From Staphylococcus phage AH12: a DNA stretch of 64,000 bases. The first letter of the stretch is position 1. The number at the start of each line of letters is the position of its first letter. The translations under genes and the position numbers were made by a program. Positions 1 through 64,000 of the stretch are shown here, one piece after another. The stretch is taken from the sequence record OR455461.1; one strand, written 5' to 3'. The notes below the pieces were generated by a model. It had not been told where the DNA came from. It ran no database searches and worked only from the letters and a program-made list of their open reading frames with translations.

Positions 1-1272
1 AATAAGACTACTTATAAAGAGAACGGTGAAATGAATATAGCTTTAACTGCTAACGGACAAGGTATTAAATTTAAATTAGATAAAGTGAGAAATAGACGTG
101 AACATGTATTAGGTTTTAATTTAGAAAAGAAAACTGGTACACTGGCAAATGTTGATATTAATATTCCTAATGCTTCTGTAACTTCTTGTTCTGTTAATGG
201 TAATAAAATTGGAAGTGATTCTAGAAGTATTACATTTAACGATACATCATCATTGACATTTATTGAAGTTGTATTTATACCTAATGACAGTTTTACAACT
301 AGTTCTCTTATAGAAATGGTTATTAATCGTAATGGTTCATTCCCATTATCTGTAGATATAGAAGGATTAAAAGTAGAAGAAGGTAATAAAGCTACTGCTT
401 GGCAACCTTCAATAAATGATAGTAATGCTAGAATAACTAATATGGAAAGTAGAATTAGTCAAACTGAATCTAAAATAGACTTATCTGTAACAAAAGAGAC
501 ATATAATGCAGATAAATCTAAAATGGAAAAAATGGGTTCTGCATTATCTATATTAGCAAATGGTATTTCTATGTCATCTAGTTCAAATGATAAACTATCT
601 ACTTTTGATATTGATCCTAATAGTATTGCTCTTAAATCTAATATGGTTAATATTAATGATGGAGACGTTATTATTCAAAATGGTAGAGCTACTATTAAAG
701 AAGCTTCTATTACTAATTTGATGTCTAAAAATATAGTTGTTCAAACTATGTTAGATGCAATGGGACAAGTTAAAGGCGGTATGACAATAAAACGTCCAGA
801 TGGAGGTTATATTATATACAATGGTATGCCTCAGTTTGCTACAGCTTATGTACGTTCAGAACCAGGTGTACAAGATTTAATGTCTAATGGTACTCCTAGA
901 TTTAAAAATGTTGGTAACGCATTTATGTTTAGTGACAAAACTACAGGAAGTTATTTCAGACGTGCAATGACTCTATACGGTCAACATGAAACTAGATGGT
1001 TGCATATAGGTATTTGGTATGCTACTCCACAATGTGGAATAGATATTAAGGTGGATTCATTTAATGAACAAAATGGAGTTATCTTTGATAAAACTATCTC
1101 TATAGCTAAAGATACTTCAACTAGTGTAACTAAAACTAAATTTAAAGAAATAAGAGTAGATATGGGAACTCCTCAACAATCTATAGCATCCATTGCTATT
1201 AGAGCTAGAGTAAAACCTGGTCAAAAAGGTAATGCTTGGTTCTTAAACTCTTATATTTATGGTAGAAATTAA
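1..1272 (+). CDS. tail fibre / receptor-binding-like structural protein (5' partial; frame is open to the window edge)
   Basis: Long ORF with no stop upstream of 31. Contains VEEGNKATAWQPS, resembling the EGNKATDWTP motif of Gram-positive phage tail-fibre proteins. One of only three + strand genes in the window. Confidence 0.45.
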   Translation, partial: NKTTYKENGEMNIALTANGQGIKFKLDKVRNRREHVLGFNLEKKTGTLANVDINIPNASVTSCSVNGNKIGSDSRSITFNDTSSLTFIEVVFIPNDSFTTSSLIEMVINRNGSFPLSVDIEGLKVEEGNKATAWQPSINDSNARITNMESRISQTESKIDLSVTKETYNADKSKMEKMGSALSILANGISMSSSSNDKLSTFDIDPNSIALKSNMVNINDGDVIIQNGRATIKEASITNLMSKNIVVQTMLDAMGQVKGGMTIKRPDGGYIIYNGMPQFATAYVRSEPGVQDLMSNGTPRFKNVGNAFMFSDKTTGSYFRRAMTLYGQHETRWLHIGIWYATPQCGIDIKVDSFNEQNGVIFDKTISIAKDTSTSVTKTKFKEIRVDMGTPQQSIASIAIRARVKPGQKGNAWFLNSYIYGRN

Positions 1273-1293
1273 TATATGAAAGGATGAAGAACT

Positions 1294-1728
1294 TTGTCAG
1301 AAGAAAATAAAGAAGAAGTTATGTTAGATTTAGCAGTAACAGTTGATAAAGAAGGAAATATTATTGACTATGAAACTCTTCAATATGAAGATGAACCTAC
1401 AACTTTACATTTAAAAACAAAAATACCTTTTAAATATAAAGATCAAATAGATAAATTTTATGTAGTTATGGAAGGATTTAAACCTGTAACTAAATTAAAA
1501 GAAAATGAAGAAATTGATGAAAATAGATTAATGTCAGAATCTGATATTGAAGATCATCAAAGACGTAAAATAGATCGTATTAAGAATATGAATCTTATGA
1601 GTGAAGAGTTATCTAAAGGTGTAGATACAAACTTTAAAGGAACTTATGGCGGAGATGATTTTCAGTCATTAGGTAGCAAAACAAACCCTTTAGATGGTAT
1701 TGATGCTTTTGGTAATCGTATATATTAA
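1294..1728 (+). CDS. hypothetical protein
   Basis: 144-aa ORF with a Shine-Dalgarno-like AAAGGATGA 5' of the start, co-oriented with the upstream gene. Confidence 0.45.
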   Translation: MSEENKEEVMLDLAVTVDKEGNIIDYETLQYEDEPTTLHLKTKIPFKYKDQIDKFYVVMEGFKPVTKLKENEEIDENRLMSESDIEDHQRRKIDRIKNMNLMSEELSKGVDTNFKGTYGGDDFQSLGSKTNPLDGIDAFGNRIY

Positions 1729-1743
1729 AAAAAAAATAATAAA

Positions 1744-1786
1744 ATTCCCCTAACCTAAATTAATAGGTTAGGGGATATATTTTTAA
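1744..1786. terminator. bidirectional hairpin terminator between convergent genes
   Basis: Inverted repeat CCCCTAACCT / AGGTTAGGGG flanked by an A-run and a T-run, between a + strand and a - strand gene. Confidence 0.55.
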
Positions 1787-1793
1787 ATTTTAA

Positions 1794-2420
1794 TTAACCG
1801 AAAATACGATCTAATGATTCTTCTAATGATTCGTTTGTGCTTTCTTCATCTTCTGAATCTTCTTCTTCGTCTTCATCTTCTTTAGTAATTTTATCTACAT
1901 CTTCTTCAGGTTTTTCTTTAGAATCTAGAGATTTTTCTGAATTCATTTTGTTAGCTTTAGTTGTCTGCTTATCCACATCCATCTCAGGCTTTTCATTTTC
2001 TTCGAATAGACGTTCTAATTCTTCTTCTAATGAATCTTCATCATCTTCAGAATCTTCATCTTCGTCTTCATCTTCATCTTCTTCTTCAGAATCATCTTCG
2101 TCAGACTCTTCAACTGAATCTTCATCTTCTTCAGAATCATCTTCGTCAGACTCTTCAACTGAATCGTCTTCATCTTCATCTTCTTCAGAATCTTCTTCAT
2201 CTGCCGATTCAATGAGGTTTTCAAATTGTTCTTCTACTGAAGTTTCCTCTGAATCTTCATCATCTTTTTTATCAGATTTTGTTTCAGAATCTTCTTTAGA
2301 TTCACTTTCATCTTCATCTGCTGATTCAATGATACTTTCGAATTGTTCTTCAAGAGCTTCTTCCTGAGCTTGCTCGAAAAGTTGTTCTAACTCTTCTTGA
2401 ATTGCATTTTGTTTTTCCAT
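1794..2420 (-). CDS. highly acidic D/E/S-rich hypothetical protein
   Basis: 208-aa ORF, extreme acidic low complexity with an internal tandem repeat. The + strand ORFs 1837-2367, 1961-2215 and 2027-2224 are its mirror images and spurious. Confidence 0.5.
   Translation of the reverse strand: MEKQNAIQEELEQLFEQAQEEALEEQFESIIESADEDESESKEDSETKSDKKDDEDSEETSVEEQFENLIESADEEDSEEDEDEDDSVEESDEDDSEEDEDSVEESDEDDSEEEDEDEDEDEDSEDDEDSLEEELERLFEENEKPEMDVDKQTTKANKMNSEKSLDSKEKPEEDVDKITKEDEDEEEDSEDEESTNESLEESLDRIFG
2088..2177. repeat. 2 x ~45-nt tandem direct repeat inside the acidic protein gene
   Basis: CAGAATCATCTTCGTCAGACTCTTCAACTGAATC(G)TCTTCATCTTC occurs twice in tandem. Confidence 0.6.
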
Positions 2421-2610
2421 AATAAGTAATTCTCCTTTTTCAAAATATTTATATAATGATATAAAAATTATGTTTTGTTATTTTTCTAAATACGTGTACA
2501 GATTAATAAAAAATTGTTCATATTAATCTAAAAAATACAATTTCTGATAAAAAAAAAATAAATCACATATCTTAAAATTAATTAAGATATGTGATTGTTA
2601 TTAATAAATA

Positions 2611-3309
2611 TTAAATAAATGCATTTTTAATTTTTGCTTTTCTTTCTATATCTTTGAATTCATCTTCTTCTATAAAATCAAAATTATAATTAGACATTAA
2701 TGCATAAGTTAATGTATTAAAAATAGGACTTTCCTTACAATATTTTTCTCCTAAATTACTTATCAAATATATTATAGAACAAGTGTCTTCATCATTATAA
2801 TTCTTTATATTAATTATTATTCTATCTCGTTTTCTATTTTTAGGTTTACTTAATGTAAATATATAGGTATACTTATCCCTTAAATATTTTATTTCTTTAT
2901 GAATATTTTTTATTAATAATTCAGCTTGTTCTTTTTGTTCTTTATTACTAATCATGAATTCAAAGCTCATATTTAATAATGCTCTTTCATCATTAGGATT
3001 ATAAGGTCTATTGTAATTACTTTTATATAACACTATATTTAAAAAATCTTCATTGTTATAATAATCCATATTATTATAATCATTTAAAGATTTCAGTATA
3101 TCAACTATAGTTTCTTTATTTATAAAAGTTTTTAAATAGTCTATATTCATATCACTTAATCTTACTGATTTATCAAAATTGTTAACCATGTTTGGTATTC
3201 TTAAATAAACTGGGTTATCTTTATATAAATCACATAATTGATTAAAACTTAAAGGAATTACTCTAGGACCTATTAGTTCTTTTTCTTTAATTATTCTAAT
3301 ATCAATCAC
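2611..3309 (-). CDS. hypothetical protein, C-terminus ...KIKNAFI (loose member of the xK(D/E)xF(K/I) tail family)
   Basis: 232-aa ORF in a co-oriented array. Confidence 0.5.
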   Translation of the reverse strand: MIDIRIIKEKELIGPRVIPLSFNQLCDLYKDNPVYLRIPNMVNNFDKSVRLSDMNIDYLKTFINKETIVDILKSLNDYNNMDYYNNEDFLNIVLYKSNYNRPYNPNDERALLNMSFEFMISNKEQKEQAELLIKNIHKEIKYLRDKYTYIFTLSKPKNRKRDRIIINIKNYNDEDTCSIIYLISNLGEKYCKESPIFNTLTYALMSNYNFDFIEEDEFKDIERKAKIKNAFI

Positions 3310-3322
3310 TTTCTTTCTATTA

Positions 3323-3985
3323 TTATATAAATAATTCTTTAGTTAATATTGAATTATATTCTTTTTTATCTATAATTTCTACAAAATTTCTATGATCCAA
3401 AAGAACTTTTATCTCATTATTGAATTTATTATAATCATCTGCATACACTGCAATATTATCCAAAATGAATTGAATGATCTTAATATAGTTTGAATAAAAT
3501 AAATTCTCTATAAATTCATCTATTTTATTTTTATCTATTAAAAATATTAATGTCAAATCTAGTACATACTCTCTATTGTAATGATCCAGAGAAACAGATT
3601 TTAAAAAATCTAGATCAATTTCATGTATACTATCTATAAATTCTTTTTGGTTTTCAATTAAATCTGTATAGCTTTTTAAACTGAAATACATATTCATTAT
3701 ATATCTATTTTTAGATGTTTTACTAATAAAGAATTCCAATTTACTATTAAAGAAATCCATATGAACTACTTTCATATTTTCTCTATTAAGAATTTCAAAT
3801 ATTTTATTAGCTATACATTTAGATGCTTTTTCCATATTATTAATTTCTTCATCAGAATTAATTAAATAAATTGATCTGTCTTTATTATCATTAAAGTCAT
3901 AGATCTTTTTATTACCGTTGGCACTTTTTTTATGATAAAATATATTTACATTTTCTTTGTTAAAACGATATAAGTAGTTAACCAT
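3323..3985 (-). CDS. hypothetical protein
   Basis: 220-aa ORF. Confidence 0.5.
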   Translation of the reverse strand: MVNYLYRFNKENVNIFYHKKSANGNKKIYDFNDNKDRSIYLINSDEEINNMEKASKCIANKIFEILNRENMKVVHMDFFNSKLEFFISKTSKNRYIMNMYFSLKSYTDLIENQKEFIDSIHEIDLDFLKSVSLDHYNREYVLDLTLIFLIDKNKIDEFIENLFYSNYIKIIQFILDNIAVYADDYNKFNNEIKVLLDHRNFVEIIDKKEYNSILTKELFI

Positions 3986-4061
3986 AAAAGCATCTCATCC
4001 ATTTCTATATTATAATATAATAAAAAGTTACTATATTACTATGGATGAGATGTTATATAAT

Positions 4062-4904
4062 CTATTTAAAACTTTCTTTTACTGCTATCTTCTTATATTC
4101 ATCTTCTTGTACAAAAGTTATTTTTTCTTTATTTTTATTAATAATATCTTTATACGATATAGAATCTAAATTATCTAGTACTTCATCTTTAAAATATAAA
4201 GAATATAATTCGATACCTTTTTTATCTCTAAAGAAATTACAATTTAGTATTTGGTAATTATATTTTCTCATTAAAACTGATAAGAAATTATTTAATTCTT
4301 CTTTATTAGGAATTAAAAAGAATTTCATATTTTTCATTTCTTTATCATTTATACGATCTCTCCTAGATATATTGATATATGAAGTTATTGTTTTTGAAAT
4401 AACTTCATATAATTTATTTGGAGATGAATAATTATTAAAAAGATAAGGATTGATTTGCTTTCTATTTTTACCTTTTACATAATTATCTAATTTAAATTGA
4501 TACTCTTTAAATCTATTTAATATTTTTCTATTTACTTTATTAGATAAAATTAAATAATAACCTTCTTTAGTACCACGATTTTCTATATATAATATATCTA
4601 TTCTATTATCTATATCTTTTTTAACATGTCTAAATAATTTTTTATTAAATAATTGCATTACTTCATTTATATTAAAATAATTGTCACTATATCTTTCATC
4701 TTCAGGTGTAATATCATGTACAAATATTGTACCTACTTGTGGCATAAATTTTCCATCATTTTTATAATTTGAATTATAATTTACAACAGAATTGATAAAG
4801 AATTTATAAAAATTTTCATCTTCATTATTTTTATATAGCATATTGAATTTTATACTCTCATTATTCTTCTTAGTTAGTCTTTTATCTATTTTAATGATTT
4901 CCAT
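4062..4904 (-). CDS. paralog-family protein (C-terminal ...KIAVKESFK)
   Basis: 280-aa ORF. The C-terminal tail motif is shared with more than 10 other ORFs. Confidence 0.55.
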   Translation of the reverse strand: MEIIKIDKRLTKKNNESIKFNMLYKNNEDENFYKFFINSVVNYNSNYKNDGKFMPQVGTIFVHDITPEDERYSDNYFNINEVMQLFNKKLFRHVKKDIDNRIDILYIENRGTKEGYYLILSNKVNRKILNRFKEYQFKLDNYVKGKNRKQINPYLFNNYSSPNKLYEVISKTITSYINISRRDRINDKEMKNMKFFLIPNKEELNNFLSVLMRKYNYQILNCNFFRDKKGIELYSLYFKDEVLDNLDSISYKDIINKNKEKITFVQEDEYKKIAVKESFK

Positions 4905-4922
4905 AATATCAATTTCCTCTCC

Positions 4923-5462
4923 TTATTTAAATGTCTCTTTTACTATAAATTTCTTGTATTCTTCTTTAGACATATCATCTATATATCCTTTATATTCATA
5001 TAAATTATAATCAGAACTATAGAAAATAACGTCTTCTTCTTCTCCATCATGTTCTGGAAGAAAATCAAAATTGTATGAAAAAACTATATACATATCTTCT
5101 TTAATATTACGTATATAACTATTAAAAATAAATTTATTCATATTTTTACTTTTTAAGAAACTAATATTTTTAGTATATTCTTCTCCATTTTCATGAACGT
5201 GAATTATATTATTTAAATGATTATCTTCAACCCATTCAGGGCTATTCTCAAATGATATGTGTTTAACTACTTCATTATTCATATTTATCAATTTAAAATT
5301 AATCAATACGTTTCCTGGTGTAGTTTCTACATTATGTTTAAATCTATAAGACATATAAGTGTCGATGATTTCCTTATTTGAAATTTCTCCTTCATCTCTT
5401 ATTAAATGAAATATGTCAAAGTGACCGTCTTGTTCTATTCTAAATTTTTTAATGATTTCCAT
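4923..5462 (-). CDS. paralog-family protein (C-terminal KEEYKKFIVKETFK)
   Basis: 179-aa ORF with the conserved tail. Confidence 0.55.
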   Translation of the reverse strand: MEIIKKFRIEQDGHFDIFHLIRDEGEISNKEIIDTYMSYRFKHNVETTPGNVLINFKLINMNNEVVKHISFENSPEWVEDNHLNNIIHVHENGEEYTKNISFLKSKNMNKFIFNSYIRNIKEDMYIVFSYNFDFLPEHDGEEEDVIFYSSDYNLYEYKGYIDDMSKEEYKKFIVKETFK

Positions 5463-5463
5463 T

Positions 5464-6090
5464 TTATTTAAATCCCCTTTTTATTAATTCATTTTTATAT
5501 TCTTTTTCATTAATTTTATTTATTCTAGTATTTATAATATTCATAAAATTATATAACCTCATATTATTAACTTTATACATTCTTGCATTATTTCCATTAT
5601 CATACCCAATATTATTATTTATAGGTTCGATAATTTCTTTAGAGTTACAATGTGAAATTAATTCAAATACAATATTTCTATTTTCACTTATATCGATAAT
5701 TAATTCTAGGTTTGAAAATTCTAAATCTAAATTATTAATATCCTCTTTAATTAGATTAAATATATTTTTAGAATTTTCTATATCATGGGTCAACCTATAA
5801 TAATCTCCATATACGTCTTCTCTAAATAAACCTATATTACCTTTTGATATTATATGGTATTTAAATTCTATAATATTTCTTAAACTATTCAATTCAATAG
5901 TGATTGTGTTATATTTAATTATTTTTCTCATTCTATCAGTATAAAATTCATTGAAAAATTGTTCAAATAAAATAATATTTAATTCTTGAGAATCAATACT
6001 ATCTTTATTCTGTTTATATGGTAATTTTAGTGTATCAATATTTTTAAAATTTCTTAACAAACCTCTAAAATCCAACATGAAATAATTCAT
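5464..6090 (-). CDS. paralog-family protein (C-terminal NEKEYKNELIKRGFK)
   Basis: 208-aa ORF with the conserved tail. Confidence 0.55.
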   Translation of the reverse strand: MNYFMLDFRGLLRNFKNIDTLKLPYKQNKDSIDSQELNIILFEQFFNEFYTDRMRKIIKYNTITIELNSLRNIIEFKYHIISKGNIGLFREDVYGDYYRLTHDIENSKNIFNLIKEDINNLDLEFSNLELIIDISENRNIVFELISHCNSKEIIEPINNNIGYDNGNNARMYKVNNMRLYNFMNIINTRINKINEKEYKNELIKRGFK

Positions 6091-6171
6091 CTATCATTTT
6101 CATCTCCTTCAAATAAAAAAATTAATTATAATAGAGATGATACTTTAATTAAAGTATCATCTCATATTTTA

Positions 6172-6486
6172 TTAAATTACATTTTTATAGATAGTTTCAG
6201 GTACAAATTCTTCATCATAATCATGAATAGTTAATAATACACCTTCATGAGAATATTCTAAAGTATACATGTCATTTTCATCATTAACATTAACTACTGA
6301 ATAAGAGAAAATACTTGAATCTTGGTCTAATCCTAATTCTTCAATTAAACCTGATTCAGTTCCATAACCTTCATCTACACCTATTTCATTACTTTCTAGT
6401 ACTTCATACTCTCCGTCTACTTCGCCTCTAAGTTGTAAATCTCTTAATACTTCTTCGTTTAATTTTGTCATAATAAATTCCTCCAT
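6172..6486 (-). CDS. small acidic hypothetical protein
   Basis: 104-aa ORF. GGAGG ribosome-binding site upstream. Confidence 0.5.
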   Translation of the reverse strand: MEEFIMTKLNEEVLRDLQLRGEVDGEYEVLESNEIGVDEGYGTESGLIEELGLDQDSSIFSYSVVNVNDENDMYTLEYSHEGVLLTIHDYDEEFVPETIYKNVI

Positions 6487-6496
6487 TAATTTTATT

Positions 6497-6544
6497 AGAA
6501 AGATATATGATAATATCTTTCTTCATTATTATAATATATACTTA
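6497..6544 (-). promoter_or_regulatory. conserved intergenic hairpin + TATATATTATAA element (candidate phage promoter / 5'-UTR hairpin)
   Basis: AGAAAGATAT...ATATCTTTCT hairpin next to TCATTATTATAATATATAC. The same architecture recurs at 16126-16175, 16821-16870 and 57121-57170. Confidence 0.4.
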
Positions 6545-6548
6545 ATCT

Positions 6549-6854
6549 TTATTTCGTTTCAAACTTTTCAATGCCTTTTTCTTCAATAACTACATCTGCA
6601 TTTAATACTTGTAAACGTTTACCATCTACATTAATAACAATGTAACTACCGCCTGCTTCATCACTATATTTAGTTCTGATTTTCTTTCCTTCATATTGAT
6701 GTAATACTTTACCATCTTTACTATATATAGTTACTTTTCTTTCTAGACCTGATGTATCTGATTTATGATCTTTAGTAGCATCATCAAACCATGTACAACC
6801 TGCTAACACTGTTGTTAATAATAAAACTCCAAATAACATTAAAATCTTTTTCAT
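6549..6854 (-). CDS. lipoprotein (lipobox LAGC)
   Basis: MKKILMLFGVLLLTTVLAGC signal peptide with lipobox. Confidence 0.6.
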   Translation of the reverse strand: MKKILMLFGVLLLTTVLAGCTWFDDATKDHKSDTSGLERKVTIYSKDGKVLHQYEGKKIRTKYSDEAGGSYIVINVDGKRLQVLNADVVIEEKGIEKFETK

Positions 6855-6871
6855 AATTTATTTTCTCCATT

Positions 6872-7357
6872 CTATTCTAGATAATATATTCCTTCACTAA
6901 TATCAATTCCATGCTTTTTTAAATCAGAAGATTTGACTAAATTATTTTTACATACTAATTGTCCATCAAATCTATTTGTAATAATTCCTTTATTATTTAC
7001 TTTTTTAGCAATTGCATGATCTGAAATTCTAATGAATTTAAAATTATTATTTTTTACATATATTGATATAGACCTTTTATTACCGGAAAAATTAGTTATA
7101 TAACCACTTCTAACTAATTCATTTGTTAAACTTCCTTTTACATTACCTAATTCTAAAATACTTTCATTTGTTTTAGAATTAATAAATTTCTTCTTAATAT
7201 CTTCCCCTAACATCACATGGTCATTAATCTCTTTTACTATAGGCATCGTATTAAAGTTGTTCTTCTGTGAGTAGTCTAGAAGAAAGAATAATAAATCTTC
7301 AATTCCTTCTTCTGTGACTGGAAAGACCTCCTTATTTTTATTCTCTAAATACTTCAT
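6872..7357 (-). CDS. hypothetical protein
   Basis: 161-aa ORF. Confidence 0.5.
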   Translation of the reverse strand: MKYLENKNKEVFPVTEEGIEDLLFFLLDYSQKNNFNTMPIVKEINDHVMLGEDIKKKFINSKTNESILELGNVKGSLTNELVRSGYITNFSGNKRSISIYVKNNNFKFIRISDHAIAKKVNNKGIITNRFDGQLVCKNNLVKSSDLKKHGIDISEGIYYLE

Positions 7358-7384
7358 CCGTTTAATCTCCTTTAATTATATTAT

Positions 7385-7717
7385 TTATACAAAACTATTT
7401 AATTCTTTCATATGATAACTTCCTAACTCTAATTTAAGATGGAAATTCTCTATCATTTTATAATTTAAACCATGTTCTTCTAATAATTCTACATTGATAG
7501 TTTCTTCATCAATTTCTAATATTTCTTTTAATGTAAATATATCTGAAGATACTACTGTTAGAGAATCTGCTAAATTATCAAGATCTTTTTCTCTAGAATC
7601 ATCTATATTATAGACGAAACTTTCTTCCATTAAATGCTTGCAATTAGATATAACAATTAAGTCTCCTACAATTTTATCATAAATTCTATCTATAACTTTT
7701 TTACTATCTTTTAACAT
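7385..7717 (-). CDS. hypothetical protein
   Basis: 110-aa ORF. Confidence 0.5.
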   Translation of the reverse strand: MLKDSKKVIDRIYDKIVGDLIVISNCKHLMEESFVYNIDDSREKDLDNLADSLTVVSSDIFTLKEILEIDEETINVELLEEHGLNYKMIENFHLKLELGSYHMKELNSFV

Positions 7718-7788
7718 TATCCATTCACTCCTATTATTTTAATTGATATGAAGTTTATCAACTTCATTTATATAATATATACTTATAA

Positions 7789-8259
7789 TTAATTTAAATA
7801 GATATTTTTATTGTAACTATCCTTACCTAATTTATTACTTATATTAATATCAAATATTAAATCTCCAGTTACAGATTTATCTTTACTATTAATACTTTTT
7901 ACTAACATCATTGTAATTGAATTATTGTAAGTTAAAGTTTCTATAGTTGTATATATTTTAATATCTTTACTTATATCATCTTTTTTAATATTCCTTACTA
8001 ATTTTAAATCTCCATTGTCTATTAAAGTACCCACTTCTGTATCTAATAGTTCAATAATGCAATCAATAAAATCTTCTGCTTTATGAAACAGATTGTGTTT
8101 TTCATTAAGAATATAAGTTCTATTTGGTTTAACTTCAGTTTCTTTATTAATTGTATTTAATGATTTGTATATGAAATTATTAATATAATTTTGTGTAACT
8201 TCAACTGGTAATTTTAAATTATTATTTATTAATTTGTCTATATTCTTTTTATTCTTCAT
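7789..8259 (-). CDS. hypothetical protein
   Basis: 156-aa ORF. Confidence 0.5.
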   Translation of the reverse strand: MKNKKNIDKLINNNLKLPVEVTQNYINNFIYKSLNTINKETEVKPNRTYILNEKHNLFHKAEDFIDCIIELLDTEVGTLIDNGDLKLVRNIKKDDISKDIKIYTTIETLTYNNSITMMLVKSINSKDKSVTGDLIFDINISNKLGKDSYNKNIYLN

Positions 8260-8711
8260 TATACAAAATTATCCTTTACTAAATTATTTTTATACTCTTT
8301 CTCTGTTATATCTTTTAAATTAAAATCCATTGAATTATGATATTCTTCATTGAGATTATTTTTAATAATTAATAGTACTTTGTCTATTATTTTTATTAAT
8401 CCTTCTTCATCTTCTGGAATAAGTATCGTATCATCATAATATTGTTCATATTCAAATTCATTTTTTAATTTACTTATAATTAAATTATTATCATCTTTAA
8501 CTATTAAACCATCATCTTCTTCACCATAAAAGAAAAATATAGTATTTTCAGATAAATTTTCGATACCAAAAGATATTTCACTGGATAGTTTTAATCCAAA
8601 ACTATTCACCTTAAATATTTCACTTTTTATTAATTCATCAAAGACTATTTCTTTACTTTTACCTTGAAAATAACATTCTTTTCCTCTTAAAATTGTTTTA
8701 AAGTATTCCAT
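8259..8711 (-). CDS. paralog-family protein (C-terminal TEKEYKNNLVKDNFV)
   Basis: 150-aa ORF with the conserved tail. Confidence 0.55.
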   Translation of the reverse strand: MEYFKTILRGKECYFQGKSKEIVFDELIKSEIFKVNSFGLKLSSEISFGIENLSENTIFFFYGEEDDGLIVKDDNNLIISKLKNEFEYEQYYDDTILIPEDEEGLIKIIDKVLLIIKNNLNEEYHNSMDFNLKDITEKEYKNNLVKDNFV

Positions 8712-8723
8712 ATTGAGATCTCC

Positions 8724-9188
8724 TTAAATTTCATTAATAATATTAGCTAAATATTCATTGTGATTTAATTCTATACGTCTAGATTCATCTACATTATTTT
8801 CTATATCATCTATAAAGCTATCGAAAAGATTATCAAGTAATTCAATAAATTTCTCATCAGAACCTCTTTCTTTATATCTATTTAGATAAATTTCTTTGTC
8901 AGATCGTTTAGGATAAACCACTACAAATTCTAAACCACTATCATTTAATCCTTGAATAACTTCTTTATGAGTAGATACAAAGATATAATCCATTACATTC
9001 TTAAAGTATAAGTCTCTAATGTAAGTTAAATAATTCTTTGGAAATCTAGGATCTCTAACTTTTTCTCCATCTTTTACTAACCATGAGAAGCTAGTTGAAT
9101 CTGAATCGGATGTTCTTAAGAATGTGATATTATTTTTAATATAAGATTTACCTGTACCTGGAAATGCTGCGATTATTTTAGTATTCAT
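8724..9188 (-). CDS. P-loop NTPase (small nucleotide-kinase-like)
   Basis: Walker A motif AAFPGTGKS close to the N-terminus. 154 aa. Confidence 0.45.
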   Translation of the reverse strand: MNTKIIAAFPGTGKSYIKNNITFLRTSDSDSTSFSWLVKDGEKVRDPRFPKNYLTYIRDLYFKNVMDYIFVSTHKEVIQGLNDSGLEFVVVYPKRSDKEIYLNRYKERGSDEKFIELLDNLFDSFIDDIENNVDESRRIELNHNEYLANIINEI

Positions 9189-9799
9189 TTTTTAATTTCT
9201 CCTTTAATATTTAAGTTAAAGTAATCCTGAAATTCTTTTATATTATTATCAATTTCTTTATATTCTCTTGATTCTAATTTACTACTTTCATATTTGAGAA
9301 ATTCTCCATAAGTAAGTAATCTATTAGTATCAATACTGTTCTTCCAATGTTTTCTTTTCTTTCTTTCTTCAAGTTTTACTATTTTAGTAGCATCTATAAA
9401 TGATTCTCCTAGTAAAATTCCTGTTAAGTTTTTTATATTATAATACTCTATATACCAGTTTTTTTCATTTTTAAAATTATTAAAAGCTTCTTTAAAAATC
9501 TCATTATTCCCATTTAATTCAATATACCATAGAGAATAATATTTACCCTTAATTTTATATGATTGATTTAAAGCTCTATATTCTTTCATAATATTATTAT
9601 TAAAGAATATTATAGAGATAATTATCATTGGTATAAATATTAATAAAGATAATAATGCTAATTTAGTATTAATTGACGATATAAAAATAAATAATGTTAT
9701 CAGTACTGAAAATAAAATTGCATTAAATAAAAAAGGAAATATTGTTGAATTTCCATTTTTATAGATGCACCAATCAAATAGGTTTATTTTATTTTTCAT
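9185..9799 (-). CDS. membrane protein, tandem paralog 1 of 3
   Basis: N-terminal transmembrane segments. Shares ALNQSYKIKGKYYSLWYI...FKEAFNNFKNEKNWYIE...HWKNSIDTNRLLTY with the next two ORFs. Confidence 0.55.
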   Translation of the reverse strand: MKNKINLFDWCIYKNGNSTIFPFLFNAILFSVLITLFIFISSINTKLALLSLLIFIPMIIISIIFFNNNIMKEYRALNQSYKIKGKYYSLWYIELNGNNEIFKEAFNNFKNEKNWYIEYYNIKNLTGILLGESFIDATKIVKLEERKKRKHWKNSIDTNRLLTYGEFLKYESSKLESREYKEIDNNIKEFQDYFNLNIKGEIKK

Positions 9800-9806
9800 T
9801 TTATTA

Positions 9807-10424
9807 TCATTCCCCTTTAGTGTTTAAATTATAGTAATCTTGAAATTCTTTTATTTCTCGTTCCATATCATTTAATTTTTCAATTTTAAGTTTATTCTTT
9901 TTATATTTAAGGAATTCTCTATAAGTGAGTAATCTATTAGTATCAATATTGTTCTTCCAATGTTCTCTATTTTCTCTGACTGCATATTCCACTATTTTAG
10001 TATCTTTTATAAAGAATCCTTCTAGTAAAATTCCTGATAAGTTTTTTATATTATGATCCTCTATATACCAGTTTTTTTCATTTTTAAAATTATTAAAAGC
10101 TTCTTTAAATAACTCATTATTTTCATTTAAACTAATATACCATAGAGAATAATATTTACCTTTGATTTTATATGATTGATTTAAAGCTGTATATTCTTCC
10201 GAATTTTCATCATTTATACACTTAATCATTTTACGTGATATTATAAATATTATTAAAGATATTAAAGGTGAAAATAGAATTACACTTATATTAAAACTAA
10301 ATATAGAAATTATAGGTATAACTATTGCTAAAGATGTTAATAAAATATCTAAGTATTCGACTATTTTGAAAATCTCATTTCTTGTATATAAATTCCAATC
10401 AAATCTATTTACTGTATTTTTCAT
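9807..10424 (-). CDS. membrane protein, tandem paralog 2 of 3
   Basis: Very high similarity to 9185-9799. Confidence 0.55.
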   Translation of the reverse strand: MKNTVNRFDWNLYTRNEIFKIVEYLDILLTSLAIVIPIISIFSFNISVILFSPLISLIIFIISRKMIKCINDENSEEYTALNQSYKIKGKYYSLWYISLNENNELFKEAFNNFKNEKNWYIEDHNIKNLSGILLEGFFIKDTKIVEYAVRENREHWKNNIDTNRLLTYREFLKYKKNKLKIEKLNDMEREIKEFQDYYNLNTKGE

Positions 10425-11019
10425 TTAGTGTATCACCTCTTATTTTTAAATTAAGATGTTCTTTAAATTCTTTTATATACTTATCCAACTTAATATTTTC
10501 TTCTAATTTTAACATATTCTTTCTATATTTAATAAATTCTCTATAAGTTAGTAATCTATTTTTACCTGTATTATTTTTCCAGTTATATCTATCCAATTCC
10601 CTTAAATTAAATTTACTAATATTGAAAATAATTTTATTCAATTCGTGAAGTTCTTTTTCAGTTTCAATAACTCCTGTCATGTTAAAAAACCATCTAGAGT
10701 AATAATTTCCTTTTATTTCATAAGAAAAATTTATAAATTTGTATTCTGACATAATCTCATCATTAAAATATTTCAAGTATATAAATGTAGAAATTATTAA
10801 TATAGGGATAAAAATTGATAAAGATAATAAAAATAGATTGATACTATATAGTAAAGATAAAAAGGATATTAAAATTGACAAAATAAATATTGATGTGAAA
10901 CATCTGAAGGGGATTATTGCATCTTTACCTTTTCTATAAATATGCCAATCAAATAGATTCACTGTTTTTCTCATTTTATTATCACTCACCTTTCTTTTTT
11001 CTATAAAATGTTCTTCCAT
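10405..11019 (-). CDS. membrane protein, tandem paralog 3 of 3 (more divergent)
   Basis: Same architecture. Conserved NWKNNTGKNRLLTYREF. Confidence 0.5.
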   Translation of the reverse strand: MEEHFIEKRKVSDNKMRKTVNLFDWHIYRKGKDAIIPFRCFTSIFILSILISFLSLLYSINLFLLSLSIFIPILIISTFIYLKYFNDEIMSEYKFINFSYEIKGNYYSRWFFNMTGVIETEKELHELNKIIFNISKFNLRELDRYNWKNNTGKNRLLTYREFIKYRKNMLKLEENIKLDKYIKEFKEHLNLKIRGDTLNEKYSK

Positions 11020-11176
11020 GCATTGTTTCGTAGTATTTAATAATATTAGTAATGCATCCCCTACTCACATTAAATCTTTTTGCAAATTGATCTAATGTTT
11101 TCCAATTATTATGAACTATATATTGCATTATTTCTTTTCTTTCTTTAGGTGTGAATTTATAATTTCTTCCAGACAT
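10982..11176 (-). CDS. small helix-turn-helix DNA-binding protein
   Basis: 64 aa. KTLDQFAKRFNVSRGCITNIIKYY looks like a helix-turn-helix. Confidence 0.4.
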   Translation of the reverse strand: MSGRNYKFTPKERKEIMQYIVHNNWKTLDQFAKRFNVSRGCITNIIKYYETMHGRTFYRKKKGE

Positions 11177-11191
11177 AATTAAACTTCTCCT

Positions 11192-11698
11192 TTAATAAGC
11201 AATATATAATTTCTTAGCCTGTTTATTACTGATATTGTATTTATCTTTGAGTCTATTAACTTCATCCATTAATAAATTAATCGTATCCATATCAAGATCA
11301 TGGCCCTTCTTATTTACTTTCTTAAAATATTCAAATTCAATAACAGATTTAATAATTTCACAAGCTCTTTCATCATCAGCTTTCTTAATCATGAAAGTCT
11401 CTAACATATCTTGAATGTCTTCATTAAGCGTATACTTGATTTCTTTTTCATTATTAACTTTAAAAATTAATTTTATTTTCAATGAAGGATCATAGAATTT
11501 TTCTATTTCTTTAAATTCAGCTGTATTATTTTCAAACTCCCATCCAGATAATAGATTATCTTTTAAAAATCTTAAATTGATTACTAGATCTTGATTTAAC
11601 ACTTTTAACATCGCCTCTTCCATATATTTTGTTTTCATTAATTCGTTATTAATAATATCTTGGTTAATTTCAATATCTTTATTTTTTAACATATCCAT
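11192..11698 (-). CDS. hypothetical protein
   Basis: 168-aa ORF. Confidence 0.5.
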   Translation of the reverse strand: MDMLKNKDIEINQDIINNELMKTKYMEEAMLKVLNQDLVINLRFLKDNLLSGWEFENNTAEFKEIEKFYDPSLKIKLIFKVNNEKEIKYTLNEDIQDMLETFMIKKADDERACEIIKSVIEFEYFKKVNKKGHDLDMDTINLLMDEVNRLKDKYNISNKQAKKLYIAY

Positions 11699-11764
11699 TT
11701 CAACTCCTGATTAAGTAATTAAATAATCCCAATGAGAATAATACATCTCATTGGGATATTATAT

Positions 11765-12295
11765 TTATAATTTTTTATATTCCTTAAATAATTCATCTAA
11801 TTCATTATCTTTATATTCACTTACTCTTTCTTTTAAGTTCTTTTCTTTATTTAATTTCTCCATTCTTATTTTCATTAATTTTTCTAATTTTTCTTTTTTG
11901 TTATCTTTAGAAATATATTCAACATGTGTTGTTAATTCATTATCAAAGAATGTTATAATATTTTTATATTCAAAAGATTCACCTTCTTGATTAATTCTTT
12001 GATCTAAATCGTCTACAGAGTTTACATATTCTGATTGTATAAATTCTTCTTCATCCATAATTTTTAATACTTTAACAGCTTTAACTGAACTTGCAAATTT
12101 TTCTAAATCTTCTTTATAAACTCCCTCACCATTTAAATTAACTTCACTTAAATTTAAATTAGAAACCAATGCATATTTATGGAAATAAGAATTTTCTTTT
12201 TCTAATAAATATTCTGGTATTTTATAAATATACTCTCTTCCTTTAAACTCTTTTTGACTTTGAAATTGTACTACTCCATAATAGTTATTTTCCAT
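11765..12295 (-). CDS. hypothetical protein
   Basis: 176-aa ORF. AAAGGAG ribosome-binding site. Confidence 0.5.
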   Translation of the reverse strand: MENNYYGVVQFQSQKEFKGREYIYKIPEYLLEKENSYFHKYALVSNLNLSEVNLNGEGVYKEDLEKFASSVKAVKVLKIMDEEEFIQSEYVNSVDDLDQRINQEGESFEYKNIITFFDNELTTHVEYISKDNKKEKLEKLMKIRMEKLNKEKNLKERVSEYKDNELDELFKEYKKL

Positions 12296-12319
12296 GATAA
12301 AAACTCCTTTAATTTTTTT

Positions 12320-12367
12320 TGAGTAATATCAATTAATATTACTCATTTTTATAATATATATTTAAAT
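12320..12367 (-). promoter_or_regulatory. conserved hairpin + TATATATTATAA intergenic element
   Basis: GAGTAATATCAATTAATATTACTC hairpin next to TTTTTATAATATATATTTAAAT. On the sense strand the order is upstream stop codon, TTAAATATATATTATAAAAATG, hairpin, ribosome-binding site, ATG. Confidence 0.45.
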
Positions 12368-13033
12368 TTGAGATAATAGAAAGTATATAGTTAATAATCC
12401 CATTATAATATGAAAATAGAATAATTTTTTATTTATTCTTTCTTCATATACTTTAAATATTATGCTATCTAAATACTTTTCTAAGTCCTTATTATCTTTA
12501 AAATTTTCTATAAGTTCTTCAAATTTAATTATATTTCCATCTTTATCTTTCATTTCTAAATTACTAAATACATATTTCTTATTTTCAAAACTTAAATTTC
12601 CATCACTTTCTTTTATTAATTCATATTGAAATAATGTATGTCTTATCATAGGTATTAGACTCATTATAATTATAATGAATATACCCATATAAGTAATATC
12701 AGTTATCTCATAGTTTGCATTCACTATATATAAAGAGTAAAATATTATTGTATAAATAATTACATCATACCCTTTCAAAATTTTTCTTATAATTATATTT
12801 ATTATAAGTATTATAAAGAAATAATATACGATATATGATTCAACTACTTCATGGTTAAATACAAGTGAAACTATTGGAAATACTAAGCATGATAATGTTA
12901 ATACAGTTGGTAAAAACTTCTTATCTAATTTTTCTTTATATGCTGCTATAAGAATTTTAAATAAAGAAAAATAAGTAATGTATACCATTATTACAGTTAA
13001 AATTGTTACTATGATTTCTTCCACTTTATACAC
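12362..13033 (-). CDS. polytopic membrane protein
   Basis: 223 aa with multiple hydrophobic helices. Confidence 0.5.
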   Translation of the reverse strand: MYKVEEIIVTILTVIMVYITYFSLFKILIAAYKEKLDKKFLPTVLTLSCLVFPIVSLVFNHEVVESYIVYYFFIILIINIIIRKILKGYDVIIYTIIFYSLYIVNANYEITDITYMGIFIIIIMSLIPMIRHTLFQYELIKESDGNLSFENKKYVFSNLEMKDKDGNIIKFEELIENFKDNKDLEKYLDSIIFKVYEERINKKLFYFHIIMGLLTIYFLLSQI

Positions 13034-13099
13034 TTCTTTCTTGTAAAAAAATAATTAATGAAGATCATGGATCTATGAAAAGATCCATGATCAAATAAT

Positions 13100-13342
13100 T
13101 TAAATGCCTTTTGTTATATTGAGAAATAAGTCTAGATCATCATTGTATTCATCTATAATAACTACTTTGGTTAATTCACTATGATGATTTTTATACACTT
13201 CAATTTCATCAAATTCATTTAATTTAATAAATTTAGGACCTGATGGTACATGTATAATGAAACTATCATATACGCTAGTTAAACCTAAATTTGAAATAAA
13301 TCTATTAAATACTTCTTCTTTTCTAGTTAATGTTTTAATCAT
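13100..13342 (-). CDS. hypothetical protein
   Basis: 80-aa ORF. Confidence 0.45.
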   Translation of the reverse strand: MIKTLTRKEEVFNRFISNLGLTSVYDSFIIHVPSGPKFIKLNEFDEIEVYKNHHSELTKVVIIDEYNDDLDLFLNITKGI

Positions 13343-13366
13343 TTTTTTTCTCCTTTATAATTTATA

Positions 13367-13798
13367 TTATTCTTCTTCAAATAATTCTGGGTCTGTTTCT
13401 GGAGTGATTTCTCTTGAAGTGCTTCCTGGTTCACCTGGTGATTTAACTTCACCTTCTGCTGCTAACTCTTCTTCACGACCATTAGCTGAATATACTGGCT
13501 CTTCTGTTGTTTCATTTTGTTGAACTTCATTACTAGTGTCTACATTGTTATTTTCTTCTACATTGTTATTTGTAGTTTGTTGATTATTTTCATTTGTAAC
13601 TTGTTGTTGAGATTCTGTATTTTGCTGTTGTTCTTTTTCTTTCTTATTCTCTTTTTCCTTTTTAACTTCTTTTTGTTCAGTTTGTAATTTTTGTTTTTCT
13701 AATTGTAAATCCTTATAACTTGTATATGCGAATAAAGCTACTACGAATAATGCTGCTACTAATACAATTGCACCTAAACTTATTAATAATTTTTTCAT
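13367..13798 (-). CDS. N-terminally anchored low-complexity (Q/N/E/T-rich) protein, tandem paralog 1 of 3
   Basis: MKKLLISLGAIVLVAALFVVALFAYTSYKDL anchor followed by low-complexity sequence. Confidence 0.5.
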   Translation of the reverse strand: MKKLLISLGAIVLVAALFVVALFAYTSYKDLQLEKQKLQTEQKEVKKEKENKKEKEQQQNTESQQQVTNENNQQTTNNNVEENNNVDTSNEVQQNETTEEPVYSANGREEELAAEGEVKSPGEPGSTSREITPETDPELFEEE

Positions 13799-13825
13799 AA
13801 TAATTTCCTCTTTTCTAATTTATTT

Positions 13826-14299
13826 TTAGTTTGCCCATTCTTTAATGATGTCTGGGTTATTGTTTACTTCTTCTCTGATACTATCTACATATTCATTACC
13901 ACGTTGTGCTTCTACTTTCCCTTCAGTAATAGCTCTGTCGTTTTCATCCATGTAAGTCATATAGTATTCCATTAATTCTTCATCACTCATAGTACCAATA
14001 TCTGTATTAACTTCATTACTAGTGTCTACATTATTATTTTCTTCTTGACTTGGAGTTTCTTCTTGACTTGGAGTTTCTTCTTGAGCTACTTGTTCTTGAT
14101 CGTTATTTGTTTGTGTGTTACTTACTGTTTCTTGATTTTTACTTTCTTCAGAATCTTTTTGATTATTTTCTTGAGATACTTTATTTTGCTCTTCTTGAGT
14201 TTCATTTAGATCTTTATATACTGAATAACCAAATAATACTGTTGCTCCCAATACTGCTAATAATACTAATACACCTAATACACCTAATAATTTTTTCAT
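13826..14299 (-). CDS. N-terminally anchored low-complexity protein, tandem paralog 2 of 3
   Basis: MKKLLGVLGVLVLLAVLGATVLFGYSVYKDL. Repeated ETPSQEE units. Confidence 0.5.
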   Translation of the reverse strand: MKKLLGVLGVLVLLAVLGATVLFGYSVYKDLNETQEEQNKVSQENNQKDSEESKNQETVSNTQTNNDQEQVAQEETPSQEETPSQEENNNVDTSNEVNTDIGTMSDEELMEYYMTYMDENDRAITEGKVEAQRGNEYVDSIREEVNNNPDIIKEWAN

Positions 14300-14337
14300 A
14301 ATAATTTTCCTCTTTTCATTTTATTTATTTTATTTAA

Positions 14338-14946
14338 TTAAATACCTTCGCCTGGTTCTGGAATTTCTCCTCTTGATGCTTTTTCATACATCTCTTTTTG
14401 CTTTTCATATTCTTCATCCATGTCTTCTTCTTCATCACCACTATGTTTTTCTTCTTCGCTTAATTCATATTTTTTATGGTTTTCAGGGTTTGCCATCTCA
14501 GGTGAAATTGGTTGGAACTTACCTTCTTCAGTTAATCTATTTAACTCTGGAGTCATTTCATCTGTTGTAGCAATTCCATCTCCATTTTTATCAGCCTTAC
14601 GAATTGCTTCACTTACGATTTCAACGTCATCTTCTTTTGGTTGATCAACGTTATCACTGTTATCTACTTCTTGAGTATCTTCAACGCTAATATTATCCTC
14701 TGTTGAATCTGAACTTTGTTCTGTTTCTAAAGATTGATTCTCTTCGTTGTTTACTTCATTGTTTACTTCGTTGTTTACTTCCTTTTTATTTTTATTAGGT
14801 TTTTCTTTAACTTCTTGTTTTTGTTCTGTTTTTAATTCTTTATCGTTACTTTTTATATTCTTATATTGACTGTATCCAAATAAAACTGTTACACCTAATA
14901 CTGCTAATAATACTATTACACCTAATACACCTAATAATTTTTTCAT
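14338..14946 (-). CDS. N-terminally anchored low-complexity protein, tandem paralog 3 of 3
   Basis: MKKLLGVLGVIVLLAVLGVTVLFGYSQYKNI. Repeated NNEVNNEV units and an acidic C-terminus. Confidence 0.5.
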   Translation of the reverse strand: MKKLLGVLGVIVLLAVLGVTVLFGYSQYKNIKSNDKELKTEQKQEVKEKPNKNKKEVNNEVNNEVNNEENQSLETEQSSDSTEDNISVEDTQEVDNSDNVDQPKEDDVEIVSEAIRKADKNGDGIATTDEMTPELNRLTEEGKFQPISPEMANPENHKKYELSEEEKHSGDEEEDMDEEYEKQKEMYEKASRGEIPEPGEGI

Positions 14947-15158
14947 AATAATTCCACCTTTACCTTTTAATTTTTAATATGTAGAGTGGATCATAGAAAT
15001 AATCTACTCTTTTAAATCTATTTATCTTCATTGTTATTATTGAAGACTTCTTTCATAAATTTGAAACAACCTGTTGCTTTCATGAATACAAGTAACACGA
15101 TGATTGTAATAAAGTTTGCGATTAACATATCCGATACACCTCCTTATAGTTTAATTGA

Positions 15159-15356
15159 TTATTTCCAAAAATTTCCTTTTCTAATTTCTCCTACTGTATA
15201 ATTAATTAATAATGATATTGCTGCTAGTACTAATCCAAGTGCTAAAGATTTTCCTTCTACGTATCCAATCATTTCTCCTATGATAAAACCAAGTATAAGA
15301 GTAAACCAAAATAATATCCATGGCTTTAGTTTCAATAATCTTTTTTCTTCATTCAT
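15159..15356 (-). CDS. small two-helix membrane protein (holin-like)
   Basis: 65 aa, two transmembrane helices and a charged C-terminus. Confidence 0.4.
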   Translation of the reverse strand: MNEEKRLLKLKPWILFWFTLILGFIIGEMIGYVEGKSLALGLVLAAISLLINYTVGEIRKGNFWK

Positions 15357-15592
15357 TATCTAAACACATCTCCTTTATCATTATTCACTCTAATATAATA
15401 CACTTTATTACTTTCTTGGATTTTAGATTTTCTTTCATCTCCAATTACATAATTAATTGCTATAGTAATTAATGGTGTTAACATAGAAATTGTAGCTCCT
15501 ACAAAGAAATCATTTGACATTAAACCAATAGTTGAACCTAATATCATACCTACAACTAACGCCCATTCAGTTTTTAATCTTAAAATTTTCAT
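15356..15592 (-). CDS. small two-helix membrane protein (holin-like)
   Basis: 78 aa, two transmembrane helices and a charged C-terminus. Adjacent to the previous ORF. Confidence 0.4.
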   Translation of the reverse strand: MKILRLKTEWALVVGMILGSTIGLMSNDFFVGATISMLTPLITIAINYVIGDERKSKIQESNKVYYIRVNNDKGDVFR

Positions 15593-15613
15593 AATAATTT
15601 TCCTCCATTTATA

Positions 15614-15937
15614 TTATTGAATTACTAATTCTTCTTCTTTCCATAGATTATGCTCTTCTTTACCTTGGAAAGATTGATGTAATCTTCCAGCTTTAGAATA
15701 ATCACTTTTACTTTTATACTCTTTAATTTTATTCTTTTTGACATTTCTCAGATATCTTTCTGATCTAATGTCAAATCTTAATTTGTCTATTTGTTTCATT
15801 AAATTTAATTTCTTTTCAAAATCTTTATTTGAAATTGTTTTGCCATTAGACCTGATTTCTTTGTCTCGTATCACTTGTAATTCTTTTTTTAGTTGTTTAA
15901 TTTTTTCTTCTCTCACCATTTTAATTACACCCCCCAT
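15614..15937 (-). CDS. coiled-coil basic protein with C-terminal SDYSKAGRLH motif (paralog of 16214-16522)
   Basis: 107 aa. Shares the S(D/E)xSKAGRLH C-terminal block with 16214-16522. Confidence 0.5.
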   Translation of the reverse strand: MGGVIKMVREEKIKQLKKELQVIRDKEIRSNGKTISNKDFEKKLNLMKQIDKLRFDIRSERYLRNVKKNKIKEYKSKSDYSKAGRLHQSFQGKEEHNLWKEEELVIQ

Positions 15938-16125
15938 TTTCTTAATCCGAAAGCTGTAGTATCAAAGCTCTCAATCATTGAATCTATTTCTCTATAAGCC
16001 TGTTCTGATGGATATCTTACTTCATCATAGTAATTGATTAAATCCTCTTCGTTAATTTTAGTTTCCTTTTCAAATTCAATTCCATTTAATAATTCTAACA
16101 TAATAATTTCTCCTTTTAATTTTAT

Positions 16126-16175
16126 TAGAAAGAGATTATGATAATCTCTTTCTTCATTATTATAATATATACTTA
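16126..16175 (-). promoter_or_regulatory. conserved hairpin + TATATATTATAA intergenic element
   Basis: AGAAAGAGATTATGATAATCTCTTTCT hairpin next to TCATTATTATAATATATAC. Confidence 0.4.
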
Positions 16176-16213
16176 TTTTAATATACGTTACGCTTTTTCA
16201 AATTCAATTGATT

Positions 16214-16522
16214 CTATGAATTATTGAATATTCTGTGTTTCTCTTGTTTCTGATATTTTCTATGAAGTCTACCTGCTTTAGAAAATTCATCTGAACCTTT
16301 GTAGATATTATCTTCATAATTTTGATCTTTAACTTTCGCTATATGTTTTTCTCTATCGAAGATGTTTTGTTCCTGTTCTACTAGTTCATTAATTTCTTTA
16401 ATTAGTCTTTCTTTTTCTTTGTAAAGTCTTTCTGTTATAGTGCTTGTTCTACTTACTCCCATATCAGAATATATGTTTTTTAATTCTTTTCTTAATTCTG
16501 CTAATTTAGTTTTGTTATTCAT
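16214..16522 (-). CDS. coiled-coil basic protein with C-terminal SDEFSKAGRLH motif (paralog of 15614-15937)
   Basis: 102 aa. Confidence 0.5.
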   Translation of the reverse strand: MNNKTKLAELRKELKNIYSDMGVSRTSTITERLYKEKERLIKEINELVEQEQNIFDREKHIAKVKDQNYEDNIYKGSDEFSKAGRLHRKYQKQEKHRIFNNS

Positions 16523-16820
16523 TGATTTTAGCTCCTTTTTATTGTTGGATCATAGAAAATTATAGACTTAATGAACTTGATACATTATATTCATTAAGTC
16601 TTTAAAACAATTATCCTCTTTCCTCCTCTATCCTAAATTAGAAAACGGATGTCCAAACTTTATTTCTGAAGCTCTTTTAAGAACTTGTTTTTCCATTTCC
16701 TTTTCCATGATTAATTCGTCAATTTTATTGTTTAATATACCTAATACAATCCCTACTCCAAATCCTACTAATGTTTTTAATACTAATTTTTTCATAATAA
16801 TTTCTCCTTTAATTTTTATT

Positions 16821-16870
16821 AGAAAGATATTAATATTCTATCTTTCTTCATTATTATAATATATACTTAT
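16821..16870 (-). promoter_or_regulatory. conserved hairpin + TATATATTATAA intergenic element
   Basis: AGAAAGATATTAATATTCTATCTTTCT hairpin next to TCATTATTATAATATATAC. Confidence 0.4.
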
Positions 16871-16881
16871 TTTAGTATACA

Positions 16882-17514
16882 TTACGCTTTTTCTAATATA
16901 CCTAAATCATATAAATGGTTAACCATAATATAGAATTCATCTTTATCTATATTTTCATTATTTGGTATCATTTCAAATAAATCATATTTATTTATATTAA
17001 TAATATCTACATTATCCTTATTTTTATCTAAAATACTCTCTATACGAATTGTATTGTGTAATAGATTATTTAGTTCAGGTAGATAAAAATAGATATTTTG
17101 ATACTTACAATTATCTGAATTTAACTCTATAATTAATCCATCTAGTTTGTCTTTAATGTATTTGATAACTCTATCAAATGTGCTACCGTTTGTTAATTTA
17201 AAACCAGTAGATCTGATTACTTCTTTAGTATCAAAAATATTAGATTTAACAATATCATTTAACATCATTAAATCTTCTTTCAATAATTTGATATTTAAAT
17301 TAGATTCATTAAAGTTGTTAGATTTTAATGCTTGATATCTAGATTTTTCTAAATAGTAAATAATGAAATTGTAATAATCTTTTAACGGTTTATAAGATAT
17401 ATATTCTTCATTAATAATATCCATATACTCATTTATTAGTTTTGTATAACTATCATTCGTTTTTATTTCTTTAATATTTGTTACTAGTTCATTGACTTTA
17501 ATCATACATACCAC
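16882..17514 (-). CDS. hypothetical protein
   Basis: 210-aa ORF. Confidence 0.5.
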   Translation of the reverse strand: MVCMIKVNELVTNIKEIKTNDSYTKLINEYMDIINEEYISYKPLKDYYNFIIYYLEKSRYQALKSNNFNESNLNIKLLKEDLMMLNDIVKSNIFDTKEVIRSTGFKLTNGSTFDRVIKYIKDKLDGLIIELNSDNCKYQNIYFYLPELNNLLHNTIRIESILDKNKDNVDIININKYDLFEMIPNNENIDKDEFYIMVNHLYDLGILEKA

Positions 17515-17545
17515 ACCTTTATTTTTATTGTTGGATCATAGAAAA

Positions 17546-17788
17546 TTACATACCTAGAAAACTAGATATAACATTTACTCGCATTTCAACTATTGATTTT
17601 ACTGTTGATGATAACATAACAAGTGATATCGCTAATATAAGTTTTGTCCTTAAGCTTAATTTTCTTTTAAATATATAATTCTCTAAATAAGTAGATAAGT
17701 ATTTAGAAATTTCAAAAGATCCAAAAGCTATCGCTATTGGTATTAGCGTGTAATATAACAAAGCGATTATTATATCTAATATAAACAT
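17546..17788 (-). CDS. small membrane protein
   Basis: 80 aa, hydrophobic. Confidence 0.4.
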   Translation of the reverse strand: MFILDIIIALLYYTLIPIAIAFGSFEISKYLSTYLENYIFKRKLSLRTKLILAISLVMLSSTVKSIVEMRVNVISSFLGM

Positions 17789-17913
17789 TGATTCATCTCC
17801 TTTTTATTTATTTAAAATATATTATTATATATCTTCATTATTATAATATATATTTAAATTAATGATAATTACGAAAAAAAAAATATTAGAGGTAACGATC
17901 ATTAATTTGATCG

Positions 17914-18639
17914 TTACCTCAATTTTATTAATTCTTTTATTACTGTATAAATATTAATATTGAAACCTTTAAATATAATTACAATCATATTCCATATTAA
18001 TAATAATATTTGAACTGATATAATTATATATTTTTCATTGATATTGTTATTAATATTGTAATGTGATAATTCAAAATTTATTGTATTCATATTTAAAATT
18101 AATATTGAAAATATTAATGGAAATAAAGAAAAGAATGAGGCAAAAGTAACTCTCATACTTTTATCTTTATAAATTCCATAATCTGAAGAATAATGTAATA
18201 CCGTTATTATAAGCAGTATCATTATAAAAAACATAAATACTGAATTTAATATAGAAGAATCTGATATTAATAAACCAAATAAAAATATATTAGCAACAAT
18301 AAATATTCTTAAAATACTTTTCATTTTAATAAAGCCAACAAATACTAAACCTAATATTGTATCAATAAGTATTGCACTTAATATTACGATTAAAATACTC
18401 CAATCCCATATTAAATTTCCATATGAAGATATATCATCAATTATAATTTGTAAAAATATTATTAATAATAAACTTAAATAAACTGTAAAAGAAACTGGAG
18501 TAATGTCATATATACTACTCTTTTTATCTTTTATACTCTTATAGGTATAAAAATAAAATGTAATATATACTGATATTAATAAGAAAGGTATATTCAATAT
18601 CAATGATATAAAATTTAATTTATTTATTAAATCCATCAT
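17914..18639 (-). CDS. polytopic membrane protein
   Basis: 241 aa with about 7 hydrophobic helices. Confidence 0.5.
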   Translation of the reverse strand: MMDLINKLNFISLILNIPFLLISVYITFYFYTYKSIKDKKSSIYDITPVSFTVYLSLLLIIFLQIIIDDISSYGNLIWDWSILIVILSAILIDTILGLVFVGFIKMKSILRIFIVANIFLFGLLISDSSILNSVFMFFIMILLIITVLHYSSDYGIYKDKSMRVTFASFFSLFPLIFSILILNMNTINFELSHYNINNNINEKYIIISVQILLLIWNMIVIIFKGFNINIYTVIKELIKLR

Positions 18640-18658
18640 AATTTAAAACACATTCTTT

Positions 18659-19276
18659 CTATTCTGATTTACTAAATTCATTAATAAAATTATATTCTTG
18701 ATCAATATCTTTAAAGTATTCATCTATAATTTTACTCTGTTTAGATAGTATATTAATCTCTGTTACACTTGGTTTAAGATTAAGAACTTTCTGATTCACT
18801 GTCTCTGATTTAAAAACATCATTTAAACGTTTATTCATAAGAGTAGTATCTATTTTAGAAATATATTCATTTAATTCAATTGTATCAATATCAACAGGTA
18901 TAATAAAGTATAGGTTGGTCTTAATTATTTCATTATCTTCTGTTTTATTTCCTGTATAAATAATATTAACTTTATCAACTGATTTTAATTCAGAATTCAT
19001 AATATTATCAATAATTTTAGCATTTGAATTTTTAAAGTCTTTATCAATATTATCTAAATAATTGTAAAACTCATCAAATCTAACGATATGACCTGTATGG
19101 AAATCAAATCTCATTTTAAACTGATTTTTTCCTTTTTTATTGAATTTAACAACTTCATTAATGTCTTTTATATCATGTGTGTAATCTGGTTTAACTTTTT
19201 TATTAAATTCAAAATTAGACAATAATAAATAATTATTATTGTCTTTATCTTGAAATATTAGAAATTTATTTTTCAT
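18659..19276 (-). CDS. hypothetical protein
   Basis: 205-aa ORF. Confidence 0.5.
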   Translation of the reverse strand: MKNKFLIFQDKDNNNYLLLSNFEFNKKVKPDYTHDIKDINEVVKFNKKGKNQFKMRFDFHTGHIVRFDEFYNYLDNIDKDFKNSNAKIIDNIMNSELKSVDKVNIIYTGNKTEDNEIIKTNLYFIIPVDIDTIELNEYISKIDTTLMNKRLNDVFKSETVNQKVLNLKPSVTEINILSKQSKIIDEYFKDIDQEYNFINEFSKSE

Positions 19277-19290
19277 AATTCATTTCATCC

Positions 19291-19818
19291 TTATCTGTTT
19301 TTAATTTTGTCAAATCCGTCCATTAATTTAAGTAATTTATATGATATTAATGTTATTGATAAATTATTATAAGTTGATACATAAAGTTCTTTAAGTTCTT
19401 TATTATTAAATTCATCTTCATTAAGTTTATTAATAATTTCATCTAAAGATGTTTCTAATATTAATACTGATTTATAATCATCTTTATTAATATTTGTCTT
19501 AATATCATTTGATGTTTTTAATATAGTACTAATATTCTCTTTATCAGTTCCATTAACTTCATTATTTTTAAATATATCAATTATATTATCTTCAATATTC
19601 TTTAATTCTTTTAGTGAATTGTTAATATTGATACTTATATACATTTTATTATTTTCTAAATCTCTCTTATTACTGATATTCTCTAATATACCTTTTAAGA
19701 TATTCTTATTAGGAAATTCTTCCAATTTACTACTTGTTTGAAAATCCGTTAATTCTTTAAATATTTCTTCAAATGTAAAAACTTCTTGTTTATTTGACAT
19801 ATCCATTTCACTCTCCAT
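19291..19818 (-). CDS. hypothetical protein
   Basis: 175-aa ORF. Confidence 0.5.
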   Translation of the reverse strand: MESEMDMSNKQEVFTFEEIFKELTDFQTSSKLEEFPNKNILKGILENISNKRDLENNKMYISININNSLKELKNIEDNIIDIFKNNEVNGTDKENISTILKTSNDIKTNINKDDYKSVLILETSLDEIINKLNEDEFNNKELKELYVSTYNNLSITLISYKLLKLMDGFDKIKNR

Positions 19819-19890
19819 TTTAATAATTTAATATAGGTAATGAGCGTTATAATATTTGCTCATTACCTATTTATAATATATACTTATTTC

Positions 19891-20952
19891 TTATTTAATA
19901 CTACTGAATAATATTGGATCTGATATTTTAATTCTGTCTTTAGGTACTCCAAAATCTTTTTCTTCTTCATGTAAATTGTAATAAATATTAGCATCATTAA
20001 GTTTAACTGCAATTGAATTACCTAACATTCTATAACTTTTATAATCTGATAATTTAACATCCTTATCAGAATAAATATTTATATTCATATTAAGTAAACC
20101 TAATTTACTTAAATAATCAAATACAAATTTATATCCTTTTCCATTATTAGCTATAAATAAATCATTATCATTTATCTCCCTATTATGAATATGATTAAAT
20201 ACAGATATAATGTCAAAGAAACCTTCTGCTATGTGAACATTATAAACATTTTGGTCTAATACCAAATTATTTGTGATTGAATAAAATCTATTACTTTCTT
20301 CTGCTAAATTTTTAAATATCTTTTGTTTAAAGTGTTTTTTACCAGTAACTTCATTAAACATCTTTCTACAATTTATAGTGTTTCTATCATTTAACATATA
20401 ACTAAAATAATTTTGATTTAATGTATTTATTTGAAGCTTATTATCCATATCAAAATTATTCTTTCTATAGAAATCATTTATATTTAATATTAGTTTATAT
20501 AAACTAATATCTGCTTTACTAATAGTAATTCCTAATCTTTCATTGATATAATTAATTTTTCCTATTTCTAATTCATTGTATTGATCTGGATAGTAATCTA
20601 ATATTTTAGTATTTCTATCTATAAAACTTTTACCGTATTTTCTATTTAAGTTAGATAAGTAATTATTATATTCACTATTAATATAACTACCAATATCTGC
20701 TTGATTAGAGTTTAACATTTCTAGTACTTTACTATTCATAACTCCTGAAGCATTACATCTTTGACAGAAATATTTGAATGGTGTATTATTTTGAATATAC
20801 ATATGTGTTGATTTATTAGATTTTTTAGAATCACCACAAAATGGACATCTAACCATTGTTTCATCTTGAGAAGAAGTTAATCTACATGGATTAACATTCT
20901 GTTTTAGATGATGATATAAAGTTAAATCGTATTTACTCATGTAGATTAACAC
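19891..20952 (-). CDS. DNA primase (Zn-ribbon + TOPRIM, DnaG/T7-like)
   Basis: N-terminal zinc ribbon CPFCGD...CQRC. TOPRIM-like acidic motifs VHIAEGFFD (EGxxD) and NIYSDKDVK (DxD). Confidence 0.55.
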   Translation of the reverse strand: MLIYMSKYDLTLYHHLKQNVNPCRLTSSQDETMVRCPFCGDSKKSNKSTHMYIQNNTPFKYFCQRCNASGVMNSKVLEMLNSNQADIGSYINSEYNNYLSNLNRKYGKSFIDRNTKILDYYPDQYNELEIGKINYINERLGITISKADISLYKLILNINDFYRKNNFDMDNKLQINTLNQNYFSYMLNDRNTINCRKMFNEVTGKKHFKQKIFKNLAEESNRFYSITNNLVLDQNVYNVHIAEGFFDIISVFNHIHNREINDNDLFIANNGKGYKFVFDYLSKLGLLNMNINIYSDKDVKLSDYKSYRMLGNSIAVKLNDANIYYNLHEEEKDFGVPKDRIKISDPILFSSIK

Positions 20953-20966
20953 TTCTTTCTTTTATA

Positions 20967-21611
20967 TTATAATAAACTAATAATTTTTCGAACGATTTTA
21001 TCAAAGATAGATTCTTGTTTTCCTGCTTTTTTAATATCTACATTATCACGATATTCTTTACCTGTTTCAGGATCTTTTTGAACATTTTGCATTTTATCTT
21101 TAATATTTTTAGCTTTTTCTTCTGTTTTATTTTTAAGACCTTCTGCTGCTTCTTTTGTTTTCTCTACTGTAGGTGATTCAACTACAGTTTCCACAGCTAA
21201 TTCTACTTTACTTGGTTTAACATCATCTCCACGTAAAATTTTCTTATATTCGTTAAATGTAGGATAACCTTCTTTAGCAAATCTATAATCTTCAGTTAAA
21301 TGTCCAAAATATTCAGCTCTACGAATATGAGTAATAGTGTGAGTTTTTCTTTCAGTTCCATATTTTTCTTTGAATTCTTTTAAGATGTAAGTATTACCAT
21401 GTCCTTTATCGATTAAACCAGCAATGAAGTGAACTTGCTCTTTAGTTAATTTTGGTGTACCTTTAGTAGTTGTTTGTTTTTTAGTCATTTTTGAATCATC
21501 CTTTTTATTATTTTTTGACAAATCTATAATTTTTTCGTTATTTGAGTTTTCTAATTTAATTTCTTTTTCTAACTTTTTTCTTTGTCGTTTATTCATGTCG
21601 CATTTCTCCAT
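20967..21611 (-). CDS. basic lysine-rich hypothetical protein sharing an N-terminal QxHFI..IDKG module with 46904-47548
   Basis: 214 aa. KEQVHFIAGLIDKGHGNTYILKEFKE resembles SQLHFISKMIDKGYNNKLILLLFKE of 46904-47548. Confidence 0.5.
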   Translation of the reverse strand: MEKCDMNKRQRKKLEKEIKLENSNNEKIIDLSKNNKKDDSKMTKKQTTTKGTPKLTKEQVHFIAGLIDKGHGNTYILKEFKEKYGTERKTHTITHIRRAEYFGHLTEDYRFAKEGYPTFNEYKKILRGDDVKPSKVELAVETVVESPTVEKTKEAAEGLKNKTEEKAKNIKDKMQNVQKDPETGKEYRDNVDIKKAGKQESIFDKIVRKIISLL

Positions 21612-22187
21612 TCAATTTAATAGTCTATCAATAAAAATATTATTGTTAAATGTATAAGCACCAGTATTATCTAATTTTTTATAATTAAAATTACTTCTAA
21701 TATATTTTCTAATTCTACTTTTAATGACATTTTCTAAGAAATTAGTTGTATTATATATTTCTGAAATTAATTCGTTTCTCCACTTATTAATTCCATCGGT
21801 TATATCATAAGTGCCAGTTATTCCTAATGATTCATTTTCATATTTATGTCCTAAATTTCCTCTATTAACGCTATATAAAGTATTTAAAACCATATTAAGT
21901 CTTTCAGCAAAAGTGTTACATAAAAATCTAGATATTTCATAATGTGTTGTAGTTAAAGTTACACTTACAACTTTATTAATATCATTGTTAACAATCTTTT
22001 TAATATGTTTTTTAGAATTATCTTTAAAACTGTTAGATTCTTTTATAATATCATTAATAATATCTTGATTAATATAATCCTGATCAATCTTAAGTAATTC
22101 TTTATAAATTTCTTCATAAAATATATCTAACGATTTTTCAGCCATATCGATTAAATTCTTTTCATTATTCTTTTTATATTTTATCAA
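21612..22187 (-). CDS. RNA polymerase beta-prime fragment (trigger-loop / region G-like polypeptide)
   Basis: FAERLNMVLNTLYSVNRGNLG...ITGTYDITDG aligns to the bacterial beta-prime block [21 protein letters not shown]...SGYLTRRLVD. Separate TTG start with a GGAGG ribosome-binding site. Confidence 0.45.
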   Translation of the reverse strand: MIKYKKNNEKNLIDMAEKSLDIFYEEIYKELLKIDQDYINQDIINDIIKESNSFKDNSKKHIKKIVNNDINKVVSVTLTTTHYEISRFLCNTFAERLNMVLNTLYSVNRGNLGHKYENESLGITGTYDITDGINKWRNELISEIYNTTNFLENVIKSRIRKYIRSNFNYKKLDNTGAYTFNNNIFIDRLLN

Positions 22188-22254
22188 TTCTATAAACCCT
22201 CCATATTTATAAAGTATAATAAGAATGGATAATCATAAAGATTATCCATTAAAA

Positions 22255-22455
22255 TTACTTATTCACTTTGATTGCATAATCATAAAGTATCAAAGCAGTA
22301 TTAAAAGCTATATTATCTAATTTATTAATTCCCCTTTTAATTCTACCAATTTTAGCTCTACTTATTCCAGTACATTTTTCAATTTCATAATTACTAATCT
22401 CTTTATTATTTAATAGTTTTTCTATCTCATATTTAACTTCTTCAGCTTTATTCAC
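22255..22455 (-). CDS. RNA polymerase beta-prime fragment (66 aa) continuing exon 2 in the -1 frame; GTG start overlaps the upstream stop
   Basis: AEEVKYEIEKLL...CTGISRAKIGRIKRG aligns to the beta-prime block PKEAERLYRSGL...TTVGRAILW. It starts inside AAAGCTAGTGAATAAAGCT, which overlaps the stop codon of exon 2. Confidence 0.4.
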   Translation of the reverse strand: MNKAEEVKYEIEKLLNNKEISNYEIEKCTGISRAKIGRIKRGINKLDNIAFNTALILYDYAIKVNK

Positions 22456-22664
22456 TAGCTTTAATACCTACATTTTTTGATTTAGGGTTATTTAGTAAAT
22501 AAACAGCTATTTGTGAGTCTTTATTAAGCGAGTAAGTTCTATTAAATAATCCATCATTATATGAAATTAATTGATTTACTGGATCTTGGACTTTTAACTG
22601 TTCGTATTGTTCTTCTGAAAATAGTGCTATGATGTTTAAAGTGTCACCATCATACGTTTATCTT
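22448..22664 (-). CDS. RNA polymerase beta-prime N-terminal subunit, exon 2 (starts YDGDTLNIIALFSEEQYEQL...)
   Basis: YDGDTLNIIALFSEEQYEQLKVQDPVNQLISYNDG...SQIAVYLLNN aligns to [39 protein letters not shown]...SQDVVLGLYYMT (catalytic Mg-binding loop). There is no start codon. It is preceded by an intron-like element ending in G. Confidence 0.6.
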
Positions 22665-22834
22665 AATCTATATAAATATTATCATATAGACGAGACTATA
22701 TCATTACCATTTAAGGTAGAATATATTTAGTCGTTGAACAAATTATATTAATTTGATGCTGATTAATTTAATAATCTTCTCAGCAATTAATATTCTTTTC
22801 TATAAATCTCTCAATTTAAAGCGACTATTATTTA
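22665..22834 (-). ncRNA. compact group I intron B in the beta-prime gene (~170 nt)
   Basis: P AATTGCTGAG, Q AATCAGCATC, R GTTCAACGACTAAAT, S GATATAGTC and a P9 hairpin in canonical order. The element ends ...AAACG immediately before the YDGD exon. Confidence 0.6.
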
Positions 22835-22840
22835 ATCGGC
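22835..22840 (-). CDS. proposed 6-nt micro-exon GCCGAT (Ala-Asp) restoring NADYDGD
   Basis: Inference only. GCCGAT lies between the two intron cores, is preceded by ...CAAATG (a possible terminal G) and ends in T. Joining SNN + AD + YDGD reproduces the universal NADFDGD motif. Confidence 0.3.
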
Positions 22841-23041
22841 CATTTGTATTAACTTCATAGAGATTTTTCTATAAAGATTAGACTATATCAAACTCATATT
22901 AGTGAGTGAATTTATTTAGTCGTTGAACAATCATCTTGATTGATGCTGATTAATTTAATAATCTTCTCAGCAATTAAAATTCTTTTGACATTATATTACT
23001 ATAATGAAAGGCTACCTTTATAACCCATACCAGCAAGTATA
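22841..23041 (-). ncRNA. compact group I intron A in the beta-prime gene (~200 nt)
   Basis: Second copy of the P/Q/R/S core (core 22868-22986) immediately 3' of ...VVGISNN. The upstream exon's reading frame runs on into the intron and stops by chance at 23000. Confidence 0.55.
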
Positions 23042-24120
23042 TTATTACTAATACCTACTACTGATGATTCTATATCTTGAATTATATCTTTAATTTTCAA
23101 TATTTGAACAGAGCTTTCACTAATTGAGGGATTTCTATTTAAAATAACTCTCATTCCATTTTCAGTTTTATCAACTAGTTCTCTCATATATTTATATACT
23201 TTAGGATTAAATGTATCTAATGCTCTGTCTAATATTTCTTCACCTTTAGCTAAAGGAATATTTTCTGTTACATACATTAAATTTGCTAAGATAGGTTTAT
23301 ATACTTCTAAGAAGATAGTGTAATTTAATCTGATTTCATTTAATTTAAGGTCAGGTGCTGGAACAATTACTGAACGTGCAGAGAAACCAACACGACTACC
23401 CATTAGTAATTTACGAATAGTTCCACCTTTACCTTTAATATTCTCATTAATTACACGATCACTAATATTAATACTATCATTCTGAATTTTACTTAATAGA
23501 TTTAATTTTTGTAACTCCACTGAATCATCTGTATAATGTCTATCAAGTTCTTTAATACTATTACTATGTGCAATTAATAAATTATAATCTTTATTAATTT
23601 CAGAATGTCTAAAAGTTTTAGTAGCTTTGTTAACTGTAGCAGGTCTTAATTTAGGACTAAATACAGTTACATAATTTTGGAATAGTAAATCAGATAAATA
23701 CCATTGTACTACTCTATTGTAATCTTTAGTTTTACGTTTATCACGTTTAACTTCTTCTTTAAGAATTTTTAAGAAATTCTTTCTAAATTCAATTAAACCA
23801 ATATAAGAGTTATGATCATCTTCAGGTTCAATTACATTACCATTCTCATCAATAGGTTTTTCAGAACTAATAATTTCTTGGAATCTTTTATTACCAATTA
23901 ATTTTTTAACACGTTCATATCCTAATGGATTTAATATATAATTATTACCTAAATCTACAATAGCTTCATTAGTAATATTATCTGCTTCTGAATCAGGACC
24001 GAAGATTTTTTCACTGAAAATACCATCTTCAGTGAAATCTCCTTTTTTATCTATTGATTCATGATTAGTTACAACTGGAACATTTTCTAAATCCTTTTTC
24101 TTGAGTAAAAATCTAACCAT
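23042..24120 (-). CDS. RNA polymerase beta-prime N-terminal subunit, exon 1
   Basis: IKGKGGTIRKLLMGSRVGFSARSVIVPAPDLKLNEIRLNYTIFLEVYKP aligns to [46 protein letters not shown]. ...VILNRNPS aligns to VLLNRAPT. The exon stops just before the DFDGD loop. Confidence 0.65.
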
Positions 24121-24123
24121 AAC

Positions 24124-25746
24124 TTAATCTTCTCCCTCTTCTACAATTTCTTTAATGTCCATAACAACTTCTTGATCATCATTTTCTTTCTCTAATTTAT
24201 CAATATTTTCAATATCTTCAATTTCTTTGATATTAGGTTTATTTTCAAAATAGAATGAACCATTTTCACCAGGATCTTTAACTTCACAGAAAGGTGTTAA
24301 AGTACGAGTAATACCTGGATTATTTGATGAAGTAGCAATCAAATCAATTCTACCGAAATAAGTGTTATTGATATTGATTGTTCTAATAGATGGTTTACTA
24401 GTGTCTACAGCTGATTGTGGACCTGCTTTAGTCATTTTAAGAATTCTAGTAAATAAGTCAATTGTATTAACTGCATTAGAATAACGTATACCGTCAGAAG
24501 TTCCAATAGTCTTCAATAGATAATCTCTAGGTACTCCTGAGAATAATCCTTTAAGATTTTTAATTGTACGTTTTTTATCTGAGAAGTTAATCATACGATA
24601 TGAAGTATCAGAGTTTTTTCTATTCAGTGGATAAGTTAAATATTCTAATACTCTTAAACGTTTATTAGCTAAATCTGTATTATCTAATAAGTTAAGATTA
24701 TCAAAGTTCTTAAACATGTATTTAACCACATGATAAGTTGATTCTTTATCTTCTGATTCTAATCGTGATATAGCTTGAGTACGACTATCTAATATACGAT
24801 CAAATGAAAGTATCATTGAATTCGCTTTATCTATTTTAGTGTCAATATTAGTTGAACCACTGAAGATAGAACCTAAAGCTTTTAACCAGAATTCTCTATC
24901 GTATATTTTATCTAATCCCGCTCTCATTCCTTTGAATAAATCTTTAATACAAAGGATCATAGAATTTCTATAACGATCATCAACGTCTAACCATTCTTTT
25001 TCAACTTTTAAAGAAAGTTTATTATTAATTTTAAAGTAATAGTAATTATCTTCTTTTTCATCATTAATATCTATTACTTTACAATGGTCTTTAATTTCTA
25101 AGAATTCAAATGTTTCATCAAATCCCATTTTTGCAACAAAGAACATAAATGCTGGAACACTCTTATTTTTATTGAACACTTCTAGATATAGAGTTCTTCC
25201 TCTTTGGACATTATTCATCTTATTATCGTCATCCATAATAGTATCTTTTTTAGAACCATTGACTGATAGTGGTTGCAATAAGTTTTTCATTACTACAGTA
25301 CTAGCTTTTGGTTTATAAAATTCAGCATCTGCTAATTGTAGAATTGGGAAAAATTTGTTATTATTAATATAGTAGTATTGACCTTCAATAAGTTCAGGGA
25401 AATCTAATTTGTGTGTATATTCTTCTTTATTACCTTCTGAATCTTCAAATTCTACTGTAATTTGAACTTCTAGTAATTTAGATTCCTCAACATTAATTTT
25501 TCTGTAATCTTTAGATTTAAGTTGTTTATCTGTCATTTGATTAAATTCATAAACCTGACTTGGTGAAACGACTTTACAATCTAAGAATTTAATTCCTTTA
25601 ATAAATTCTACTGATCTATAAATGTCTGAAATGATTTTTTCTAAACTTTCATTTTGTCTGAAATAGATTACGTCTTCGTTAAATGGTTCTTTTTTGCTAA
25701 TGTCTTCGTTGATGTTCTTTGTAACTTTACTTAAGTATTTACTCAA
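24124..25746 (-). CDS. RNA polymerase beta subunit, N-terminal part (split-beta type)
   Basis: NTYFGRIDLIATSSNNPGITRTL aligns to [22 protein letters not shown]. 540 aa, ends before the NRALMG region. Confidence 0.65.
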   Translation of the reverse strand: MSKYLSKVTKNINEDISKKEPFNEDVIYFRQNESLEKIISDIYRSVEFIKGIKFLDCKVVSPSQVYEFNQMTDKQLKSKDYRKINVEESKLLEVQITVEFEDSEGNKEEYTHKLDFPELIEGQYYYINNNKFFPILQLADAEFYKPKASTVVMKNLLQPLSVNGSKKDTIMDDDNKMNNVQRGRTLYLEVFNKNKSVPAFMFFVAKMGFDETFEFLEIKDHCKVIDINDEKEDNYYYFKINNKLSLKVEKEWLDVDDRYRNSMILCIKDLFKGMRAGLDKIYDREFWLKALGSIFSGSTNIDTKIDKANSMILSFDRILDSRTQAISRLESEDKESTYHVVKYMFKNFDNLNLLDNTDLANKRLRVLEYLTYPLNRKNSDTSYRMINFSDKKRTIKNLKGLFSGVPRDYLLKTIGTSDGIRYSNAVNTIDLFTRILKMTKAGPQSAVDTSKPSIRTININNTYFGRIDLIATSSNNPGITRTLTPFCEVKDPGENGSFYFENKPNIKEIEDIENIDKLEKENDDQEVVMDIKEIVEEGED

Positions 25747-25907
25747 TTATCCGACACTCTCCCTCTTGGTAATAAAAACTTTATAAGATATGAGTTATTT
25801 CTGGTTTTTATTTTTTTACAAAATGAAAACTCATAACAATATTATATCATAAAACTTAGAAAAATGCTAGGAAAATAATACTATTTTTCTAAAAATTTTA
25901 AAAATAA

Positions 25908-26240
25908 ATGAAAGAAAGGAATCTAAAAATGAATAGACAAATTCAAGATCAAAAACATTTCTTCCGTGAATGGTCTAAACGAACTGGTTTATCTCAAAGA
26001 GAATTAGTCGATGCTTATTCAGAAATGATCGATATTTTAGTTGAATCAGCTAATGATTCAGATCAAACTAAAACTATTATTCCTGAAATTGGTGTTTTAG
26101 AAGTTAAACCTGAAGATATGCGTAAACGTAGAAATCCAAGAACTAATCAAATTGTAGTTACTGAACCTACACGTAAAGCACACATTCGTTTATATCCTAG
26201 ACTTAAAAATAGATTTAAACCTGAAGAACTAGAAAAATAA
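25908..26240 (+). CDS. HU/IHF-family (TF1-like) histone-like DNA-binding protein
   Basis: TGLSQRELVDAYSEMIDILVE...IPEIGVLEVKPEDMRKRRNPRTNQIVVTEPTRKAHIRLYPRLKN matches the HU fold pattern (GxFxV..R..R.GRNP.T...). Isolated + strand gene. Confidence 0.65.
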   Translation: MKERNLKMNRQIQDQKHFFREWSKRTGLSQRELVDAYSEMIDILVESANDSDQTKTIIPEIGVLEVKPEDMRKRRNPRTNQIVVTEPTRKAHIRLYPRLKNRFKPEELEK

Positions 26241-26290
26241 AAATAATTCAAAAGCCATAATATACTTATTTGTATATTATGGCAATTTTA

Positions 26291-26569
26291 TTATTCATTT
26301 TCATTAATGTCTTCTTTAGTTTCTTTTCTTTTAATAGTTAAATTAAGTACTTTTCTGAAAAATTTAATTTTAAGATTTAATAAGAAATTACTATCTGATT
26401 TAATCTTAACATCAAACTTCTGCTCTTTATCTTCTTCAGTTTCAGGTAAAGTAACAAATTCAAAGTCTACTCTTTCTAAGTCTTCTCTAGATAATAATTC
26501 TTTCTTTTGACTTTCATTAAGTTTTAACCCTAATCTTTTTTCTAATTTCTTTTGATTTCTTTTATTCAT
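26291..26569 (-). CDS. basic hypothetical protein
   Basis: 92-aa ORF. Confidence 0.45.
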   Translation of the reverse strand: MNKRNQKKLEKRLGLKLNESQKKELLSREDLERVDFEFVTLPETEEDKEQKFDVKIKSDSNFLLNLKIKFFRKVLNLTIKRKETKEDINENE

Positions 26570-26598
26570 ATTAATAAGTCATCTCCATATTATAATTA

Positions 26599-26982
26599 TT
26601 AATCTTTATAGTCTGGTTTAGCTGGAATCCACATCTTAGGATTATAATTAATTTCATATTGATATTTGCTAACATTCTTAGTTGTAACGTCTTCAACAGT
26701 ATATGAAACATTATCAGATAGACCAATGATGTGTTTTTGATATTTACCATTTTCATTTTCTACAACTATTTCCAACTGATTATCATCTTTATCTGCTTTG
26801 ATAGACATACGTCCAGACATCTGAAAAATAATATCATTCTTAATAGCATTTATAACAGTTACTTTTCTAACTACATTAAAATTATCTGACTCTTCAGACA
26901 TATTCTGACTAACCTTATCTGCTTGAGAACACCCTGTTAATAATAAAACGAATAATAATGGTAGTACTAAAAATTTCTTCAT
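26599..26982 (-). CDS. lipoprotein (lipobox LTGC)
   Basis: MKKFLVLPLLFVLLLTGC. AAGGAG ribosome-binding site. Confidence 0.6.
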   Translation of the reverse strand: MKKFLVLPLLFVLLLTGCSQADKVSQNMSEESDNFNVVRKVTVINAIKNDIIFQMSGRMSIKADKDDNQLEIVVENENGKYQKHIIGLSDNVSYTVEDVTTKNVSKYQYEINYNPKMWIPAKPDYKD

Positions 26983-27016
26983 GATTGTTTTCTCCTTTGA
27001 TTGTCTTAATATATTA

Positions 27017-27070
27017 GAGGTAATGACAAATTGTATGTCATTACCTCATTTTTATAATATATATTTAAAT
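27017..27070 (-). promoter_or_regulatory. conserved hairpin + TATATATTATAA intergenic element (GGTAATGAC-type hairpin)
   Basis: GAGGTAATGACAAATTGTATGTCATTACCTC hairpin followed by ATTTTTATAATATATATTTAAAT, placed between the stop codon of 27065-27286 and the ribosome-binding site of 26599-26982. Confidence 0.45.
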
Positions 27071-27286
27071 AATATCTTCCTCATAATTAGGAATAATTAA
27101 TTCTTGTTCTAATAAATTATCTAACTTACTTTTTTCTAATACAAATCCATTACCATCTTTATCTGAATATAAAAGTAATTCAGATTCACCATCAATAAAG
27201 TTTTTTAAACCTCTACGGTGTAAAAAGAATTTTCTTTCGTTCTTCTTATATTCAAATGAGAATGGTATTTTTCCTTCTTCCATCAT
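27065..27286 (-). CDS. hypothetical protein
   Basis: 73-aa ORF. Confidence 0.45.
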   Translation of the reverse strand: MMEEGKIPFSFEYKKNERKFFLHRRGLKNFIDGESELLLYSDKDGNGFVLEKSKLDNLLEQELIIPNYEEDII

Positions 27287-27576
27287 GCTACAACATCTCC
27301 ATCTTTAGTTTCAACATTCTTTGAATTTAATTCAATACTAAAATTCTTAATATGATTCAAGTGATTTAATTTTAATTTACTTCTAAAACTTTCCTTATCA
27401 ATACTTTCGATATTATAAGTATTCAATATCATTTGCATTGTAGTAAAGTTTTCTGAATCATATATTTCTAATAACGTAATCTCCAATTTATTAATAGCTT
27501 CTTCAAACGTATCAAACGTAAATGATTCAACTATTCTTCTATTGAATTTTAATTTAAATCCATATACTCTTTTCAT
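27283..27576 (-). CDS. hypothetical protein
   Basis: 97-aa ORF. Confidence 0.45.
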   Translation of the reverse strand: MKRVYGFKLKFNRRIVESFTFDTFEEAINKLEITLLEIYDSENFTTMQMILNTYNIESIDKESFRSKLKLNHLNHIKNFSIELNSKNVETKDGDVVA

Positions 27577-27596
27577 TTAAATTCTCTCCTTTCTAT

Positions 27597-28247
27597 TTAA
27601 CTAAATAAAGAATTTATAAATATAGATCTATATTCTTTAATTGTAATTTCTTTATTATAATTGAAGAATATATTTTTAGACTGCTTTAAAGTTAAAAAGA
27701 ATTCAGCTAATGTTAATGCTTTAAGATATTGCTTTTCATTGTCTCTATTTTGTTTAAATAAATTAATGAATATATCTTCAATTCCTATTTCTTTAAAATT
27801 GTCTATATAGAATTCTTCTTTAATATCCTTCTCTACATATGGTACTTTAGTTATTGTAAAATATGAATTATTAGTTTTAACTAAATTATTTGAATCTAAT
27901 AAATCATCTATTTCTGGTTCAGTAAGACTATTAATTTCTTTAAAATCTCTGAAATTATTTACTTTTTTAATATTCTCTTTTATTAAATTTAATGTCTGAT
28001 GATTTACTATTTTACTATAAAAATTCATAGTAGTTCTTTCATTTGAGAATATATTTTCCTCCAATATTAAAGAATAACTAGCATTATTAATCATTAAAGC
28101 ATTACTATTTTCTGTAATATCCAATTGCTTTTCAATTTGTTCCATTATATCTTTATCGTAATCTATAAGTAGAACAATTGTGTTTAAATTCTTTTTATAC
28201 GTATTCCTAGATCTTTTTTGAAAATTAATTAAGTACATTATAACCAA
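27597..28247 (-). CDS. hypothetical protein
   Basis: 216-aa ORF. Confidence 0.5.
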   Translation of the reverse strand: MVIMYLINFQKRSRNTYKKNLNTIVLLIDYDKDIMEQIEKQLDITENSNALMINNASYSLILEENIFSNERTTMNFYSKIVNHQTLNLIKENIKKVNNFRDFKEINSLTEPEIDDLLDSNNLVKTNNSYFTITKVPYVEKDIKEEFYIDNFKEIGIEDIFINLFKQNRDNEKQYLKALTLAEFFLTLKQSKNIFFNYNKEITIKEYRSIFINSLFS

Positions 28248-28310
28248 CTATATCACCACACTTATATATTAATGAATTTATAATAATTACACGTTAGTTT
28301 CATTCATTAA

Positions 28311-28715
28311 TTATTTAAATGAATTCGTTATAATTAAATTTTTAAATTGCTTTTCAGTTAATATATCTTTTAAATATCGATGGATAGTTTCTTTAAAATC
28401 ATATATTATATAATTATCATTTTCTTTTATTAAAGCACATAAATTATCACTACCATTATTATATTTCTTCAATATTTTATTTATAGTATAGTAGTCAATC
28501 TTATTATTTTCAAATATTATTGATGATAAAGCTGGTTTAATAATCACTTCATAAAAATTACTAAATGATTTTGTATAAGATTCTACATCATCTTTATCAT
28601 CAATGTGACTGAAAAATATTTGTCTTATTACAGGATAAGTATATGATCTCAATACATTATACTTAATTATTTGACTTGACAATTCATCATAATCAAATTT
28701 ATTTAATTTTTTCAT
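28311..28715 (-). CDS. paralog-family protein (C-terminal TEKQFKNLIITNSFK)
   Basis: 134 aa. Confidence 0.5.
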   Translation of the reverse strand: MKKLNKFDYDELSSQIIKYNVLRSYTYPVIRQIFFSHIDDKDDVESYTKSFSNFYEVIIKPALSSIIFENNKIDYYTINKILKKYNNGSDNLCALIKENDNYIIYDFKETIHRYLKDILTEKQFKNLIITNSFK

Positions 28716-28811
28716 TATCTAACACCTCCTCATATAATAAATATATTTAAGACAACGTATATATTTAGTATACATTTTCTCATTTTAATAATATATATTT
28801 AAATCATATTT

Positions 28812-29213
28812 TTATTTAAATGTATTTTTTATTTTATTATTCATATATTCTTTTCTTGTGACTTCAGTATAATAATTTTCATCAGATATATCAAAATCCA
28901 TTTCAGATACAGTTCTAATAAATATATGATGTATATCATCTAAATCTTTCTTTTTACTTCTTTTTATTTTTACTTCAAGTCCTTGATAACTATTATATTT
29001 TATCTTAATATTTAATAATACAGCTAAACCCTTTCTTATTTTACCTATAGAAATAGTATTATAAAAATCAAAATGAGTTAGTATATCCATTATAGATAAA
29101 TTTTCATCTTCACTAAAATAAATATTATATCTATTAAAATCTGATAAGTTTACACGTTCTTCTATATTAAGATTTTTTACTATCCCTATAGGTGTTAATT
29201 TATAATATTTCAT
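28812..29213 (-). CDS. paralog-family protein (N-terminal MKYYKLTPIGIV, C-terminal TRKEYMNNKIKNTFK)
   Basis: 133 aa. Confidence 0.55.
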   Translation of the reverse strand: MKYYKLTPIGIVKNLNIEERVNLSDFNRYNIYFSEDENLSIMDILTHFDFYNTISIGKIRKGLAVLLNIKIKYNSYQGLEVKIKRSKKKDLDDIHHIFIRTVSEMDFDISDENYYTEVTRKEYMNNKIKNTFK

Positions 29214-29226
29214 ATCAATTCCTTAT

Positions 29227-29658
29227 TTATATTATTGATTTATAGAAATCTAAATCTTCAGATAATAAATTTTTTATTGCTTTTGTTACATACGTTTGTT
29301 TATCGTATATTTTATACTCACCATCAATTTTAACTAAAGCAAATAAATCACTAGCAAAATCTGGTTCTAGTAAGATGGAAACCATCTTTTTGTTTAAAAC
29401 ACTTTCTTCATAATGATCTTCGAAGATAATGTCCGATATTGAAGGTAGTATAATTTCTTCATAATAATCTTTTATGTCATCCATTTCATTATAAGCTTCT
29501 TCTGTTCCAATATCATAATCGTCACTAAAAAATAATTCTCTTAGAACTAAATAACTATTTGACTTTAATTCTTTAGGAACACTCACCATATTTTCTTGTG
29601 TAATTTTTATTGAATCTTTTAGACTGTCTGAATCAAATAAATTGAAAAACTCATCCAT
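29227..29658 (-). CDS. hypothetical acidic protein
   Basis: 143 aa. Confidence 0.5.
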   Translation of the reverse strand: MDEFFNLFDSDSLKDSIKITQENMVSVPKELKSNSYLVLRELFFSDDYDIGTEEAYNEMDDIKDYYEEIILPSISDIIFEDHYEESVLNKKMVSILLEPDFASDLFALVKIDGEYKIYDKQTYVTKAIKNLLSEDLDFYKSII

Positions 29659-29675
29659 TTTATATCTACTCCTTT

Positions 29676-30149
29676 TTATTTAAAATTTTCTTTAATTTTA
29701 TTATTTCTATATTCTTTTTCAGTTATTTTTATATAATCTTCATTAATTATTAATCCCATTTTATTAATACCTTCTGCATTGAATGTGAATTTATCGTTAT
29801 ACCCATGATTTCTTATATTATCATATATTTCATTCAAAGTTTCTTCACCAGTTAAATGCATACTATCTTCCCATATTTCATAACCTTTAAGATCAATCCA
29901 GTAATTCACGTACGTGTTTTCTTCTTCATCTCTTAAAAAATTAGTTTCTATTTTTATAGGAAAATCTTTAATTAAATCAATTAATATAATTTCTTCATCT
30001 TCTTTTACATATAAAGATTCTAATAATTCAATATCTTTACCGTCTTTTTTCTTAATATACCAATTTCTTTCCATTAATTGAGAATAAATATCAGGATTAA
30101 TAAATAAAATTTTAGATATTCCACTTTGAGTTATTTTGTAATAATTCAT
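29676..30149 (-). CDS. paralog-family protein (N-terminal MNYYKITQSGIS, C-terminal TEKEYRNNKIKENFK)
   Basis: 157 aa. Confidence 0.55.
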   Translation of the reverse strand: MNYYKITQSGISKILFINPDIYSQLMERNWYIKKKDGKDIELLESLYVKEDEEIILIDLIKDFPIKIETNFLRDEEENTYVNYWIDLKGYEIWEDSMHLTGEETLNEIYDNIRNHGYNDKFTFNAEGINKMGLIINEDYIKITEKEYRNNKIKENFK

Positions 30150-30171
30150 GCTATATATATATACTCCTTTT

Positions 30172-30669
30172 TTATTTAAAAGTTTCTTTAACTTTATTCT
30201 CTTTATATTCAGTTTCAGATATTTCTATATATTGGATATTCTCTTTTAAATCATAAATTTCTTTATCTCTGCTAAAAATAAAATCTTTATTAAAAACTAA
30301 ATCTTCTGCATATTCATGAACCTCCTCAAGCGTATGGTTTTTAAAATTATCTAAAATAATACCTACACTATTCGTCAAATATCCGCCTTTCATTTCTAAA
30401 TGAGCATCCATAGTTAAGGGTCTATTTGAATTTGTAAAGACGGTGAAATTAAGCTTTAAGCTATCTTGATCTTTAATCAAGTAACGTGTTTTAATGACTT
30501 CATTTTCTTCAAAACAAAAATTTTGTTTAAGATTATCATAACCACCACCATAAGTTTCTAAAATTTGAACTACACCATCATTTATTAATTTATAATATTT
30601 CATTTTATAATATCTCTCCTTTTTATTTATATAAAAAATATAGATAACGGTCTTAAAGACCGTTATCAT
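30172..30669 (-). CDS. paralog-family protein (MKYYKLINDGVV ... SETEYKENKVKETFK)
   Basis: 165 aa. The real start is probably the internal MKYYKL. Confidence 0.55.
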   Translation of the reverse strand: MITVFKTVIYIFYINKKERYYKMKYYKLINDGVVQILETYGGGYDNLKQNFCFEENEVIKTRYLIKDQDSLKLNFTVFTNSNRPLTMDAHLEMKGGYLTNSVGIILDNFKNHTLEEVHEYAEDLVFNKDFIFSRDKEIYDLKENIQYIEISETEYKENKVKETFK

Positions 30670-30671
30670 AA

Positions 30672-32717
30672 TTATAAATCTCTTTTAGCTTCTTCAATGT
30701 TAATGATTCTAATACCTTTTTCCTTAGCTTTCTTAATTTTAGATGAACCTGAGTTTGGATCTGGAGTAACTAATAAGTCAGTTTTACCTGAAACTGATGA
30801 AGTTACTTTATGACCTTTAAGTTCTAATTGTTCTTTAAATTCAGCATCTCTAAATCCACTAAATACAATATTCATTGGCTCCACTGAATCATCTTTATTA
30901 GCTTCCATTTCTTTCTTAAGTGATTTAATATTTAATTCATTGAATAAGAATTCAATTAAATCTTTATTCTGTTTATATCCATTAATAATAATCTCAGCAG
31001 TAATATTGGCAATTCCTTTAATATCACTTAGATCTTTAATTGATAGAGTTGAATAATCAACTTCCTGTGGATCATAGACTTTTGTAACTAATTTAAATGT
31101 AGTTCTACCTACGCCATTTAATCCTAATGAACCTAATACATCATAATCATAATATTCTTTATTCTTATGAATCGTATTAATAATATTCTGAGCTGACTTC
31201 TCTTTAAAAGTATCAACTTCCATAATATCATCTTTATCAATTTCATATAGACTTTGAATACCATTAGGTAATTTATTACCTTTATATAATTTATCAATAG
31301 TAGAGTATTCAATACCTTTAATATCCATCTTAGATACATAGTTATTAATAATTCCTTGAACTCTACATTCACAATCATTATTGATACAAGATACAAATGT
31401 TTCATTTTCATTAATTTCAAGTTCTTCCCCACAATACTTACAAGTCTTAATGAACTCTATAGGTTCTCCTGTAACAGTATTTGTTGGAGATGGAGTTAAA
31501 TAACTTAACACATCATTACGATACTCTATAATAACTTCTTGACCTTTAACTAATTGAAGTTCTTTAAATCGTTTATAGTTAGCAATAGAAACTCTTTCAC
31601 ATTTAGCTCCATTAAAGTAAACAGGTTCAAATCTAACTACAGGTGTATATCTTCCTGTACCGTTTTCTGACACATCAAACTCAATATCAATTACATTAGT
31701 CTTTTTAGTCATATAAGGGAATTTTAAAGCTACATCAAACTTATTACGGTCATTTAATCTACCTAAACGATTTCTATCGTCTTCATCAAGAGCTTCAATA
31801 ACTAATCCATCAATCATGTATTCATAATCTTCTCTTTCATTAGCTATTTGATGATATAATTCATTAAAATCTTTATAATCGTGTTCATCTTCCATAACAA
31901 AATTATACTGTGGATCAAGTTGATCAAATACTTTGCTATGTGATGTAATTGCATGAATAAGATTCAATTCTTCTTGTCGAGTTAATTCTTTATTACTGAT
32001 ATTAATTCTTAATGGTAATAAATTAATTAACTTACGTTTTTTATATCCATCATCTGAGTTTAATAATCCTGCAACAATTGATCTAGGGTTAGCATACTCT
32101 TCATCAATCTTATTAAAGTTACTATAACTCATTACTGCTTCACACTTAATAGCAATATCAATATTATCTTCAGATAAATCAACTGCATTAATATCTACAT
32201 CTGATTTTTTAATTTTAATATGACTGAAGAAATCAGTTAAGTCAGCTCCTTTACCGTCTTTACCTCTTGTTAAAGCTGATTTAGTTACTAAATAATCTCC
32301 TTTAGTAGTTAAAATAACTAATACACTATTACCGTCATATTTTTGAGTAATTAATAATTGTTTACCATTTAAACTTTTATCATATATCCATTCAGATAAT
32401 TCTTCTACAGAATTAACCTTAGAAACTGTTCCTACTAATTCAGGATATTCATGAGAAACATCTACTAACTTTTTACCTTTAGAAGGTAAAGCTCCACCAT
32501 TAAATGGACGGTACTTTTCATATTCTCTTAATAATTTGTCAAACTCTTCATCAGTTAACTCTGGTTGGTCTGATGTGTTATAATATACATAAGATTGATC
32601 CTCTAAATATTTTTGTACTTCATCTAAATTACTTTCATTTACTTCGTTAAATTTTGTCATTATCTTTTCCATCTCCTTATTAATATAAAAACGTATTGTA
32701 CAACAAATCAAAAACAA
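30672..32717 (-). CDS. ligA: NAD-dependent DNA ligase (LigA-like)
   Basis: KYDGNS adenylation lysine motif. C4 zinc finger CKYCGEEL...CINNDCEC. C-terminal BRCT domain (IVFSGFRD...GKTDLLVTPDP..SSKIKKAKEKGIRII). The true start is probably the internal MEKIMTKF near 32672. Confidence 0.8.
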   Translation of the reverse strand: MFLICCTIRFYINKEMEKIMTKFNEVNESNLDEVQKYLEDQSYVYYNTSDQPELTDEEFDKLLREYEKYRPFNGGALPSKGKKLVDVSHEYPELVGTVSKVNSVEELSEWIYDKSLNGKQLLITQKYDGNSVLVILTTKGDYLVTKSALTRGKDGKGADLTDFFSHIKIKKSDVDINAVDLSEDNIDIAIKCEAVMSYSNFNKIDEEYANPRSIVAGLLNSDDGYKKRKLINLLPLRINISNKELTRQEELNLIHAITSHSKVFDQLDPQYNFVMEDEHDYKDFNELYHQIANEREDYEYMIDGLVIEALDEDDRNRLGRLNDRNKFDVALKFPYMTKKTNVIDIEFDVSENGTGRYTPVVRFEPVYFNGAKCERVSIANYKRFKELQLVKGQEVIIEYRNDVLSYLTPSPTNTVTGEPIEFIKTCKYCGEELEINENETFVSCINNDCECRVQGIINNYVSKMDIKGIEYSTIDKLYKGNKLPNGIQSLYEIDKDDIMEVDTFKEKSAQNIINTIHKNKEYYDYDVLGSLGLNGVGRTTFKLVTKVYDPQEVDYSTLSIKDLSDIKGIANITAEIIINGYKQNKDLIEFLFNELNIKSLKKEMEANKDDSVEPMNIVFSGFRDAEFKEQLELKGHKVTSSVSGKTDLLVTPDPNSGSSKIKKAKEKGIRIINIEEAKRDL

Positions 32718-32964
32718 AAATGGCTATTACACATACTATAAATGAAATCAATGTTATCAACGATCCCATAAATAATATGTGAGAATCTTTTGCACAGATT
32801 GCCACAACAAGTGCAATTATTCCTACAATTATACTTATTATTGATCCCATTATTAAAAATGCTATTAATGCAAGAATGAAATTTACTGCAATTACCATTA
32901 TCTTTTCTATCTCCTTATATAAAAAAATTATTAAATTAAGAGTAATGATGAAGTTAATCATCAT
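32680..32964 (-). CDS. small hydrophobic membrane protein
   Basis: 94 aa, almost entirely transmembrane. Confidence 0.4.
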   Translation of the reverse strand: MMINFIITLNLIIFLYKEIEKIMVIAVNFILALIAFLIMGSIISIIVGIIALVVAICAKDSHILFMGSLITLISFIVCVIAIFVFDLLYNTFLY

Positions 32965-32992
32965 TACTCCATTTTTATAATATATATTTAAA
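32940..32992 (-). promoter_or_regulatory. conserved hairpin + TATATATTATAA intergenic element
   Basis: GGAGTAATGATGAAGTTAATCATCATTACTCC hairpin followed by ATTTTTATAATATATATTTAAAT. Confidence 0.45.
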
Positions 32993-33001
32993 TAATAATT
33001 T

Positions 33002-33199
33002 CTAAAAAGAAGTCAAATGCCAGTATATAATAAATGTCAATGATAATGATAATACTATTTTTATTAAATTTATTTTTATATCTTCTCTAAACATTTCATT
33101 AAAAATTGAAATAAATAAAAATGAAATTTCTGTTATAAAAAAACTTAAACTAATAATACCAATCCAAAATAAAATAATCACATATATACCTAACAGCAA
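33002..33199 (-). CDS. small membrane protein
   Basis: 65 aa, hydrophobic. Confidence 0.35.
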   Translation of the reverse strand: MLLGIYVIILFWIGIISLSFFITEISFLFISIFNEMFREDIKINLIKIVLSLSLTFIIYWHLTSF

Positions 33200-34368
33200 C
33201 TTAAAAACATCCTTTCTCGTTTATCTTTTTCCACTTTATTAAATAAAGGACCAAAATATAAATTATCGCTTATTTTTTTATTTTCTTTTTCATATTCGAA
33301 AATTTCATATAACATATTAAAAGTAAAGTTATTACTTCTTATATAAGGAGTATCGTATAAGTTTGATACTGTATAAACATTCATAATGTAATATTTGATA
33401 GCTTCTAAGAAATTGTTGAATTTATATTCTTTATCATTTCTAAATAATTTTAAATAAAAATTATTTGAAAGTTCAAAGTCATATAACCTTTCAATTTTAA
33501 TAAGAGTATTAAATAGATGATTATTTTTATGGTCTTTATGATTCTCTATCAAATTATCTTCAATAATCTCAGTATCTAAAAATATAAATTTATTTCTTTC
33601 TTTAGTATATTCAATGATATTATGAATATTGCCATTCATCATTAAGTTTAAAATTAAACCATTACTATATTTATTGTCTAAATTTACAAATTCATTAATA
33701 AAGTCTGAAAACGTATCTTCTGAAAGGATAAAACGTGTAAAGTTACTCTCAATATCATCTGATGGTTCTATATATTCATAATAGCTATCAACATTATCAA
33801 TATCAAGAAAAATGGTAGACATCTTTGAAGTGTAGTATTTTTCGTCATTATCTAATTCATTAAAGAAATTATTATTTTTAGAAAATTCTTTAATTAATTT
33901 TTTATTAAAATCGTATGGATGTACAGTTAATGCACCTAACGAACTCATTAAATCTTCATCAGTTAATATATTTAAATATAACAATATAGTCTTAATATAA
34001 GATATCGAAACTACAAAATCTTTTCTTTCATAATTTTTAAAATTTTTTTCCATATCTAAAAATATTTCATATTGATTTACTTGATTTTCTTTAATTAAAT
34101 TACCTAAATACATTATTATTAAATCATCATTATTTTCATTTGATAATTCAATTAATGTATCTTTATATTTACTTAATTTATCTTCTATATCTTTATAAAA
34201 GATGGATGTTTTTCTAAAGAAAGTTTTACCACTAAAATAAATTAGGTAATCCATTAATTCTTCAAATAATAATTTTTCATCTTTTCTAATTTTCTCTTTA
34301 TTAATCTTTATATTATTATACTTATTCTCAATTAATAACAAATCTTTTTCTTCAATTACATATTTCAT
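33190..34368 (-). CDS. hypothetical protein
   Basis: 392-aa ORF. Confidence 0.55.
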   Translation of the reverse strand: MKYVIEEKDLLLIENKYNNIKINKEKIRKDEKLLFEELMDYLIYFSGKTFFRKTSIFYKDIEDKLSKYKDTLIELSNENNDDLIIMYLGNLIKENQVNQYEIFLDMEKNFKNYERKDFVVSISYIKTILLYLNILTDEDLMSSLGALTVHPYDFNKKLIKEFSKNNNFFNELDNDEKYYTSKMSTIFLDIDNVDSYYEYIEPSDDIESNFTRFILSEDTFSDFINEFVNLDNKYSNGLILNLMMNGNIHNIIEYTKERNKFIFLDTEIIEDNLIENHKDHKNNHLFNTLIKIERLYDFELSNNFYLKLFRNDKEYKFNNFLEAIKYYIMNVYTVSNLYDTPYIRSNNFTFNMLYEIFEYEKENKKISDNLYFGPLFNKVEKDKRERMFLSCC

Positions 34369-34382
34369 ATCTTTTCCATCTC

Positions 34383-35090
34383 CTAATTAAATGATTTTGA
34401 TGCATAATGTGTTTTTAATTTTTTAGATATGTGTTCTTTATCTTCTTTATTTATTTGATTAAATAATCTTAGATTGAAGTTTTCCATTTCTTTAATTGAA
34501 TCTAATCTTAAGGCATAATCATCTAGCAGTGCCATAACACGAGCTCCATTCATTATTGAACTATTAAGCGAATCTTCACTTACTAAAAAATCTTTATCAG
34601 ACACTACTTCAGAATTCATGACAATTTTAAAACTGGTATTTTCATTATATTCTGAATTAATAGATTTTAAATAATTTATTAAAGTCTCTACTATTAAGAA
34701 TAATTTTATTTTTACTCTACTTATTGTTAGATGATTCTTAGTTGCGTTTATTTCAAATTTATGATTAAAATGTGAATATACAATATTAAATAATTTCTTT
34801 TCATTATAGTAGTCTATTATTTCTTTAAGAGAATCTATATTTAGTTTATCAGATAATACATATTGAAAAGCAGTAACTAAGAGTAACTCATATCTTCTAG
34901 CATTATCAAACAATTCATTGTCATCCATTTCACTTTCTTGTTGTTTAATCATGGGTATAAGTCTATCTATTTTCTCTGAATCACTTATTTTGCTATTATA
35001 TTTATTTTTCATTTCTTTAGTATCCATATAATCCATTAGATCTAATTTAGTTCTAATGGATATATTAGGATTTTTATTATAATTATACAT
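34383..35090 (-). CDS. hypothetical protein
   Basis: 235-aa ORF. Confidence 0.5.
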   Translation of the reverse strand: MYNYNKNPNISIRTKLDLMDYMDTKEMKNKYNSKISDSEKIDRLIPMIKQQESEMDDNELFDNARRYELLLVTAFQYVLSDKLNIDSLKEIIDYYNEKKLFNIVYSHFNHKFEINATKNHLTISRVKIKLFLIVETLINYLKSINSEYNENTSFKIVMNSEVVSDKDFLVSEDSLNSSIMNGARVMALLDDYALRLDSIKEMENFNLRLFNQINKEDKEHISKKLKTHYASKSFN

Positions 35091-35103
35091 AATATTAATC
35101 TCC

Positions 35104-35664
35104 TTATTTAAAATTATTTCTGACTAGATATTTTTTAACTTCTTTCTCAAACTCTATAGATAAATCTTCATAAAATTCTTTTTCTTCTTTAATATATTCC
35201 ATTAAAGCTTTTAAGTACATAATGTGATCAACTATAATTATCTTATTTAATGTTGTATTATAATATAAATATATTACATCATCTTTTGAAGAAAATTGAC
35301 TTAAAGTTTCTTGATTAGGTGTAAATAAATCTCTTTCTAACATATTGACAAAATCTTCAAAATTCTGGAACTTACCCGAATGTAAATCTAAAAATTCTTT
35401 TAATAAATTTATTAAATGATAATCAACAACGGAATGTCTAATGAAATTCTTTAAATCTTTTGACATTACTATCATGCTAACACCTTTTCTCATTAACTCA
35501 TGTTTGTAATTATTAAGTATATATGTTAAAACTTCATTTTCATCATTAACTTCATTATACATTCTTCTTTTATCATTAAAAGACATATCTTTTCTAATAA
35601 TTTCGTCAAAAGCCTTTCTATCTTTTTCCATTATATCTGCATTAAATATTTTTTCAATATACAT
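35104..35664 (-). CDS. paralog-family protein (C-terminal EKEVKKYLVRNNFK)
   Basis: 186 aa. Confidence 0.5.
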   Translation of the reverse strand: MYIEKIFNADIMEKDRKAFDEIIRKDMSFNDKRRMYNEVNDENEVLTYILNNYKHELMRKGVSMIVMSKDLKNFIRHSVVDYHLINLLKEFLDLHSGKFQNFEDFVNMLERDLFTPNQETLSQFSSKDDVIYLYYNTTLNKIIIVDHIMYLKALMEYIKEEKEFYEDLSIEFEKEVKKYLVRNNFK

Positions 35665-35677
35665 CTAAAATCTCCTT

Positions 35678-37540
35678 TTATCTAAATATATTTTTAACTA
35701 ATTCTGATTTAAAACTCTTTCTCAATTTAGTAGATTTTTCTGGCATGTAATTATCTAAATAATCACATAAACCATTGCAGAACTCATTAATTGATAATCT
35801 ATTAATATTAATCTTGTCATATGATATAATTAATTCATTGACTTCAAAACTATATCTACCTTTCAGTTTCTTAGATATATTAGTTATTATAGTTTTAGCT
35901 ATTTTATCATATTTAATATCAAATACAACATCTATATCTAAATCATGTAATAATTCAATATTAATTCTATTTTCAAAATAATCATTTAAATCTTTAAAAT
36001 AATATTTATCAAAATTGATATCAATATCGTAAGTGAAATTATTAAATATAGTATTAATTATATCTATTTGATCTTCATTATCATTACCTTTATTGAATAT
36101 TAAAGGTGTAATAATATTACCTACGGATAGGTCAATATGGTTAATCTTACTTAATCCTTTTTGGTAGAAAATAGAATTAATATTCATTTTAATTCCAATC
36201 TCTATAACTTTTTTAATCTCCTTTTTATCCATTAATTTATTTATAATAACGCTATTATTAATTTCATTAATAATACGTTTTAATTTATAACTATTAGAAC
36301 ACATTATTAATTTAATTAATATATTAGAAATTTCAAATTCTTTTCTAGTAAGATTTTTCGGATCATAGAAATATTTAAATAGAGTATCATAATATTCTTT
36401 AGAACCAATTATACATCTTTGATTGGTTAAATATGATAATGATTTGAGTACTCTTGTTTTATTAATCATTTTATGTTTATTTAATTTATTCTTTTCTATA
36501 TAAATATCATTAATATAATGACCTAATAAATGATTACAATAAGGATCTCTATGTTCACTTGTAGATGAAATTGCTTGTATATTTTCTCTACTAGATACTA
36601 AATCTTTATCTCTGAAAGTATTTCTTCTAACAGTAATAATTTCATCATTAAATAAATCTATCAAAAGAATATTAGGTTTATAAATATCGTATAGAAATTC
36701 TTGTTTAATATCTTTATTAAAGCTATTATTCATTACTTTATTTATTAATATATAAATGAGATCTTCAAATTCATTAAAATATCTGTCTATTATCAATGAA
36801 AACAGATTATTCCCTGTTCCTTCTTTATAATCTATATATTTAGGCGATCTATAATATTCATGCTCATTAGTTAATACATTTAATAGACCTTGCAAATTTT
36901 CATTAGATTCTATTTTTGAACTTATATATTCTCTAACTAAGTTAATAAAATAATCATGTAAATTAATATTAGTATTTTTTATTTTAACACTACTCATTCT
37001 ATCTTTTGTTAAATATAATAATCTATAATAAGGAAATACTATATTTCTATTAAATTCATTTATATTCATACTAGATATTGATAAAGGATAATCTAAATTC
37101 ATAGATTTTAAATAAGTGATTACTATGCTAAAATATTCTATATCTGAAATATATTCGGTTATTACATTTCCTTGCATCTCTGTTCTTAGTTTTTCATTTT
37201 TATATTTGACTTCTAAAGTACTTAATAAATCTTTATATAAACTTCTTTCACGTGCGTCTAACTTACCTGATTTCAGTTGATCCTTTAAATATCTTATTGA
37301 TGTTTCTGAAGACATATATTTTTTATCATCATATATAAATTTTTCATATAAATCATCCATATAATTATAACTTATCTTATTTATTATTCCTATTGATTCA
37401 CTAAAATACTCTTCTAGAATATATTTAATTTTATTATCTTCAATATCAAATATATCAGATAACTTTAAATCAACACCTTCTAAATATTTAAAACTTTCTT
37501 TAATGTAGAACTCTAAACTTTCTGTCATTATCCAATTCAC
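35678..37540 (-). CDS. large hypothetical protein (620 aa; C-terminal ...ELVKNIFR tail)
   Basis: Long ORF. The other-strand ORF 35775-35981 is spurious. Confidence 0.55.
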   Translation of the reverse strand: MNWIMTESLEFYIKESFKYLEGVDLKLSDIFDIEDNKIKYILEEYFSESIGIINKISYNYMDDLYEKFIYDDKKYMSSETSIRYLKDQLKSGKLDARERSLYKDLLSTLEVKYKNEKLRTEMQGNVITEYISDIEYFSIVITYLKSMNLDYPLSISSMNINEFNRNIVFPYYRLLYLTKDRMSSVKIKNTNINLHDYFINLVREYISSKIESNENLQGLLNVLTNEHEYYRSPKYIDYKEGTGNNLFSLIIDRYFNEFEDLIYILINKVMNNSFNKDIKQEFLYDIYKPNILLIDLFNDEIITVRRNTFRDKDLVSSRENIQAISSTSEHRDPYCNHLLGHYINDIYIEKNKLNKHKMINKTRVLKSLSYLTNQRCIIGSKEYYDTLFKYFYDPKNLTRKEFEISNILIKLIMCSNSYKLKRIINEINNSVIINKLMDKKEIKKVIEIGIKMNINSIFYQKGLSKINHIDLSVGNIITPLIFNKGNDNEDQIDIINTIFNNFTYDIDINFDKYYFKDLNDYFENRINIELLHDLDIDVVFDIKYDKIAKTIITNISKKLKGRYSFEVNELIISYDKININRLSINEFCNGLCDYLDNYMPEKSTKLRKSFKSELVKNIFR

Positions 37541-37573
37541 TCTCCTTATTTATAAAAAATAATGATTTAACTA

Positions 37574-38194
37574 TTAAATAAAATTATCTTTTACTGCATA
37601 TTTATTCATTTCTTTAATTAATGATTCAACTATTTCTTCTTTTAATGAATCTAATAAAAACTTCTCTAAAGAATCTATAAATTGTTTGTATGTTAATTCT
37701 TTCCATTCTGATTTAATATTAATATATAAAGATCTTTGTCCTGAACTAAATGCTTCATATTCTTTATAAAATACTTTAGCAATTTCTTTGAATGTCTTCT
37801 TACTAATTATAGGTAATTCTTCTACATTATCTAAGAAGAAATAATATAGAGGATATACTTCATCTTCTGTATATATTTTAGAATCTATAGATATTTTTAT
37901 AGTATGTGCATCCAATTTTTCTTTACCACTATTGTTATACAGAGATATATCTCCTATTTCTAAATTATTTAAACTCATATCACTATTTTCCTCCATATCT
38001 TTAGATTTAGTAGAAGACGTTTTCCAAACTTCAGTAGTAGAAAAAAGATTATTTTGAGATGGAAGGTTATAATTTACTTTTTTTATATCTGTATGAACTC
38101 CAATATTATCTACATCTATATCAAATCTTTCAGCTAATTTTTTATATGTTTCCATAAAATCTTTATTAAAATCTCTATTAATTTTAATCACCAC
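37574..38194 (-). CDS. paralog-family protein (C-terminal ...KYAVKDNFI)
   Basis: 206 aa. Confidence 0.5.
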   Translation of the reverse strand: MVIKINRDFNKDFMETYKKLAERFDIDVDNIGVHTDIKKVNYNLPSQNNLFSTTEVWKTSSTKSKDMEENSDMSLNNLEIGDISLYNNSGKEKLDAHTIKISIDSKIYTEDEVYPLYYFFLDNVEELPIISKKTFKEIAKVFYKEYEAFSSGQRSLYINIKSEWKELTYKQFIDSLEKFLLDSLKEEIVESLIKEMNKYAVKDNFI

Positions 38195-38248
38195 TTTTTA
38201 TTAAATAAGGAGTAATGATGAATTTAATCATCATTACTCCAATTATAT

Positions 38249-38635
38249 TTATTTTGAATCTTCTTTAATTTCTTTAACTAAATTATTTATTTCTGTAGAT
38301 GTTAAATCTTTAATATCATCTACATTTTCGAATTTTTCCATTAAGAACTCTAATTGATCTGGAGAAAGATCCATAATTGAATAAAGATCTTCTTCTTCTG
38401 CTTTATTGTAATCAATACTAACATTTAATGGACTAAAGTAAGCATTAAGTACTTTAGTGTTGTTATTTTGATATCTTTTTTCAAATGTAGTATTTAATTT
38501 AAAAGGATTACCTGTATATAACTCTACTAATAAACGTTTTCTTAAGTCTTCATTATTAGAGTACATATTAGTTAATTCATTAATAGCTTTGATAGATCCA
38601 CCGATCATCATGTTAGTTGTTTCCATCTCACCGCA
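38249..38635 (-). CDS. RNA polymerase beta C-terminal gene #1, terminal exon (starts ..GEMETTNMMIGGSIKAINEL)
   Basis: The frame is open upstream of the first Met back to ...CGGTGAGATGGAA. GEME + 21 residues align to the universal [22 protein letters not shown] block. Preceded by an intron core ending ...AATAACTG. Confidence 0.55.
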   Translation of the reverse strand, partial: CGEMETTNMMIGGSIKAINELTNMYSNNEDLRKRLLVELYTGNPFKLNTTFEKRYQNNNTKVLNAYFSPLNVSIDYNKAEEEDLYSIMDLSPDQLEFLMEKFENVDDIKDLTSTEINNLVKEIKEDSK

Positions 38636-38781
38636 GTTATTCTAAATATTATTATTTAGCTAGACTATATCATTACCATTTAAGGTAGAATATATTTAGT
38701 CGTTGAACACTAATTAAAGTGATGCTGATTAATTTAATAATCTCTCAGCAATTAATATTCTTTACATTTATACATTTCTAT
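38636..38781 (-). ncRNA. compact group I intron (beta #1, core 38664-38761)
   Basis: P/Q/R/S core, the P3 pairing GAATA/TATTC and a P9 hairpin CTAAAT..ATTTAG. Confidence 0.55.
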
Positions 38782-38834
38782 ATAACGGAGCCTTTTATTT
38801 GACTCTGAGAGGATTGTTGTTTATTCTTGATCTG
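38782..38834 (-). CDS. proposed micro-exon (...KQQSSQSQIKGSVI) of beta #1
   Basis: Inference. The frame QIKNKQQSSQSQIKGSVI, joined to the terminal exon through a split ATC codon, gives QIKGSVIGEME, which aligns to [11 protein letters not shown]. The segment is locally richer in G+C than the flanking intron sequence. Confidence 0.35.
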
Positions 38835-39037
38835 TAAAACTTAGACATTTATATTAACTATATTTATTTAAAAAATAGATTAGACTATATCATTACCATT
38901 TAAGGTAGAATATATTTAGTCGTTGAACCTCTTATTTGAGGATGCTGATTAATTCAATAATCTCTCAGCAATTAATATTCTTTACATACATATTATTTCT
39001 AATACATGGGACACAAAATTTATCCGGTGTTCTTGTG
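38835..39037 (-). ncRNA. compact group I intron (beta #1, core 38882-38980)
   Basis: P/Q/R/S core with the hairpin variant TACCATTTAAGGTA. Confidence 0.5.
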
Positions 39038-39060
39038 GGAATACCACTGTAATTATTAAA
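39038..39060 (-). CDS. proposed micro-exon (..YSHKNTG) of beta #1
   Basis: Inference. TATTCCCACAAGAACACCGGAT encodes YSHKNTG, comparable to SRSMKTG in beta #2 and HARSTG in bacterial beta. Confidence 0.3.
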
Positions 39061-39262
39061 GTCAATTGATTTTGCACTTAATTTCTATTTTATTAATCTT
39101 TATAATATAATTTATAAAGTATAGACTATATCTTCATTCTATATTATAGAAGAACTATATTTAGTCGTTGAACACTATTTAAAGTGATGCTGATTATTTT
39201 ATTACTCTCAGCAATTAATAATTTAATAATTCTTTAATTTATATAAAGAACGGCAAATAATT
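39061..39262 (-). ncRNA. compact group I intron (beta #1, core 39122-39225)
   Basis: P/Q/R/S core. P8 hairpin variant CTTC...GAAG with compensatory substitutions. P9 hairpin CTTTATAAattataTTATAAAG. Confidence 0.5.
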
Positions 39263-39283
39263 TACCTGATGGTTCATGTTTTA

Positions 39284-40829
39284 CGAATCTATATTAACTT
39301 CATATAGATCCCAGACTATATCTTAAAGTCTATGAAGACCTTTCACTTATTTAGTCGTTGAAGCTCTTTAATTATATTTTCAATCTCTTTTAAATGGTCT
39401 TGTTTATAGTTTATTCTATAAAGAGGAATATTTTTATTGATACAATATTCATCTTTCATTTTATCTTTCATTCTAATCTCTTCTAATTTTTCTTTAGGAA
39501 ATCTGCTACTAGGATTTTTCCTAAAATGCTGTTCACCATCATATTCAATTAGTACATTATAATCTACTAAATAAAAATCAAATCTTAAATTTTGATTTAT
39601 TTTTAGATCTTCAAATGTTTTCTCAAACTCAACATTTGTATTCGTATCAATTAAATATTTTTCTATTTGACGGTGAGCTAATGAATTTGCATACTGTTTT
39701 GCACAAAAAGGACATTTATTTATAGAATCTTTAAAATATTCTGCTTTCATTTTAAAATTATTTCCACATTTTTTATGATGAAAATTGTAAATATTTTTAG
39801 TTCCCTTGAATTCATTATCTAGTATTAAATATTCATTTGAATTAAATTTTTTATTACATATTTCTAGAAATTCTTTTTTTGTTAAGAATTTATTCTCTAA
39901 GCTACAATGTGGACATTTATAATCATTATTTAACATATTATTTGCTAGCATATTAAAACTTCTGTTACATTTTTTATGAAGGAAATTATGTTTAGTTTTA
40001 ATTCCTTTAAACTTGTCATCTAATAATTCGTAATCATCATAATCTTTTCTATTTTCTTTCATTTTTTCATTAAATGACTTTTTATCGTATTTTAATAATT
40101 TAATTTTATCACAATTAGGACAAATAATAACATTATTTAAAAAACTTCCTCCGGTCATTTCAAATTCAGTTCCACAATCATCATGTTTAAATTTTGTTAT
40201 TTTAGAGAATCCATTATACTTTCCTAAAATAGAATACCCACTTATATTTTTCTCTTTTTTAGCCTTTTCTAAAAACTCTTCATTACTATATTTCACAGAG
40301 AAACAACAATTTGGGCATCGATTCATATTGTATAAAAATTCAGAACCTTTCATTGTAAAATATTTTCCACATTCTTCATGGTAAAACTTATGGTGTTTTT
40401 TAGTACTTTTAAAATCATCAATTAATTTATAACCTTCAGTACTTTTTCTTTTGTTTGCTTCTTCCATAAAAGTTTTATTATTGTATTTTAAACCATTTTC
40501 ACATTTAGGACATCTCTTAGAGTAATCTAAAAAACCTCTACCTGTCATTTCAAATTCAGTTCCACAATCAACATGTAATATTTTATGATTAAATTTATAA
40601 CCTTTATACTCTTCTAATAATTCATAATTTCCAATATTCTTTTCTTTTATTTTATTCATATATTCTTCATGTGTTAATTTTACCATTTATTTCCTCACCT
40701 TTCCAGACCAATAGAAAGGATTTTAATATAATTAAATTAGCATGCTGATTACTTTTAAAGCTTCTCAGCAATTAAAGTGATTTTTCATTTATTGTTACCA
40801 ATATAAGGAAGCTAAAACATAATTTGTCT
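39284..40829 (-). ncRNA. group I intron with a homing-endonuclease ORF in the P6 loop (beta #1)
   Basis: P AATTGCTGAG and Q AATCAGCATG lie at about 40745-40785. The ORF 39343-40686 follows Q. The ORF's stop codon lies inside the R element (CAACGACTAAATAAGTGA). S GATATAGTCTGG and a P9 hairpin follow at about 39290-39330. Confidence 0.55.
39343..40686 (-). CDS. intron-encoded homing endonuclease-like protein: 5 tandem Zn-ribbon modules + C-terminal PD-(D/E)xK (DUF559/Vsr-like) nuclease domain
   Basis: Five repeats of the pattern ...F.H..CG..F.M....FL....CP.C. C-terminal ...RFDFYLVDYNVLIEYDGEQHFR. Own ribosome-binding site AGGTGAGG. Embedded in the intron. Confidence 0.55.
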   Translation of the reverse strand: MVKLTHEEYMNKIKEKNIGNYELLEEYKGYKFNHKILHVDCGTEFEMTGRGFLDYSKRCPKCENGLKYNNKTFMEEANKRKSTEGYKLIDDFKSTKKHHKFYHEECGKYFTMKGSEFLYNMNRCPNCCFSVKYSNEEFLEKAKKEKNISGYSILGKYNGFSKITKFKHDDCGTEFEMTGGSFLNNVIICPNCDKIKLLKYDKKSFNEKMKENRKDYDDYELLDDKFKGIKTKHNFLHKKCNRSFNMLANNMLNNDYKCPHCSLENKFLTKKEFLEICNKKFNSNEYLILDNEFKGTKNIYNFHHKKCGNNFKMKAEYFKDSINKCPFCAKQYANSLAHRQIEKYLIDTNTNVEFEKTFEDLKINQNLRFDFYLVDYNVLIEYDGEQHFRKNPSSRFPKEKLEEIRMKDKMKDEYCINKNIPLYRINYKQDHLKEIENIIKELQRLNK

Positions 40830-41402
40830 TTACTTCAGGTGATACAAATCTCCAACCATAAATGTTCTATTACTAACATCTAGTCGGTTTTTCTTAATAT
40901 TGTATTTATTGAATAAGTATCTGATTTGTTCAGATTCAATATTATCAAAGAAAGGTGCTTGATGAAGTACAATACCATTTTTAATAAAGTCTTCAATAGC
41001 TTCTTTAGTTTCTTCACTATCTAAACTATCAAATAATCTTACATAATTATCATAAGATACTTTATCTGCATCTTTGATATATTCTAATAAATATTCTTTC
41101 TGCTTATTAACATCATCTAACTTACTAATACGATGTCTAATAACGCTTGAAATATGATTTAATTCTAATTCCACTAATGCTGAAGGATTTCCTCTATTAA
41201 TAATACCCATATTATTATGAATTAAGTCTACTCTTTTCTTAATAGGAGTTTTATTATCTTTGGTGAAATCTTCTCCATCAAATTCAGTAATCATTGGCAT
41301 TTCATTATCTGGAACAATCTTAGCTACTACACCTTTTCCACCGTATCTTGTGCTTATTTTTGCATTTATGTTAATGAACTTCATAGACTTTACTAAGAAG
41401 AT
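40830..41402 (-). CDS. RNA polymerase beta C-terminal gene #1, exon C (GRHGNKG region)
   Basis: AKISTRYGGKGVVAKIVPDNEMPMITEFDG aligns to [29 protein letters not shown]. The end ...MVGDLYHLK aligns to VGYMYMLKL. The frame is open 18 nt upstream of the ATG (IFLVKS). Confidence 0.6.
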   Translation of the reverse strand: MFLVKSMKFININAKISTRYGGKGVVAKIVPDNEMPMITEFDGEDFTKDNKTPIKKRVDLIHNNMGIINRGNPSALVELELNHISSVIRHRISKLDDVNKQKEYLLEYIKDADKVSYDNYVRLFDSLDSEETKEAIEDFIKNGIVLHQAPFFDNIESEQIRYLFNKYNIKKNRLDVSNRTFMVGDLYHLK

Positions 41403-41537
41403 CAGACTATATCATTACCTTCATATAAGGTAGAATATATTTAGTCGTTGAACACTATTTATAGTGATGCTGATTAATTTTATAATTCTCAGCAATTAAT
41501 ATTCTTTACATATAAATTTTCATTCATAAGGGACCTA
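41403..41537 (-). ncRNA. ultra-compact group I intron (~135-145 nt; core 41404-41505)
   Basis: P/Q/R/S core, P3 pairing GAATA/TATTC, P6 pairing CACTA..TAGTG. The element ends with the S element + G directly before exon C. The 5' boundary is uncertain by a few codons. Confidence 0.55.
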
Positions 41538-42115
41538 TTAATTTGATCCATGCACTAAAGGTTTCTTCTCTAATACTTTAACTCTAAATACGATTTTATC
41601 AAATTGATTTCCATCATATACAAGTTTAGCATTAGGATCAATGTAGCTCTTAAATCTATTATAAGTTCTAATTAAATCATTACTAAATTTCTTCTTACGT
41701 ACAATATCATCAGTAACAGTTACAAATGTACGGTAGAAGTGTTCTAAATCTTTGATATATTTTAGGAATTGTTCAGAGTACTTTTCATTCTCTAATTTTT
41801 CAATTGATTCATTGTTAAGTACATCAATATCAATAACTTTACCATGCAATTTATAAGCGTTATCACTTTCAACAATTTTAGATAACATATCATTTTTAAA
41901 TTTATGGATTAACTCATCATAATTTAATCGTCTTGTTGCAGTTAATACACCGTCTTTAATTTCTTCACCAACGTCTGGAAATGCTTTATAATATTCTTCA
42001 TCTCCATAAATATTTAAAGGAATATCATTTGTATTTATAGTTACATTAACTACATGAACGAAATAACTTGACATTTTCTCAGCTAATGATTCTGATACAA
42101 CAATACCATCTTCCT
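41538..42115 (-). CDS. RNA polymerase beta C-terminal gene #1, exon B
   Basis: EDGIVVSESLAEK... and ...GEEIKDGVLTAT align to DSGVTAVAKRGGVV ... GEPVERGDVLADG. The end KIVFRVKVLEKKPLVHG aligns to KIVKVYLAVKRRIQPG. It begins right after the element's terminal ...CCTATAG. Confidence 0.6.
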
Positions 42116-42262
42116 ATAGGTTATAATTAATAAAATTATACCATAGACTATATCATTACCGTTTAAGGTAGAATATATTTAGTCGTTGAACACTGTTTTT
42201 AGTGATGCTGATTAATTTAATAACATCTCAGCAATTAATATTCTTTACATACATAAATTTCT
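42116..42262 (-). ncRNA. ultra-compact group I intron (~147 nt; core 42146-42242)
   Basis: P, P5, Q, P6, R, P3', P8 (TACCGTTTAAGGTA), S and P9 (GGTATAATT..AATTATAACC), then TATAG followed by the exon. Only about 22 nt is available for P1/P2. Confidence 0.55.
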
Positions 42263-42814
42263 TTATGCAGGAACAAAGTTAATTTTATTCGTGAATCCTT
42301 TATCTGGTAAAAATACTGAAGTAGCATTTGTACCATATTGGAAATTATTTGATTCTTCATCATAGTTTTGATCTTTATAAAGTACTTCATTTTTATTAAC
42401 ATTACTACCAATTTCTAAAGAATCAATTTTTTCATTTTGATATTTATTACCAAATTTCTCAGCTAAATGATTAGCTTCTTCTCTAATAATGATATCATAC
42501 TCATCATTATCTTTATACTTCACTAAATAGTATTTTACATATTTATTCTTTTCAAATATAAAAATAACTTCAAAATCTCTTTCAGCTTTCTTATAACCAG
42601 TTGAATATTTACCTACTTGATTCTCAAAACCAGTTTGAATTAATGGTGGTTCAGCTTCAGTTAATTGAATACATTGACCTATATGTGAAGTGAACATTTG
42701 TGATCTGTTACCATTAGTTCTATTAACATTAGGCATTAATAGTAATTCTGATAAAAATTCATGACTTTTCTTATCTTCAATCTCTTGCATTCTTTGTGTT
42801 CTTTCCTTTGTCAT
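42263..42814 (-). CDS. RNA polymerase beta C-terminal gene #1, exon A (region F)
   Basis: NGNRSQMFTSHIGQCIQLTEAEPPLIQTGFENQ aligns to ANRALMGSNMQRQAVPLL..EAPLVGTGME. Confidence 0.6.
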   Translation of the reverse strand: MTKERTQRMQEIEDKKSHEFLSELLLMPNVNRTNGNRSQMFTSHIGQCIQLTEAEPPLIQTGFENQVGKYSTGYKKAERDFEVIFIFEKNKYVKYYLVKYKDNDEYDIIIREEANHLAEKFGNKYQNEKIDSLEIGSNVNKNEVLYKDQNYDEESNNFQYGTNATSVFLPDKGFTNKINFVPA

Positions 42815-42851
42815 CCTATAAACACTCTCCCTGTAATATAAAAGATAATAT

Positions 42852-42898
42852 GGAATAATATTCTCTTATTATTCCACATTTTTATAATATATATTTAA
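42852..42898 (-). promoter_or_regulatory. conserved hairpin + TATATATTATAA intergenic element
   Basis: GGAATAATATTCTCTTATTATTCC hairpin followed by CATTTTTATAATATATATTTAAT. Confidence 0.45.
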
Positions 42899-42970
42899 TA
42901 ATAATTTTGTGCAATGGAATGGATCCAATGACAACTATTCATGTCATTGGATATTCCATTTTAAATATAA

Positions 42971-44290
42971 TTAACCTTTTTCTACTTCAACCTCATTTTT
43001 ATCTGAATCATAGTATTTTCCATCTGAACCTAACCAAATATCTTCTTCACTATTAATACATTCTACCAAATCTAACTCTTCTTCATCTAAACTTGATTCA
43101 TGTTCAATTGAAGCTAAGAATTTATCTTTATAGATATTTCTAATGTATTTATCAAAGTACTCTTGGAAATCTTTGTTTCCTTCGTATTTCTCTTGGAAAG
43201 TTTTAAGTGTAAAACTTACATCATCATAACCATCAATACGATAAGCACGAGGATTACCTTTTAATAATTTTTGTTCTTGTAAATATAATAAGTTTGATAG
43301 AGTATTATTAAATCCATCTTTTTGTTCAAAGATTAAATTAAATTTAGCTCCAGCTGCATTTGAACGTGATTTAATAACTTCAACTGTATTGATAAAACCT
43401 TTAATTCCATATTTAGCTTGATTAGAACTTCCTTCTGGATCTAAAGCTTGTGATGGACTAATCTTAAACATGTTATTTGCCATATAGTTGATTGCTTTAC
43501 CACCTGGTAGTGCTTCACCTTGTTTGAGATAATTTAATTCTTTCGGTGTAGCTGCATAAGGATTAATATCAATTTTAGTTGTAATATGGTTAATTAAAAT
43601 AAGCATAATATTAGCCGAGTTTAATGTAGATGAACCAATAATACGTTTAATAAAGTTAGTATTATCTTTGGCTTGTTTGGTAGCATTCATTTGACCACCT
43701 TCACCATCTTTATCATCAATTTCTTTAGATGCCATTGTAGCAACAGAGTCAATAATAACTACTGTAGGTGCCATATAAGATACTTTTTCACCAGTCTCTG
43801 GATCAATTTTATCTGTATGAATAGTAAATTCTTCTTCACTTTCTAATTTAGTATCACGAATGCCACGAATTAATTGATCTACTGAATCTAAACTAATCTT
43901 TTTATTTAATTTAGTGTATTTATCTTGTTTCATTTGTTTAGACCAACCAGTTAATTGATAAATACGTTCATCAGTAGTTGCATCCTCAAAGTCATAATGA
44001 ATGATACTAGCATTTTCAAATGGTTCAACAATTTTAGCTGCAGCTTGAATTGCTAATGTTGTTTTACCTGAACCCGATCCACCAATAAATGTTGTAACTT
44101 TACCACCCATTAAACCAATACGTTCATCATCAGTTACAGTATTTAAAAAACCATTTCTATAATCTAATAAGTTGATTCCTGATTCATACATTGGTGTATA
44201 ATTATCTTCTTTACCATATACGTTAGGGTTTGATTTGATTAAATCATGAATTTTACTTGTTAATTTTGCCATTGAAATTTCACTCTCCAA
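42971..44290 (-). CDS. RecA/RadA-family ATPase (recombinase- or helicase-loader-like)
   Basis: Walker A motif TFIGGSGSGKTTLAIQAAAK. 439 aa with an acidic C-terminal tail. Confidence 0.5.
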   Translation of the reverse strand: MESEISMAKLTSKIHDLIKSNPNVYGKEDNYTPMYESGINLLDYRNGFLNTVTDDERIGLMGGKVTTFIGGSGSGKTTLAIQAAAKIVEPFENASIIHYDFEDATTDERIYQLTGWSKQMKQDKYTKLNKKISLDSVDQLIRGIRDTKLESEEEFTIHTDKIDPETGEKVSYMAPTVVIIDSVATMASKEIDDKDGEGGQMNATKQAKDNTNFIKRIIGSSTLNSANIMLILINHITTKIDINPYAATPKELNYLKQGEALPGGKAINYMANNMFKISPSQALDPEGSSNQAKYGIKGFINTVEVIKSRSNAAGAKFNLIFEQKDGFNNTLSNLLYLQEQKLLKGNPRAYRIDGYDDVSFTLKTFQEKYEGNKDFQEYFDKYIRNIYKDKFLASIEHESSLDEEELDLVECINSEEDIWLGSDGKYYDSDKNEVEVEKG

Positions 44291-44401
44291 AAATATATTT
44301 TAATACTATAACGTTATTTATTATACCAAATTTTTTATAAAAAAGCTAGAAATTTTTCTTAAGAATTAAAAGTTTTTTCTAGCTAAATGATATTAATATT
44401 A

Positions 44402-44587
44402 CTAATTAGTTAATATGAAAATCACTAAGAAAAATAATAACTGTATAAAAGCTAAACTTAATAAAACATATAAAGCTTTGATTCTTTTTCTTTCTTTACT
44501 AACTGTTTCTATTCCATAAAATGTTTTCAAAATATATAACATTATGAAAAGCATTACAACATTTAAGATTATCGTGAATAAACTCAT
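44402..44587 (-). CDS. small membrane protein
   Basis: 61 aa, hydrophobic. Confidence 0.35.
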   Translation of the reverse strand: MSLFTIILNVVMLFIMLYILKTFYGIETVSKERKRIKALYVLLSLAFIQLLFFLVIFILTN

Positions 44588-44615
44588 TAAAAGGTTTCTC
44601 CTTTCTAAAAAAAAA

Positions 44616-44668
44616 AATATATTAACTCAACCTAACCCATTTATATAAATGAGTTAGGTTGAGTTTTT
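44616..44668. terminator. hairpin terminator flanked by A-run and T-run
   Basis: AACTCAACCTAAC / GTTAGGTTGAGTT inverted repeat, then TTTTT. Confidence 0.5.
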
Positions 44669-45161
44669 AATTTAATTTTGTAAATTTAAGATCTATATCG
44701 TAATTATTATTAAGTTCATTGACTTTCTTAACTATTTTATGAGCACAATAATCGTAATTAGTTTTATCCAACAATATATTGAGTTCTTCAATGAAATATT
44801 TATTTAAACGATACATATCTGGGTTTTCTTCTTTTAATTCTATTAATTTATTATTTGTAATTTCTATTTCTTCATTTATTCTTTTTCGAATGAATTCTAA
44901 ATCATTAATATACACTTTACGTTTTTCTAAATCAAATACTATAGCTGGTTTATTTAAAAAAGTTAAAGTCATTTTTCCATCTTCATCAATGACATTGTAA
45001 TTATAAGAAAAGTATTTCATATCAATTGTTAAGTGATCTAGAATAAAAGGCATGAATAATTCATAATTTAAAAATTGACCCATATCTTTCTGTATTTTAT
45101 TTATAATTTTATATTTGGATTCAATTTCTTTTATATTCTTTAATATTTCTTTATTATCCAT
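44667..45161 (-). CDS. hypothetical protein
   Basis: 164 aa. Confidence 0.5.
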   Translation of the reverse strand: MDNKEILKNIKEIESKYKIINKIQKDMGQFLNYELFMPFILDHLTIDMKYFSYNYNVIDEDGKMTLTFLNKPAIVFDLEKRKVYINDLEFIRKRINEEIEITNNKLIELKEENPDMYRLNKYFIEELNILLDKTNYDYCAHKIVKKVNELNNNYDIDLKFTKLN

Positions 45162-45274
45162 TATAATATCATCCTTTATTTTTTATATGAAGCTAAGTTT
45201 ACTAATCCTAATACTAGAATTGAAAATAACGTATACGGTAGTATGAATAACATAAATAAATCACCATCCTTTTA

Positions 45275-45526
45275 TTATATTTTGTCCATGATAAACGTAA
45301 AATTAAAATAAATTAACAATATTGTTAAAGTACCGAAAAAAGGAAACCCTAAAATAGCTATAATGATTTGAAGGAGTCTTTCCTTTTTAGTAAAATAACC
45401 ACTATTATTAATATCAGTTAATTCTCTAAGCATTTCTATTGGTACTGCAAATGCTAAAAAACCTAAAACTCCTATTATAGTTAGTAAAAATAAAAATACA
45501 AATAAGAAAAATATAAAAGTCATCAT
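45275..45526 (-). CDS. small membrane protein
   Basis: 83 aa, two hydrophobic helices. Confidence 0.4.
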   Translation of the reverse strand: MMTFIFFLFVFLFLLTIIGVLGFLAFAVPIEMLRELTDINNSGYFTKKERLLQIIIAILGFPFFGTLTILLIYFNFTFIMDKI

Positions 45527-45536
45527 AACACTCTCC

Positions 45537-45809
45537 TTATACTACATCAGCATACATAATATATTCATTATCAATATATCCATAATATGCCATAATAGCT
45601 TTAATTTTATTTTCTACTTCAAAAGTATCTGCATCAGAATAATACGATGGTCTCATATTACATTCAGGATCATCAAATAATAAATACTCAACTTCAATTG
45701 ATTTACCTTCTTTTTTAATTACTGCAGATATATTTTCTTCTTTGAATTTATTCTGAATTAATTCAAATCTTTTATTTGTTTTACTTTTAAATATATTAAA
45801 TAAATCCAT
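45537..45809 (-). CDS. hypothetical protein
   Basis: 90 aa. Confidence 0.45.
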   Translation of the reverse strand: MDLFNIFKSKTNKRFELIQNKFKEENISAVIKKEGKSIEVEYLLFDDPECNMRPSYYSDADTFEVENKIKAIMAYYGYIDNEYIMYADVV

Positions 45810-45840
45810 ATCTTATTCATCTCCCTATTTAAATAATTAT

Positions 45841-46032
45841 TTATATTGTTAATAGTACAGCTAATACAGTATATATAGTAAATGACACTATCAATAGTAT
45901 TACTAAAATAAATGTAATGATTCCATTTAAATCTTCAAGACTATCTGTAACAACTCCTATTACAAATGATATAGTTGTTAAGCACAGTAATACAATTGTA
46001 GTTATTAATGTTATAATTGCAAATGTTTCCAT
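45841..46032 (-). CDS. small membrane protein
   Basis: 63 aa, hydrophobic. Confidence 0.35.
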   Translation of the reverse strand: METFAIITLITTIVLLCLTTISFVIGVVTDSLEDLNGIITFILVILLIVSFTIYTVLAVLLTI

Positions 46033-46050
46033 TTAATTACCTCGTATCCA

Positions 46051-46584
46051 TTATTTATTTTTATATAAATTTCCATTCATATAATCATTAAATTCTTTTA
46101 TCTGTTCTACATTAAGAATACCATTTATGATGTCATTATATTCTTTACTTATTTTCTTAGTCTTCTTCATATTTAATTTTTCATTGTTTTCAATGAAATT
46201 AAACCAATGGTCATAAAACATAGGTCTTTTTACTGATCTAGAGAATAAATATTCCCTTTTATCTTTATTCGATAATAATTCTTCTGAAGTTACACCCAAT
46301 TCACCTTTTACAAAGAATTTTTTATCTGGATTTTTTAATAAATAATGACCTGCATATAATCTTTCGGCACCATCTTTTTCTGAAATCAATAAAAAAGACA
46401 TATTTAAAAATTCCATGATTCCTTTTTCATTAGATCCAAAAATACTTTGACTATTATGAAATTCATTTTCGTCAAAATGTCTATTATTATTTTTATTAAT
46501 GTTTTTTATTTGATTTGCTTGTGAGAGAACAATTACAATGAGTATAAGTATAATGAATGCCAATGCAATTACCATTAATGTCAT
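46051..46584 (-). CDS. N-terminally anchored protein related to 48732-50060 and 54502-55659
   Basis: ERLYAGHYLLKNPD resembles ERYYSLHYLLSHPE. C-terminal HWFNFIENNEKLNMKKTKKIS resembles HWSNLIETNYKLSNKEKKKFI. Confidence 0.5.
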   Translation of the reverse strand: MTLMVIALAFIILILIVIVLSQANQIKNINKNNNRHFDENEFHNSQSIFGSNEKGIMEFLNMSFLLISEKDGAERLYAGHYLLKNPDKKFFVKGELGVTSEELLSNKDKREYLFSRSVKRPMFYDHWFNFIENNEKLNMKKTKKISKEYNDIINGILNVEQIKEFNDYMNGNLYKNK

Positions 46585-46586
46585 AA

Positions 46587-46901
46587 TTATTTTCTCCGAT
46601 CTTTAATTAATTTTAAATTCTTATTTCTACTTTCATGTTTAATATTTCCATTCCAATCAACTATATCAATTTCATAACCATAATCTTTAAATTTTTTATC
46701 ATTTCTAAATTTATTAATTACTGACTCTAAATAACTTTTAGAGTCAGCTTTAATATAGATTAATTTATATTCTTTACTTGCCATGTAATATCTAGGTAAA
46801 TTTTCAGTATAATTATCATTTGATACATTTTTAGTTTTATAATTTATGAATATCATCAAAGCTAAAATGTTTAACATTATCATTACTATTATCATACCCA
46901 T
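46587..46901 (-). CDS. small N-terminally anchored protein
   Basis: 104 aa. Confidence 0.45.
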   Translation of the reverse strand: MGMIIVMIMLNILALMIFINYKTKNVSNDNYTENLPRYYMASKEYKLIYIKADSKSYLESVINKFRNDKKFKDYGYEIDIVDWNGNIKHESRNKNLKLIKDRRK

Positions 46902-46903
46902 GA

Positions 46904-47548
46904 TTATTTCACCGTCTTCTCATATTTATTATACAAATGGTAATTTATTATAGTATCCATTCCTTTAATAGAATAAAGCAATATACACATTATTGTCTCA
47001 TATTTATTTAAATTCTTAGTATCTATACTTATATAAGAATCTCTATATTCCACATTCAGAACATTCATACCATGAGTTATACTTTTGATTCTTTTCGTAA
47101 AATCCTCATCAATAATTTTATCATCTACAGATTTAACTATTTTAAATCCATTATCAGTTTCTTGCAAGTATGCAATTAATTTAAATGTATTACTTTTAGT
47201 AATTAAGAACATATCATCTTCTTCAATTTTATCTTTAATGTAATTACCAAATTCTTCAAATTTAGTTTTATGATAGATACTATTCTCCATTAGGTATTCT
47301 ACCCACTCATAATAAGTGGGATAGTTACTGTCAATATCAAATTTATAATTTTGATCTATAGCAAATTTATAATGTTGACTTATATTTTTTCCTTGATTTC
47401 CTCTACGAACTTGAGTTATATATGTTGATATTGTTTCTTCATTAAACTCTTCTTTAAATAATAAAAGAATTAATTTGTTATTATAACCTTTGTCAATCAT
47501 TTTAGATATAAAATGTAATTGTGAGTCATTAAATTTTTTAATATGCAT
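46904..47548 (-). CDS. hypothetical protein with an N-terminal QLHFI..IDKG module
   Basis: 214 aa. The N-terminal module is shared with 20967-21611. Confidence 0.5.
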   Translation of the reverse strand: MHIKKFNDSQLHFISKMIDKGYNNKLILLLFKEEFNEETISTYITQVRRGNQGKNISQHYKFAIDQNYKFDIDSNYPTYYEWVEYLMENSIYHKTKFEEFGNYIKDKIEEDDMFLITKSNTFKLIAYLQETDNGFKIVKSVDDKIIDEDFTKRIKSITHGMNVLNVEYRDSYISIDTKNLNKYETIMCILLYSIKGMDTIINYHLYNKYEKTVK

Positions 47549-47574
47549 ATTAAAATATCTCCTTTAATTTTTAT

Positions 47575-48669
47575 TTATTCTTCTAAGTCTGCAACCCTTT
47601 CTTCTAACTGTTCGTATTCAATATCAGATACATCTTCTTCAACATGATCCATTTTCTCACCATCAGTAAGAGCATTATATTCATCAACCAATTCATTATA
47701 TGTTTCTGCTGACCAACCGCTAGTATCATATCCTTCATCACTTTCAATATCAGATGTATCTTCTTCTAAGGATTCCTCATCTTCTACAGATTCTGCATCT
47801 TCTTCCATATCTTCATAACTATCTACTCCAGCATCAGTATTAGCACTTACAACAGCATTTCGGATATCCATCATATTACCATTTTCTGTAGATGATACCA
47901 TTTTATCAGCTTCTTTATAATGAAGAAATTCTGGTGCAAATTTATTAAACATGTTCACAGATTCATTATATTCATTTTTAGAAGTGTCTGGTTCCTCTTG
48001 AATCATTATTTCTTTTTTAAGTTCATCTCGATATTTAGTATCTGATAATATTTTTTGTTGCTCTTGTGTTAAATCTGTTTCTTCATTTGCAACAATACCA
48101 GTACCATAATCTTCAATTAACTCATCAAGTTCATAAGCTGGGAAAGTTGATAAAATATCAGTGATTTCTTCATTAGCTTTTTTACCGATAGTTTCATTTT
48201 TATATGATACATCGATTGAATCATAATCTTCATTTAAGCTTTCTAAAGCTTGTGCGGTATTAATTCCTACATCAACAAGAGATAAATTATATTCAAATTC
48301 TTTATCTGGATTATCTTCATTAAATTTCTCCAATTCATATATACGACCATTCATAATTTCAACAGACTTTCCAACTTTTAATGCTAAATCACCGACTTGA
48401 GTATCTACACTATCTAAATTTTTAGTTTTATCTTCATATCTATCTAAAGATTTTTTAAAGTCATCTGTGACTTTATTTGTATCTTCATCAAAAGCACCTT
48501 CATCACTTATTGCTTTACCTAATAGTTTAGCTTCTTTAGTATATATTTCTTCTTGCTTTTCTGGTTTTAGGTTTGATTCTTTATTTTCTGATGTAGATCC
48601 TTCATTTCCACAAGCTCCCAATAGTAATACAGTACTTAGTAATGATGCAGTTATTAATGATTTTTTCAT
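47575..48669 (-). CDS. acidic lipoprotein (lipobox LGAC)
   Basis: MKKSLITASLLSTVLLLGAC with an acidic C-terminal half. Confidence 0.55.
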   Translation of the reverse strand: MKKSLITASLLSTVLLLGACGNEGSTSENKESNLKPEKQEEIYTKEAKLLGKAISDEGAFDEDTNKVTDDFKKSLDRYEDKTKNLDSVDTQVGDLALKVGKSVEIMNGRIYELEKFNEDNPDKEFEYNLSLVDVGINTAQALESLNEDYDSIDVSYKNETIGKKANEEITDILSTFPAYELDELIEDYGTGIVANEETDLTQEQQKILSDTKYRDELKKEIMIQEEPDTSKNEYNESVNMFNKFAPEFLHYKEADKMVSSTENGNMMDIRNAVVSANTDAGVDSYEDMEEDAESVEDEESLEEDTSDIESDEGYDTSGWSAETYNELVDEYNALTDGEKMDHVEEDVSDIEYEQLEERVADLEE

Positions 48670-48731
48670 TTTAAACTCTCCTTATAATATATTAGAGGTA
48701 ATGACAAATAATATGTCATTACCCTCCATTT

Positions 48732-50060
48732 TTATTGATTCATATAATGTTTATATTCTTCAATATATTCCATTTTTTCTTTTTCAATTATACTTCCATT
48801 TAAATTCTTAATAAATTTCTTCTTCTCTTTATTACTTAGCTTATAATTAGTTTCTATTAAATTAGACCAATGATCTTTATCAGGATTACGATCACATTGG
48901 TATTCTTTTAATAAATCAAATTTGCTATCATCAACTTCTTTTTCTTCATATTTCTTGTAAATATATTCCAATAAATCTCTCATATTGACTTTTACTTCAT
49001 CATATTCATCATCACTTAGTAAACTAATAGTCATTACTTTATCTATATTTTTAGTATATTTTAAAGATTCTTTGTTTAATATAAATTCACTTCTTTTATT
49101 AATTGCATATTCAATTCCATAATAATCTTCTTCTAGAAATTCATCATATATAAATCTCGTAATCATATTTTTATTTAAATACTCTCTACCTTTTTCATCA
49201 ATATTAACAATTTCTATTTTAGGAGTTAATATATTATTTATACAAATATCATCTTCAGAACCATAGAGATCATCTAGTCTATCTAATTCTCTCATATAAA
49301 CATTTTTATTTTCATCTATAGCAGCTAAGATTATTTTATCTAATTTTTTAGTTACTAGTATCATTATTTTACTTCCTAAAAAAGACACTATACTAATATT
49401 TTTTAAATCCTTTATTGACATAAATAATTTTTCTTTTTCTAACCTAACTAAATCATTAATGTCTTCATTTATCATAATATTAAAGCTACTATATATATCT
49501 TTTGATTTTAATGTATCTTTATAATTATTATTTATAAAGAGATTTACAAATGTATCCAATTCCATTCTTCTATCATAAAAAAGTAAACCTTTTTCTACAT
49601 TACCATTATTAAGATTAAGACTTCCTATATTGTATATTTGTACAGGGGATTTAAAGAAATCTTTACTGTCTTGTATATTAGCTTCATATAGATTGATTTT
49701 CTCTTTTAAATAAAATTCTAATTCTGGATGACTTAAAAGATAATGGAGAGAGTAATATCTCTCCTTATTATCAAAAGTATTTTTTAATTTAAAAGATTGA
49801 TTTAATATTTTAGATAATTCATTATTGTTAAAGTCTATTAATTTATCAGATTTCTTTATTACTGGGACTTTATTATAATCTTTTTTATCTATCTTTATTT
49901 TAGATTTATTAATCTTTCTTATATTACTCTTTCTTTCTTCTTTATATAATTCAATCTTATCTTTTATATAATGTATCATTATATAAATTGATATACTTAT
50001 AAACCCTAATACTGCTGCCGTTAATACAAAGTAAATTAATAAATAGAATAAACCACGCAT
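48732..50060 (-). CDS. N-terminally anchored protein, paralog of 54502-55659
   Basis: Shares ERYYSLHYLLSHPELEF and the C-terminal DKDHWSNLIETNYKLSNKEKKKFIKNL. Confidence 0.55.
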   Translation of the reverse strand: MRGLFYLLIYFVLTAAVLGFISISIYIMIHYIKDKIELYKEERKSNIRKINKSKIKIDKKDYNKVPVIKKSDKLIDFNNNELSKILNQSFKLKNTFDNKERYYSLHYLLSHPELEFYLKEKINLYEANIQDSKDFFKSPVQIYNIGSLNLNNGNVEKGLLFYDRRMELDTFVNLFINNNYKDTLKSKDIYSSFNIMINEDINDLVRLEKEKLFMSIKDLKNISIVSFLGSKIMILVTKKLDKIILAAIDENKNVYMRELDRLDDLYGSEDDICINNILTPKIEIVNIDEKGREYLNKNMITRFIYDEFLEEDYYGIEYAINKRSEFILNKESLKYTKNIDKVMTISLLSDDEYDEVKVNMRDLLEYIYKKYEEKEVDDSKFDLLKEYQCDRNPDKDHWSNLIETNYKLSNKEKKKFIKNLNGSIIEKEKMEYIEEYKHYMNQ

Positions 50061-50061
50061 A

Positions 50062-51159
50062 TTATCTCTCCGTTTCTTGCATTTCTATTCTTTCAGTATT
50101 TTGTTTAATTTCTTTAAGTTCTTCATACCCTCTTTGTCTTTCATTATAAGCTTCTTCAGACATACGTTTTAAATCTTCTGTCATCTCAATCATATTATTT
50201 TGAGTTTCTTTTAATACATCAATATCAATAAATGATTTATTAGATTCGTTAAACATTTGGATAGCATTATCTTTAAGGATATTAGAGTTACTCAATAGAA
50301 TATCAGAAGTTGCTTCTCTAATAGCTTTATTAGTCTTAATAGCTTGTTGCTGTTGAATTAAAATAACTGCTTTAGTTAATTGAGACTTCCAAATAGGAAT
50401 ACTATTTACTAATGAATTATTAATACTTTCTTTTAAGTTATGGTTAATATTTTTAACCATTTCTAATTCGTAAACATTTTGTTTTGATAGAGCTAATGAA
50501 GTTCTTAAATCGTATAAACGTTTATCTAAATTATCTAAACCTTGTTCTTTATCTGATACTAATTGAATTTGATTTTGTTTACTTTCATCGTCATTAATAT
50601 TTTTAACTTCTTCTCTATCTTGCTTGACTTCAAGTCTTAAGTCTTCTTGCTTTTGGCTAGCTGCTTCAATGTAATCATTTAAAGTTTCATAATAATCTTT
50701 ATTAGATTGAATTAATTTATCTAATGAACTATTTGAATGATCTATATAAGAGCTTCCTTCTTTTAATTGTTTCTCTATGAATACCATATTATTTGATGCT
50801 GAATCAACTTTAGATAATTCTTTACCAATTAATTTGTTCTTTTCTTTATTAAAGATACCTTTGATTTTCTCTAATATACCAGGTTTATCAACATCTGTAT
50901 TAGCATCATCAACAGCCTTCTGCGGATCATAGGAATTAAACACATCTAACATTTCTTCTAGAACTTTATTTATTTGCTCATTTGAATCATTTTCTTTAAT
51001 ACGTTTTAACACTTCATCTGATTCTTTAGAAAGTTTATTTTGAACTTCATGACCATAATTAATAATAGTACTTTTATCAAGTACATTAATCTTATCTGCT
51101 TTCTTAATTACCTCTGGTGAAATATCTTTTCTTTCTACTAATTGATTATTATTTTCCAT
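50062..51159 (-). CDS. coiled-coil hypothetical protein
   Basis: 365 aa, rich in heptad-like charged repeats. Confidence 0.5.
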   Translation of the reverse strand: MENNNQLVERKDISPEVIKKADKINVLDKSTIINYGHEVQNKLSKESDEVLKRIKENDSNEQINKVLEEMLDVFNSYDPQKAVDDANTDVDKPGILEKIKGIFNKEKNKLIGKELSKVDSASNNMVFIEKQLKEGSSYIDHSNSSLDKLIQSNKDYYETLNDYIEAASQKQEDLRLEVKQDREEVKNINDDESKQNQIQLVSDKEQGLDNLDKRLYDLRTSLALSKQNVYELEMVKNINHNLKESINNSLVNSIPIWKSQLTKAVILIQQQQAIKTNKAIREATSDILLSNSNILKDNAIQMFNESNKSFIDIDVLKETQNNMIEMTEDLKRMSEEAYNERQRGYEELKEIKQNTERIEMQETER

Positions 51160-51230
51160 ATCCTATACATCTCCTAATTTAATTATTTATTAAGTAAGTG
51201 AGTCTGATATTATTTTCAGACTCACTACAT

Positions 51231-51821
51231 TTATTTTATTTTTAATTTATTATTAGAATACTTAACAGTATCCCCTTCTTTAATTTTATCGTAATCTTTT
51301 TTAGTAACAGTTAGTAATTGTTTCTTATTATCTTTAGTTTTAATTGTTATTGTATATAACTTTTGATCTTTATTCATTTGGTTCATTAGAATTGATTTCT
51401 GTTTCTTTAAATTATTTTGATTATGAAATCCGCTAAATAATAAATAATACATCATTATATTATTCATGTAACTACTTTGCCTAAGTTGTGAATTATATGA
51501 ATTCATTTGATTATTTTTATTATACATATTATTCGGATTAGTTAAAGATGATGAACTATTTCTATTCATACTGCTGTTCAATGAACTATTTCGACTTGCA
51601 CTATTAGCACTATTTTGTGCGTTCATACTACTTTGCATAGCTGATCTACTTGCTGCTGATGAAGAACTCATACTAGAACTTGATGAAACTGATGATCGAC
51701 TTGAAACTGATGAAGAAGATGAAGAACTACTGGAAGTTGAACTTCCAATAGCTAATACATCTTGACTAGTAAATGATAATAATGTAATTATTGACACTAG
51801 GACCATAGAAAATTTTTTCAT
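51231..51821 (-). CDS. secreted serine-rich low-complexity protein
   Basis: Signal peptide, then long poly-S / S-rich tracts and a basic C-terminal domain. Confidence 0.5.
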   Translation of the reverse strand: MKKFSMVLVSIITLLSFTSQDVLAIGSSTSSSSSSSSSVSSRSSVSSSSSMSSSSAASRSAMQSSMNAQNSANSASRNSSLNSSMNRNSSSSLTNPNNMYNKNNQMNSYNSQLRQSSYMNNIMMYYLLFSGFHNQNNLKKQKSILMNQMNKDQKLYTITIKTKDNKKQLLTVTKKDYDKIKEGDTVKYSNNKLKIK

Positions 51822-52195
51822 TATTTTTCCACTTCCTCTTTACTTTCTACTTCTCCTTCAATATCTTCTTGATTATAAGTCATATATGGCTGTCTATATA
51901 CATGATATTTATTACCATCAATAACTAATTTAGGTTTTTCATCTGGATCTTTTAAGATATGTTCATATAATTCACGACTTTCAATTGATTTAGTTTTTAC
52001 TTCATTGTCCTTATTCTCGTAAGCAATTTCAGCTCTAGGATACTCACTATCTCCATTATTTAAAACCTCATAATATACTAATTTATAATTACTTTTCTCT
52101 GATTTTTCTTTACTAGGTTTTTGTTCTTCGCCGCTACATGCTGCTAAAATAACTGCTAAAAATATTGTTAGTCCTAAAATCATTAATTTCTTCAT
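51821..52195 (-). CDS. lipoprotein (lipobox LAAC)
   Basis: MKKLMILGLTIFLAVILAAC. Confidence 0.55.
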   Translation of the reverse strand: MKKLMILGLTIFLAVILAACSGEEQKPSKEKSEKSNYKLVYYEVLNNGDSEYPRAEIAYENKDNEVKTKSIESRELYEHILKDPDEKPKLVIDGNKYHVYRQPYMTYNQEDIEGEVESKEEVEK

Positions 52196-52201
52196 TTTAA
52201 T

Positions 52202-52459
52202 TTAAATCCCCTTTATCCTTTTTATTAAATCTCCAAATTCACTTATAGAATTATAAACTTTATCTCCATTCTCTTCTGTCTTCTTAGATAAATAATACTG
52301 AATGTCATTTTTATCCATTACCATATAAACTTCTAAAATTTCTTTTCTTTCATTTTTTGCTAAATTAGAGCTATCAAAATCACATCTAAATAGATAATTA
52401 CTTATGGCATTTAACTTATATACATCGACATATTTTTCTATCTGTTTTATTTCATCCAA
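52202..52459 (-). CDS. small protein, paralog of 55678-55968 and 52479-52766
   Basis: IEKYVDVYKLNAISNYLFRCDFDS resembles IEKYLDVNKLNAISNYLFECDYNS. Confidence 0.5.
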   Translation of the reverse strand: MDEIKQIEKYVDVYKLNAISNYLFRCDFDSSNLAKNERKEILEVYMVMDKNDIQYYLSKKTEENGDKVYNSISEFGDLIKRIKGI

Positions 52460-52478
52460 TGTTTTACCTACTCTCTAT

Positions 52479-52766
52479 TTAAATTTTACTTGCAAAATTC
52501 TTTAGAACTGATAAAATTGCTTCCTTGTCTACACTACTTGAATCTGATTCTTTACGTGAAATATCTTTTAAACCTTCTGCAATCTTACCTAATGATTCTT
52601 CATATCTATATTCTACATGTAATTTTTCTAATTTTAAGTATTTTTCAAATACTTCTTCTTTAGATTTTGGTTCTAAAGAATCAAAATCATCTCCTTGTAA
52701 AGATATACTTAATGCATCCAATTTTTCTTTATTAATATAATCGCTTAATTCTTTTCTCATATTCAA
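52479..52766 (-). CDS. small protein, distant member of the same family
   Basis: KLDALSISLQGDDFDS. Confidence 0.45.
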   Translation of the reverse strand: MNMRKELSDYINKEKLDALSISLQGDDFDSLEPKSKEEVFEKYLKLEKLHVEYRYEESLGKIAEGLKDISRKESDSSSVDKEAILSVLKNFASKI

Positions 52767-52799
52767 TTCATCTCCTAATATTATTTGTATTTCTTTCTT

Positions 52800-53168
52800 C
52801 TAACCATGTACTCTCCAAAATGACTCATTAATTCTTTTCCCAATAACTTCATTTAAATTAATTAAACCACTTATTAAATCTTGATCCTTAATAATATCAT
52901 ATACTGCATTAAAATCAATCGTTTCACGTTCAATTTCAGGAATAGTGATATAATCTTCTTCTTCCATCGCATTACTTTCAGTATCATAATAAAACATATC
53001 ATGACTTTCCACATTAACACTCAAATCTCTACTATTTAACTTTTCACCATCAATAAAAAGATTATAAAAAGCACTACCTGGTTCCGATGGATACCATGCT
53101 CTTTTATTCAACTCATTCAATAATTGTGCCGCTTCTTTAATTGTAAAAACTTCTCCAAATTTTTTCAT
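52800..53168 (-). CDS. hypothetical protein
   Basis: 122 aa. Confidence 0.5.
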   Translation of the reverse strand: MKKFGEVFTIKEAAQLLNELNKRAWYPSEPGSAFYNLFIDGEKLNSRDLSVNVESHDMFYYDTESNAMEEEDYITIPEIERETIDFNAVYDIIKDQDLISGLINLNEVIGKRINESFWRVHG

Positions 53169-53242
53169 ATCTAAATCATCCTTTTCATTATTTTATTTTA
53201 TCTTTCAATGTTATAATATATATTTATAACATTTTTAAGTGA

Positions 53243-53449
53243 TTAACCACCATATTGTATGTCTTCATTAACTCTACTACTAATCAAATTATCCTTCTCA
53301 TATATTAGGTAGCTAATAAAAGCAGATGCTTGTTTTACTGTCATGTTCTTAATTTGTTCCTCATTTCTATTATGCTCTAAATAACCGCCTATAGAGAATA
53401 TATGATCTTTTAACTCATTTATAAAATTAATTTGTTTTTCTGTTGGCAT
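53243..53449 (-). CDS. hypothetical protein
   Basis: 68 aa. Confidence 0.4.
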   Translation of the reverse strand: MPTEKQINFINELKDHIFSIGGYLEHNRNEEQIKNMTVKQASAFISYLIYEKDNLISSRVNEDIQYGG

Positions 53450-53463
53450 GATTATCTCCTCCT

Positions 53464-53820
53464 TTATAATTTATATAATGCCATTACTGTATTGATGGTT
53501 AATACAAATAAACTTATCATATAAATATTTTTATATAAGCTTGATACATTATTCTTATCAATTGATTTAAATAAAAAGAATATAAATGAACCACCAAAAA
53601 CTATTATTGATAATAATGAAACTCTTGGGTCAATATAGTTATTAAATAACATAATAAAGTTTGATATTAAAAGTATGAAGCTTATTGAAAATAATAGCTT
53701 CATTTGTTTGATTACTATATTCTGTTTCATATTTCCTATATTACTAAAAACAAACATTAACACCAACAAAGTATAGGTAATTAATGAAACCATTGTAATT
53801 AAATTTATAAACATATCCAT
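53464..53820 (-). CDS. membrane protein
   Basis: 118 aa with 3-4 transmembrane helices. Confidence 0.45.
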   Translation of the reverse strand: MDMFINLITMVSLITYTLLVLMFVFSNIGNMKQNIVIKQMKLLFSISFILLISNFIMLFNNYIDPRVSLLSIIVFGGSFIFFLFKSIDKNNVSSLYKNIYMISLFVLTINTVMALYKL

Positions 53821-53833
53821 TTCACTCTCCTAA

Positions 53834-54493
53834 TTAAATATTTGAATCCCAATAATAACTATTTTTAGATTTTAATAAAAAGTTATTACTTATAGAATTC
53901 CTTATATTATGTGTAATATTTTCATTTCCAACTAAAGACCATATAGTGTATATAAAAATTGATTTAAAAGTATAACCTCTATCATCTTCATTTAATATAT
54001 CTTTTTTATACTGTAATAATTCTTTAAATTCGAAATATTTATTTATAATATCATCTACACTAAATTCAGGTATATATTTACTTCCAGATACATATAGTAT
54101 TGCAGAAACTTTAATTATATATTTTTCTAAATCGGATTCTTTAATATTCTCATTTCTTATCTCATCTAACATCTCCATCAATCTCTGTTCGTACGTTAAA
54201 TGAGGTTTATGATTATTAAAACCAAAACGATTTATTTCATCATTAACTCTATTTTCTATATTATCTAGTCTTCTTTTTAGATATTTATCATTTCTATTAA
54301 TTTGTCTTCTATAATCTTCACTAAGATTAATTGATGTATGACCATAATGATTATCTCTATTATATATTCCTGAATTCATTCCATTAATAATACTATTCAT
54401 TTGTCTTTCTATATTTTCATTACTTCTATCATGTATATTATCTAAACTATTTATTAAATAATCAAAATCTTCTTGCATTCCCATATTTTTCAC
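53834..54493 (-). CDS. hypothetical protein
   Basis: 219 aa. Confidence 0.5.
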   Translation of the reverse strand: MKNMGMQEDFDYLINSLDNIHDRSNENIERQMNSIINGMNSGIYNRDNHYGHTSINLSEDYRRQINRNDKYLKRRLDNIENRVNDEINRFGFNNHKPHLTYEQRLMEMLDEIRNENIKESDLEKYIIKVSAILYVSGSKYIPEFSVDDIINKYFEFKELLQYKKDILNEDDRGYTFKSIFIYTIWSLVGNENITHNIRNSISNNFLLKSKNSYYWDSNI

Positions 54494-54501
54494 CTCTTAC
54501 T

Positions 54502-55659
54502 CTATTTGGAATATTCTTTAAATTCTTCAATATCATTTAGTCTTTTCTGTTCTACTAATTTTTTATGAAGATTTTTAATAAATTTTTTCTTCTCTTTATC
54601 ATTTAATCTATAATTAGTTTCTATCATGTTAGACCAATGATTTTTATCTAGATCTCTATCAATTCTTTTATCTTCAAGATAACTTAAATTATCATTTCTT
54701 CTTTTAATATCGGAAAGCACATATTTCAATAATCCTTCAGTGTTAAAAGAAACTTTTTCAACTTTTATATCATATAAATATAAATACAATTTTTTATCAA
54801 TAAGAGATTCATTATTTAAAGATTCATGTTTAAAGAATATTTCAGAATTTTCATCCATATGATAATATTTGTACTGTCTGCTATTAAAGAAAGCCAATTC
54901 ATTATTGGATTGGTTTATGAAAAATTCTGGGCGATATATTAATCTCATTTCATTGCCGCTATTTTCATGAAATTGTAATTCATGTTTTTTAATATAGACA
55001 TTTTGATTTTCATCCACTATAACTAATTGAATCTTCTCATTTACTTCAACTAGTCCAATTAAAATTTTAGTTCCGAGAAAAGAATACTTATACATTTTAT
55101 TAATATAGTCAGAATGAAGTTCAAAAGAAGATTTTTCTAATTTAGGTAATTCATTTATATCCCTGTCTATTAAATCTTTAAATTGTCTAATAAAATTATT
55201 ATCATCCTTTTTCATTTCATCTATATTTTTATAGAATGTATTTAATAATAATATTGGTAACATTTCAAATGACATTTCATAATCAAATAATTTACCTTTT
55301 TCAAATGGATCTATTGCAAAATGTGATGTTTGTGATGGATCTTTGTCTAATCTAGCATCAAATATTGGTATATCAATATTTCTGTTAAACTCTAATTCTG
55401 GGTGACTTAATAAATAATGTAAAGAATAATATCTTTCTTTTCCATCGAAAGCATTTTCTAATTTATATGAATGATTAAGTTTATTCATTAATCTTTCTTC
55501 ATCTAAAGTTATTAATTCTTCAGCTTCTTTAAATTTTTTATCTTCATTATTACCTATTTTTCTTTTATTTTTTCTAAAAATAATATTTGAAATTACTATT
55601 GTAGTGATTCCCCCTACAATACCAGTTCCTGAAAATGCATATAACAAAATATCAGACAT
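54502..55659 (-). CDS. N-terminally anchored protein, paralog of 48732-50060
   Basis: Shared ERYYSLHYLLSHPELEF and HWSNMIETNYRLNDKEKKKFIKNL. Confidence 0.55.
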   Translation of the reverse strand: MSDILLYAFSGTGIVGGITTIVISNIIFRKNKRKIGNNEDKKFKEAEELITLDEERLMNKLNHSYKLENAFDGKERYYSLHYLLSHPELEFNRNIDIPIFDARLDKDPSQTSHFAIDPFEKGKLFDYEMSFEMLPILLLNTFYKNIDEMKKDDNNFIRQFKDLIDRDINELPKLEKSSFELHSDYINKMYKYSFLGTKILIGLVEVNEKIQLVIVDENQNVYIKKHELQFHENSGNEMRLIYRPEFFINQSNNELAFFNSRQYKYYHMDENSEIFFKHESLNNESLIDKKLYLYLYDIKVEKVSFNTEGLLKYVLSDIKRRNDNLSYLEDKRIDRDLDKNHWSNMIETNYRLNDKEKKKFIKNLHKKLVEQKRLNDIEEFKEYSK

Positions 55660-55677
55660 ACATTTATTCCTCCTTTC

Positions 55678-55968
55678 TTAGTTGAAATGTTGATCTCTAA
55701 TTTCTTCAGCTATTTCTTTTGTTGCTTCTGAGTTTGATTTCCCTAATTCTTCTATCTTTTTAGCTAAGTAATAATTAACATCAGTTTTATCCATTTCCAT
55801 ATATAATTTTAAAATTTTTTCTCTTTCTGGAACTCCTAAATTTAAATATTCAACCTCATTTCTTTGAGTTACACTGTTATAATCACATTCAAATAAATAA
55901 TTACTTATCGCATTTAACTTGTTTACGTCTAAGTATTTTTCTATTTGACTTATTTTGTCAGAAACCAT
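55678..55968 (-). CDS. small protein, paralog of 52202-52459
   Basis: 96 aa. Confidence 0.5.
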   Translation of the reverse strand: MVSDKISQIEKYLDVNKLNAISNYLFECDYNSVTQRNEVEYLNLGVPEREKILKLYMEMDKTDVNYYLAKKIEELGKSNSEATKEIAEEIRDQHFN

Positions 55969-56076
55969 TTATTTCCCACTCCTTAAAATTTATAATTTAT
56001 TTATTTGTACAAAAAATTAAAATAATAAGGATAATGACTAAATAGTCATTATCCAAATTTTAAATATTAATTTATA

Positions 56077-56358
56077 TTATAATAATCTTCTTTCTTCCTG
56101 AATATATATTACTTTATTTCTGTTGATTGTAATTCTCTTTTCATCAACCAATTCAATCTCTATGAAGTCCTCATTCCCTTCATATAATCCATGGAAAATT
56201 CTATCAATGGAATTTGATTCACTATTCAATACATGATAAGCGTCATATCTTAAATCATTCATAGTTATGGTTTTTCCTTCTAGGTATTCACTTTCATAAA
56301 ATTCAATTTTTTCTCCATTTTCAAGTGCCATAATATAAACTTTAACTTTAGTTTTCAT
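56077..56358 (-). CDS. hypothetical protein
   Basis: 93 aa. Confidence 0.45.
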   Translation of the reverse strand: MKTKVKVYIMALENGEKIEFYESEYLEGKTITMNDLRYDAYHVLNSESNSIDRIFHGLYEGNEDFIEIELVDEKRITINRNKVIYIQEERRLL

Positions 56359-56374
56359 AATTAATTCTCCTATT

Positions 56375-56722
56375 CTATATTTGATTATTTTGTTTTAAAT
56401 GAGGTATTAAATCATCATATACATAATTATCTACTCTAATTCCAAAATCCTCAGATGAATCTGTTACCAATATATTATTGAATGTGAATTCATCTTCAAA
56501 TAATAAAGATTTATCAGAAGTATCAATTCTAAATATTCCCTTTATATTGACTGTGTTGTTATAGTTATTTTCATATTCTATGTCTTCGAAAACTAAATAA
56601 ACGTTCTCATCATATTTCTCGCTGTATACTTTCCAAAATCTGTATAAAGATGATTCAATATCCACTCTACCCAATATTTCATTTATAGAATTTAACTCTG
56701 CTTTTTCATAATCTTTACTCAT
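56375..56722 (-). CDS. hypothetical protein
   Basis: 115 aa. Confidence 0.45.
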   Translation of the reverse strand: MSKDYEKAELNSINEILGRVDIESSLYRFWKVYSEKYDENVYLVFEDIEYENNYNNTVNIKGIFRIDTSDKSLLFEDEFTFNNILVTDSSEDFGIRVDNYVYDDLIPHLKQNNQI

Positions 56723-56807
56723 ATCTAATTCACTCTCCTATTTAAAATAATAATAATAGATAATAACTTTTTTAATTATTATCTATTATTTAGTTCATTG
56801 AAATCAT

Positions 56808-57098
56808 TTATCTAATGACTTCTTTAATTTCTTGTAATGCATAATATCCTGGGTTAAATACATGCATTAATCCATATCCAAATAAAGCTAAATCAATTCC
56901 AATAACTAAAATAACGATCAATACAATGATAGGTGATAAGTTACCCATGACATTTAATTTTTTAAATGCATAATACAAAATAGCAAATACGATTAAACTT
57001 AATAAAACTAAACCTAATCCTACGAAAACTTGATGTGTTACTAATGCACTCCAACTTGTACCTGCTGCCTTTTCTACTGAACTTGTTAATTCTTTCAT
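56808..57098 (-). CDS. membrane protein (2 transmembrane helices)
   Basis: 96 aa. Confidence 0.45.
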   Translation of the reverse strand: MKELTSSVEKAAGTSWSALVTHQVFVGLGLVLLSLIVFAILYYAFKKLNVMGNLSPIIVLIVILVIGIDLALFGYGLMHVFNPGYYALQEIKEVIR

Positions 57099-57233
57099 AT
57101 CTATTACCTCCTGTTTTTTATTAGAAAGATAATGATTGATATTATCATCATCTCATTATAATAATATATGCTTAAAATACATTTAATTTCAATATAATAG
57201 AGGTAATGACAAGTTAATGTCATTACCTCTTTA

Positions 57234-57384
57234 TTCACCTTAGTAAGTAAAATACTATTACTATAACTAAAATTGCAACTACAATTCCAGACCATCCCAC
57301 AGGTGGTATTATTGCTAATGGTCCACGGAATATAATACCTAGTATTAATAAAATTACTAGTATAGCTATTAACCAAGTAATCAT
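57234..57384 (-). CDS. very small membrane protein (49 aa, missing from the ORF track)
   Basis: MITWLIAILVILLILGIIFRGPLAIIPPVGWSGIVVAILVIVIVFYLLR read from the sequence. Follows a GGTAATGAC-type hairpin. Confidence 0.3.
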
Positions 57385-57450
57385 ATAGTTACTCCTTTCT
57401 TAATCTCCATATATTATGAGATATAAGGATAAAAGGTTGTTTTATAATTA

Positions 57451-57750
57451 TTATTCTTCTTGATCATAATCAGTTCTAGTATCTTTAAGTAAATCTGAAT
57501 CTATACCAGCACCTAATAAATAATAGTAAGTGGTATTCAAAGTAGTTTTATCAGAAAGATCGTCTGGTAAATCTTCTAGACGAGTATAACCATACATTGA
57601 AATGTTTTTATTCATTTCCTGTTTAGCATTCATAGAGTCTGAACGAGGACCCATTAATTCTCTTAATATATCTTGAGACCCAATTGCTCTTAATGCTGAA
57701 GCTTCCATATTTGATACAGAAGCTACCTTGTCCGCACCTGAGAGTTGCGA
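57451..57750 (-). CDS. RNA polymerase beta C-terminal gene #2, terminal exon (starts ..QLSGADKVASVSNMEASALRAIGSQDILRELMGPRSDS)
   Basis: The frame is open upstream of the Met. QLSGADKVASVSNMEASALRAIG..LRELMGPRSDSMNAKQEMNKNI aligns to [48 protein letters not shown]. Confidence 0.6.
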   Translation of the reverse strand, partial: SQLSGADKVASVSNMEASALRAIGSQDILRELMGPRSDSMNAKQEMNKNISMYGYTRLEDLPDDLSDKTTLNTTYYYLLGAGIDSDLLKDTRTDYDQEE

Positions 57751-57897
57751 TTATCCTATATATTTCTATATAAGTCAGACTATATCTTATACTCTTTATG
57801 AGTACCATTATATTTAGTCGTTGAACAATCAATTTGATTGATGCTGATTAACTTTAATTTTCTCAGCAATTAATAATATTATCATTATCATATTACT
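57751..57897 (-). ncRNA. ultra-compact group I intron (beta #2, core 57777-57880)
   Basis: P/Q/R/S core. P9 hairpin TATATAGAAATATATA with a GAAA tetraloop. The element ends ...GGATAATCG before the exon. Confidence 0.5.
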
Positions 57898-58020
57898 ATA
57901 ATAAGCGGCCAAAATTTTTTCATTAAAACCGGTTTTCATTGATCTCGAGGAAGCGTCTAGACTGTATGCGTTTTTCTTTGAGAGGAGCTGCTGTACAATA
58001 ACTTCATACACTATTTTTAA
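57898..58020 (-). CDS. RNA polymerase beta gene #2, internal mini-exon (~120 nt; ..LKIVYEVIVQQLLSKKNAYSLDASSRSMKTGFNEKIL..)
   Basis: Locally G+C-richer island flanked by intron cores. SRSMKTG aligns to ARSTG. The ORF-track entry 57829-58011 reads through into the intron. Boundaries approximate. Confidence 0.4.
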
Positions 58021-58161
58021 TTAGTGTTTAGACTATATATTCATCCTATTAGGAGTTTTAATTTTAGTCGTTGAACTTTATTAAGATTATTCACTTAATA
58101 TTAGATGCTGATTAGCTTCATAAACTTTCCCAGCAATTTAAAAAATTTTACATATACATTA
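58021..58161 (-). ncRNA. ultra-compact group I intron (beta #2, core 58030-58140)
   Basis: P/Q/R/S core. P has TTGCTGGG, which gives a G-U wobble with Q, a change tolerated only at the RNA level. Confidence 0.45.
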
Positions 58162-58205
58162 CTGCATAAGGAGGCTACAACAGTATTTAACCTCTTAACA
58201 TGTAA
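58162..58205 (-). CDS. proposed micro-exon (..HVKRLNTVVASL..) of beta #2
   Basis: Inference. HVKRLNTVV aligns to MLKLNHLVD of bacterial beta. A G+C-richer island between two intron cores. Confidence 0.3.
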
Positions 58206-58340
58206 GTCATTTATCTTTACTATATTCATTTTATAGATGAGACTATATCTTCTTTGCCATATATTTAGTCGTTGAACAATTCAATTGATGCTGATCAACT
58301 TTAAATGTCTTTTCAGCAGTTAATATGATTTTAATTGAGC
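58206..58340 (-). ncRNA. ultra-compact group I intron (beta #2, core 58242-58325)
   Basis: P/Q/R/S core with correlated P and Q substitutions (CTGCTGA / GATCAGCATC). P9 hairpin CTATAaaatgaaTATAG. Confidence 0.45.
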
Positions 58341-60026
58341 TCATACATAAGTTAACCCAACTGGTACTTTATATCTAGTTCTTAATGGATCTTCTTTATT
58401 TCCATCATGTCTATAATAAACAAATTCATTCATAGGAACTTCTAATTTGTCTAAAGCTTCTTGTATTTGATTAATATCAGCTTCAGATTTATTAGGTAAA
58501 ACTTCTATATAGAAATTCTCATCACTATTTATGAAACGTTTAATATATCTCATAAATTCTTCATCATTCATTTCATCGTAAAATGATTTATAATTTCTCA
58601 TATTACTTTGATCTTTATCTAATGAAGATATAACATCAAGTATTTTATTTTGAATTTCTTGACGTTTCTTTTTATTGTCGCTTACTGCTTCATTTAAGAT
58701 TGATTCTGGTTCTAGAATAGTTTCATTTAAAGTATTTTCATTGAATTCCATAAAGAATCTTTCGATTATTTCTATATCACTAGATATTGCTTTTTGGAAT
58801 TCAAAACTAGCAGGAATTTCTTTAACACTAAATTTGAATTCTCCATTATCTTTAACATTCTCATCGAAACCAAATTTGTCTGCACTATATCTATTAATAT
58901 CTTCCATATTACCAAATATAATTGGACTATCAATACTAAAGTCTGCTAATACATATCCTTGTCCATTATATGACACAGGGAAAAGTTTTATTCTATTTTT
59001 AGATGGTTCTACATATGAAATTAACTCTATAGATTTGATCCCTAATTTCTTTTCCAATATTTTAAAATAAAGTAAAGATAATAGGTTAGGATTTATTCTT
59101 CCTTGATCTGGTTTAATAGAGAAGTTTTTATCTAATATCATTGAAGGAGTTACTGTATAATATACTTCTTCAGATTTATCTTCAGTAAATACAGGTTTAG
59201 AATTTTTAGTTTTATTATATAGGTAATTAAAAACATCTAATTCATTTTCTAATTGATACTCATAAATTATATCATTTAATTTATTATCAAATTCATAGTC
59301 TCCATAGAATTTATAGATGTCAGTTTCATTATATTTCAAAACTTCTTTATTTGTGAATAAAGGTGAATTGAGTACATTATTCTCTGTAAATATTTTATTG
59401 TATATAATATCTTCTTTAGAATCTGAGAAAATATTATTTCCCATAGATTCTAAAACTTTTACTAAAGTTCTTAATTTAGCATCATTATAGAAATTATACT
59501 TATCTTTATTATAACTTACATATTCTTCAGAATTTAAATACTCACTAAAATCTTTTCTTTTAGTTGAATCTTTACTTAGAAATCTAACTTTAGTAACTTC
59601 TGTAAGCTTATCAATATCATTCAAAATAGTTTTAATACTGCCAGTATCGTTAATAACGATAGGATTTCCACCTTTATAATCTCCAGCATAATCTATTAAT
59701 ATATCTTCTTCTCTACTCTTTTGATTTTGAAGAACGATGAATCTAATTTGTGTATTATCATTAAAATACTTAATTAAACTAATATCAAACCAACAAGAAT
59801 TTCCTTTTTTATCATGAATTTGATTTTCATTATAATCTAATAGAAAATCTATTTCTGATTCAGTGACTAATATTTCTGTTTCATTCACTAAATCAATAGG
59901 AGATTTAATTACACTGATATTATCTGATCCACATTCAGAACAAGATGTAATATCTTCATTATATTCTTGAACTTTGCTACAAGAATTACATCTAACGTAT
60001 TTATTTTTCAATTCATTCACTTCCAA
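58341..60026 (-). CDS. RNA polymerase beta C-terminal gene #2, exon 1 (N-terminal Zn ribbon; AGDYKGG and ..[19 protein letters not shown] blocks)
   Basis: [14 protein letters not shown] aligns to [40 protein letters not shown] aligns to [22 protein letters not shown]. The ORF ends where gene #1 is also interrupted. Confidence 0.5.
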   Translation of the reverse strand: [561 protein letters not shown]

Positions 60027-60088
60027 TTCTTTTTATTTCTTAATATGATGATGTTTCTTTACAAATTTACCAAAAAATTAAATAAAAT

Positions 60089-60147
60089 AGGTAATGACCA
60101 AATTAATGATCATTACCTGTATTTAATATTATTTATAATGAATATAC
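60089..60147 (-). promoter_or_regulatory. GGTAATGAC-type hairpin + AT-rich TATAAT-like element
   Basis: AGGTAATGACCAAATTAATGATCATTACCT followed by GTATTTAATATTATTTATAATG. Confidence 0.35.
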
Positions 60148-60172
60148 TTTACTAATTACAAATCAAACTTTT

Positions 60173-63100
60173 TTAATTTGTTTTAATAATTGATGCATCA
60201 ACACAATACTCACTATCATTTAATTTCATTAAAGGATTTCCGAAAGTTGTACGTTTATAAGTGTTTATTTCAGATAAAGGTACATTGATAGTTTTATTTT
60301 CAGTAACTAATAATAGATTGTCTTCTTCATCATTATCAATCATACTAATGTACATTACTGAATCTTTATCATCTTTAAATTTAGCTGCAATAACTCCTTT
60401 AATTGATCTAGATTTAACTGGTATCTCATCTATTTCAACTTTCTTAGCTAAACTTTTATGAGTGACAATTAGTACTTTATCTTGACCTGAATCAATGACA
60501 GTTGAAGCAACCTTATTATTTTTATTAATTGTAGTATTACTGAAAATAGCTGATCCTATAGTTGTTCGTTTTTGAACTGGAACTAACTCATGAGAGAATC
60601 TAATCATATTTCCCTTTTCAGATATCGCAACTAAATTAAAAGGTTTCTTAGAGTGTACATTATGAACATTTACAACTCTATCATCTTCATTAAGCTTAAT
60701 TAAAATTACTCCTGATCTACTAATTTCTTCAACCATAACCATTTTAATTTTATTTAATTCAGTAGTGACTACAAAAGCTGTATCTGGGTCTTTTAATTCT
60801 TCATCAGTTAATGTGAAAGCTTTAACGATATTTTCTTTTTTAGTAAATCTAGTAATATCTTTACCAAAGTTATTTAATGATTTAATTTCTGGGAATTCAT
60901 ATACCTTATCATAGAATAACTTACCTTGATCTGTTACTAGGAATAAATTATCTTTACTATTAGCGTTGAATATATTTAGAGGTACATCTCCATCAGATAA
61001 TTTGCCAATACTAATACCTTTACCATTACGTTTTTGAGGTTTACTCACTTCAGCTTTAACCTTTTTAATTTTACCCTGTTTAGTTATAATGACCATGAAT
61101 TCTTCATCTTTAACTAATAAATCTTTATTGTCTGATTTAAAATCTAAATCGGAATATTTAGTAATTCTAGTTCTCTTAAGTGTATTTTTATCTTTCTTAA
61201 TTTCTTTTAATTCTTCTACAATAAGATTTTTTAGTTTATTAACATCTTTCATGTATTCCATTTCAGAATTAACTATTTCTTCTTTTTCATTCTTTTCTTC
61301 AATAAGTTTATTTACTTCAAGATTATTAATTGTATATAGCTTCATATCAGCTACATATGCTGCTTGAGCATGTGATATATTAAATTTCTTACTAACTGTA
61401 TCAATAATATCTTCTTTACCTTTACCAGACTTAACAATCTTAATTAATTGATCTATATTCTTAGAATCTAATACAACTAGCAATCCTTCTATAATATGAA
61501 TACGACTTCTTAAATCTTTAATTTTAAATGACTTAATACGTTTAACAGTAGATTGTCTAAATTCAATCCATCTATCAAGAATATTTAATAAATTAGTTTC
61601 AATAAGCTTATTATTATCTACTAATTTAATATCAAAATTAACTCTAGAAGTTACAGTTTTAATTTTATATAATTGATTAAGTGCTAAATCTAAGTCTGTC
61701 GATTTTGTATATTGTAATATTAAATTAACATTACCTTTTTGAGATCCATCAGAAATATTCTTAAGTCCATCTAATCTTTCTTCTTTATAAGCTTCTTTAA
61801 TAGCTTCAATCATTCTTTCTAAAGTTATATTATATGGAATTTCTGTTATTGTTAATGTAGATTTACTTTCATCTTTTTCAATAACTGATCTTAATAACAT
61901 TGATCCTTTTCCTGTTCGATAATATTTCTCTAGATCATCTACATAAGCTTCTCCACCATAAGGAAATTGTGGTCTAAAATTATTATCTTTAATTAATGTC
62001 TTCAATTGTTTATTAGGATTTTTAAGTCTATCAATAGTAATATTAACTACATCATTAATATCATGTGGAGGTAAATCAGAACGATGTCCTCCTCCACCAA
62101 TACCAAAACTACCATTGACTAATATATAAGGTAATTTAGAAGGTAACACTAAAGGTTCTAACATTGATCCATCAAAGTTTTTAACCATATTAACTGCATT
62201 ATCATTGATATTATCTAATAAGTTTCTTTCTGAGAACTTATTCAATCTCATCTCTGTATTATGGTGAATAAAACCTTCAGCCATAAATGAGTGGTCTTCA
62301 GTATCAACTCTAATTGAGTATACAGTTTCTTCTTCATCTAAAGATTTAATAGATTTAACTTTATCAAAATATGTGTTATTATCTAAATACTTAGATATGA
62401 ATAATAGTAAGTGATCATTATCCAATATTTCAATACCATATTCTTCCTCTAATAGATTAAAATTATTTAAGAAATTCTTTCTTGTATTGAATAATTCTGG
62501 ATAAAAGTAATTAGTCATTTTTCTTTCATCTAATACTTCATCTAAGAAAGGTATAATTTGATATTTATTAGGTTTATCATCTCTGTACATATCTATTATA
62601 CTTTCGATTTTACTATTATATAGTTCATCATCTTTAATTAAATGATTAACTAAGTTTTTAAGTGAATGAATATCTTGTATTTGTAGTCTAAACGTATCAG
62701 TACTGAATTCATTTATCACAGAATATATTCCAAATTGAGATAATAATACAGATATTTCTTGCATAAATCGTTTACTATAACTTTCTATAATTAAACCAAC
62801 ATTATCTACAATCTCACTATCTTGTCTAAATAATTCCATTAAAAATTCTCTTTTATATCCTAAACAAGCTTCAAGAATTTTATCAGGTAATATTTTTTCA
62901 GTCTCAATAGATTTCATTAAAATTCCATATTCAGGGTCTAAAGTCTTTTTAAAATATTTTTGAGATAAAAGTTCTCCCCATTTTCTAAAGCTCTCTTTTT
63001 CATTATCATTTAGATTTTTACTTCTGAAATCCTTAAGATCATTCTTTTGTAAAGTTCTATTTATCAAGTAATCATCTTCATTAATTTCATCCATTGTCTT

Positions 63101-63727
63101 CCATTTAAAGTCTAAACCTTTACTTTCATGTTTAGTAATAGTTAATAAAGGATGATTTGATGTTGCTTTAATATTCTTACCAGATTCAGTTTCTAATTCC
63201 ATTACTTTATGTTTTCCTGAATTAAAGAACTTACTAGCTTTTACTGATTTTCTTCTAAAATCTTTTACTACTTTATCAATATTATGTGTAGTATCTAAAT
63301 CTGTATTAGGTACAATATCTTTAATACGTTTTAGTTCACCTTCAGATAATTCTACAATATGATTTCCTGTTAAACAATAACGTGAAGCGGCTGCAGAAGC
63401 TCCTGTAATAGAACCAAATGCACCATGTCCTTCAATTAATGGTTGGTTCATAGAAAACGGTGTAATCATATTAACAGCAGAATCATAAATACCATCATTA
63501 CTATGTGGATGTAATATAGTAGTATCACCAGCAATTCTAGCAGATTTAGCAAATTTCTTATCGGATCTATAACCGTTTTTATACATAATGTATAATATTT
63601 TTCTTTGAATAGGTTTCAAACCATCTCTAATATCTGGTATTTGACGATTTGTATTAATCTCATTAAAATAAATCATCATATTATCATGAACTACTTCTTT
63701 TAAATCTTTCTTAAAAATCTCTGCCAT
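60173..63727 (-). CDS. type IIA topoisomerase subunit A (GyrA/ParC-like) precursor containing an intein
   Basis: N-terminal RDGLKPIQRKILY and GDTTILHPHSNDGIYDSAVNM, then AASRY (catalytic tyrosine). C-terminal GyrA-box-like QKRNGKGISIG and beta-pinwheel-like repeats. Confidence 0.75.
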   Translation of the reverse strand: MAEIFKKDLKEVVHDNMMIYFNEINTNRQIPDIRDGLKPIQRKILYIMYKNGYRSDKKFAKSARIAGDTTILHPHSNDGIYDSAVNMITPFSMNQPLIEGHGAFGSITGASAAASRYCLTGNHIVELSEGELKRIKDIVPNTDLDTTHNIDKVVKDFRRKSVKASKFFNSGKHKVMELETESGKNIKATSNHPLLTITKHESKGLDFKWKTMDEINEDDYLINRTLQKNDLKDFRSKNLNDNEKESFRKWGELLSQKYFKKTLDPEYGILMKSIETEKILPDKILEACLGYKREFLMELFRQDSEIVDNVGLIIESYSKRFMQEISVLLSQFGIYSVINEFSTDTFRLQIQDIHSLKNLVNHLIKDDELYNSKIESIIDMYRDDKPNKYQIIPFLDEVLDERKMTNYFYPELFNTRKNFLNNFNLLEEEYGIEILDNDHLLLFISKYLDNNTYFDKVKSIKSLDEEETVYSIRVDTEDHSFMAEGFIHHNTEMRLNKFSERNLLDNINDNAVNMVKNFDGSMLEPLVLPSKLPYILVNGSFGIGGGGHRSDLPPHDINDVVNITIDRLKNPNKQLKTLIKDNNFRPQFPYGGEAYVDDLEKYYRTGKGSMLLRSVIEKDESKSTLTITEIPYNITLERMIEAIKEAYKEERLDGLKNISDGSQKGNVNLILQYTKSTDLDLALNQLYKIKTVTSRVNFDIKLVDNNKLIETNLLNILDRWIEFRQSTVKRIKSFKIKDLRSRIHIIEGLLVVLDSKNIDQLIKIVKSGKGKEDIIDTVSKKFNISHAQAAYVADMKLYTINNLEVNKLIEEKNEKEEIVNSEMEYMKDVNKLKNLIVEELKEIKKDKNTLKRTRITKYSDLDFKSDNKDLLVKDEEFMVIITKQGKIKKVKAEVSKPQKRNGKGISIGKLSDGDVPLNIFNANSKDNLFLVTDQGKLFYDKVYEFPEIKSLNNFGKDITRFTKKENIVKAFTLTDEELKDPDTAFVVTTELNKIKMVMVEEISRSGVILIKLNEDDRVVNVHNVHSKKPFNLVAISEKGNMIRFSHELVPVQKRTTIGSAIFSNTTINKNNKVASTVIDSGQDKVLIVTHKSLAKKVEIDEIPVKSRSIKGVIAAKFKDDKDSVMYISMIDNDEEDNLLLVTENKTINVPLSEINTYKRTTFGNPLMKLNDSEYCVDASIIKTN
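62258..63376 (-). mobile_element. intein (373 aa) inserted immediately after the catalytic Tyr of the topoisomerase (AASRY | C...HN | TEMRL)
   Basis: Starts with Cys (CLTGNHIV, block A). TxxH block B (ATSNHPLL). Ends ...SFMAEGFIHHN followed by Thr. The exteins rejoin to AASRYTEMRLNKF, the canonical GyrA active-site context. The central region is large enough for a homing-endonuclease domain. Confidence 0.7.
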
Positions 63728-63786
63728 TATCTATGTCATCCTTTACTTTTAAGTATTATAAATTCTCGTTAATTATATTTTTTAAA

Positions 63787-63826
63787 TAAATTAAACCTAA
63801 TACCCATTTTTATTATAGGTATTAGG
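63787..63826. terminator. hairpin terminator
   Basis: AACCTAATACC...GGTATTAGGTT inverted repeat with an AT-rich loop, located between gene ends. Confidence 0.45.
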
Positions 63827-63833
63827 TTAGTTA

Positions 63834-64000
63834 TCAATCATCTTTATTATTACATTTGTTCTTTTTAATTTTATCTTTAGTTTTTTTAATTCTAAAAATA
63901 ATAAAAGATATAACTAATGCTAATATAAGTGATAGGGTTAAAAAATTAATAATCCCATCATTATTATCTACATGGAATTCATCAACTGCATTTTCAGTAA
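63834..64000 (-). CDS. C-terminal fragment of a membrane protein (N-terminus beyond the window)
   Basis: Open frame ...DNNDGIINFLTLSLILALVISFIIFRIKKTKDKIKKNKCNNKDD* running off the window edge. Confidence 0.4.
   Translation of the reverse strand, partial: TENAVDEFHVDNNDGIINFLTLSLILALVISFIIFRIKKTKDKIKKNKCNNKDD

Follow-up and report, generated by a model that had tools for sequence, protein, structure and literature searches.

Group I introns are already known in the RNA polymerase genes of phage AR9, as are alignment-predicted "introns" in the phage Machias. The AR9/PBS1 gene gp269, encoding the beta'-N part of the non-virion RNA polymerase (nvRNAP), is annotated as a two-exon join. Its group I-like intron holds the HNH endonuclease gp270, contains the R and S elements GGUUCAACGACUAUCG and AAGAUAUAGUCUGA, and gives partial matches to the Rfam model RF00028 (Intron_gpI). 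Splicing of the AR9 introns was reportedly shown in the AR9 genome paper. The introns of MarsHill, Madawaska and Machias were predicted by protein alignment (Korn et al., bioRxiv 10.1101/2020.12.14.422802; GenBank joins). In the available part of that preprint, the polymerase, DNA polymerase, gyrB, terminase and prohead protease genes are described as intron-disrupted; the boundaries given there come from protein alignment only, and neither the class and structure of the introns nor a repeat family or a splice rule is stated. The Machias annotation joins beta-C from 6 pieces and beta-N of the virion RNA polymerase (vRNAP) from 3 pieces, but not beta'-N, with the result that the catalytic motif is missing from the deposited protein. 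In the Staphylococcus phage Twort, three group I introns of subgroup IA2 interrupt a single gene, orf142 (PMC10136302).

The 64,000-nt stretch of DNA analysed here (the window) belongs to an AR9/PBS1-like jumbo phage of Staphylococcus that shares 94-95% identity with Machias and PB50. It contains 11 exact copies of the 13-mer TTCAACGACTAAA, every one on the minus strand (22726, 22915, 38695, 38915, 39160, 39350, 41440, 42178, 57813, 58063 and 58264). When up to 2 mismatches were allowed, 15 matches were found compared with 3.1 expected, a number reached in 0 of 100 shuffles. Each copy is adjoined by AATCAGCATC and likewise by GATATAGTC (≤1 mismatch each), and a repeat search of the window returned the same family. 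A covariance model built on the 99-nt core, a check suggested in an earlier note on this DNA, found 10 complete copies (E 2.5e-24 to 3.2e-05) together with both halves of a copy split by an open reading frame (bC-i3). The sole further match in the window was weak (25512-25609, plus strand, E 0.085). The earlier note had counted 11 copies; the exact R-element count is 11 and the model finds exactly the same set. Its core coordinates agree with the model matches to within a few bases, apart from a difference of 12 at one end of 22868-22986, and its split copy (39314-39323 plus 40735-40790) corresponds to the two half-matches. All 11 copies reside in the nvRNAP beta'-N, nvRNAP beta-C and vRNAP beta-N genes. 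The statement that they lie only inside RNA polymerase genes is correct for the window and fails in the relative LY01, where gyrB and further genes likewise have copies beside them. We conclude with high confidence that each of the eleven repeats is the catalytic core of a cis-splicing group I intron and that these introns form one recently expanded family.

The P, Q, R and S elements were all found in the correct order and match the RF00028 consensus (GUUCAaAGACUAAA, AAGAUAUAGUCu), with P5, P6 and P8 much shorter than those of the model. Covariation was analysed over 33 distinct cores. They were taken from the window, from Machias, PB50, MarsHill and LY01, and from two viral contigs, and many of the sequences are orthologs or recent copies and thus non-independent samples. 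In this alignment, which was fitted to the model structure and is therefore biased towards it, 96.2% of the cells are paired and 19 of 30 pairs show both-sided changes. The covariation score is 0.424, compared with 0.124 for shuffled alignments (0/500 as high) and at most 0.077 for slid ones. Both-sided changes occur in 6/6 pairs of P3, 2/6 of P4, 4/4 of P5, 3/4 of P6 and 4/4 of P8, and these compensatory changes support all five helices. P7 is present as the R-S pairing previously claimed, though invariant across the 33 cores. P2 and P9 have their own sequence in each copy, and fold better than the shuffle mean in 10/10 and 9/11 regions, respectively (mean z about -2.7); thermodynamic folds recover P1, P2, P4-P6, P7 or P3, P8 and P9. 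The P3 pairing and the P6, P8 and P9 hairpins assigned in the earlier note are thereby borne out, as is its observation that hairpins vary in sequence yet stay paired.

That note had also suggested a search with RF00028. A default Rfam scan of the window gave no matches to the introns; when short stretches were searched, RF00028 was the top match for 10/10 short introns, aligned at full length (positions 1-253) with 16.3-48.4 bits (E 3.4e-11 to 0.14 on short stretches). These scores are below the 50-bit gathering threshold, hence standard Rfam scans miss these introns. In other viral contigs, group I introns as short as 189 and 199 nt are detectable with Rfam.

Excision of the eleven segments yields open frames of 437, 713 and 680 aa, gapless at 11/11 junctions against S6 or SA1, with junctions in phases 0, 1 and 2. 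The gaps said to interrupt the polymerase alignments are thus closed, and the group I reading of the repeat holds for element order, covariation and exon restoration alike. Intron-less alleles exist in relatives, the genes being uninterrupted in S6, PALS_2 and SA1. Ten introns are 147-194 nt long and one is 1548 nt with a homing-endonuclease ORF, which corrects the former estimate of about 135-200 nt; their core GC content is 22-29%. All 11 of the 5' exons end in U and all 11 introns end in G, the terminal G having been recognised before. Of the boundary choices giving the same spliced RNA, a single one in each intron combines U at -1 with a final G, and in 6 introns the boundary position is fully fixed. 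With background frequencies of 0.334 for T and 0.146 for G, the chance of this rule is about 0.05 per boundary. The guide sequences are intron-specific, and each fits the exon of its own intron better than it fits the others (summed anchored helix length 51; permutation p = 0.00036, in a test that allows G-U pairs and in which non-cognate 4-bp helices are common, 46%). On the exon side P1 is often just 3-4 bp.

In sequence, each intron begins directly after the U, which wobble-pairs with the first G of a guide 10-20 nt downstream to form P1, and in most cases a short P2 with a GNRA tetraloop follows. Next comes the reduced core (P3, P4, a 3-5 bp P5, P6, P7 and P8, with the P3-P7 pseudoknot), and a P9 hairpin and the terminal G close the intron. 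For splicing, catalysis, autonomy and mode of spread, the sequence allows predictions. After transcription, exogenous guanosine would attack the 5' splice site and the released exon would attack behind the terminal G. The resulting ligation would make three genes for essential polymerase subunits readable again as open frames, taking in a 6-nt exon that would supply Ala-Asp of the catalytic Asp-triad motif. Ribozymes that only cleave or process the transcript without exon ligation, as the branching GIR1 type does, would share the small size, GIR1 being a small ribozyme. This is extremely improbable, as every copy has a full P1 including the U-G pair and a terminal G, frame restoration is exact, Rfam searches gave 0 GIR1 matches, and cleavage by itself would destroy essential genes.

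The nvRNAP beta'-N gene (22448..24120; this and all following features are on the minus strand) comprises exons 24120-23023, 22840-22835 and 22654-22448. The spliced product of 437 aa has 0 internal stops and 388/437 identities, gapless, with the uninterrupted S6 gene (437 aa), and it matches Pfam RNA_pol_Rpb1_2 (E 4.4e-11). The group I intron bpN-i1 (22841..23022, 182 nt; RF00028 24.8 bits) lies after ...GGUAUGGGU and has the guide GCCU; P1, P2, P4-P6, P7, P8 and P9 are present in its minimum-free-energy fold (z = -3.99). Next comes the 6-nt micro-exon GCCGAU (22835..22840), which codes for Ala-Asp of the catalytic ADYDGD motif, is required for GMG-AD-YDGD as in S6, and is unchanged in Machias and in L157. 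The second group I intron, bpN-i2 (22655..22834, 180 nt; 36.9 bits), has the guide GUCG, which pairs with CGAU of this micro-exon. L157, a metagenome contig with an independent ortholog (87% amino-acid identity), retains both introns, the 6-nt exon and both guides, with compensatory changes in P3, P4 and P6. The 6-nt exon would have to act both as 3' exon for bpN-i1 and as P1 partner for bpN-i2, a double role for which the literature consulted offered no characterised precedent.

The nvRNAP beta-C gene (38249..42814) has seven exons, 42814-42287, 42113-41546, 41362-40832, 39283-39264, 39084-39022, 38845-38802 and 38633-38249. Its spliced product of 713 aa (714 aa in S6) has 0 internal stops, is gapless at 6/6 junctions and matches Pfam RNA_pol_Rpb2_6 (E 9.8e-10). 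Intron bC-i1 (42114..42286, 173 nt; z = -2.26; RF00028 21.7 bits) folds into P1, P2, P3, P4, P5, P6, P8 and P9 when constrained at P7 only, and is followed by bC-i2 (41363..41545, 183 nt; 42.3 bits). In bC-i3 (39284..40831, 1548 nt) the family core is split in the P6 loop by an ORF of 447 aa (39343..40686), which at its 3' end runs into the R element and P7. The encoded protein, with zinc-ribbon repeats and a C-terminal nuclease domain, matches phrog_559 'HNH endonuclease' (1.3e-69), phrog_9084 'homing endonuclease' and phrog_7140 'intron encoded nuclease'; its architecture is that of the CapR-like repeats plus EDxHD/Vsr-like endonucleases of PMC12350094. While this intron keeps its endonuclease gene, the other ten, which have no ORF, were presumably mobilised in trans by enzymes of this kind or else spread by reverse splicing. 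A 20-nt micro-exon (39264..39283), a 63-nt exon (39022..39084) and a 44-nt exon (38802..38845) restore the frame downstream. They are separated by bC-i4 (39085..39263, 179 nt; 16.3 bits), with variant P3 (AAUUAU/AUAGUU), variant P8 and no GNRA loop in L2, and bC-i5 (38846..39021, 176 nt; 33.6 bits), and followed by bC-i6 (38634..38801, 168 nt; 42.4 bits, E 2.1e-09, whole model aligned).

The vRNAP beta-N gene (57451..60011) consists of exons 60011-58355, 58207-58190, 57995-57928 and 57747-57451. The spliced product has 680 aa, as does the uninterrupted SA1 protein, with 0 internal stops, and matches phrog_3233 'RNA polymerase beta subunit' (1.6e-36). Intron vbN-i1 (58208..58354, guide GCUCAA; RF00028 26.0 bits) is a minimal form of 147 nt that lacks P2 and P8, P8 being usually reckoned part of the conserved group I core. 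It is followed by an 18-nt micro-exon (58190..58207), vbN-i2 (57996..58189, 194 nt; 48.4 bits) with a long P6 and the G-U wobble in P4 noticed earlier in one copy, a 68-nt exon (57928..57995) and vbN-i3 (57748..57927, 180 nt; 35.4 bits), both exons restoring the frame. The corresponding Machias locus has three intron cores and thus implies 4 exons, compared with 3 annotated pieces. Predicted junction-spanning peptides include ...ILAGMGADYDGDTL... and ...VPVGYLHVKRLQQLL...

The micro-exons claimed between chained introns are 6, 18 and 20 nt long, and they bear on a different view, in which the repeats are non-spliced REP, MITE or terminator-type elements and the polymerase genes are truly split into small separate polypeptides. 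Separate genes for parts of jumbo-phage polymerase subunits are indeed known, PB50 is annotated with four separate beta fragments and the Machias beta'-N annotation stops at the in-frame stop. However, the coding segments of 6, 18, 20 and 44 nt cannot be genes in their own right, as they lack both a start codon and a ribosome-binding site, and yet they contribute precisely those residues that the alignment would otherwise lack, Ala-Asp of ADYDGD among them. The three junction phases, the U/G boundary rule (11/11), the group I covariation and the uninterrupted S6, PALS_2 and SA1 genes also speak against this view, which we consider highly improbable.

A further question within the group I interpretation is autonomy. 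P5 has 3-5 bp and the helices are short and AU-rich, so autonomous folding may be marginal. The elements might be group I derivatives that splice in vivo only with help from a phage or host maturase or chaperone protein, or from low temperature, the 147-nt copy being the most dependent. The very small AU-rich core without peripheral stabilising domains, the Rfam scores under threshold and the minimal form without both P8 and P2 are consistent with this, as is the inefficient plaquing or growth of these phages at 37 C reported in the available part of Korn et al. (bioRxiv 10.1101/2020.12.14.422802). However, none of the data considered tie the 37 C phenotype to intron load, and all catalytic-core elements are intact, namely P7 with a bulged nucleotide beside a G-C pair, J8/7, J6/7 and the P3-P7 pseudoknot. 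A GNRA L2 occurs in 25/33 copies with P8 and 0/7 without, and this co-occurrence suggests that the RNA keeps its own tertiary contacts. Dependence on help is thus possible but rather unlikely.

Comparison with AR9, as proposed earlier, showed that gp269 carries its group I-like intron in the same gene and at the same catalytic DYDGD motif. The insertion points differ, lying after DYDG in AR9 and after GMG and after AD in the window, and the AR9 intron is larger (about 0.85 kb) with a larger periphery. As a member of the compact family it was ruled out (covariance model R1 ≤12.3 bits, E 0.48). The predicted introns of MarsHill, Madawaska and Machias, the closest relatives of the window phage, are the same elements as those in the window, for which the class assignment and compact architecture are new. 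Also new are the 147-nt form without P2 and P8 and the family's distribution, with about 10-33 copies per genome in five intron-bearing relatives and 0 in four others.

The tRNA-Ile intron of Azoarcus (subgroup IC3) is about 205 nt long, and its L2 GNRA tetraloop docks on P8; the short introns of the window are 11-58 nt below this size. In a comparison confined to architecture, both are compact, consisting solely of P2 and P3-P9 and lacking a P5abc extension, and in the window family a GNRA L2 tracks the presence of P8 (25/33 vs 0/7). The Azoarcus intron is GC-rich, very stable and located in a tRNA anticodon loop, whereas those of the window lie in protein-coding genes with cores of 22-29% GC. 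Like Twort orf142, the window has several related group I introns chained in one Staphylococcus phage gene, and in the R-S region a blastn match to a Twort-like phage suggests a common core sequence. The Twort introns are about 250 nt long, compared with 147-194 nt in the window, where there are up to six introns per gene, no room for P7.1/P7.2 and 0-1 hairpin between the 3' strands of P3 and P7. In both phages a short exon between introns carries a risk of exon skipping; it is 23 nt in Twort (PMC10136302), and the micro-exons of 6, 18 and 20 nt in the window are new.

The window has a G+C content of about 23%. Compared over 38000-43000, it is 94-95% identical to the Staphylococcus jumbo phages Machias and vB_StaM_PB50 and about 81% identical to MarsHill, Madawaska, LY01, S6, PALS_2, DC4 and SA1, all of which are AR9/PBS1-like phages encoding two multisubunit RNA polymerases. 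The 13-mer TTCAACGACTAAA occurs in the window in 11 exact copies, all on the minus strand and each accompanied by AATCAGCATC and GATATAGTC, and a repeat finder yielded the same family. A covariance model of the core (R1), built on three 99-nt cores, retrieved ten complete cores from the window with E-values of 2.5e-24 to 3.2e-05 and matched both halves of the eleventh, which is split by an ORF; nothing else convincing was found in the window beyond these eleven. The core coordinates of the earlier note proved right to within a few bases, except for an offset of 12 at one end of the core at 22868-22986. A weak R1 match at 25512-25609 (plus strand, 20.8 bits, E 0.085), opposite in strand to the nvRNAP beta-N gene, is probably due to chance.

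Several other repeats were seen in the window. Long runs of GAA/GAT type at 1811-2400 on the minus strand (D1, D5) are an acidic low-complexity coding region, and the tandem units at 9197-10592, 13704-14983 and 16087-17884 (D4, D6, D7, D9), spaced by 500-990 nt with an identity of 63-87%, look like tandem paralogous small genes. A near-perfect palindromic hairpin at 44604-44677 may be a bidirectional terminator; on either strand it resembles the model of a plant microRNA, MIR405, far under threshold (E 0.013 and 0.069), an identity that is certainly spurious.

Uninterrupted versions of all three host genes, nvRNAP beta'-N, nvRNAP beta-C and vRNAP beta-N, are present in S6, PALS_2 and SA1, and a tblastn search of these proteins against the window resolved each gene into blocks with the repeats in between. 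Boundaries were placed so as to leave a U as the last base of each 5' exon and a G as the last base of each intron, resulting in 11 introns, all on the minus strand. The beta'-N gene contains bpN-i1 (23022..22841, 182 nt) and bpN-i2 (22834..22655, 180 nt). The beta-C gene contains bC-i1 (42286..42114, 173 nt), bC-i2 (41545..41363, 183 nt), bC-i3 (40831..39284, 1548 nt), bC-i4 (39263..39085, 179 nt), bC-i5 (39021..38846, 176 nt) and bC-i6 (38801..38634, 168 nt), and the vRNAP beta-N gene contains vbN-i1 (58354..58208, 147 nt), vbN-i2 (58189..57996, 194 nt) and vbN-i3 (57927..57748, 180 nt). These introns are separated by short exons of 6, 20, 63, 44, 18 and 68 nt and, in beta-C, also by two longer internal ones of 568 and 531 nt. 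The predicted spliced frames of 437, 713 and 680 aa contain no internal stop, and the uninterrupted homologs have 437, 714 and 680 aa. All 11 junctions are gapless in the alignment, with phases 0, 1 and 2 all represented. The terminal U of the 5' exon and the terminal G of the intron (omega-G) are found in 11 of 11 cases at background frequencies of 0.334 for T and 0.146 for G; among the boundary shifts that give identical spliced RNA, one position per intron obeys the U/G rule, and six introns have no slack at all.

Pfam searches identified Rpb1 domain 2 for beta'-N and Rpb2 domain 6 for beta-C; the third product matched a PHROG family labelled 'RNA polymerase beta subunit' and is annotated in Machias as virion polymerase beta-N. 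The nvRNAP beta'-N deposited for Machias (L008:1352-2473, CPT_Machias_002) terminates at an in-frame stop within bpN-i1, so that ADYDGD and the 71 C-terminal residues are missing, and in PB50 (L001) the beta-C exons are annotated as four separate proteins. Current records of these phages truncate or fragment essential polymerase subunits, and a family-specific model fixes the missed introns. An AT-rich repeat family (D12, D13, D15) was also noted at 6490-6557, 16121-16188, 16815-16882, 17802-17869 and 42858-42910, of which the last lies a short way ahead of the beginning of nvRNAP beta-C (start codon at 42814, minus strand). Read as the reverse complement, the family includes TATATTAT, which Korn et al. 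(bioRxiv 10.1101/2020.12.14.422802) quote as the core of AR9-type early promoters.

The shortest exon, GCCGAU, lies between bpN-i1 and bpN-i2 and supplies the Ala-Asp of GMG-AD-YDGD, the catalytic motif of beta'. A metagenome contig from an unsampled relative (L157, Ga0079226_10064759, 445-2083) encodes a beta'-N 87% identical to that of the window, in which both introns, the 6-nt exon and the guide sequences are all kept, with compensatory changes in P3, P4 and P6 of the introns; a third intron of the family lies upstream, giving three there versus two in the window. Together, the micro-exons, the junction phases and the U/G rule effectively rule out the alternative in which the repeats would be something other than introns.

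As introns, the copies share a canonical group I core. The P, Q, R and S elements (AUUGCUGAGA, AAUCAGCAU, UUCAACGACUAAA and GAUAUAGUCU) are present in 11 of 11 copies and match the consensus columns of the Rfam group I intron model RF00028. Helices P3, P4, P5, P6, P7 and P8 follow in canonical order with the P3-P7 pseudoknot, complete in 10 of 11 copies and without P8 in the remaining one. The coding strand of bC-i6, a typical copy, reads P3 GAAUAU, J3/4 UAAU, P4 UGCUGA, J4/5 GA, P5 GAUU / AAUU, J5/4 AA, P4' UCAGCA, P6 CACU / AGUG, J6/7 and P7 UUCA-A[C]GACUA, P3' AUAUUC, P8 UACC / GGUA, J8/7 AUGAUA and P7' UAGUC-U. In the putative guanosine-binding site, A-[C bulge]-GACUA can pair with UAGUC-U, and a G-C pair adjoins the bulge. 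An alignment was made of 36 cores, 33 of them distinct, that came from the window, Machias, PB50, MarsHill, LY01 and two viral contigs. The 33 distinct cores, fitted to the model structure and with many orthologs among the rows, showed standard pairs in 96.2% of cells, compensatory changes on both sides at 19 of 30 pairs, and a covariation score of 0.424, versus 0.124 for shuffled alignments (0 of 500 shuffles reached 0.424) and at most 0.077 with the partners slid. Both-sided changes were found in 6 of 6 pairs in P3, 4 of 4 in P5, 3 of 4 in P6, 4 of 4 in P8 and 2 of 6 in P4. P7 is invariant across the aligned cores, and conservation is its only support.

Every intron also carries, 10-20 nt from its start, a guide beginning with G that is complementary to its own exon end: GCCU, GUCG, GUUC, GUCC, GCUUC, GCC, GUCC, GCUC, GCUCAA, GCCUC and GCCG. 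In the resulting P1, the final U of the exon pairs with this G, which is followed by 2-7 further nucleotides complementary to the exon, making short exon-side helices, often of 4 bp. Cognate guides and exons pair better than non-cognate ones (permutation p = 0.00036). P2 and P9 differ in sequence in each copy; the P2 regions of ten introns and 9 of 11 P9 regions fold better than the shuffle mean (mean z about -2.7). When the P7 strands were kept single-stranded, the minimum free energy fold of bpN-i1, bC-i1 and bC-i2 was the full P1-P2-P3-P4-P5-P6-P8-P9 diagram, and unconstrained folds gave z-scores of -2.26 and -3.99. All these z-scores are either those of the folding program itself or based on mononucleotide shuffles. 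By eye, P10 is plausible in some introns (bC-i1) and absent from others (bC-i2), and carries no evidential weight. The observation in the earlier note is real and was correctly interpreted. Judged from sequence, ribozyme-catalysed cis-splicing is the best explanation of the eleven predicted introns. The main uncertainty is their autonomy: the helices are minimal and AU-rich, and splicing may need protein help or low temperature.

One copy is further reduced. In vbN-i1 (147 nt) only GCAAAGAA separates P3' from J8/7, so that P8 is missing, and P2 is missing as well because P1 runs almost directly into P3. P8 is likewise absent from the Machias ortholog of vbN-i1, from the cores at three sites of LY01 and from cores on two metagenome contigs. 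A GNRA-capped P2 hairpin lies upstream of the core in 25 of 33 cores with P8 versus 0 of 7 without it (Fisher p 0.00035, the samples not being phylogenetically independent). Compact introns such as Azoarcus possess a contact between L2 and P8, and by analogy this pattern suggests that L2 and P8 make a tertiary contact here too and were lost together. With neither P2 nor P8, the reduced form defines which parts nature tolerates losing, and ten natural near-minimal group I cores with built-in sequence variation are of value for ribozyme biology.

Recognition of the copies by RF00028, put forward in the earlier note as a check, held for short stretches and failed for long ones. A default scan and a lax-E-value scan of 37 kb found no group I intron in the window, whereas on stretches of 0.5-1 kb the model aligned along its full length with all ten short introns; since the short stretches do match, the empty long scans are due to filter loss. 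The scores were 48.4 bits for vbN-i2, 42.4 for bC-i6, 42.3 for bC-i2, 36.9 for bpN-i2, 35.4 for vbN-i3, 33.6 for bC-i5, 26.0 for vbN-i1, 24.8 for bpN-i1, 21.7 for bC-i1 and 16.3 for bC-i4, with E-values of 3.4e-11 to 0.14 (at most 0.005 in 9 of 10). All ten scores lie under the 50-bit gathering threshold, which is a criterion of annotation, not of biology. Therefore, the family is recognisably group I yet invisible to routine annotation.

A blastn search with one intron matched 29 places in Machias, 21 in PB50, 33 in LY01, 12 in Madawaska and 10 in MarsHill, and none in S6, PALS_2, DC4 or SA1. The occupied beta-C sites vary among the window, Machias, PB50, MarsHill and LY01. Copies in LY01 also lie beside gyrB and other genes, which fits the intron-disrupted genes (DNA polymerase, gyrB, terminase and prohead protease) listed by Korn et al. 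(bioRxiv 10.1101/2020.12.14.422802). A family-specific pattern gave no match in IMG/VR or among 185,579 bacterial and archaeal genomes, and matched 8 metagenome contigs, of which one (L157) carries the orthologous beta'-N gene; a looser pattern found 21 viral loci, two of them matching R1 weakly. The family is a recent, lineage-restricted expansion. The R...S motif was rejected as a family marker, being the general group I consensus that occurs in over 120 viral contigs, giant-virus bins among them; the loci tested in viral contigs were ordinary introns, 189-383 nt long and with Rfam scores of 53-110 bits. Rfam-positive group I matches in other large viral contigs (IMG/VR) included L012:2590-2778 (189 nt, 57.5 bits) and L058:2746-2944 (199 nt, 59.9 bits), so that big phages may harbour compact group I introns more often than is apparent from the literature.

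A retron-type reverse transcriptase, encoded in LY01 at L153:23311-24813, has homologs in all nine Staphylococcus jumbo phages. As a cause of the spread it was rejected for lack of correlation: the four intron-free phages also carry the gene, which therefore does not discriminate between intron-bearing and intron-free phages. ORF-less copies might instead reach new sites through reverse splicing or with the help of endonucleases that act in trans. We tentatively propose, as a possibility we rate somewhat below an even chance, that these introns are the smallest naturally active group I ribozymes (147-194 nt, one form having lost P2 and P8), chained copies of which process a 6-nt exon in a polymerase active-site motif, and that they form a recently and repeatedly transposing ORF-less lineage, present in about 10-33 copies in each of five phage genomes, absent from four close relatives, and spread by one of these two routes. 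If so, the phages can be cultured and would make it practicable to study a mobility pathway still without direct experimental proof. Dozens of recent copies, each with a guide adapted to its site, and intron-free sister phages amount to a natural experiment on ORF-less colonisation.

Intron bC-i3, the long one, shares the core of the other copies, but a 447-aa ORF (39343-40686) occupies its P6 loop, and the last codons of this ORF overlap R and P7. The product consists of repeated CxxC zinc-ribbon modules and a C-terminal nuclease-like domain containing ...LIEYDGEQHF..., and the PHROG families that it matches carry the labels HNH, homing and intron-encoded nuclease (best 1.3e-69). At the DNA level, the zinc-ribbon modules correspond to four internal repeats, each about 81 nt long, at 39698-40576 (D10). 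Intron-encoded EDxHD/Vsr-like homing endonucleases combine three to five DNA-binding modules, each about 60 aa long, with a nuclease domain of about 100 aa at the C-terminus, and were recently reported in introns of AR9-like phage polymerase genes (PMC12350094). The bC-i3 product appears alike in architecture, judged from the published description.

Introns in these genes were already predicted from protein alignments by Korn et al. (bioRxiv 10.1101/2020.12.14.422802), and GenBank joins for them already exist. Several points appear to be new: that the introns belong to group I, with covariation supporting their structure; how compact they are; that one form lacks both P2 and P8; that exons can be as short as 6-20 nt; how copy number varies among the phages; and the annotation corrections for Machias beta'-N and the PB50 fragments. 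The finding is of clear interest to specialists in ribozymes and mobile elements. In AR9, too, this beta'-N gene is interrupted within its DYDGD motif, by an intron that carries an HNH ORF; however, that intron is larger and lies outside the compact family, and its membership was rejected by comparison with R1. Exons of 6-20 nt between near-identical introns raise questions of splice-site choice, splicing order and the avoidance of exon skipping. In the literature consulted, the short exons reported between natural group I introns measure 23 nt in Twort orf142 and 34 nt in Coxiella 23S rRNA (PMC10136302), both longer than the 6-20 nt found here, and Twort orf142 is the nearest precedent for chained related introns (PMC10136302).

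Follow-up and report, generated by a model that had tools for sequence, protein, structure and literature searches.

How can a multisubunit RNA polymerase be supplied with its catalytic loop by a gene in which the very codons of that loop are split apart? This question is raised by a locus of Staphylococcus phage AH12 (sequence record OR455461.1), which was analysed within a stretch of 64,000 nucleotides that is referred to here as the window. The DNA of the 64-kb window is approximately 97% identical to that of Staphylococcus phage Machias and 96% identical to that of vB_StaM_PB50; both relatives are AR9/PBS1-like jumbo phages with two multisubunit RNA polymerases. The Pfam domain RNA_pol_Rpb1_2 matched the minus-strand ORF 24120..22999, and PF00623 matched the predicted spliced product of the locus with an E-value of 2.3e-11. 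Because the spliced product also matches the AR9 gp270 structures 7S00/7S01 (E 3e-70), the gene at 24120..22448 on the minus strand is identified by homology as that of the non-virion RNA polymerase (nvRNAP) beta-prime N-terminal subunit, a homologue of AR9 gp270. The predicted protein comprises 436 residues (...VVGISNNILAGMG-AD-YDGDTLNII...) and contains both Rpb1 domain 2 and the three-aspartate loop (x-A-D-F/Y-D-G-D), a motif that becomes whole only once two introns have been spliced out. In our reading, which we hold with considerable confidence, the codons of the Mg-binding loop are split by two group I introns that are independent of each other, carry no ORF and measure about 180 nt each; they lie 6 nt apart and would be spliced with distinct guides. 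The features on which this reading is based are listed in Table 1, together with related features of two other polymerase genes.

Table 1. Predicted features of the split RNA polymerase genes in the window.
Feature	Position	Strand	Description
nvRNAP beta-prime exon 1	23023..24120	-	366 codons; ends ...ISNNILAGMG, last base U at 23023; placed by PF00623, intronless alleles L001 and L008 and P1 pairing
Intron 1	22841..23022	-	182 nt, ORF-less group I; starts UAUAAAGG, ends ...CAAAUG, terminal G 22841
P1 hairpin, intron 1	23009..23026	-	exon GGGU (23026..23023) and intron UAU with GUA-GCCU (23015..23009); wobble U23023.G23012
Core element GTTCAACGACTAAAT (J6/7 and 5' strand of P7), intron 1	22914..22928	-	partner GATATAGTCT at 22889..22880
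Micro-exon GCCGAT	22835..22840	-	6 nt, Ala367-Asp368
Intron 2	22655..22834	-	180 nt, ORF-less group I; starts UAAAUAAU, ends ...GAUAAACG, terminal G 22655
P1 hairpin, intron 2	22822..22838	-	CGAU|UA (22838..22833) with UAGUCG (22827..22822); wobble U22835.G22825
Core element GTTCAACGACTAAAT, intron 2	22725..22739	-	partner GATATAGTCT at 22702..22693
nvRNAP beta-prime exon 2	22448..22654	-	68 codons and stop; YDGDTLNIIALF...IKASE; without its own start codon
nvRNAP beta gene	42814..38252	-	six introns: five mini-introns and one long
nvRNAP beta mini-introns	42286..42114, 41545..41363, 39263..39085, 39021..38846, 38801..38634	-	same family as introns 1 and 2
nvRNAP beta long intron	40831..39284	-	holds a 447-aa zinc-ribbon-rich, endonuclease-like ORF, 40686..39343
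nvRNAP beta short exons	39283..39264, 39084..39022, 38845..38802	-	20, 63 and 44 nt
Virion RNAP beta gene	60011..57454	-	
Virion RNAP beta mini-introns	58354..58208, 58189..57996, 57927..57748	-	
Virion RNAP beta short exons	58207..58190, 57995..57928	-	18 nt (ACTTACATGTTAAGAGGT) and 68 nt

The ends of the interruption were fixed by intronless homologues, which read ...VVGISNNILAGMGADYDGD at the place where the beta-prime gene is split. The initial annotation, which was made from the sequence alone, had ended exon 1 at ...VVGISNN (23041); because the intronless homologues keep the residues ILAGMG, which belong to the exon, exon 1 ends 18 nt further downstream, at 23023. Translation resumes at 22654 (TATGATGG) and not at 22664, so that the earlier coordinates were off by 10 to 18 nt, and the whole interruption measures 368 nt (182 + 6 + 180) in place of the 377-nt gap that had been proposed. 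By the same alignments, the motif NADYDGD, which had been rebuilt by joining SNN to AD, is replaced by GADYDGD. HMMER aligned NNILAGMGADYDGD with the bacterial ...CTAFNADFDGD and the AR9 ...LSALSGDYDGD, in which the ADYDGD of the rebuilt loop (G-A-D-Y-D-G-D) corresponds to AR9 GDYDGD and to bacterial NADFDGD. The predicted junction is also spanned by the alignment with the AR9 gp270 chain of known structure (7S00/7S01), and exon 2 aligns to AR9 gp270 through residue 424. Among the intronless alleles, the PALS_2 gene reads VVGISNNILAGMGADYDGDTLNII / ...AVVGISNNILAGMGADYDGDTLNIIALF... across the junctions, while an uninterrupted allele on an ENA metagenome contig (L008, protein P0001) shares 99% protein and 96.7% DNA identity with the predicted spliced gene, with identical residues across both junctions. 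The predicted product therefore matches the intronless alleles residue for residue across both junctions, and precise removal of the two introns, which we infer to occur by splicing, restores the conserved uninterrupted reading frame. The polymerase subunit is predicted to carry the peptide ...ILAGMGADYDGDTLNIIALF... across both junctions, which in the spliced subunit would yield the tryptic peptide DIIQDIESSVVGISNNILAGMGADYDGDTLNIIALFSEEQYEQLK.

Both introns were recognised as group I introns by the Rfam model RF00028 in a local scan of 901 nt, intron 2 at 22844..22673 (36.9 bits, E 1.2e-7) and intron 1 at 23032..22859 (24.8 bits, E 5e-4), and both alignments span the full model (positions 1-253) from P1 to P9. 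Both scores lie below the curated gathering score of 50 bits, which is a database threshold tuned to longer introns and not a structural criterion; the two introns are far shorter than typical RF00028 members and have minimal P2, P5, P6, P8 and P9 elements. A whole-window Rfam scan at gathering thresholds returned no match, and one at an E-value threshold returned no intron match, as its filters drop short introns. Routine annotation thus misses introns of this size, none being detected in the window at the default Rfam thresholds, and missed introns may explain the truncated or fragmented polymerase CDSs in the Machias and PB50 records. The group I core, in turn, is complete in both introns: helices P3 to P8 and the P3/P7 pseudoknot are present, J6/7-P7 GUUCAACGACUA and J8/7-P7' GAUAUAGUC are exact, and the Rfam alignment likewise shows the conserved elements GUUCAACGACUAAA and GAUAUAGUC at their places. 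Each intron ends in G (G22841 and G22655) and each 5' exon in U, just as had been anticipated for group I chemistry. Neither intron encodes an endonuclease, as a homing intron would, and no ORF longer than 20 aa was found on the coding strand of either.

The two introns belong to a larger family of mini-introns. On the minus strand of the window there are 11 occurrences of GTTCAACGACTAAAT with GATATAGTCT downstream, where 0.09 would be expected, and the boundaries of 10 short copies (147 to 194 nt) were set using the intronless DC4 genes as guides. All 10 of these copies end in G, mostly within the motif AUAAAUG. An alignment of 11 copies using MAFFT and RNAalifold recovered only P4, P7 and P8 and misaligned the variable helices, and it was replaced by a covariance model that was built from six copies with a hand-annotated structure. 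The family model (R1) recovers all 10 short window copies, the two that Machias has and others in LY01 and PB50, and scores intron 1 at 142.7 bits and intron 2 at 158.9 bits. In the family alignment, which was fitted to this model and so favours the structure, 87.4% of the cells are paired compared to 68.5% in shuffles and 35-48% in slid controls; compensatory change is seen in 34 of the 45 pairs, and not one of the five measures was reached in 500 shuffles. P7 does not vary between the copies and is therefore uninformative for covariation.

A comparison of the two introns with each other revealed how the pair may have arisen. P3 differs in a compensatory manner (GAAUUU/AAAUUC in intron 1 and GAAUAU/AUAUUC in intron 2) and the hairpins P6, P8 and P9 also differ, while the P4, P7 and junction sequences are identical. 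In the model alignment the introns are no more than 69% identical, and for each of them more similar copies are found at other places in the window, for which reason a simple local duplication was rejected as the origin of the pair; judged from these sequences, they look like two separate insertions. The whole P4-P5 segment, which is identical in both, nevertheless suggests some exchange between the intron copies. Between the window and Machias, the substitutions are few and the structure is kept, as in P9 of intron 1, in which a U.G pair is replaced by C-G.

The manner in which the two splice sites could be told apart follows from their P1 helices. For intron 1, the fold of lowest local energy (-6.4 kcal/mol) is the P1 hairpin, which has 7 bp. 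The P1 of intron 2 has just four pairs with the exon, and its GUCG stands at position 10 of the intron, a match for which 0.075 occurrences are expected by chance in 37 positions. The Rfam model sets the splice-site U.G at the proposed sites of both introns. In nine of the 10 short copies, intron positions 10-19 contain a G and, directly after it, bases complementary to exon positions -2 to -4; 12 of 15 family members have the U.G wobble of P1, and the guide covaries with these exon positions. A P10 pairing is also available to intron 1, between GCC of the micro-exon and GGU at 23016..23014 beside the guide, although it needs a one-base offset. According to these pairings, each intron would locate its 5' splice site by a short P1 that consists of the U.G wobble and three exon pairs, the guide of intron 1 pairing GGGU with GCCU and that of intron 2 pairing CGAU with GUCG. 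The hexamer GCCGAU would then serve both ribozymes, its first three bases forming P10 of intron 1 and its last four P1 of intron 2, and would be ligated to exons 1 and 2 in two rounds of ordinary guanosine-initiated splicing to give ...ILAGMG-AD-YDGDTL....

That the micro-exon is GCCGAT, as the initial annotation had already proposed on account of its position between the two cores after ...CAAATG, is borne out by several lines of evidence. The hexamer, which is preceded by ...CAAATG and followed by TAAAT, is the sole GCNGAY in the 368-nt interruption; at the frequency found in the window, a 58-nt spacer is expected to hold 0.027 such hexamers, or 0.0018 when a preceding G and a final T are also required. 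Its two codons specify Ala and Asp368, the first aspartate of the three in the loop. At the same spot, the intronless alleles have GCT GAC, GCA GAC or GCC GAT, and the micro-exon is exactly conserved in Machias. Compared to the nearest intronless allele, which has GCA GAC, both wobble positions of GCC GAU are changed synonymously, and both changes are to the bases that P1 of intron 2 and P10 of intron 1 need. The surroundings are similarly altered, with seven differences from this allele in the 58 nt around the junction as against about one per 30 nt overall, a pattern that could arise if adjoining exon sequence had been co-converted together with the introns, or if the pairings were under selection. 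Both the presence of two tandem group I introns inside the loop codons of the beta-prime gene and the exact placement of the 6-nt Ala-Asp micro-exon are thus predictions that are well supported by the intronless alleles, the covariation within the family and the pairing of exons with guides, to which the local RF00028 matches add for the introns. The arrangement is not that of a twintron, since the 6 nt between the introns are coding and are retained in all homologues, and each intron is complete alone.

The closeness of two such similar ribozymes raises the question of whether the micro-exon is retained in the mRNA. By analogy with the Twort orf142 gene, as it is summarised in PMC10136302, two catalytic cores that are almost identical and only 6 nt apart could lead to misfolding or to skipping of the exon. 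The micro-exon could mostly be skipped, or the pair could behave as one composite intron, exon 1 being joined directly to exon 2; this in-frame loss of 6 nt would remove the first loop aspartate and leave an inactive or regulatory isoform. The P4, P7 and junction sequences that the two cores have in common would suit such an outcome, but we consider it very unlikely because all homologues keep A/G-D at the position of the micro-exon, which Machias preserves to the base, and because the guides of the two introns differ and their cross pairings are weak. The cognate P1/P10 duplexes (-3.6, -2.7 and -3.3 kcal/mol) are stabler than the cross pairings (-0.3 and -1.1 kcal/mol) or the skipping pairing (+1.6 kcal/mol), and guide sequences that are differentiated in this way favour exon inclusion (PMC10136302). 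A small share of the transcripts may still lack the micro-exon.

Exon 2 provides further evidence that the loop is rebuilt by splicing. Its region has no entry in the list of ORFs of the window, as it has no start codon, and no promoter or terminator signal above chance was found that would point to its separate expression. Yet 23 of its 68 codons differ synonymously from those of PALS_2 and only five non-synonymously, which indicates that exon 2 is under purifying selection; it is therefore most probably translated and can be reached only via splicing. In the public record of Machias, the only annotated part is the unspliced ORF 1701..2822, which ends ...GMGYKGSLSL, and exon 2 has no annotation; the PB50 record presents the gene as two separate CDSs, with one endonuclease-bearing intron at another site in the loop. 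As a result of the unjoined exons, the polymerase subunit of the Machias record lacks the catalytic loop. Such records would be expected if the locus was decaying and its introns no longer spliced, leaving a pseudogene or a truncated subunit with the same ...GMGYKGSLSL end. We regard decay as highly improbable given the selection on an exon that cannot start translation alone, the intact cores of both introns and the structure-preserving substitutions between the window and Machias (such as U.G to C-G in P9), and given that the truncated protein would be without all three catalytic aspartates. In AR9-like phages, this polymerase subunit is presumed to be necessary.

A start of intron 1 right after ...ISNN (23041/23040), with the product ...GISNN-AD-YDGD, has next to nothing to recommend it, for although AAUAAU ends in U and pairs weakly (5 bp) with GUUAU downstream, and although NAD would fit the bacterial motif, every intronless homologue keeps ILAGMG before ADYDGD, AR9 gp270 reads likewise (LLSALSGDYDGD), and the family alignment and Rfam both put P1 at GGGU|UAU, with which the introns are 182 and 180 nt long like their relatives.

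The reading with two separately spliced introns and a retained micro-exon has precedent in kind, as very short exons between group I introns are known from other systems. The 2-codon exon had been expected to be exceptional, which does not hold in general, in view of an exon of 1 nt in placozoans, one of 23 nt in Twort and exons of 18 to 68 nt elsewhere in the window; it does hold for phages and bacteria, for which 6 nt is the shortest exon between group I introns reported in the literature that was searched. Within the same literature, a 6-nt exon that encodes a catalytic residue appears to be new for phages. One of the closest parallels is Twort orf142, in which, according to the account of Landthaler & Shub (1999) given in PMC10136302, a 23-nt exon lies between the similar short IA2 introns I2 and I3 and exon skipping occurs. 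As far as this account goes, both cases concern two highly similar short group I introns in tandem in a Staphylococcus phage gene with a very short exon between them, and in both the inclusion of the exon depends on distinct P1 guide sequences (PMC10136302), for the window by prediction. In that account, Twort differs in the length of its exon (23 nt versus 6 nt), in its host gene and intron sequences and in that skipping was demonstrated; it is, moreover, a Twort-like myovirus and not an AR9-like jumbo phage. Other short exons are the 34-nt exon between group I introns of the Coxiella 23S rRNA, for which skipping was also described (PMC10136302), and a small exon between group I introns of phiNIT1, the size of which is not given (PMC11878797). 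In placozoan mitochondrial cox1, a 1-nt exon between two group IB introns is backed by RNA-seq (PMC5436844). As in the window, a second group I intron beside an existing one isolates an ultra-short exon at an indispensable codon there, and annotation had missed both; the placozoan case, however, concerns group IB introns of an animal organelle that are documented by RNA-seq, whereas the predicted introns of the phage are IA-type mini-introns.

The same catalytic loop has been hit repeatedly. In the orthologous AR9 gene g270, the GenBank CDS of which is annotated as joined, one much longer intron with the HNH homing endonuclease g271 is inserted at DYDG^D, in contrast to the two ORF-less introns of the window. 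The same site DYDG^D, which lies 9 nt downstream of the position of intron 2, is occupied in PB50 by a long intron that also bears an endonuclease, and in LY01 a member of the mini-intron family is inserted at ILNR^NPSI of the same gene while the loop is intact. Among the metagenomic homologues, truncated proteins were seen that end with GMG, GMG(A/G) or YDG, and the corresponding contigs hold larger introns at these places. Within a 15-nt stretch of the loop, the sites used in the window and its relatives are G^A, A^D, D^Y and G^D, those of the window being G^A and D^Y. The insertion sites that lie no more than 15 nt from the codons of the aspartate triad thus number at least three, and probably four, in one phage clade; for this count, the distant interrupted alleles L009, L010 and L011, the junctions of which are not base-exact, served solely as evidence for a hot spot in the loop. 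On contigs L010 (~4060..4470) and L011 (~4150..4670), introns that are larger and of a different type, with the core GTTCAACGACTATCGAAAA that AR9 also has, were observed at the (A/G)^D codon boundary. In these two alleles, the junction expected from a U at -1 is one base away from that expected from a terminal intron G, which would mean that a base other than U is used at the splice site or that the junction has moved. The ORF of the PB50 intron (L004, 4679..6193), which is named a homing endonuclease in the PB50 record, and the window ORF 40686..39343 were both seen to contain repeated treble-clef/zinc-ribbon motifs (weak Pfam matches to DUF4379 and Zn_ribbon).

Such clustering invites the question of whether the mini-introns are more than passengers, which we consider unlikely but worth setting out. 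By breaking up the loop DNA, they could destroy the target of an endonuclease of the PB50/AR9 type that acts at YDG^D and so confer immunity in co-infection; the 6-nt exon would then be the scar of an arms race in which successive introns piled into one 15-nt hot spot. A second role, which does not exclude the first, is regulated skipping of the 6-nt exon; if it occurs, it would yield a catalytically dead beta-prime that modulates late transcription. The intron endonuclease gp210 of the jumbo phage PhiPA3 demonstrated that intron-borne nucleases can decide the competition between co-infecting phages (PMC11620839). PhiPA3 resembles the window in having a group I intron in a jumbo phage gene and differs from it in that the introns of the window are without a nuclease, and a part played by the latter in competition or immunity is speculation. 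The question of whether introns without an ORF can shield a site from homing endonucleases could be examined with the mini-intron family. The locus itself is a compact natural test case, as the same 6 nt would have to act as 3' exon for intron 1 and as the complete 5' exon for intron 2; with it, one can ask how small an exon a group I intron needs, how hybrid ribozymes are avoided at a distance of 6 nt and how skipping is suppressed.

BLAST matches to the mini-intron family were obtained in five Staphylococcus jumbo phages only: LY01 (32 places), Machias (29), PB50 (21), Madawaska (12) and MarsHill (10). PALS_2, S6, DC4 and SA1 gave no BLAST match to it, and scans of IMG/VR with the protein, the micro-exon junction and the core pattern found nothing. 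In a scan of JGI metagenomes, the core pattern picked up two loci, neither of which was recognised by the family model. In the data that were searched, the family therefore appears to be confined to a clade of Staphylococcus jumbo phages. These 10 to 32 places per genome, taken together with the clustered insertion sites, clearly illustrate the proliferation of introns at the active sites of enzymes. In the preprint of Korn et al. (bioRxiv 10.1101/2020.12.14.422802), many genes of MarsHill, Madawaska and Machias are described as disrupted by introns, with exon numbers predicted by protein alignment.

Two further polymerase genes of the window, those for the nvRNAP beta and virion RNAP beta subunits, are split in a comparable manner (Table 1). 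For the latter, the intronless DC4 gene reads VGYLHVKRLQQLL across the junctions. The 6-nt exon is thus no isolated oddity and forms the extreme of a series of short exons (18, 20, 44, 63 and 68 nt) in the window. One insertion site in the nvRNAP beta gene was noted to be GFTN^EDGIVV, the conserved motif of beta subunits. The family member at 58354..58208 on the minus strand is just 147 nt long, seemingly lacks the P8 hairpin and has a very reduced P2; if spliced, it is an unusually small group I intron. Finally, an insertion of about 180 nt (~22447..22268, minus strand) was observed directly after the stop codon of the beta-prime gene, which is absent from Machias, PALS_2 and PB50. It contains a minus-strand ORF of 66 aa (22455..22255) with weak matches to helix-turn-helix domains of the Cro/C1 type, the GTG start of which overlaps the end of the polymerase gene.

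Follow-up and report, generated by a model that had tools for sequence, protein, structure and literature searches.

Two short gaps interrupt the gene for the non-virion RNA polymerase beta subunit, in its C-terminal part, in a Staphylococcus jumbo phage closely related to Machias and PB50. Are these gaps introns, and where do they begin and end? We analysed the whole stretch of 64,000 nt (the window), in which gaps, exons and introns lie on the minus strand throughout. A first-pass annotation had recognised group I introns in both gaps, which was confirmed, since both carry the P, Q, R and S elements and their core helices covary. It had, however, estimated their size at 135–150 nt, whereas the junctions of Machias and PALS_2 give 173 nt for the first (I4) and 183 nt for the second (I5). 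We are highly confident that both gaps are true group I introns with these lengths in the non-virion polymerase beta gene of a Machias/PB50-like phage. Their coordinates and those of the other copies in the window are compiled in Table 1.

Splice junctions and the restored reading frames

The junctions of all 11 copies in the window were fixed independently, by intronless homologues. The I4 site is exactly empty in Machias, where TTCACGAAT is directly followed by GAGGATGG; the flanks are 96% identical, and the alignment runs to 42287 and picks up again at 42113. In agreement with this, positions 1–525 of the intronless PALS_2 gene align to 42814–42287 (blastn). The boundary of I5 is fixed by the same PALS_2 gene, in which CATGGAT is joined to CGAAAAT, as compared to CATGGAT and CAAAAAT on either side of the intron in the window. 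A 5' splice site of I4 behind AACTTT, after the residues INF (motif NFED), was excluded; Machias and PALS_2 both read ACGAAT followed by GAGGA.

The introns had looked too short because stop and start codons were taken as intron ends. The first gap, from ORF A to EDGIVVSESL, does exist, but measures 149 nt instead of 147 nt (stop codon 42265–42263, EDGIVVSESL start 42113). For the second, 135 nt is correct as the distance from the ORF B stop codon (41540–41538) to the G after the S element (41403), while the next ATG ORF (41384) is 153 nt away. The true 5' splice sites are located 24 nt (I4) and 8 nt (I5) upstream of the stop-codon ends. Thus, the second reading offered at first pass, with 5' splice sites a few codons inside the ORF-finder exons, is confirmed by the Machias/PALS_2 junctions as well as by the P1 and P2 folds. 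The ORF A stop codon is situated within the 5' strand of the I4 P2, and 42262, previously taken as the intron start, is the final pair of this strand, one base ahead of L2. The true 3' splice site of I5 (41363) is 40 nt downstream of that first proposed and inside the 'MKFININA...' ORF; the start of this ORF (41384...) itself belongs to the intron, where it falls within the P9 3' strand and the 3' tail.

The stop codons are separated from P3 by no more than 19 nt in I4 and 33 nt in I5, which accounts for the impression of little room 5' of P3 and is the one point in favour of minimal introns of about 135–150 nt, bounded by stop and start codons, without P2, with almost no P1, and the smallest self-splicing ones known. 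The true distances are 43 and 41 nt, which leaves room for P1 and P2 in full. We consider such minimal introns very improbable. They would leave the residues KINFVPA, SN and MKFININA in the protein, unknown to any intronless homologue, and a 3' end at 41403 brings in-frame stop codons. Moreover, the insertion defined by the empty Machias site is 173 nt long, and P1 and P2 fold from sequence upstream of the stop codon. P1 and P2 are not lacking, as one of the two first-pass readings would have it; each intron has a canonical P1 with U.G and a GAAA-capped P2 hairpin.

Precise excision restores the host frame. Beside the empty site in Machias, in silico removal of all six introns gave a 712-aa ORF colinear with PALS_2 (713 aa), and the beta' gene treated likewise yielded a 436-aa ORF that aligns gap-free to PALS_2. 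The virion beta ORF became colinear with that of the intronless SA1, and Pfam matched Rpb2 domain 6 and Rpb1 domain 2 on the host proteins. The GenBank record of Machias joins the non-virion beta gene from 6 pieces and places a homing endonuclease within it, and RNA polymerase subunit genes have been described as intron-disrupted (Korn et al.). In PB50, each fragment is annotated as a CDS of its own, and four CDSs bear the name 'beta subunit'. The latter could be taken to mean that the gene is truly split, the fragments being translated separately and assembled into the polymerase, with the repeats as intergenic elements; jumbo-phage RNA polymerase subunits are indeed known whose N- and C-terminal parts are encoded separately (Korn et al.). 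We give this hardly any credence, since exons of 6, 18, 20, 44 and 63 nt are too short for genes, exon 2 begins with EDGIVV and has no start codon, and the conserved motifs GADYDGD and GxKxxxRYGGKG would be bisected. A covarying ribozyme core with U/G boundaries in the elements and the uninterrupted genes of close relatives argue against it as well.

Table 1 Features of the introns and exons in the window
Feature	Position	Strand	Remarks
Exon 1, non-virion beta C-terminal part	42287..42814	-	ends ...DKGFTN; final base U (42287)
Intron I4, group I, 173 nt	42114..42286	-	5' exon ends U (42287); omega G = 42114
I4 P1	42271..42290	-	exon GAAU + intron AAA / UUUGUUC (internal guide sequence); U.G at splice site
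I4 P2 hairpin	42251..42268	-	GCAUAAA-GAAA-UUUAUGU; from fold
I4 catalytic core	42146..42243	-	family covariation; Rfam consensus match; P3 GAAUAU/AUAUUC, P4 UGCUGA/UCAGCA, P5 3 bp, P6 CACU/AGUG, J6/7 UUCAAC, P7 GACUA/UAGUC, P8 UACC/GGUA, J8/7 AUGAUA
I4 P9 hairpin + terminal G (42114)	42114..42142	-	from fold
Exon 2	41546..42113	-	EDGIVVSESL...KKPLVHG + first base of Ser codon
Intron I5, group I, 183 nt	41363..41545	-	5' exon ends U (41546); omega G = 41363
I5 P1	41531..41549	-	exon GGAU + intron C / GGUCC; U.G at splice site
I5 P2 hairpin	41511..41528	-	UAUGAAU-GAAA-AUUUAUA; from fold
I5 catalytic core P3-P8	41405..41504	-	helices as in I4; P8 6 bp (UACCUU/AAGGUA)
I5 P9 hairpin + conserved 3' tail	41363..41404	-	tail UUAACAUAAAUG ending in omega G
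Exon 3	40832..41362	-	finishes Ser, then KISTRYGGKGV...MVGDLYHLK
Intron I6, 1548 nt	39284..40831	-	core as in I4/I5; site empty in PB50
Intron I7, 179 nt	39085..39263	-	20-nt exon (39264-39283) before it
Intron I8, 176 nt	38846..39021	-	63-nt exon before it; site empty in PB50
Intron I9, 168 nt	38634..38801	-	44-nt exon before it
Intron I1, virion RNA polymerase beta gene, 147 nt	58208..58354	-	smallest copy; without P2, without P8
Intron I2, 194 nt	57996..58189	-	18-nt exon before it
Intron I3, 180 nt	57748..57927	-	68-nt exon before it
Intron I10, non-virion RNA polymerase beta' gene, 182 nt	22841..23022	-	
6-nt exon between I10 and I11	22835..22840	-	GCCGAU; PALS_2 equivalent GCTGAC
Intron I11, 180 nt	22655..22834	-	

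A compact group I core and its predicted activity

The elements P AATTGCTGAGA, Q AATCAGCATC, R GTTCAACGACTAAA and S GATATAGTC were found in I4 and I5, with a consensus in all 11 copies of the window, and those of I4 and I5 align to the RF00028 consensus. The eleven near-identical cores reported at first pass were recovered, the R element occurring 11 times on the minus strand, one of them in a copy with a 447-aa endonuclease-like ORF. With 8 matches versus 0.26 expected, a core 18-mer is far above chance. RNAalifold on a plain MAFFT alignment recovered P4, P7 and P8 and no other helices; the hand-derived structure, imposed via a covariance model, replaced this fold. Among 36 family members 92.9% of the core cells were paired, compared to 78% in shuffles and 30–45% in slid controls, and 17 of the 28 core pairs showed compensatory changes with P4 and P7 invariant, counts that favour the model's structure as the underlying alignment was fitted to it.

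Unconstrained folding of the 5' parts placed the U.G pair of P1 at the splice site in 11/11 copies and formed a GNRA-capped P2 in 9/11. The final exon base is U and the final intron base G (omega G) without exception (11/11). For I4, both the MFE and the centroid fold yield the P1 hairpin, and a possible P10 can be read off the sequence, pairing GAAG of the 3' exon with CUUU just upstream. Exon and guide pair over at least 4 bp in 10/11 cognate combinations versus 47% of the non-cognate ones, a modest contrast because the target sites resemble one another.

The predicted architecture comprises P1 (the last 4 exon bases with the internal guide sequence and a U.G wobble), a GAAA-capped P2, a core with the P3/P7 pseudoknot that also includes P4, P6, P8 and a very short P5, and finally P9 followed by the terminal G. 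The small size of the introns is due to the absence of all peripheral extensions. We infer that I4 and I5 are spliced and probably self-splicing. In the transcript, P7 would bind an exogenous guanosine, which would attack the phosphate after the exon U, and the freed exon would then attack after the omega G. Conserved RpoB motifs would be restored in this way, as ...GFTN becomes joined to EDGIVV... and ...VHG(S) becomes joined to KISTRYGGKG....

Since the periphery is so reduced, introns with the given boundaries might instead not be autonomous and need a phage or host protein, such as a maturase-/CYT-18-like cofactor or an RNA chaperone. We regard this as possible but less probable. Protein cofactors are needed by most large ribozymes (PMC2813881), and some copies entirely lack P2 and P8 although they reside in an essential gene. 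The I4 and I5 RNAs contain only 24–25% G+C, the folding z-score is only −2.0 and helices are very short (in I4 3 bp for P5, 4 bp each for P6 and P8), so that unaided folding may be weak. However, the Azoarcus intron is active without protein, and so are engineered sunY mini-ribozymes of about 180 nt, which are of similar size, albeit laboratory deletions and not natural introns. Furthermore, the conserved GNRA L2 suggests tertiary docking by RNA only, and no candidate cofactor was identified in our analysis.

Detection, distribution and gain or loss of copies

A scan of the whole window with Rfam at the gathering threshold gave no match, and at E<=10 over 2.7 kb only chance snoRNA/miRNA matches appeared. 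The group I model RF00028 surfaces only if each intron is searched singly. I4 alone then scores 18.3 bits with the full model length aligned, and I5 42.3 bits (E 6.5e-10, full length aligned), so both miss the threshold of 50 bits. Our covariance model R1 scores I4 with 150 bits and I5 with 160 bits. A Rfam scan of 100 kb of LY01 likewise reported no intron of the family, whereas larger relatives retrieved with R1 reach 60–113 bits on RF00028 and are therefore above the threshold. Because Rfam is blind to the family at its curated threshold, RNA polymerase genes have been deposited as fragment 'genes' (PB50, LY01). With the dedicated covariance model every copy is recovered and exact exon joins become possible. 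An exact-pattern scan of IMG/VR gave 0 matches to the full P..Q..R pattern; a looser pattern led to 7 loci from viruses, 4 from metagenomes and 1 from a genome, each of which is a larger relative.

In five Staphylococcus jumbo phages the family numbers about 105 copies. The window accounts for 11 of these, ten of them without an ORF (147–194 nt). No family introns were found in PALS_2, S6, UFV_DC4 and SA1. I4 is shared by the phage of the window and PB50 and missing from Machias, while I6 and I8, and apparently I7, are shared with Machias and missing from PB50. As judged from these comparisons, copies are gained and lost between close relatives, as mobile introns do. I4 and I5 contain no endonuclease ORF, and among the window copies only I6 has an ORF (447 aa, endonuclease-like, 40686–39343). 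It is inserted in the P6 loop, and its 3' end overlaps P6', J6/7, P7 and P3'. Pfam returned nothing but zinc-ribbon matches for the product, and as all of them are below threshold, its identity as a nuclease is not established. A retron-type reverse transcriptase was considered as cause of the intron spread and rejected. Its gene occurs in all nine Staphylococcus jumbo phages, and because these include four phages without mini-introns, it is uncorrelated with the introns.

Known small introns and a possible reduction series

Intron-split genes have already been annotated in Machias, and small group I introns were reported in Jug (jumbo gut) phages, so that the novelty of our findings is modest; established knowledge of group I introns is overturned by none of them. 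The intron-disrupted genes of AR9, MarsHill, Madawaska and Machias are the same genes in the same phage group; I4 is absent from Machias. The preprint of Korn et al. is silent on the class, size, structure and copy number of the introns, and the terms 'group I', 'self-splicing' and 'ribozyme' do not occur in it. The Jug phages carry 2513 ORF-less group I introns in 136 genomes (18.5 per genome), which split essential genes, have a mean length of about 206 nt as derived from model hits and not from mapped junctions, and are supported by metatranscriptomes with respect to splicing (PMC12880540). However, those are Bacteroides phages and their targets are terL, nrdD and DNA polymerase; the Staphylococcus family is shorter and escapes the Rfam model at threshold.

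Among well-studied introns, the one in the pre-tRNA-Ile of Azoarcus sp. BH72 (subgroup IC3) measures about 205 nt, and all ten ORF-less window copies (147–194 nt) fall below this size. A construct of 197 nt has been listed (PMC8864457). In the Azoarcus intron, the loops of P2 and P9 dock into receptor helices, the receptors being located in P8 and P5 (PMC2813881). It is compact like the phage introns, with P1–P9 only and no large peripheral domains, and the phage introns also keep a GNRA L2. The phage introns differ from the Azoarcus intron, which is G+C-rich and interrupts a tRNA anticodon loop: they have 18–26% G+C and reside in protein-coding genes, their L9 is usually non-GNRA, and their core sequence resembles phage IA-type introns. 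The same P/Q/R/S core, GUUCAACGACUA...GAUAUAGUC, is present in IA2 phage introns (T4 td/nrdB/sunY, Twort orf142) and in metagenomic relatives of 220–270 nt (L006–L012), which are located in conserved phage genes, often with homing endonucleases. Most of the metagenomic relatives contain a structured insert of 42–83 nt between P3' and the P8 3' strand, which we read as P7.1/P7.2-like. P7.1/P7.2 between P3' and P8 defines subgroup IA2, while the Staphylococcus copies have a P8 of 4–6 bp or nothing there. In 20 Staphylococcus copies the segment from P3' to J8/7 spans 14–21 nt and consists of one P8 hairpin, while in 4 copies it is only 5 nt long, and the GNRA L2 is lost in precisely the four copies without P8.

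It is conceivable, though speculative and rather improbable, that the copies form a natural reduction series of autonomous ribozymes from 194 to 147 nt, in which P7.1/P7.2 would have been lost first and then P8 together with the GNRA-capped P2, and the copy of 147 nt in the essential virion polymerase gene would splice itself with no help from protein. The ORF-less copies would then have reached new sites after RGRU in catalytic motifs by reverse splicing and not by endonuclease homing. If this were true, no natural group I ribozyme with a canonical P3–P7 core would be smaller than the 147-nt copy without P2 and P8. The broader first-pass claim that the introns are the smallest described does not hold, since putative degenerate group I introns of 56–81 nt are known from fungal rDNA (PMC3160393). 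Those of Phialophora and lichen fungi keep only P1, P7 and P10 and no canonical core, whereas the phage introns keep P3–P9. The suggested use of the near-identical cores as a natural test series for the minimal ribozyme seems reasonable, as more than 100 natural variants of the 147–194-nt core, some without P2/P8, constitute a comparative series on which peripheral contacts are needed.

The shortest exon between introns in the window is the 6-nt exon of the beta' gene, which codes for 'AD' of the catalytic GADYDGD motif. Adjacent ribozymes that share such a micro-exon raise the question of the order of folding and splicing, and in LY01 four introns follow each other back to back.

Boundaries and host genes of the introns

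The gene that the introns I4 and I5 interrupt carries the name 'non-viral RNA polymerase beta subunit, C-terminal' in Machias. The Machias record gives it as a six-piece join with a homing endonuclease inside, the PB50 record has four separate 'beta subunit' CDSs in the same region, and PALS_2 has a single uninterrupted CDS of 2142 nt. The G+C content of the window is 23.6%, and the 5 kb around the two introns are 92% identical to Machias and 94% to PB50, both Staphylococcus jumbo phages; the same query matches S6, PALS_2 and UFV_DC4 at ~80% identity with only about half of its length covered. The phages are AR9-like, encode two multisubunit RNA polymerases and reportedly fail to plaque and propagate efficiently at 37 C (Korn et al. 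preprint).

Positions 1-525 of the intronless PALS_2 gene correspond to 42814-42287 of the window, 526 to ~1093 to 42113-41546, and 1094 onward to the sequence from 41362. The alignment with Machias, whose exon 1 is 96% identical, likewise stops at 42287 and restarts at 42113, its empty site reading TTCACGAAT followed directly by GAGGATGG, so that the window differs from Machias here by a clean insertion/deletion of 173 nt (42286 to 42114). In PB50 the sites of I6 and I8 are empty. Removal of six introns from the beta gene restores an ORF of 712 aa that is colinear with the 713 aa of PALS_2 (82.6% identity), removal of two from the beta' gene yields a 436-aa ORF without gaps against PALS_2, and removal of three from the virion beta gene yields a protein colinear with intronless SA1. 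The spliced window proteins match Rpb2 domain 6 and Rpb1 domain 2 in Pfam. Since three independent lines (intronless gene, empty site and restored frames) agree, we place I4 and I5 as listed in the table.

Group I introns of the window (all relevant features lie on the minus strand)
Intron	Host gene	Position	Length (nt)
I1	virion beta	58208..58354	147
I2	virion beta	57996..58189	194
I3	virion beta		180
I4	non-virion beta	42286..42114	173
I5	non-virion beta	41545..41363	183
I6 (with ORF)	non-virion beta	39284..40831	1548
I7	non-virion beta		179
I8	non-virion beta		176
I9	non-virion beta		168
I10	beta'		182
I11	beta'		180

The first-pass annotation had described two introns of ~135-150 nt with almost no room for P1/P2, having wrongly used stop and start codons as intron ends. 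Its first gap, between the ORF-finder frame 5' of I4 (ORF A, ...INFVPA, stop at 42265-42263) and EDGIVVSESL from 42113, was correctly located but measures 149 rather than 147 nt. The second follows the stop of the frame 5' of I5 (ORF B, 41540-41538), and the 135 nt assigned to it end at the G right after the S element (41403), not at the intron end. The alternative offered at the time, 5' splice sites inside the apparent exon, proved right: they lie 24 nt (I4) and 8 nt (I5) upstream of the stop-codon end. Residues KINFVPA of ORF A are intronic, and the 3' splice site of I5 lies 22 nt into the downstream ORF, whose intronic part comprises MKFININ plus one base of the Ala codon that follows. With these ends, P3 is preceded by 43 nt in I4 and by 41 nt in I5, and both introns are predicted to fold P1 and P2. 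The ORF A stop codon falls within the 5' strand of I4 P2, and the impression of missing space arose because the proposed intron start coincides with the final pair of this strand, a single base ahead of the P2 loop, L2. The sizes and the lack of P1/P2 are thus artefacts of ORF-based boundaries, while the observation itself is real. Both gaps contain the classical P, Q, R and S elements, and the eleven cores noted before are borne out by the R element GTTCAACGACTAAA, with 11 copies on the minus strand. With 8 window matches of a core 18-mer against 0.26 expected, these elements are real and repeated.

Predicted structure and family relationships

Unconstrained folding of the 5' parts gives two hairpins, P1 and P2, in each intron. 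In the predicted P1, exon GAAU plus AAA pairs with UUUGUUC (I4) and exon GGAU plus C with GGUCC (I5), both with a U.G pair at the splice site; either P2 has 7 bp and a GAAA tetraloop. The remainder of I4 comprises P3 (GAAUAU/AUAUUC), P4 (UGCUGA/UCAGCA), a P5 of only 3 bp, P6 (CACU/AGUG), J6/7 (UUCAAC), P7 (GACUA/UAGUC), a P8 of 4 bp (6 bp in I5), J8/7 (AUGAUA) and a P9 hairpin before the terminal G. Judged by sequence, GAAG of the 3' exon could pair with CUUU adjoining the guide sequence to form P10. All 11 window introns have U at position -1, G as the last intron base and U.G in the predicted P1. This structure, together with the precise excision in relatives, points to guanosine-initiated self-splicing of I4 and I5, which would possibly depend on a protein.

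With a covariance model made from the ten ORF-less window copies, 49 matches were obtained across the window, the loci of Machias and PB50, the initial 100 kb of LY01 and a small number of metagenomic loci. In an alignment of the best 36 of these 49, itself fitted to the model, 92.9% of core cells are paired when P7 is included as a pseudoknot, compared to 78% after column shuffles and 30-45% with slid partners. Compensatory changes occur in 17 of 28 pairs of the 36 matches; P3, P5, P6 and P8 covary, and P4 and P7 are invariant. Searched alone, each intron aligns end to end with RF00028, with scores of 42.3 bits for I5 and 18.3 bits for I4, both under the gathering score of 50. Rfam scans reported no intron in the whole window and none in 100 kb of LY01, where the covariance model finds 13 copies. 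The metagenomic relatives found with the model (220-270 nt) score 60-113 bits on RF00028 and therefore tie the mini-intron family to group I by homology. Between P3' and the P8 3' strand they carry a structured segment of 42-83 nt where the Staphylococcus copies have a short P8 only, so that the small size reflects loss of peripheral helices. P8 is missing in 4 of 24 Staphylococcus copies, none of which has a GNRA L2, compared to 17 of the 20 with P8; this co-occurrence, among copies that are not independent, fits an L2-P8 contact as in the Azoarcus intron (PMC2813881).

With 173 and 183 nt, I4 and I5, like a P8-less relative of 147 nt, are at or under the lower end found for canonical natural group I introns. 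The usual length figure for the Azoarcus intron is 205 nt. A 197-nt construct of it is described (PMC8864457), and group I introns are mostly >200 nt, with putative degenerate fungal ones of 56-81 nt (PMC3160393). Jug jumbo phages hold 2513 group I introns (mean ~206 nt, 18.5 per genome), with splicing backed by metatranscriptomes (2026, PMC12880540), and polymerase genes disrupted by introns are described in the Korn et al. preprint, which does not give the class, size or structure of these introns. Thus I4 and I5 belong, as compact members, to a known class, and the setting they occur in had been recognized as intron-rich.

Distribution and mobility

By blastn with I9, the family is present in only 5 of 50,697 phage records, at 29 places in Machias, 21 in PB50, 33 in LY01, 10 in MarsHill and 12 in Madawaska. 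A Twort-like phage gave one short core match, and no family copies were found in S6, PALS_2, UFV_DC4 and SA1. I4 is shared by the AH12 window and PB50 and absent from Machias; I6, I8 and apparently I7 are shared with Machias and absent from PB50. Such presence and absence between close relatives is mobile-intron behaviour. A retron-type reverse transcriptase gene (56-87% identity to LY01) is found in all nine Staphylococcus jumbo phages, with or without mini-introns, and was rejected as the cause of intron expansion since it occurs whatever the intron load. The virion RNA polymerase beta gene of PALS_2 contains an ORF-less group II intron (L004 ~1660-2290; RF00029 65.9 bits, D1-D4 45.5 bits), 3 nt downstream of the position of I2 in the window, and the annotated CDS continues into it.

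Micro-exons, the I6 ORF and further repeats

Exons between adjacent introns measure 18, 68, 20, 63, 44 and 6 nt. The shortest of them, GCCGAU (22835-22840), is flanked by two group I introns and encodes 'AD' of the beta' catalytic GADYDGD motif, and 4 of its 6 bases are taken up by P1 of the downstream intron. Two others are likewise micro-exons, the 18-nt one at 58190-58207 and the 20-nt one at 39264-39283. I1 lacks P2 and P8, only CAAAG separating P3' from J8/7; LY01 has three similar copies (L019 875-1051, 14204-14382 and 14965-15127). Covariance-model matches in LY01 also include four family members head to tail (L018 40375-41150, minus strand), with apparent exons of ~0-16 nt between them.

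The P6 loop of I6 holds an ORF of 447 aa (39343-40686), whose last ~30 nt overlap P6', J6/7, P7 and P3' of the ribozyme. It contains a Cys-rich unit, similar to a zinc ribbon, four times in succession (direct repeats 39698-40576), has a C-terminal segment ...IEYDGEQHF... and resembles CapR-like plus Vsr-like endonucleases (PMC12350094); Pfam gave sub-threshold zinc-ribbon matches only.

An AT-rich motif, ...TATATATTATAA... on the minus strand, is repeated at 6505-6557, 16136-16188, 16830-16882, 17817-17869 and 42858-42910. It includes the AR9-type early promoter consensus TATATTAT (Korn et al.), and one of the copies precedes the start of the intron-rich beta gene by ~60 nt. Three sets of direct repeats (9197-10592, 13704-14983 and 16087-17884; spacing ~500-990 nt, identity 63-87%) resemble small paralogous genes in tandem. 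At 1811-2212 there is a long, imperfect tandem repeat with units of 9-15 nt, TCTTCA-rich on the plus strand; read on the minus strand, it would specify a low-complexity protein segment that is acidic and rich in Glu/Asp.

Follow-up and report, generated by a model that had tools for sequence, protein, structure and literature searches.

The locus at 57451 to 60026 of the DNA studied here, a 64,000-nt stretch of Staphylococcus phage AH12 (sequence record OR455461.1; referred to here as the window), poses the question of whether the broken-up coding sequence for the C-terminal part of an RNA polymerase (RNAP) β subunit is one gene interrupted by introns, and how it relates to a paralogous β gene in the same window. 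A preliminary description had read it as a second, independent gene of this kind (gene 2), with three introns at places homologous to those of the paralogue (gene 1). We conclude that gene 2 very likely encodes the C-terminal β-like virion RNAP subunit of an AR9/PBS1-like Staphylococcus jumbo phage and that three miniature group I introns of one family, none of them with an ORF, interrupt it.

The window comes from an AR9-like Staphylococcus jumbo phage and is 93 to 96% identical to Staphylococcus phages PB50 and Machias (96% for Machias). Gene 2 adjoins an intein-containing gyrA gene, as in Machias, and its counterpart in Machias and PB50 is annotated as “viral RNA polymerase beta subunit,” with the exons joined. 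In tblastn searches, gene 2 matched AR9 gp077 (1e-21; its note reads “virion RNAP subunit”) and phiR1-37 g203 (5e-15; annotated as “phage structural protein”). As judged from sequence similarity, gene 2 is the orthologue of these two virion RNAP β-C proteins, whose annotation suggests that the gene 2 product would also be packaged in the virion. The PHROG 3233 profile (“RNA polymerase beta subunit”) matches residues 447 to 668 in one stretch over all three junctions, covering profile positions 2 to 223 of 225 (E = 1.6e-36). Similarity to cellular β is confined to the last ~165 residues: phmmer aligned the spliced protein weakly (E ~1e-3) with positions ~1161 to 1313 of E. coli and Xanthomonas β, and the match of Pfam Rpb2_7 to exon 4 was weak and below the cut-off. 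Homologue searches with the N-terminal ~440 amino acids, a region that has a zinc ribbon, found no homologue, and neither phiR1-37 g204 nor the N-terminal part of the Goe21 orthologue resembled the N-terminal 437 amino acids. Bacillus-phage vRNAP β-C proteins are reported to carry an HD domain in their N-terminal region. An exact-sequence look-up of the spliced Machias and window proteins returned no match, and a search of a large protein database returned no named NCBI phage entries. Upstream of the gene 2 start there is a match to the late-promoter motif AACA-N6-TW, which is too short to carry weight.

The exon-intron junctions were fixed by alignment to the intronless orthologues of phages UFV_DC4 and SA1. 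A spliced query of 170 amino acids gave a single 510-nt HSP on both intronless genes, the residues VPVG-Y-LHVKR-LQQ...KTG-QL were recovered exactly across the junctions, and the spliced product is colinear with both orthologues. Gene 2 runs on the minus strand from 60026 or 60011 to 57451, and its four exons (1672 or 1657, 18, 68, and 297 nt) join into an in-frame coding sequence of 2055 nt with a product of 684 or 679 amino acids. Translation probably starts at the TTG at 60011 rather than at the alternative TTG at 60026, because the former is the annotated start in Machias and has a ribosome-binding site (GGAAGTG). In the order of the transcript, the predicted features of gene 2 are as follows.

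58355 to 60026, minus strand: exon 1, ending in ...CCAGTTGGGT in phase 1 (from the ORF list, colinear with UFV_DC4 and SA1).
58208 to 58354, minus strand: group I intron vB_1, 147 nt, no ORF, without P2 and P8, last base G; IGS GAGCTCAA at 58342-58335, P at 58319-58313, Q at 58294-58289, R at 58277-58264, S at 58250-58241.
58190 to 58207, minus strand: exon 2, the 18-nt micro-exon ACTTACATGTTAAGAGGT, which completes the Tyr codon and encodes LHVKR and the first base of a Leu codon.
57996 to 58189, minus strand: group I intron vB_2, 194 nt, no ORF, with a long P6 and a GUAA loop on P2; IGS TAGCCTC at 58177-58171, P at 58136-58130, Q at 58111-58106, R at 58076-58063, S at 58040-58031.
57928 to 57995, minus strand: exon 3, 68 nt, encoding (L)QQLLSKKNAYSLDASSRSMKTG.
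57748 to 57927, minus strand: group I intron vB_3, 180 nt, no ORF, at the site of AR9 gp077 intron 1; IGS GGCCG at 57910-57906, P at 57869-57863, Q at 57847-57842, R at 57826-57813, S at 57787-57778.
57451 to 57747, minus strand: terminal exon 4, QLSGADKVASVSNMEASALRAIG...DYDQEE plus the stop codon.

Exon 2 is likewise present in Machias, LY01, and Madawaska. Peptides across the predicted junctions are KVPVGYLHVK or YKVPVGYLHVK and SMKTGQLSGADK; a micro-exon reading LKINDLHVKR was dropped after alignment to the intronless orthologues. Rfam, the family HMM, and the intronless orthologues agree with the earlier reading of a second β C-terminal gene with exactly three introns (57748-58354, minus strand), while the boundaries given for it were off by 3 to 14 nt. 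The exon placed at 58341 to 60026 exists and ends at 58355, and the read-through stop codon is all that position 58341 marks; exon 4 begins at 57747, not at 57750; and the mini-exon, put at ~120 nt, measures 68 nt by alignment to the intronless orthologues.

All three inserts were recognized as group I introns in a local scan with the Rfam Intron_gpI model, scoring 48.4 bits (E = 5.8e-11) for vB_2, 35.4 bits (E = 4.3e-07) for vB_3, and 26.0 bits (E = 3e-04), the lowest of the three, for vB_1. These scores lie under the curated gathering score of RF00028 (50 bits), and Rfam run over the whole window reported nothing either at the gathering threshold or at E ≤ 0.01; the introns are detectable only by the short-range scan or by a family HMM. 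On its minus strand, the window holds 11 copies of the core motif TTCAACGACTAAA, where chance would give 0.06, and the family HMM recovers the same 11 elements and no further ones (vB_1 at E = 8e-23). With junctions fixed by the intronless orthologues, all 11 family members end in G. Each 5′ splice site of gene 2 is preceded by a U paired with the downstream guide (P1, U.G). Within the family alignment, there is little or no variation in the P, Q, R, and S elements (AATTGCTGAGA, AATCAGCAT, GTTCAACGACTAAA, and GATATAGTC). The MAFFT alignment, in which the 3′ strand of P3 is out of register, gave only P4, P7, and P8 with RNAalifold, and the helices were then examined sequence by sequence: across 15 family members, P3, P6, P8, and P9 are maintained as helices by differing sequences, with at least six different complementary sequences for P3 and for P6. 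P1 also covaries, LY01 having exon UUGGAU with guide GUUCAA and the window exon UUGGGU with guide GCUCAA. The ORF list holds no credible ORF or homing endonuclease in vB_1, vB_2, or vB_3. On these features, the gene 2 introns are predicted to be spliced out, probably autocatalytically.

The most unusual detail is that vB_1, at 147 nt and without P2 and P8, is nonetheless conserved in four phages. A 6-nt linker, GCAAAG, takes the place of P8, and P2 is missing, whereas vB_2 and vB_3 carry both helices. There is a real though minor chance that the introns, or at least vB_1, are nonautonomous and are removed only with the help of a phage or host protein or of the neighboring intron, or that inefficient splicing of vB_1 holds back the production of virion RNAP: the missing helices normally belong to the group I core, the Rfam score is the lowest of the three (26 bits), and only 18 nt separate vB_1 from vB_2. 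However, P1, P3, P4-P6, P7, J8/7, and the terminal G of vB_1 are intact, its P1 shows a compensatory change, and the P8-less form persists in Machias, LY01, and Madawaska within a gene that should be essential and has reached a second Madawaska site. If vB_1 is a functional minimal ribozyme, it would be smaller than the Azoarcus intron (~205 nt), the one usually named as the smallest able to self-splice.

Members of the same intron family interrupt gene 1, which was delimited by tblastn of the intronless UFV_DC4 protein, and a β′ gene, at the following positions.

38249 to 42814, minus strand: gene 1, non-virion RNAP β-C, with an in-frame spliced coding sequence of 2139 nt.
42814-42287, 42113-41546, 41362-40832, 39283-39264, 39084-39022, 38845-38802, and 38633-38249, minus strand: the seven exons of gene 1.
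42286-42114, 41545-41363, 40831-39284, 39263-39085, 39021-38846, and 38801-38634, minus strand: the six predicted group I introns of gene 1.
39284 to 40831, minus strand: gene 1 intron nvB_A, carrying a 447-amino-acid endonuclease ORF (39343-40686).
23022-22841 and 22834-22655, minus strand: two family introns in the non-virion β′-N gene, flanking a 6-nt micro-exon (22840-22835).
24124 to 25746: non-virion RNAP β-N gene.
22655 to 24120: non-virion RNAP β′-N gene.

The ORF in nvB_A matches PHROG 559 (“HNH endonuclease,” 1.3e-69). Gene 1 had been described with three introns; it has six, four of them in the LKLNHLV / ARSTG / GGQRF region. A 5′ splice site after AAAGGT in the β′ gene was dropped by orthologue alignment and is sterically impossible, as it would leave a P1 loop of 1 nt.

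Gene 1 matches chain 7S00_C of the AR9 non-virion RNAP (PDB 7S00; E = 2e-51), its UFV_DC4 orthologue has a match to Pfam Rpb2_6, and by sequence similarity it is the non-virion RNAP β-C gene, orthologous to AR9 gp088. With gene 2 resembling the virion subunit gp077, profile comparison with β subunits of the AR9 type sustains the proposal of two multisubunit polymerases. The partner β-N and β′-N genes of the non-virion enzyme lie in the window, and the suggested jumbo-phage architecture agrees with the AR9-like nature of the phage, both RNAPs having been published for this group (bioRxiv 10.1101/2020.12.14.422802). The two genes were also rightly called highly divergent: they are separate, complete paralogues whose direct comparison by hhalign was uninformative (E = 0.25), and both were anchored on E. 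coli β instead. Among the bacterial β blocks assigned to gene 2, VTVGYMYM, the HARS region, and KMYKNI align, but the GRHGNKG block does not; “RHDGNKE” had been taken for it, and HMMER pairs “YRHDGNKEDPL” with E. coli “LYDGRTGEQF,” ~10 residues before VTVG.

Anchoring on E. coli β likewise limits the claim that the introns of the two genes lie at homologous places to one site (LK^L, phase 1) and removes the other two. At that site, vB_2 and nvB_A both interrupt, in phase 1, the Leu codon that follows VG by six residues (the alignment being uncertain by ±1 codon), while vB_1 (VG^Y) has no partner site in gene 1 and vB_3 (TG^Q) is 2 to 3 codons away from nvB_C. This coincidence in phase and codon, together with the similar P1/guide stretches (TGTTGTAGCCTCCTTAT in vB_2 versus TGTTTTAGCTTCCTTAT in nvB_A), whose single guide difference matches the exon difference, could speak for the suggestion that introns came to the region common to both paralogues by homing between them or by insertions predating their divergence. 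We consider this explanation improbable. Only one of the three gene 2 sites is involved; vB_2 and nvB_A are 64 to 70% identical, which is not above random family pairs, whereas introns at unrelated sites of different genes reach 80 to 88%, so that overall identity lends no support to a specific relationship between the two; and the paralogues are too diverged to offer a common endonuclease target of 15 to 40 bp.

The distribution of the introns among relatives argues in the same direction. Sites 1 to 3 are variably filled in nine phages (the window, Machias, PB50, LY01, Madawaska, MarsHill, UFV_DC4, SA1, and AR9) and are occupied, empty, or filled with different introns in phages that are 77 to 96% identical at the DNA level. 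UFV_DC4 and SA1 are intronless in both genes, while MarsHill, PB50, and AR9 have a different, larger intron at site 3, which bears an endonuclease. Between the window and Machias, the introns diverge by 1.4 to 3% and exon 3 by 13%. The P8-less vB_1 form is found in the window, Machias, LY01, and Madawaska, the last with two copies, one of them at a new site after LQQLLS. Across the clade, group I or group II introns have at least six insertion sites within the last ~125 codons of one gene. Since occupancy varies, the introns are less diverged than exon 3, and their sequences do not group by site, the comparison favors recent and repeated insertion into the most conserved codons over ancient insertions or specific paralogue-to-paralogue homing. 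We infer that the introns are selfish mobile elements that colonized RNAP genes repeatedly.

The gene 2 introns combine presence/absence polymorphism at fixed sites with the lack of an intron-encoded endonuclease. A tentative and rather unlikely idea is that the vB_1 subfamily represents a naturally minimized functional group I ribozyme and that the family spread by guide-directed reverse splicing and not by endonuclease homing. It would fit the use of the guide GCUCAA at the targets UUGGGU (window site 1) and UUGAGU (the new Madawaska site), the placement of nvB_b and nvB_C (79 to 84% identical) both at GGAU targets with the guide GUCC, and the reverse transcriptase encoded by these Staphylococcus phages (Korn et al., bioRxiv 10.1101/2020.12.14.422802).

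That gene 2 is a decaying, fragmented pseudogene with retained inserts is hardly credible: its unspliced frame does stop 14 nt into the first insert and the Rfam scores of the inserts are under the curated threshold, but once the inserts are taken out, gene 2 is exactly colinear and in frame with the intronless orthologues, Machias has the same structure at 96% identity with mostly synonymous exon changes, every insert has a complete, covarying group I core, and jumbo phages of the AR9-like group depend on the virion RNAP (Sokolova et al. 2020, PMC7598289).

Taken as an intact, intron-split gene, gene 2 would be transcribed as a single pre-mRNA in which the internal guide of each intron pairs with the last 4 to 7 nt of the upstream exon (P1, with U.G at the splice site). 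Each intron would then be removed by the standard guanosine-initiated two-step transesterification, ending at its terminal G, and the four exons would be joined into a reading frame of 679 or 684 codons. Nearly all of the 18-nt micro-exon would apparently be taken up by two helices, P10 of the intron before it and P1 of the one after it. The three introns interrupt the most conserved segment of gene 2, homologous to E. coli β ...GEME, presumably as mobile elements rather than as ancient features common to both paralogues.

That AR9-like phages have two RNAPs and intron-split RNAP genes has been described before, also for Staphylococcus phages with 96% identity to the window, and on the question of two polymerases the locus adds little to what is an established feature of the group. 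Its value for annotation lies in introns below the Rfam threshold and exons down to 18 nt (6 nt in the β′ gene), which is why automatic pipelines yield fragments or products labeled “hypothetical proteins” (PB50, LY01), or may overlook a micro-exon. Of wider interest are eleven near-minimal predicted ribozymes within 64 kb, all in the most conserved RNAP codons, with one form of the family having lost P2 and P8. They offer a natural system for minimal group I folds, for tandem introns with common micro-exons, and for intron turnover between co-infecting phages.

For MarsHill, Machias, and Madawaska, a virion and a non-virion RNAP whose subunit genes are disrupted by introns have been described (Korn et al., bioRxiv 10.1101/2020.12.14.422802). 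CPT_Machias_239 (MW349128) is the same gene in the same neighborhood, with the same three introns at identical positions and 96% identity; three pieces are joined in its record, while the sequence itself speaks for four exons, counting the one of 18 nt. The sole intron of MarsHill gp230 is the larger, endonuclease-bearing one at site 3, and in Madawaska, site 1 and the new site after LQQLLS are occupied. AR9/PBS1 gp077 and gp088 (PDB 7S00) are the orthologues of genes 2 and 1, respectively. Like gene 2, gp077 is split by group I introns, two in number (~335 and ~1213 nt, an endonuclease gene being present in one of them), the first lying exactly at site 3 (MKSG|QVTG) and the second at a site (GPRA|DNS) that is empty in the window. 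Instead of the N-terminal HD domain found in gp077, gene 2 has an unrelated ~440-amino-acid region with a zinc ribbon, and gp088, unlike gene 1, has no introns.

Another phage of a staphylococcal host, Twort, reportedly has three group I introns in one gene, orf142, which are said to be ~250 nt or more and to contain all core helices. The likeness lies in several self-splicing group I introns within one phage gene; the introns of gene 2 differ in being 147 to 194 nt, with in-between exons down to 18 nt (6 nt in the β′ gene). Jug gut jumbo phages also carry dense, short group I introns (mean ~206 nt, mostly ORF-less, ~18 per genome), which lie in essential genes and whose splicing was confirmed by metatranscriptome reads (PMC12880540), although their hosts and target genes (terL, nrdD, DNA polymerase) differ from those of the window. 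The Q...R core motif of the intron family in the window is present at 104 IMG/VR loci, mostly on contigs of 200 to 400 kb, and P8 was present in all 21 distinct IMG/VR introns that carry the motif. PhiPA3 likewise has a mobile group I intron in the gene of a jumbo-phage virion RNAP subunit; the gp210 intron endonuclease targets a virion RNAP gene, which shows that introns of this kind can play a part when co-infecting phages compete (PMC11620839). Unlike the PhiPA3 intron, those of gene 2 carry no endonuclease, whereas nvB_A and the site 3 introns of PB50 and MarsHill have one.

The preliminary description placed in this stretch a second gene for the C-terminal part of the RNA polymerase (RNAP) beta subunit (gene 2), split by three introns. 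Within 57300-58500, the Rfam model Intron_gpI has three minus-strand matches of 48.4, 35.4, and 26.0 bits (E values of 5.8e-11, 4.3e-07, and 3e-04); none reaches the curated cutoff of 50 bits, which is why the whole-window Rfam scans reported no group I introns. A 170-amino-acid trial splice product matched phages UFV_DC4 and SA1 in a single unbroken 510-nt HSP, showing that their copies of gene 2 are intronless, and we used their sequence (...KVPVGYLHVKRLQQLLSKKNAYSLDASTRSMKTGQLTSSDKVASVSNMEASAL...) to set the junctions.

Exons and introns of gene 2 (boundaries from the intronless orthologues; introns also matched by Rfam)
60026-58355, minus strand, exon 1
58354-58208, minus strand, intron vB_1 at site 1, 147 nt
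58207-58190, minus strand, exon 2, 18 nt
58189-57996, minus strand, intron vB_2 at site 2, 194 nt
57995-57928, minus strand, exon 3, 68 nt
57927-57748, minus strand, intron vB_3 at site 3, 180 nt
57747-57451, minus strand, exon 4

A U precedes every 5' splice site, G is the last base of every intron, and the spliced coding sequence of 2055 nt is in frame. The count of three introns and four exons was therefore right as first described, while the original boundaries were 3 to 14 nt off and the middle exon (68 nt) is about half the size proposed. The gene probably starts at TTG 60011, which is preceded by GGAAGTG and is also the annotated start in phage Machias. About 35 nt upstream of this codon, AACA-N6-TA fits the AR9 late-promoter consensus, a motif too short for significance.

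The window has a GC content of 19-29% (2-kb bins), and its minus strand carries nearly all ORFs of at least 90 amino acids. A 5-kb piece around gene 2 is 96% identical to Machias and 93.5% identical to Staphylococcus phage vB_StaM_PB50; other Staphylococcus jumbo phages, as well as Bacillus phages PBS1 and AR9, match more faintly. The Machias counterpart is annotated as "viral RNA polymerase beta subunit," its exons having been joined via alignment to AR9 YP_009282982, and it adjoins an intein-containing gyrA, the same arrangement as in the window. Here, the DNA gyrase A gene (60173-63727, minus strand) contains an in-frame intein, annotated likewise in Machias and MarsHill, and the gap between it and gene 2 (60027-60172, minus strand) holds a terminator-like hairpin, AGGTAATGATCATTAATTTGGTCATTACCT, with a T run.

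The assembled translation scores against beta subunit profiles: residues 447-668 match positions 2-223 of 225 in PHROG 3233 ("RNA polymerase beta subunit"; E = 1.6e-36) in one stretch over all three junctions, and PHROG 23439, of the AR9 gp077 type, is matched as well. By tblastn, gene 2 is linked to AR9 gp077, whose record calls the protein a "virion RNAP subunit" with the RNAP domain alone found in virions, and to g203 of Yersinia phage phiR1-37, which is an RNAP beta subunit carrying a structural-protein flag. In a search of PDB sequences, the last ~165 residues aligned to E. coli beta 1161-1313 (E of about 1e-3). "YRHDGNKEDPL" lies opposite E. coli "LYDGRTGEQF," just upstream of VTVG, and is therefore not the GRHGNKG block it had been taken for; the other beta blocks named earlier do align. 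Database homologues of this C-terminal module mostly stand alone, as proteins 240-270 amino acids long. The N-terminal ~440 residues (58700-60011, minus strand) open with a zinc-ribbon-like CxxC...CxxC; they had no match in a Pfam search and were unlike both phiR1-37 g204 and the N terminus of the Bacillus phage Goe21 orthologue. An HD domain has been reported in this region in Bacillus jumbo phage relatives (PMC7598289).

The other beta C-terminal gene (gene 1; 42814-38249, minus strand), resolved with the intronless UFV_DC4 protein, has seven exons, including internal ones of 20, 63, and 44 nt, and six introns; its spliced coding sequence of 2139 nt is in frame. The Machias record joins six pieces, so the window gene has one intron more. 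Gene 1 matches chain C of the AR9 non-virion RNAP (7S00; 2e-51) and E. coli beta (9e-06), and the non-virion beta-N (24124-25746) and beta'-N genes are likewise present in the window. With gene 2 resembling the AR9 virion subunit and gene 1 the non-virion one, the proposal of two multisubunit RNAPs holds. Rather than fragments of one gene, they are separate and complete paralogues that have diverged extremely (hhalign E = 0.25). Within the gene 1 intron nvB_A (40831-39284), a 447-amino-acid ORF (39343-40686, minus strand) matches PHROG 559, "HNH endonuclease" (E = 1.3e-69). Its product combines repeated zinc-ribbon modules with a Vsr/EDxHD-like C terminus, and the final codons of the ORF run into the R element of the ribozyme.

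The introns had also been placed at homologous positions in both paralogues. Anchored on E. coli beta, the gene 2 sites are VG^Y (phase 1), KR^L (phase 1, opposite LK^LNH), and TG^Q (phase 0, opposite VTQ^QP), and those of gene 1 in the same region are LK^L (phase 1), SG^K, PD^S (opposite L^GG), and LR^V (phase 2, opposite QR^FGEME). The one coincidence is between vB_2 and nvB_A, which both interrupt a Leu codon in phase 1, six residues past VG (alignment ±1 codon); the same region is thus correct, but three homologous places are not.

The minus strand of the window has 11 copies of the R element of group I introns, TTCAACGACTAAA, versus 0.06 expected by chance, and an HMM built from the family returned the identical 11 elements and nothing further. 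P, Q, R, and S are invariant in the family alignment, while a sequence-by-sequence check of 15 members found P3, P6, P8 (except in the vB_1 type), and P9 each formed by differing sequences, with P3, for example, as GAAUAU/AUAUUC, GAAUUU/AAAUUC, AAUUAU/AUAGUU, CAUAU/AUAUG, and AUUAU/AUAAU. P1 covaries at site 1, where exon UUGGAU faces guide GUUCAA in LY01 and Madawaska, and UUGGGU faces GCUCAA in the window and Machias. By inspection, the 18-nt micro-exon is mostly consumed by predicted pairing, its UACAU forming P10 with AUGUA of the upstream intron and its AAGAGGU forming P1 of the downstream one. An even shorter exon, the 6-nt GCCGAT (22840-22835), lies between mini group I introns at 23022-22841 and 22834-22655 in the non-virion beta'-N gene (22655-23022, minus strand) and supplies the residues AD of the catalytic motif ADYDGD; in UFV_DC4, whose orthologue is intronless, the stretch is GMGADYDGD.

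P2 and P8 are both missing from vB_1 and its relatives, a 6-nt linker standing in for P8. This subfamily of 147-148 nt (window 58208-58354; related-phage loci L009:1330-1476 and L010:1330-1476 and 1509-1656) is kept in four phages, and Madawaska carries it a second time, at a new site. The Q...R core motif of the whole intron family occurs in 104 IMG/VR loci of uncultivated phages (L019-L098 and further), mostly on contigs of 200-400 kb, so related small group I introns occur widely among huge phages; P8 loss was found in none of the 21 distinct introns recovered from these loci.

Occupancy of the gene 2 sites among relatives
Window and Machias: sites 1, 2, and 3
PB50: sites 1 and 2, with an endonuclease-bearing intron at site 3
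MarsHill: site 3 alone, filled by a different, larger group I intron that bears an endonuclease as in PB50
LY01: sites 1 and 2
Madawaska: site 1, and a new site past LQQLLS filled by a P8-less copy
UFV_DC4, SA1, and Goe21: none

AR9 gp077 has one intron exactly at site 3 and another between GPRA and DNS. Compared with Machias, the window differs at 1.4-3% of positions in the three gene 2 introns but at 13% in exon 3. Introns from four gene 1 sites and one beta' gene intron form a tight cluster of 80-88% identity, while vB_2 and nvB_A share a mere 64-70%. Taken together, occupancy, divergence, and pairwise identities do not favor ancient insertions or specific homing between the paralogues, the two origins first suggested; these sequence comparisons favor instead a proliferating intron family that would have colonized conserved codons recently and repeatedly. 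A group II intron lies 4 nt downstream of site 2 in the virion RNAP beta-C genes of PALS_2 (L011:1347-1920), S6 (L012), and Listeria phage LPJP1 (L014); it matches Rfam RF00029 (~65 bits) and RF02004 (D1-D4-5), and in S6 it contains a 436-amino-acid ORF.

The intron-split gene 2 holds up as a real feature, the reading of two polymerases is correct, and in substance this finding is already known: MarsHill, Madawaska, Machias, and AR9 have two RNAPs with intron-disrupted subunit genes (bioRxiv 10.1101/2020.12.14.422802; PMC7598289). What remains new is the exact four-exon model of gene 2 with its 18-nt exon and the 147-nt intron form without P2 and P8. In gut jumbo phages, short group I introns (mean of 206 nt, about 18 per genome) have recently been reported in dense arrays, their splicing backed by metatranscriptome reads (PMC12880540), and an intron endonuclease aimed at a virion RNAP gene has been shown to mediate competition between phiKZ-like phages (PMC11620839).
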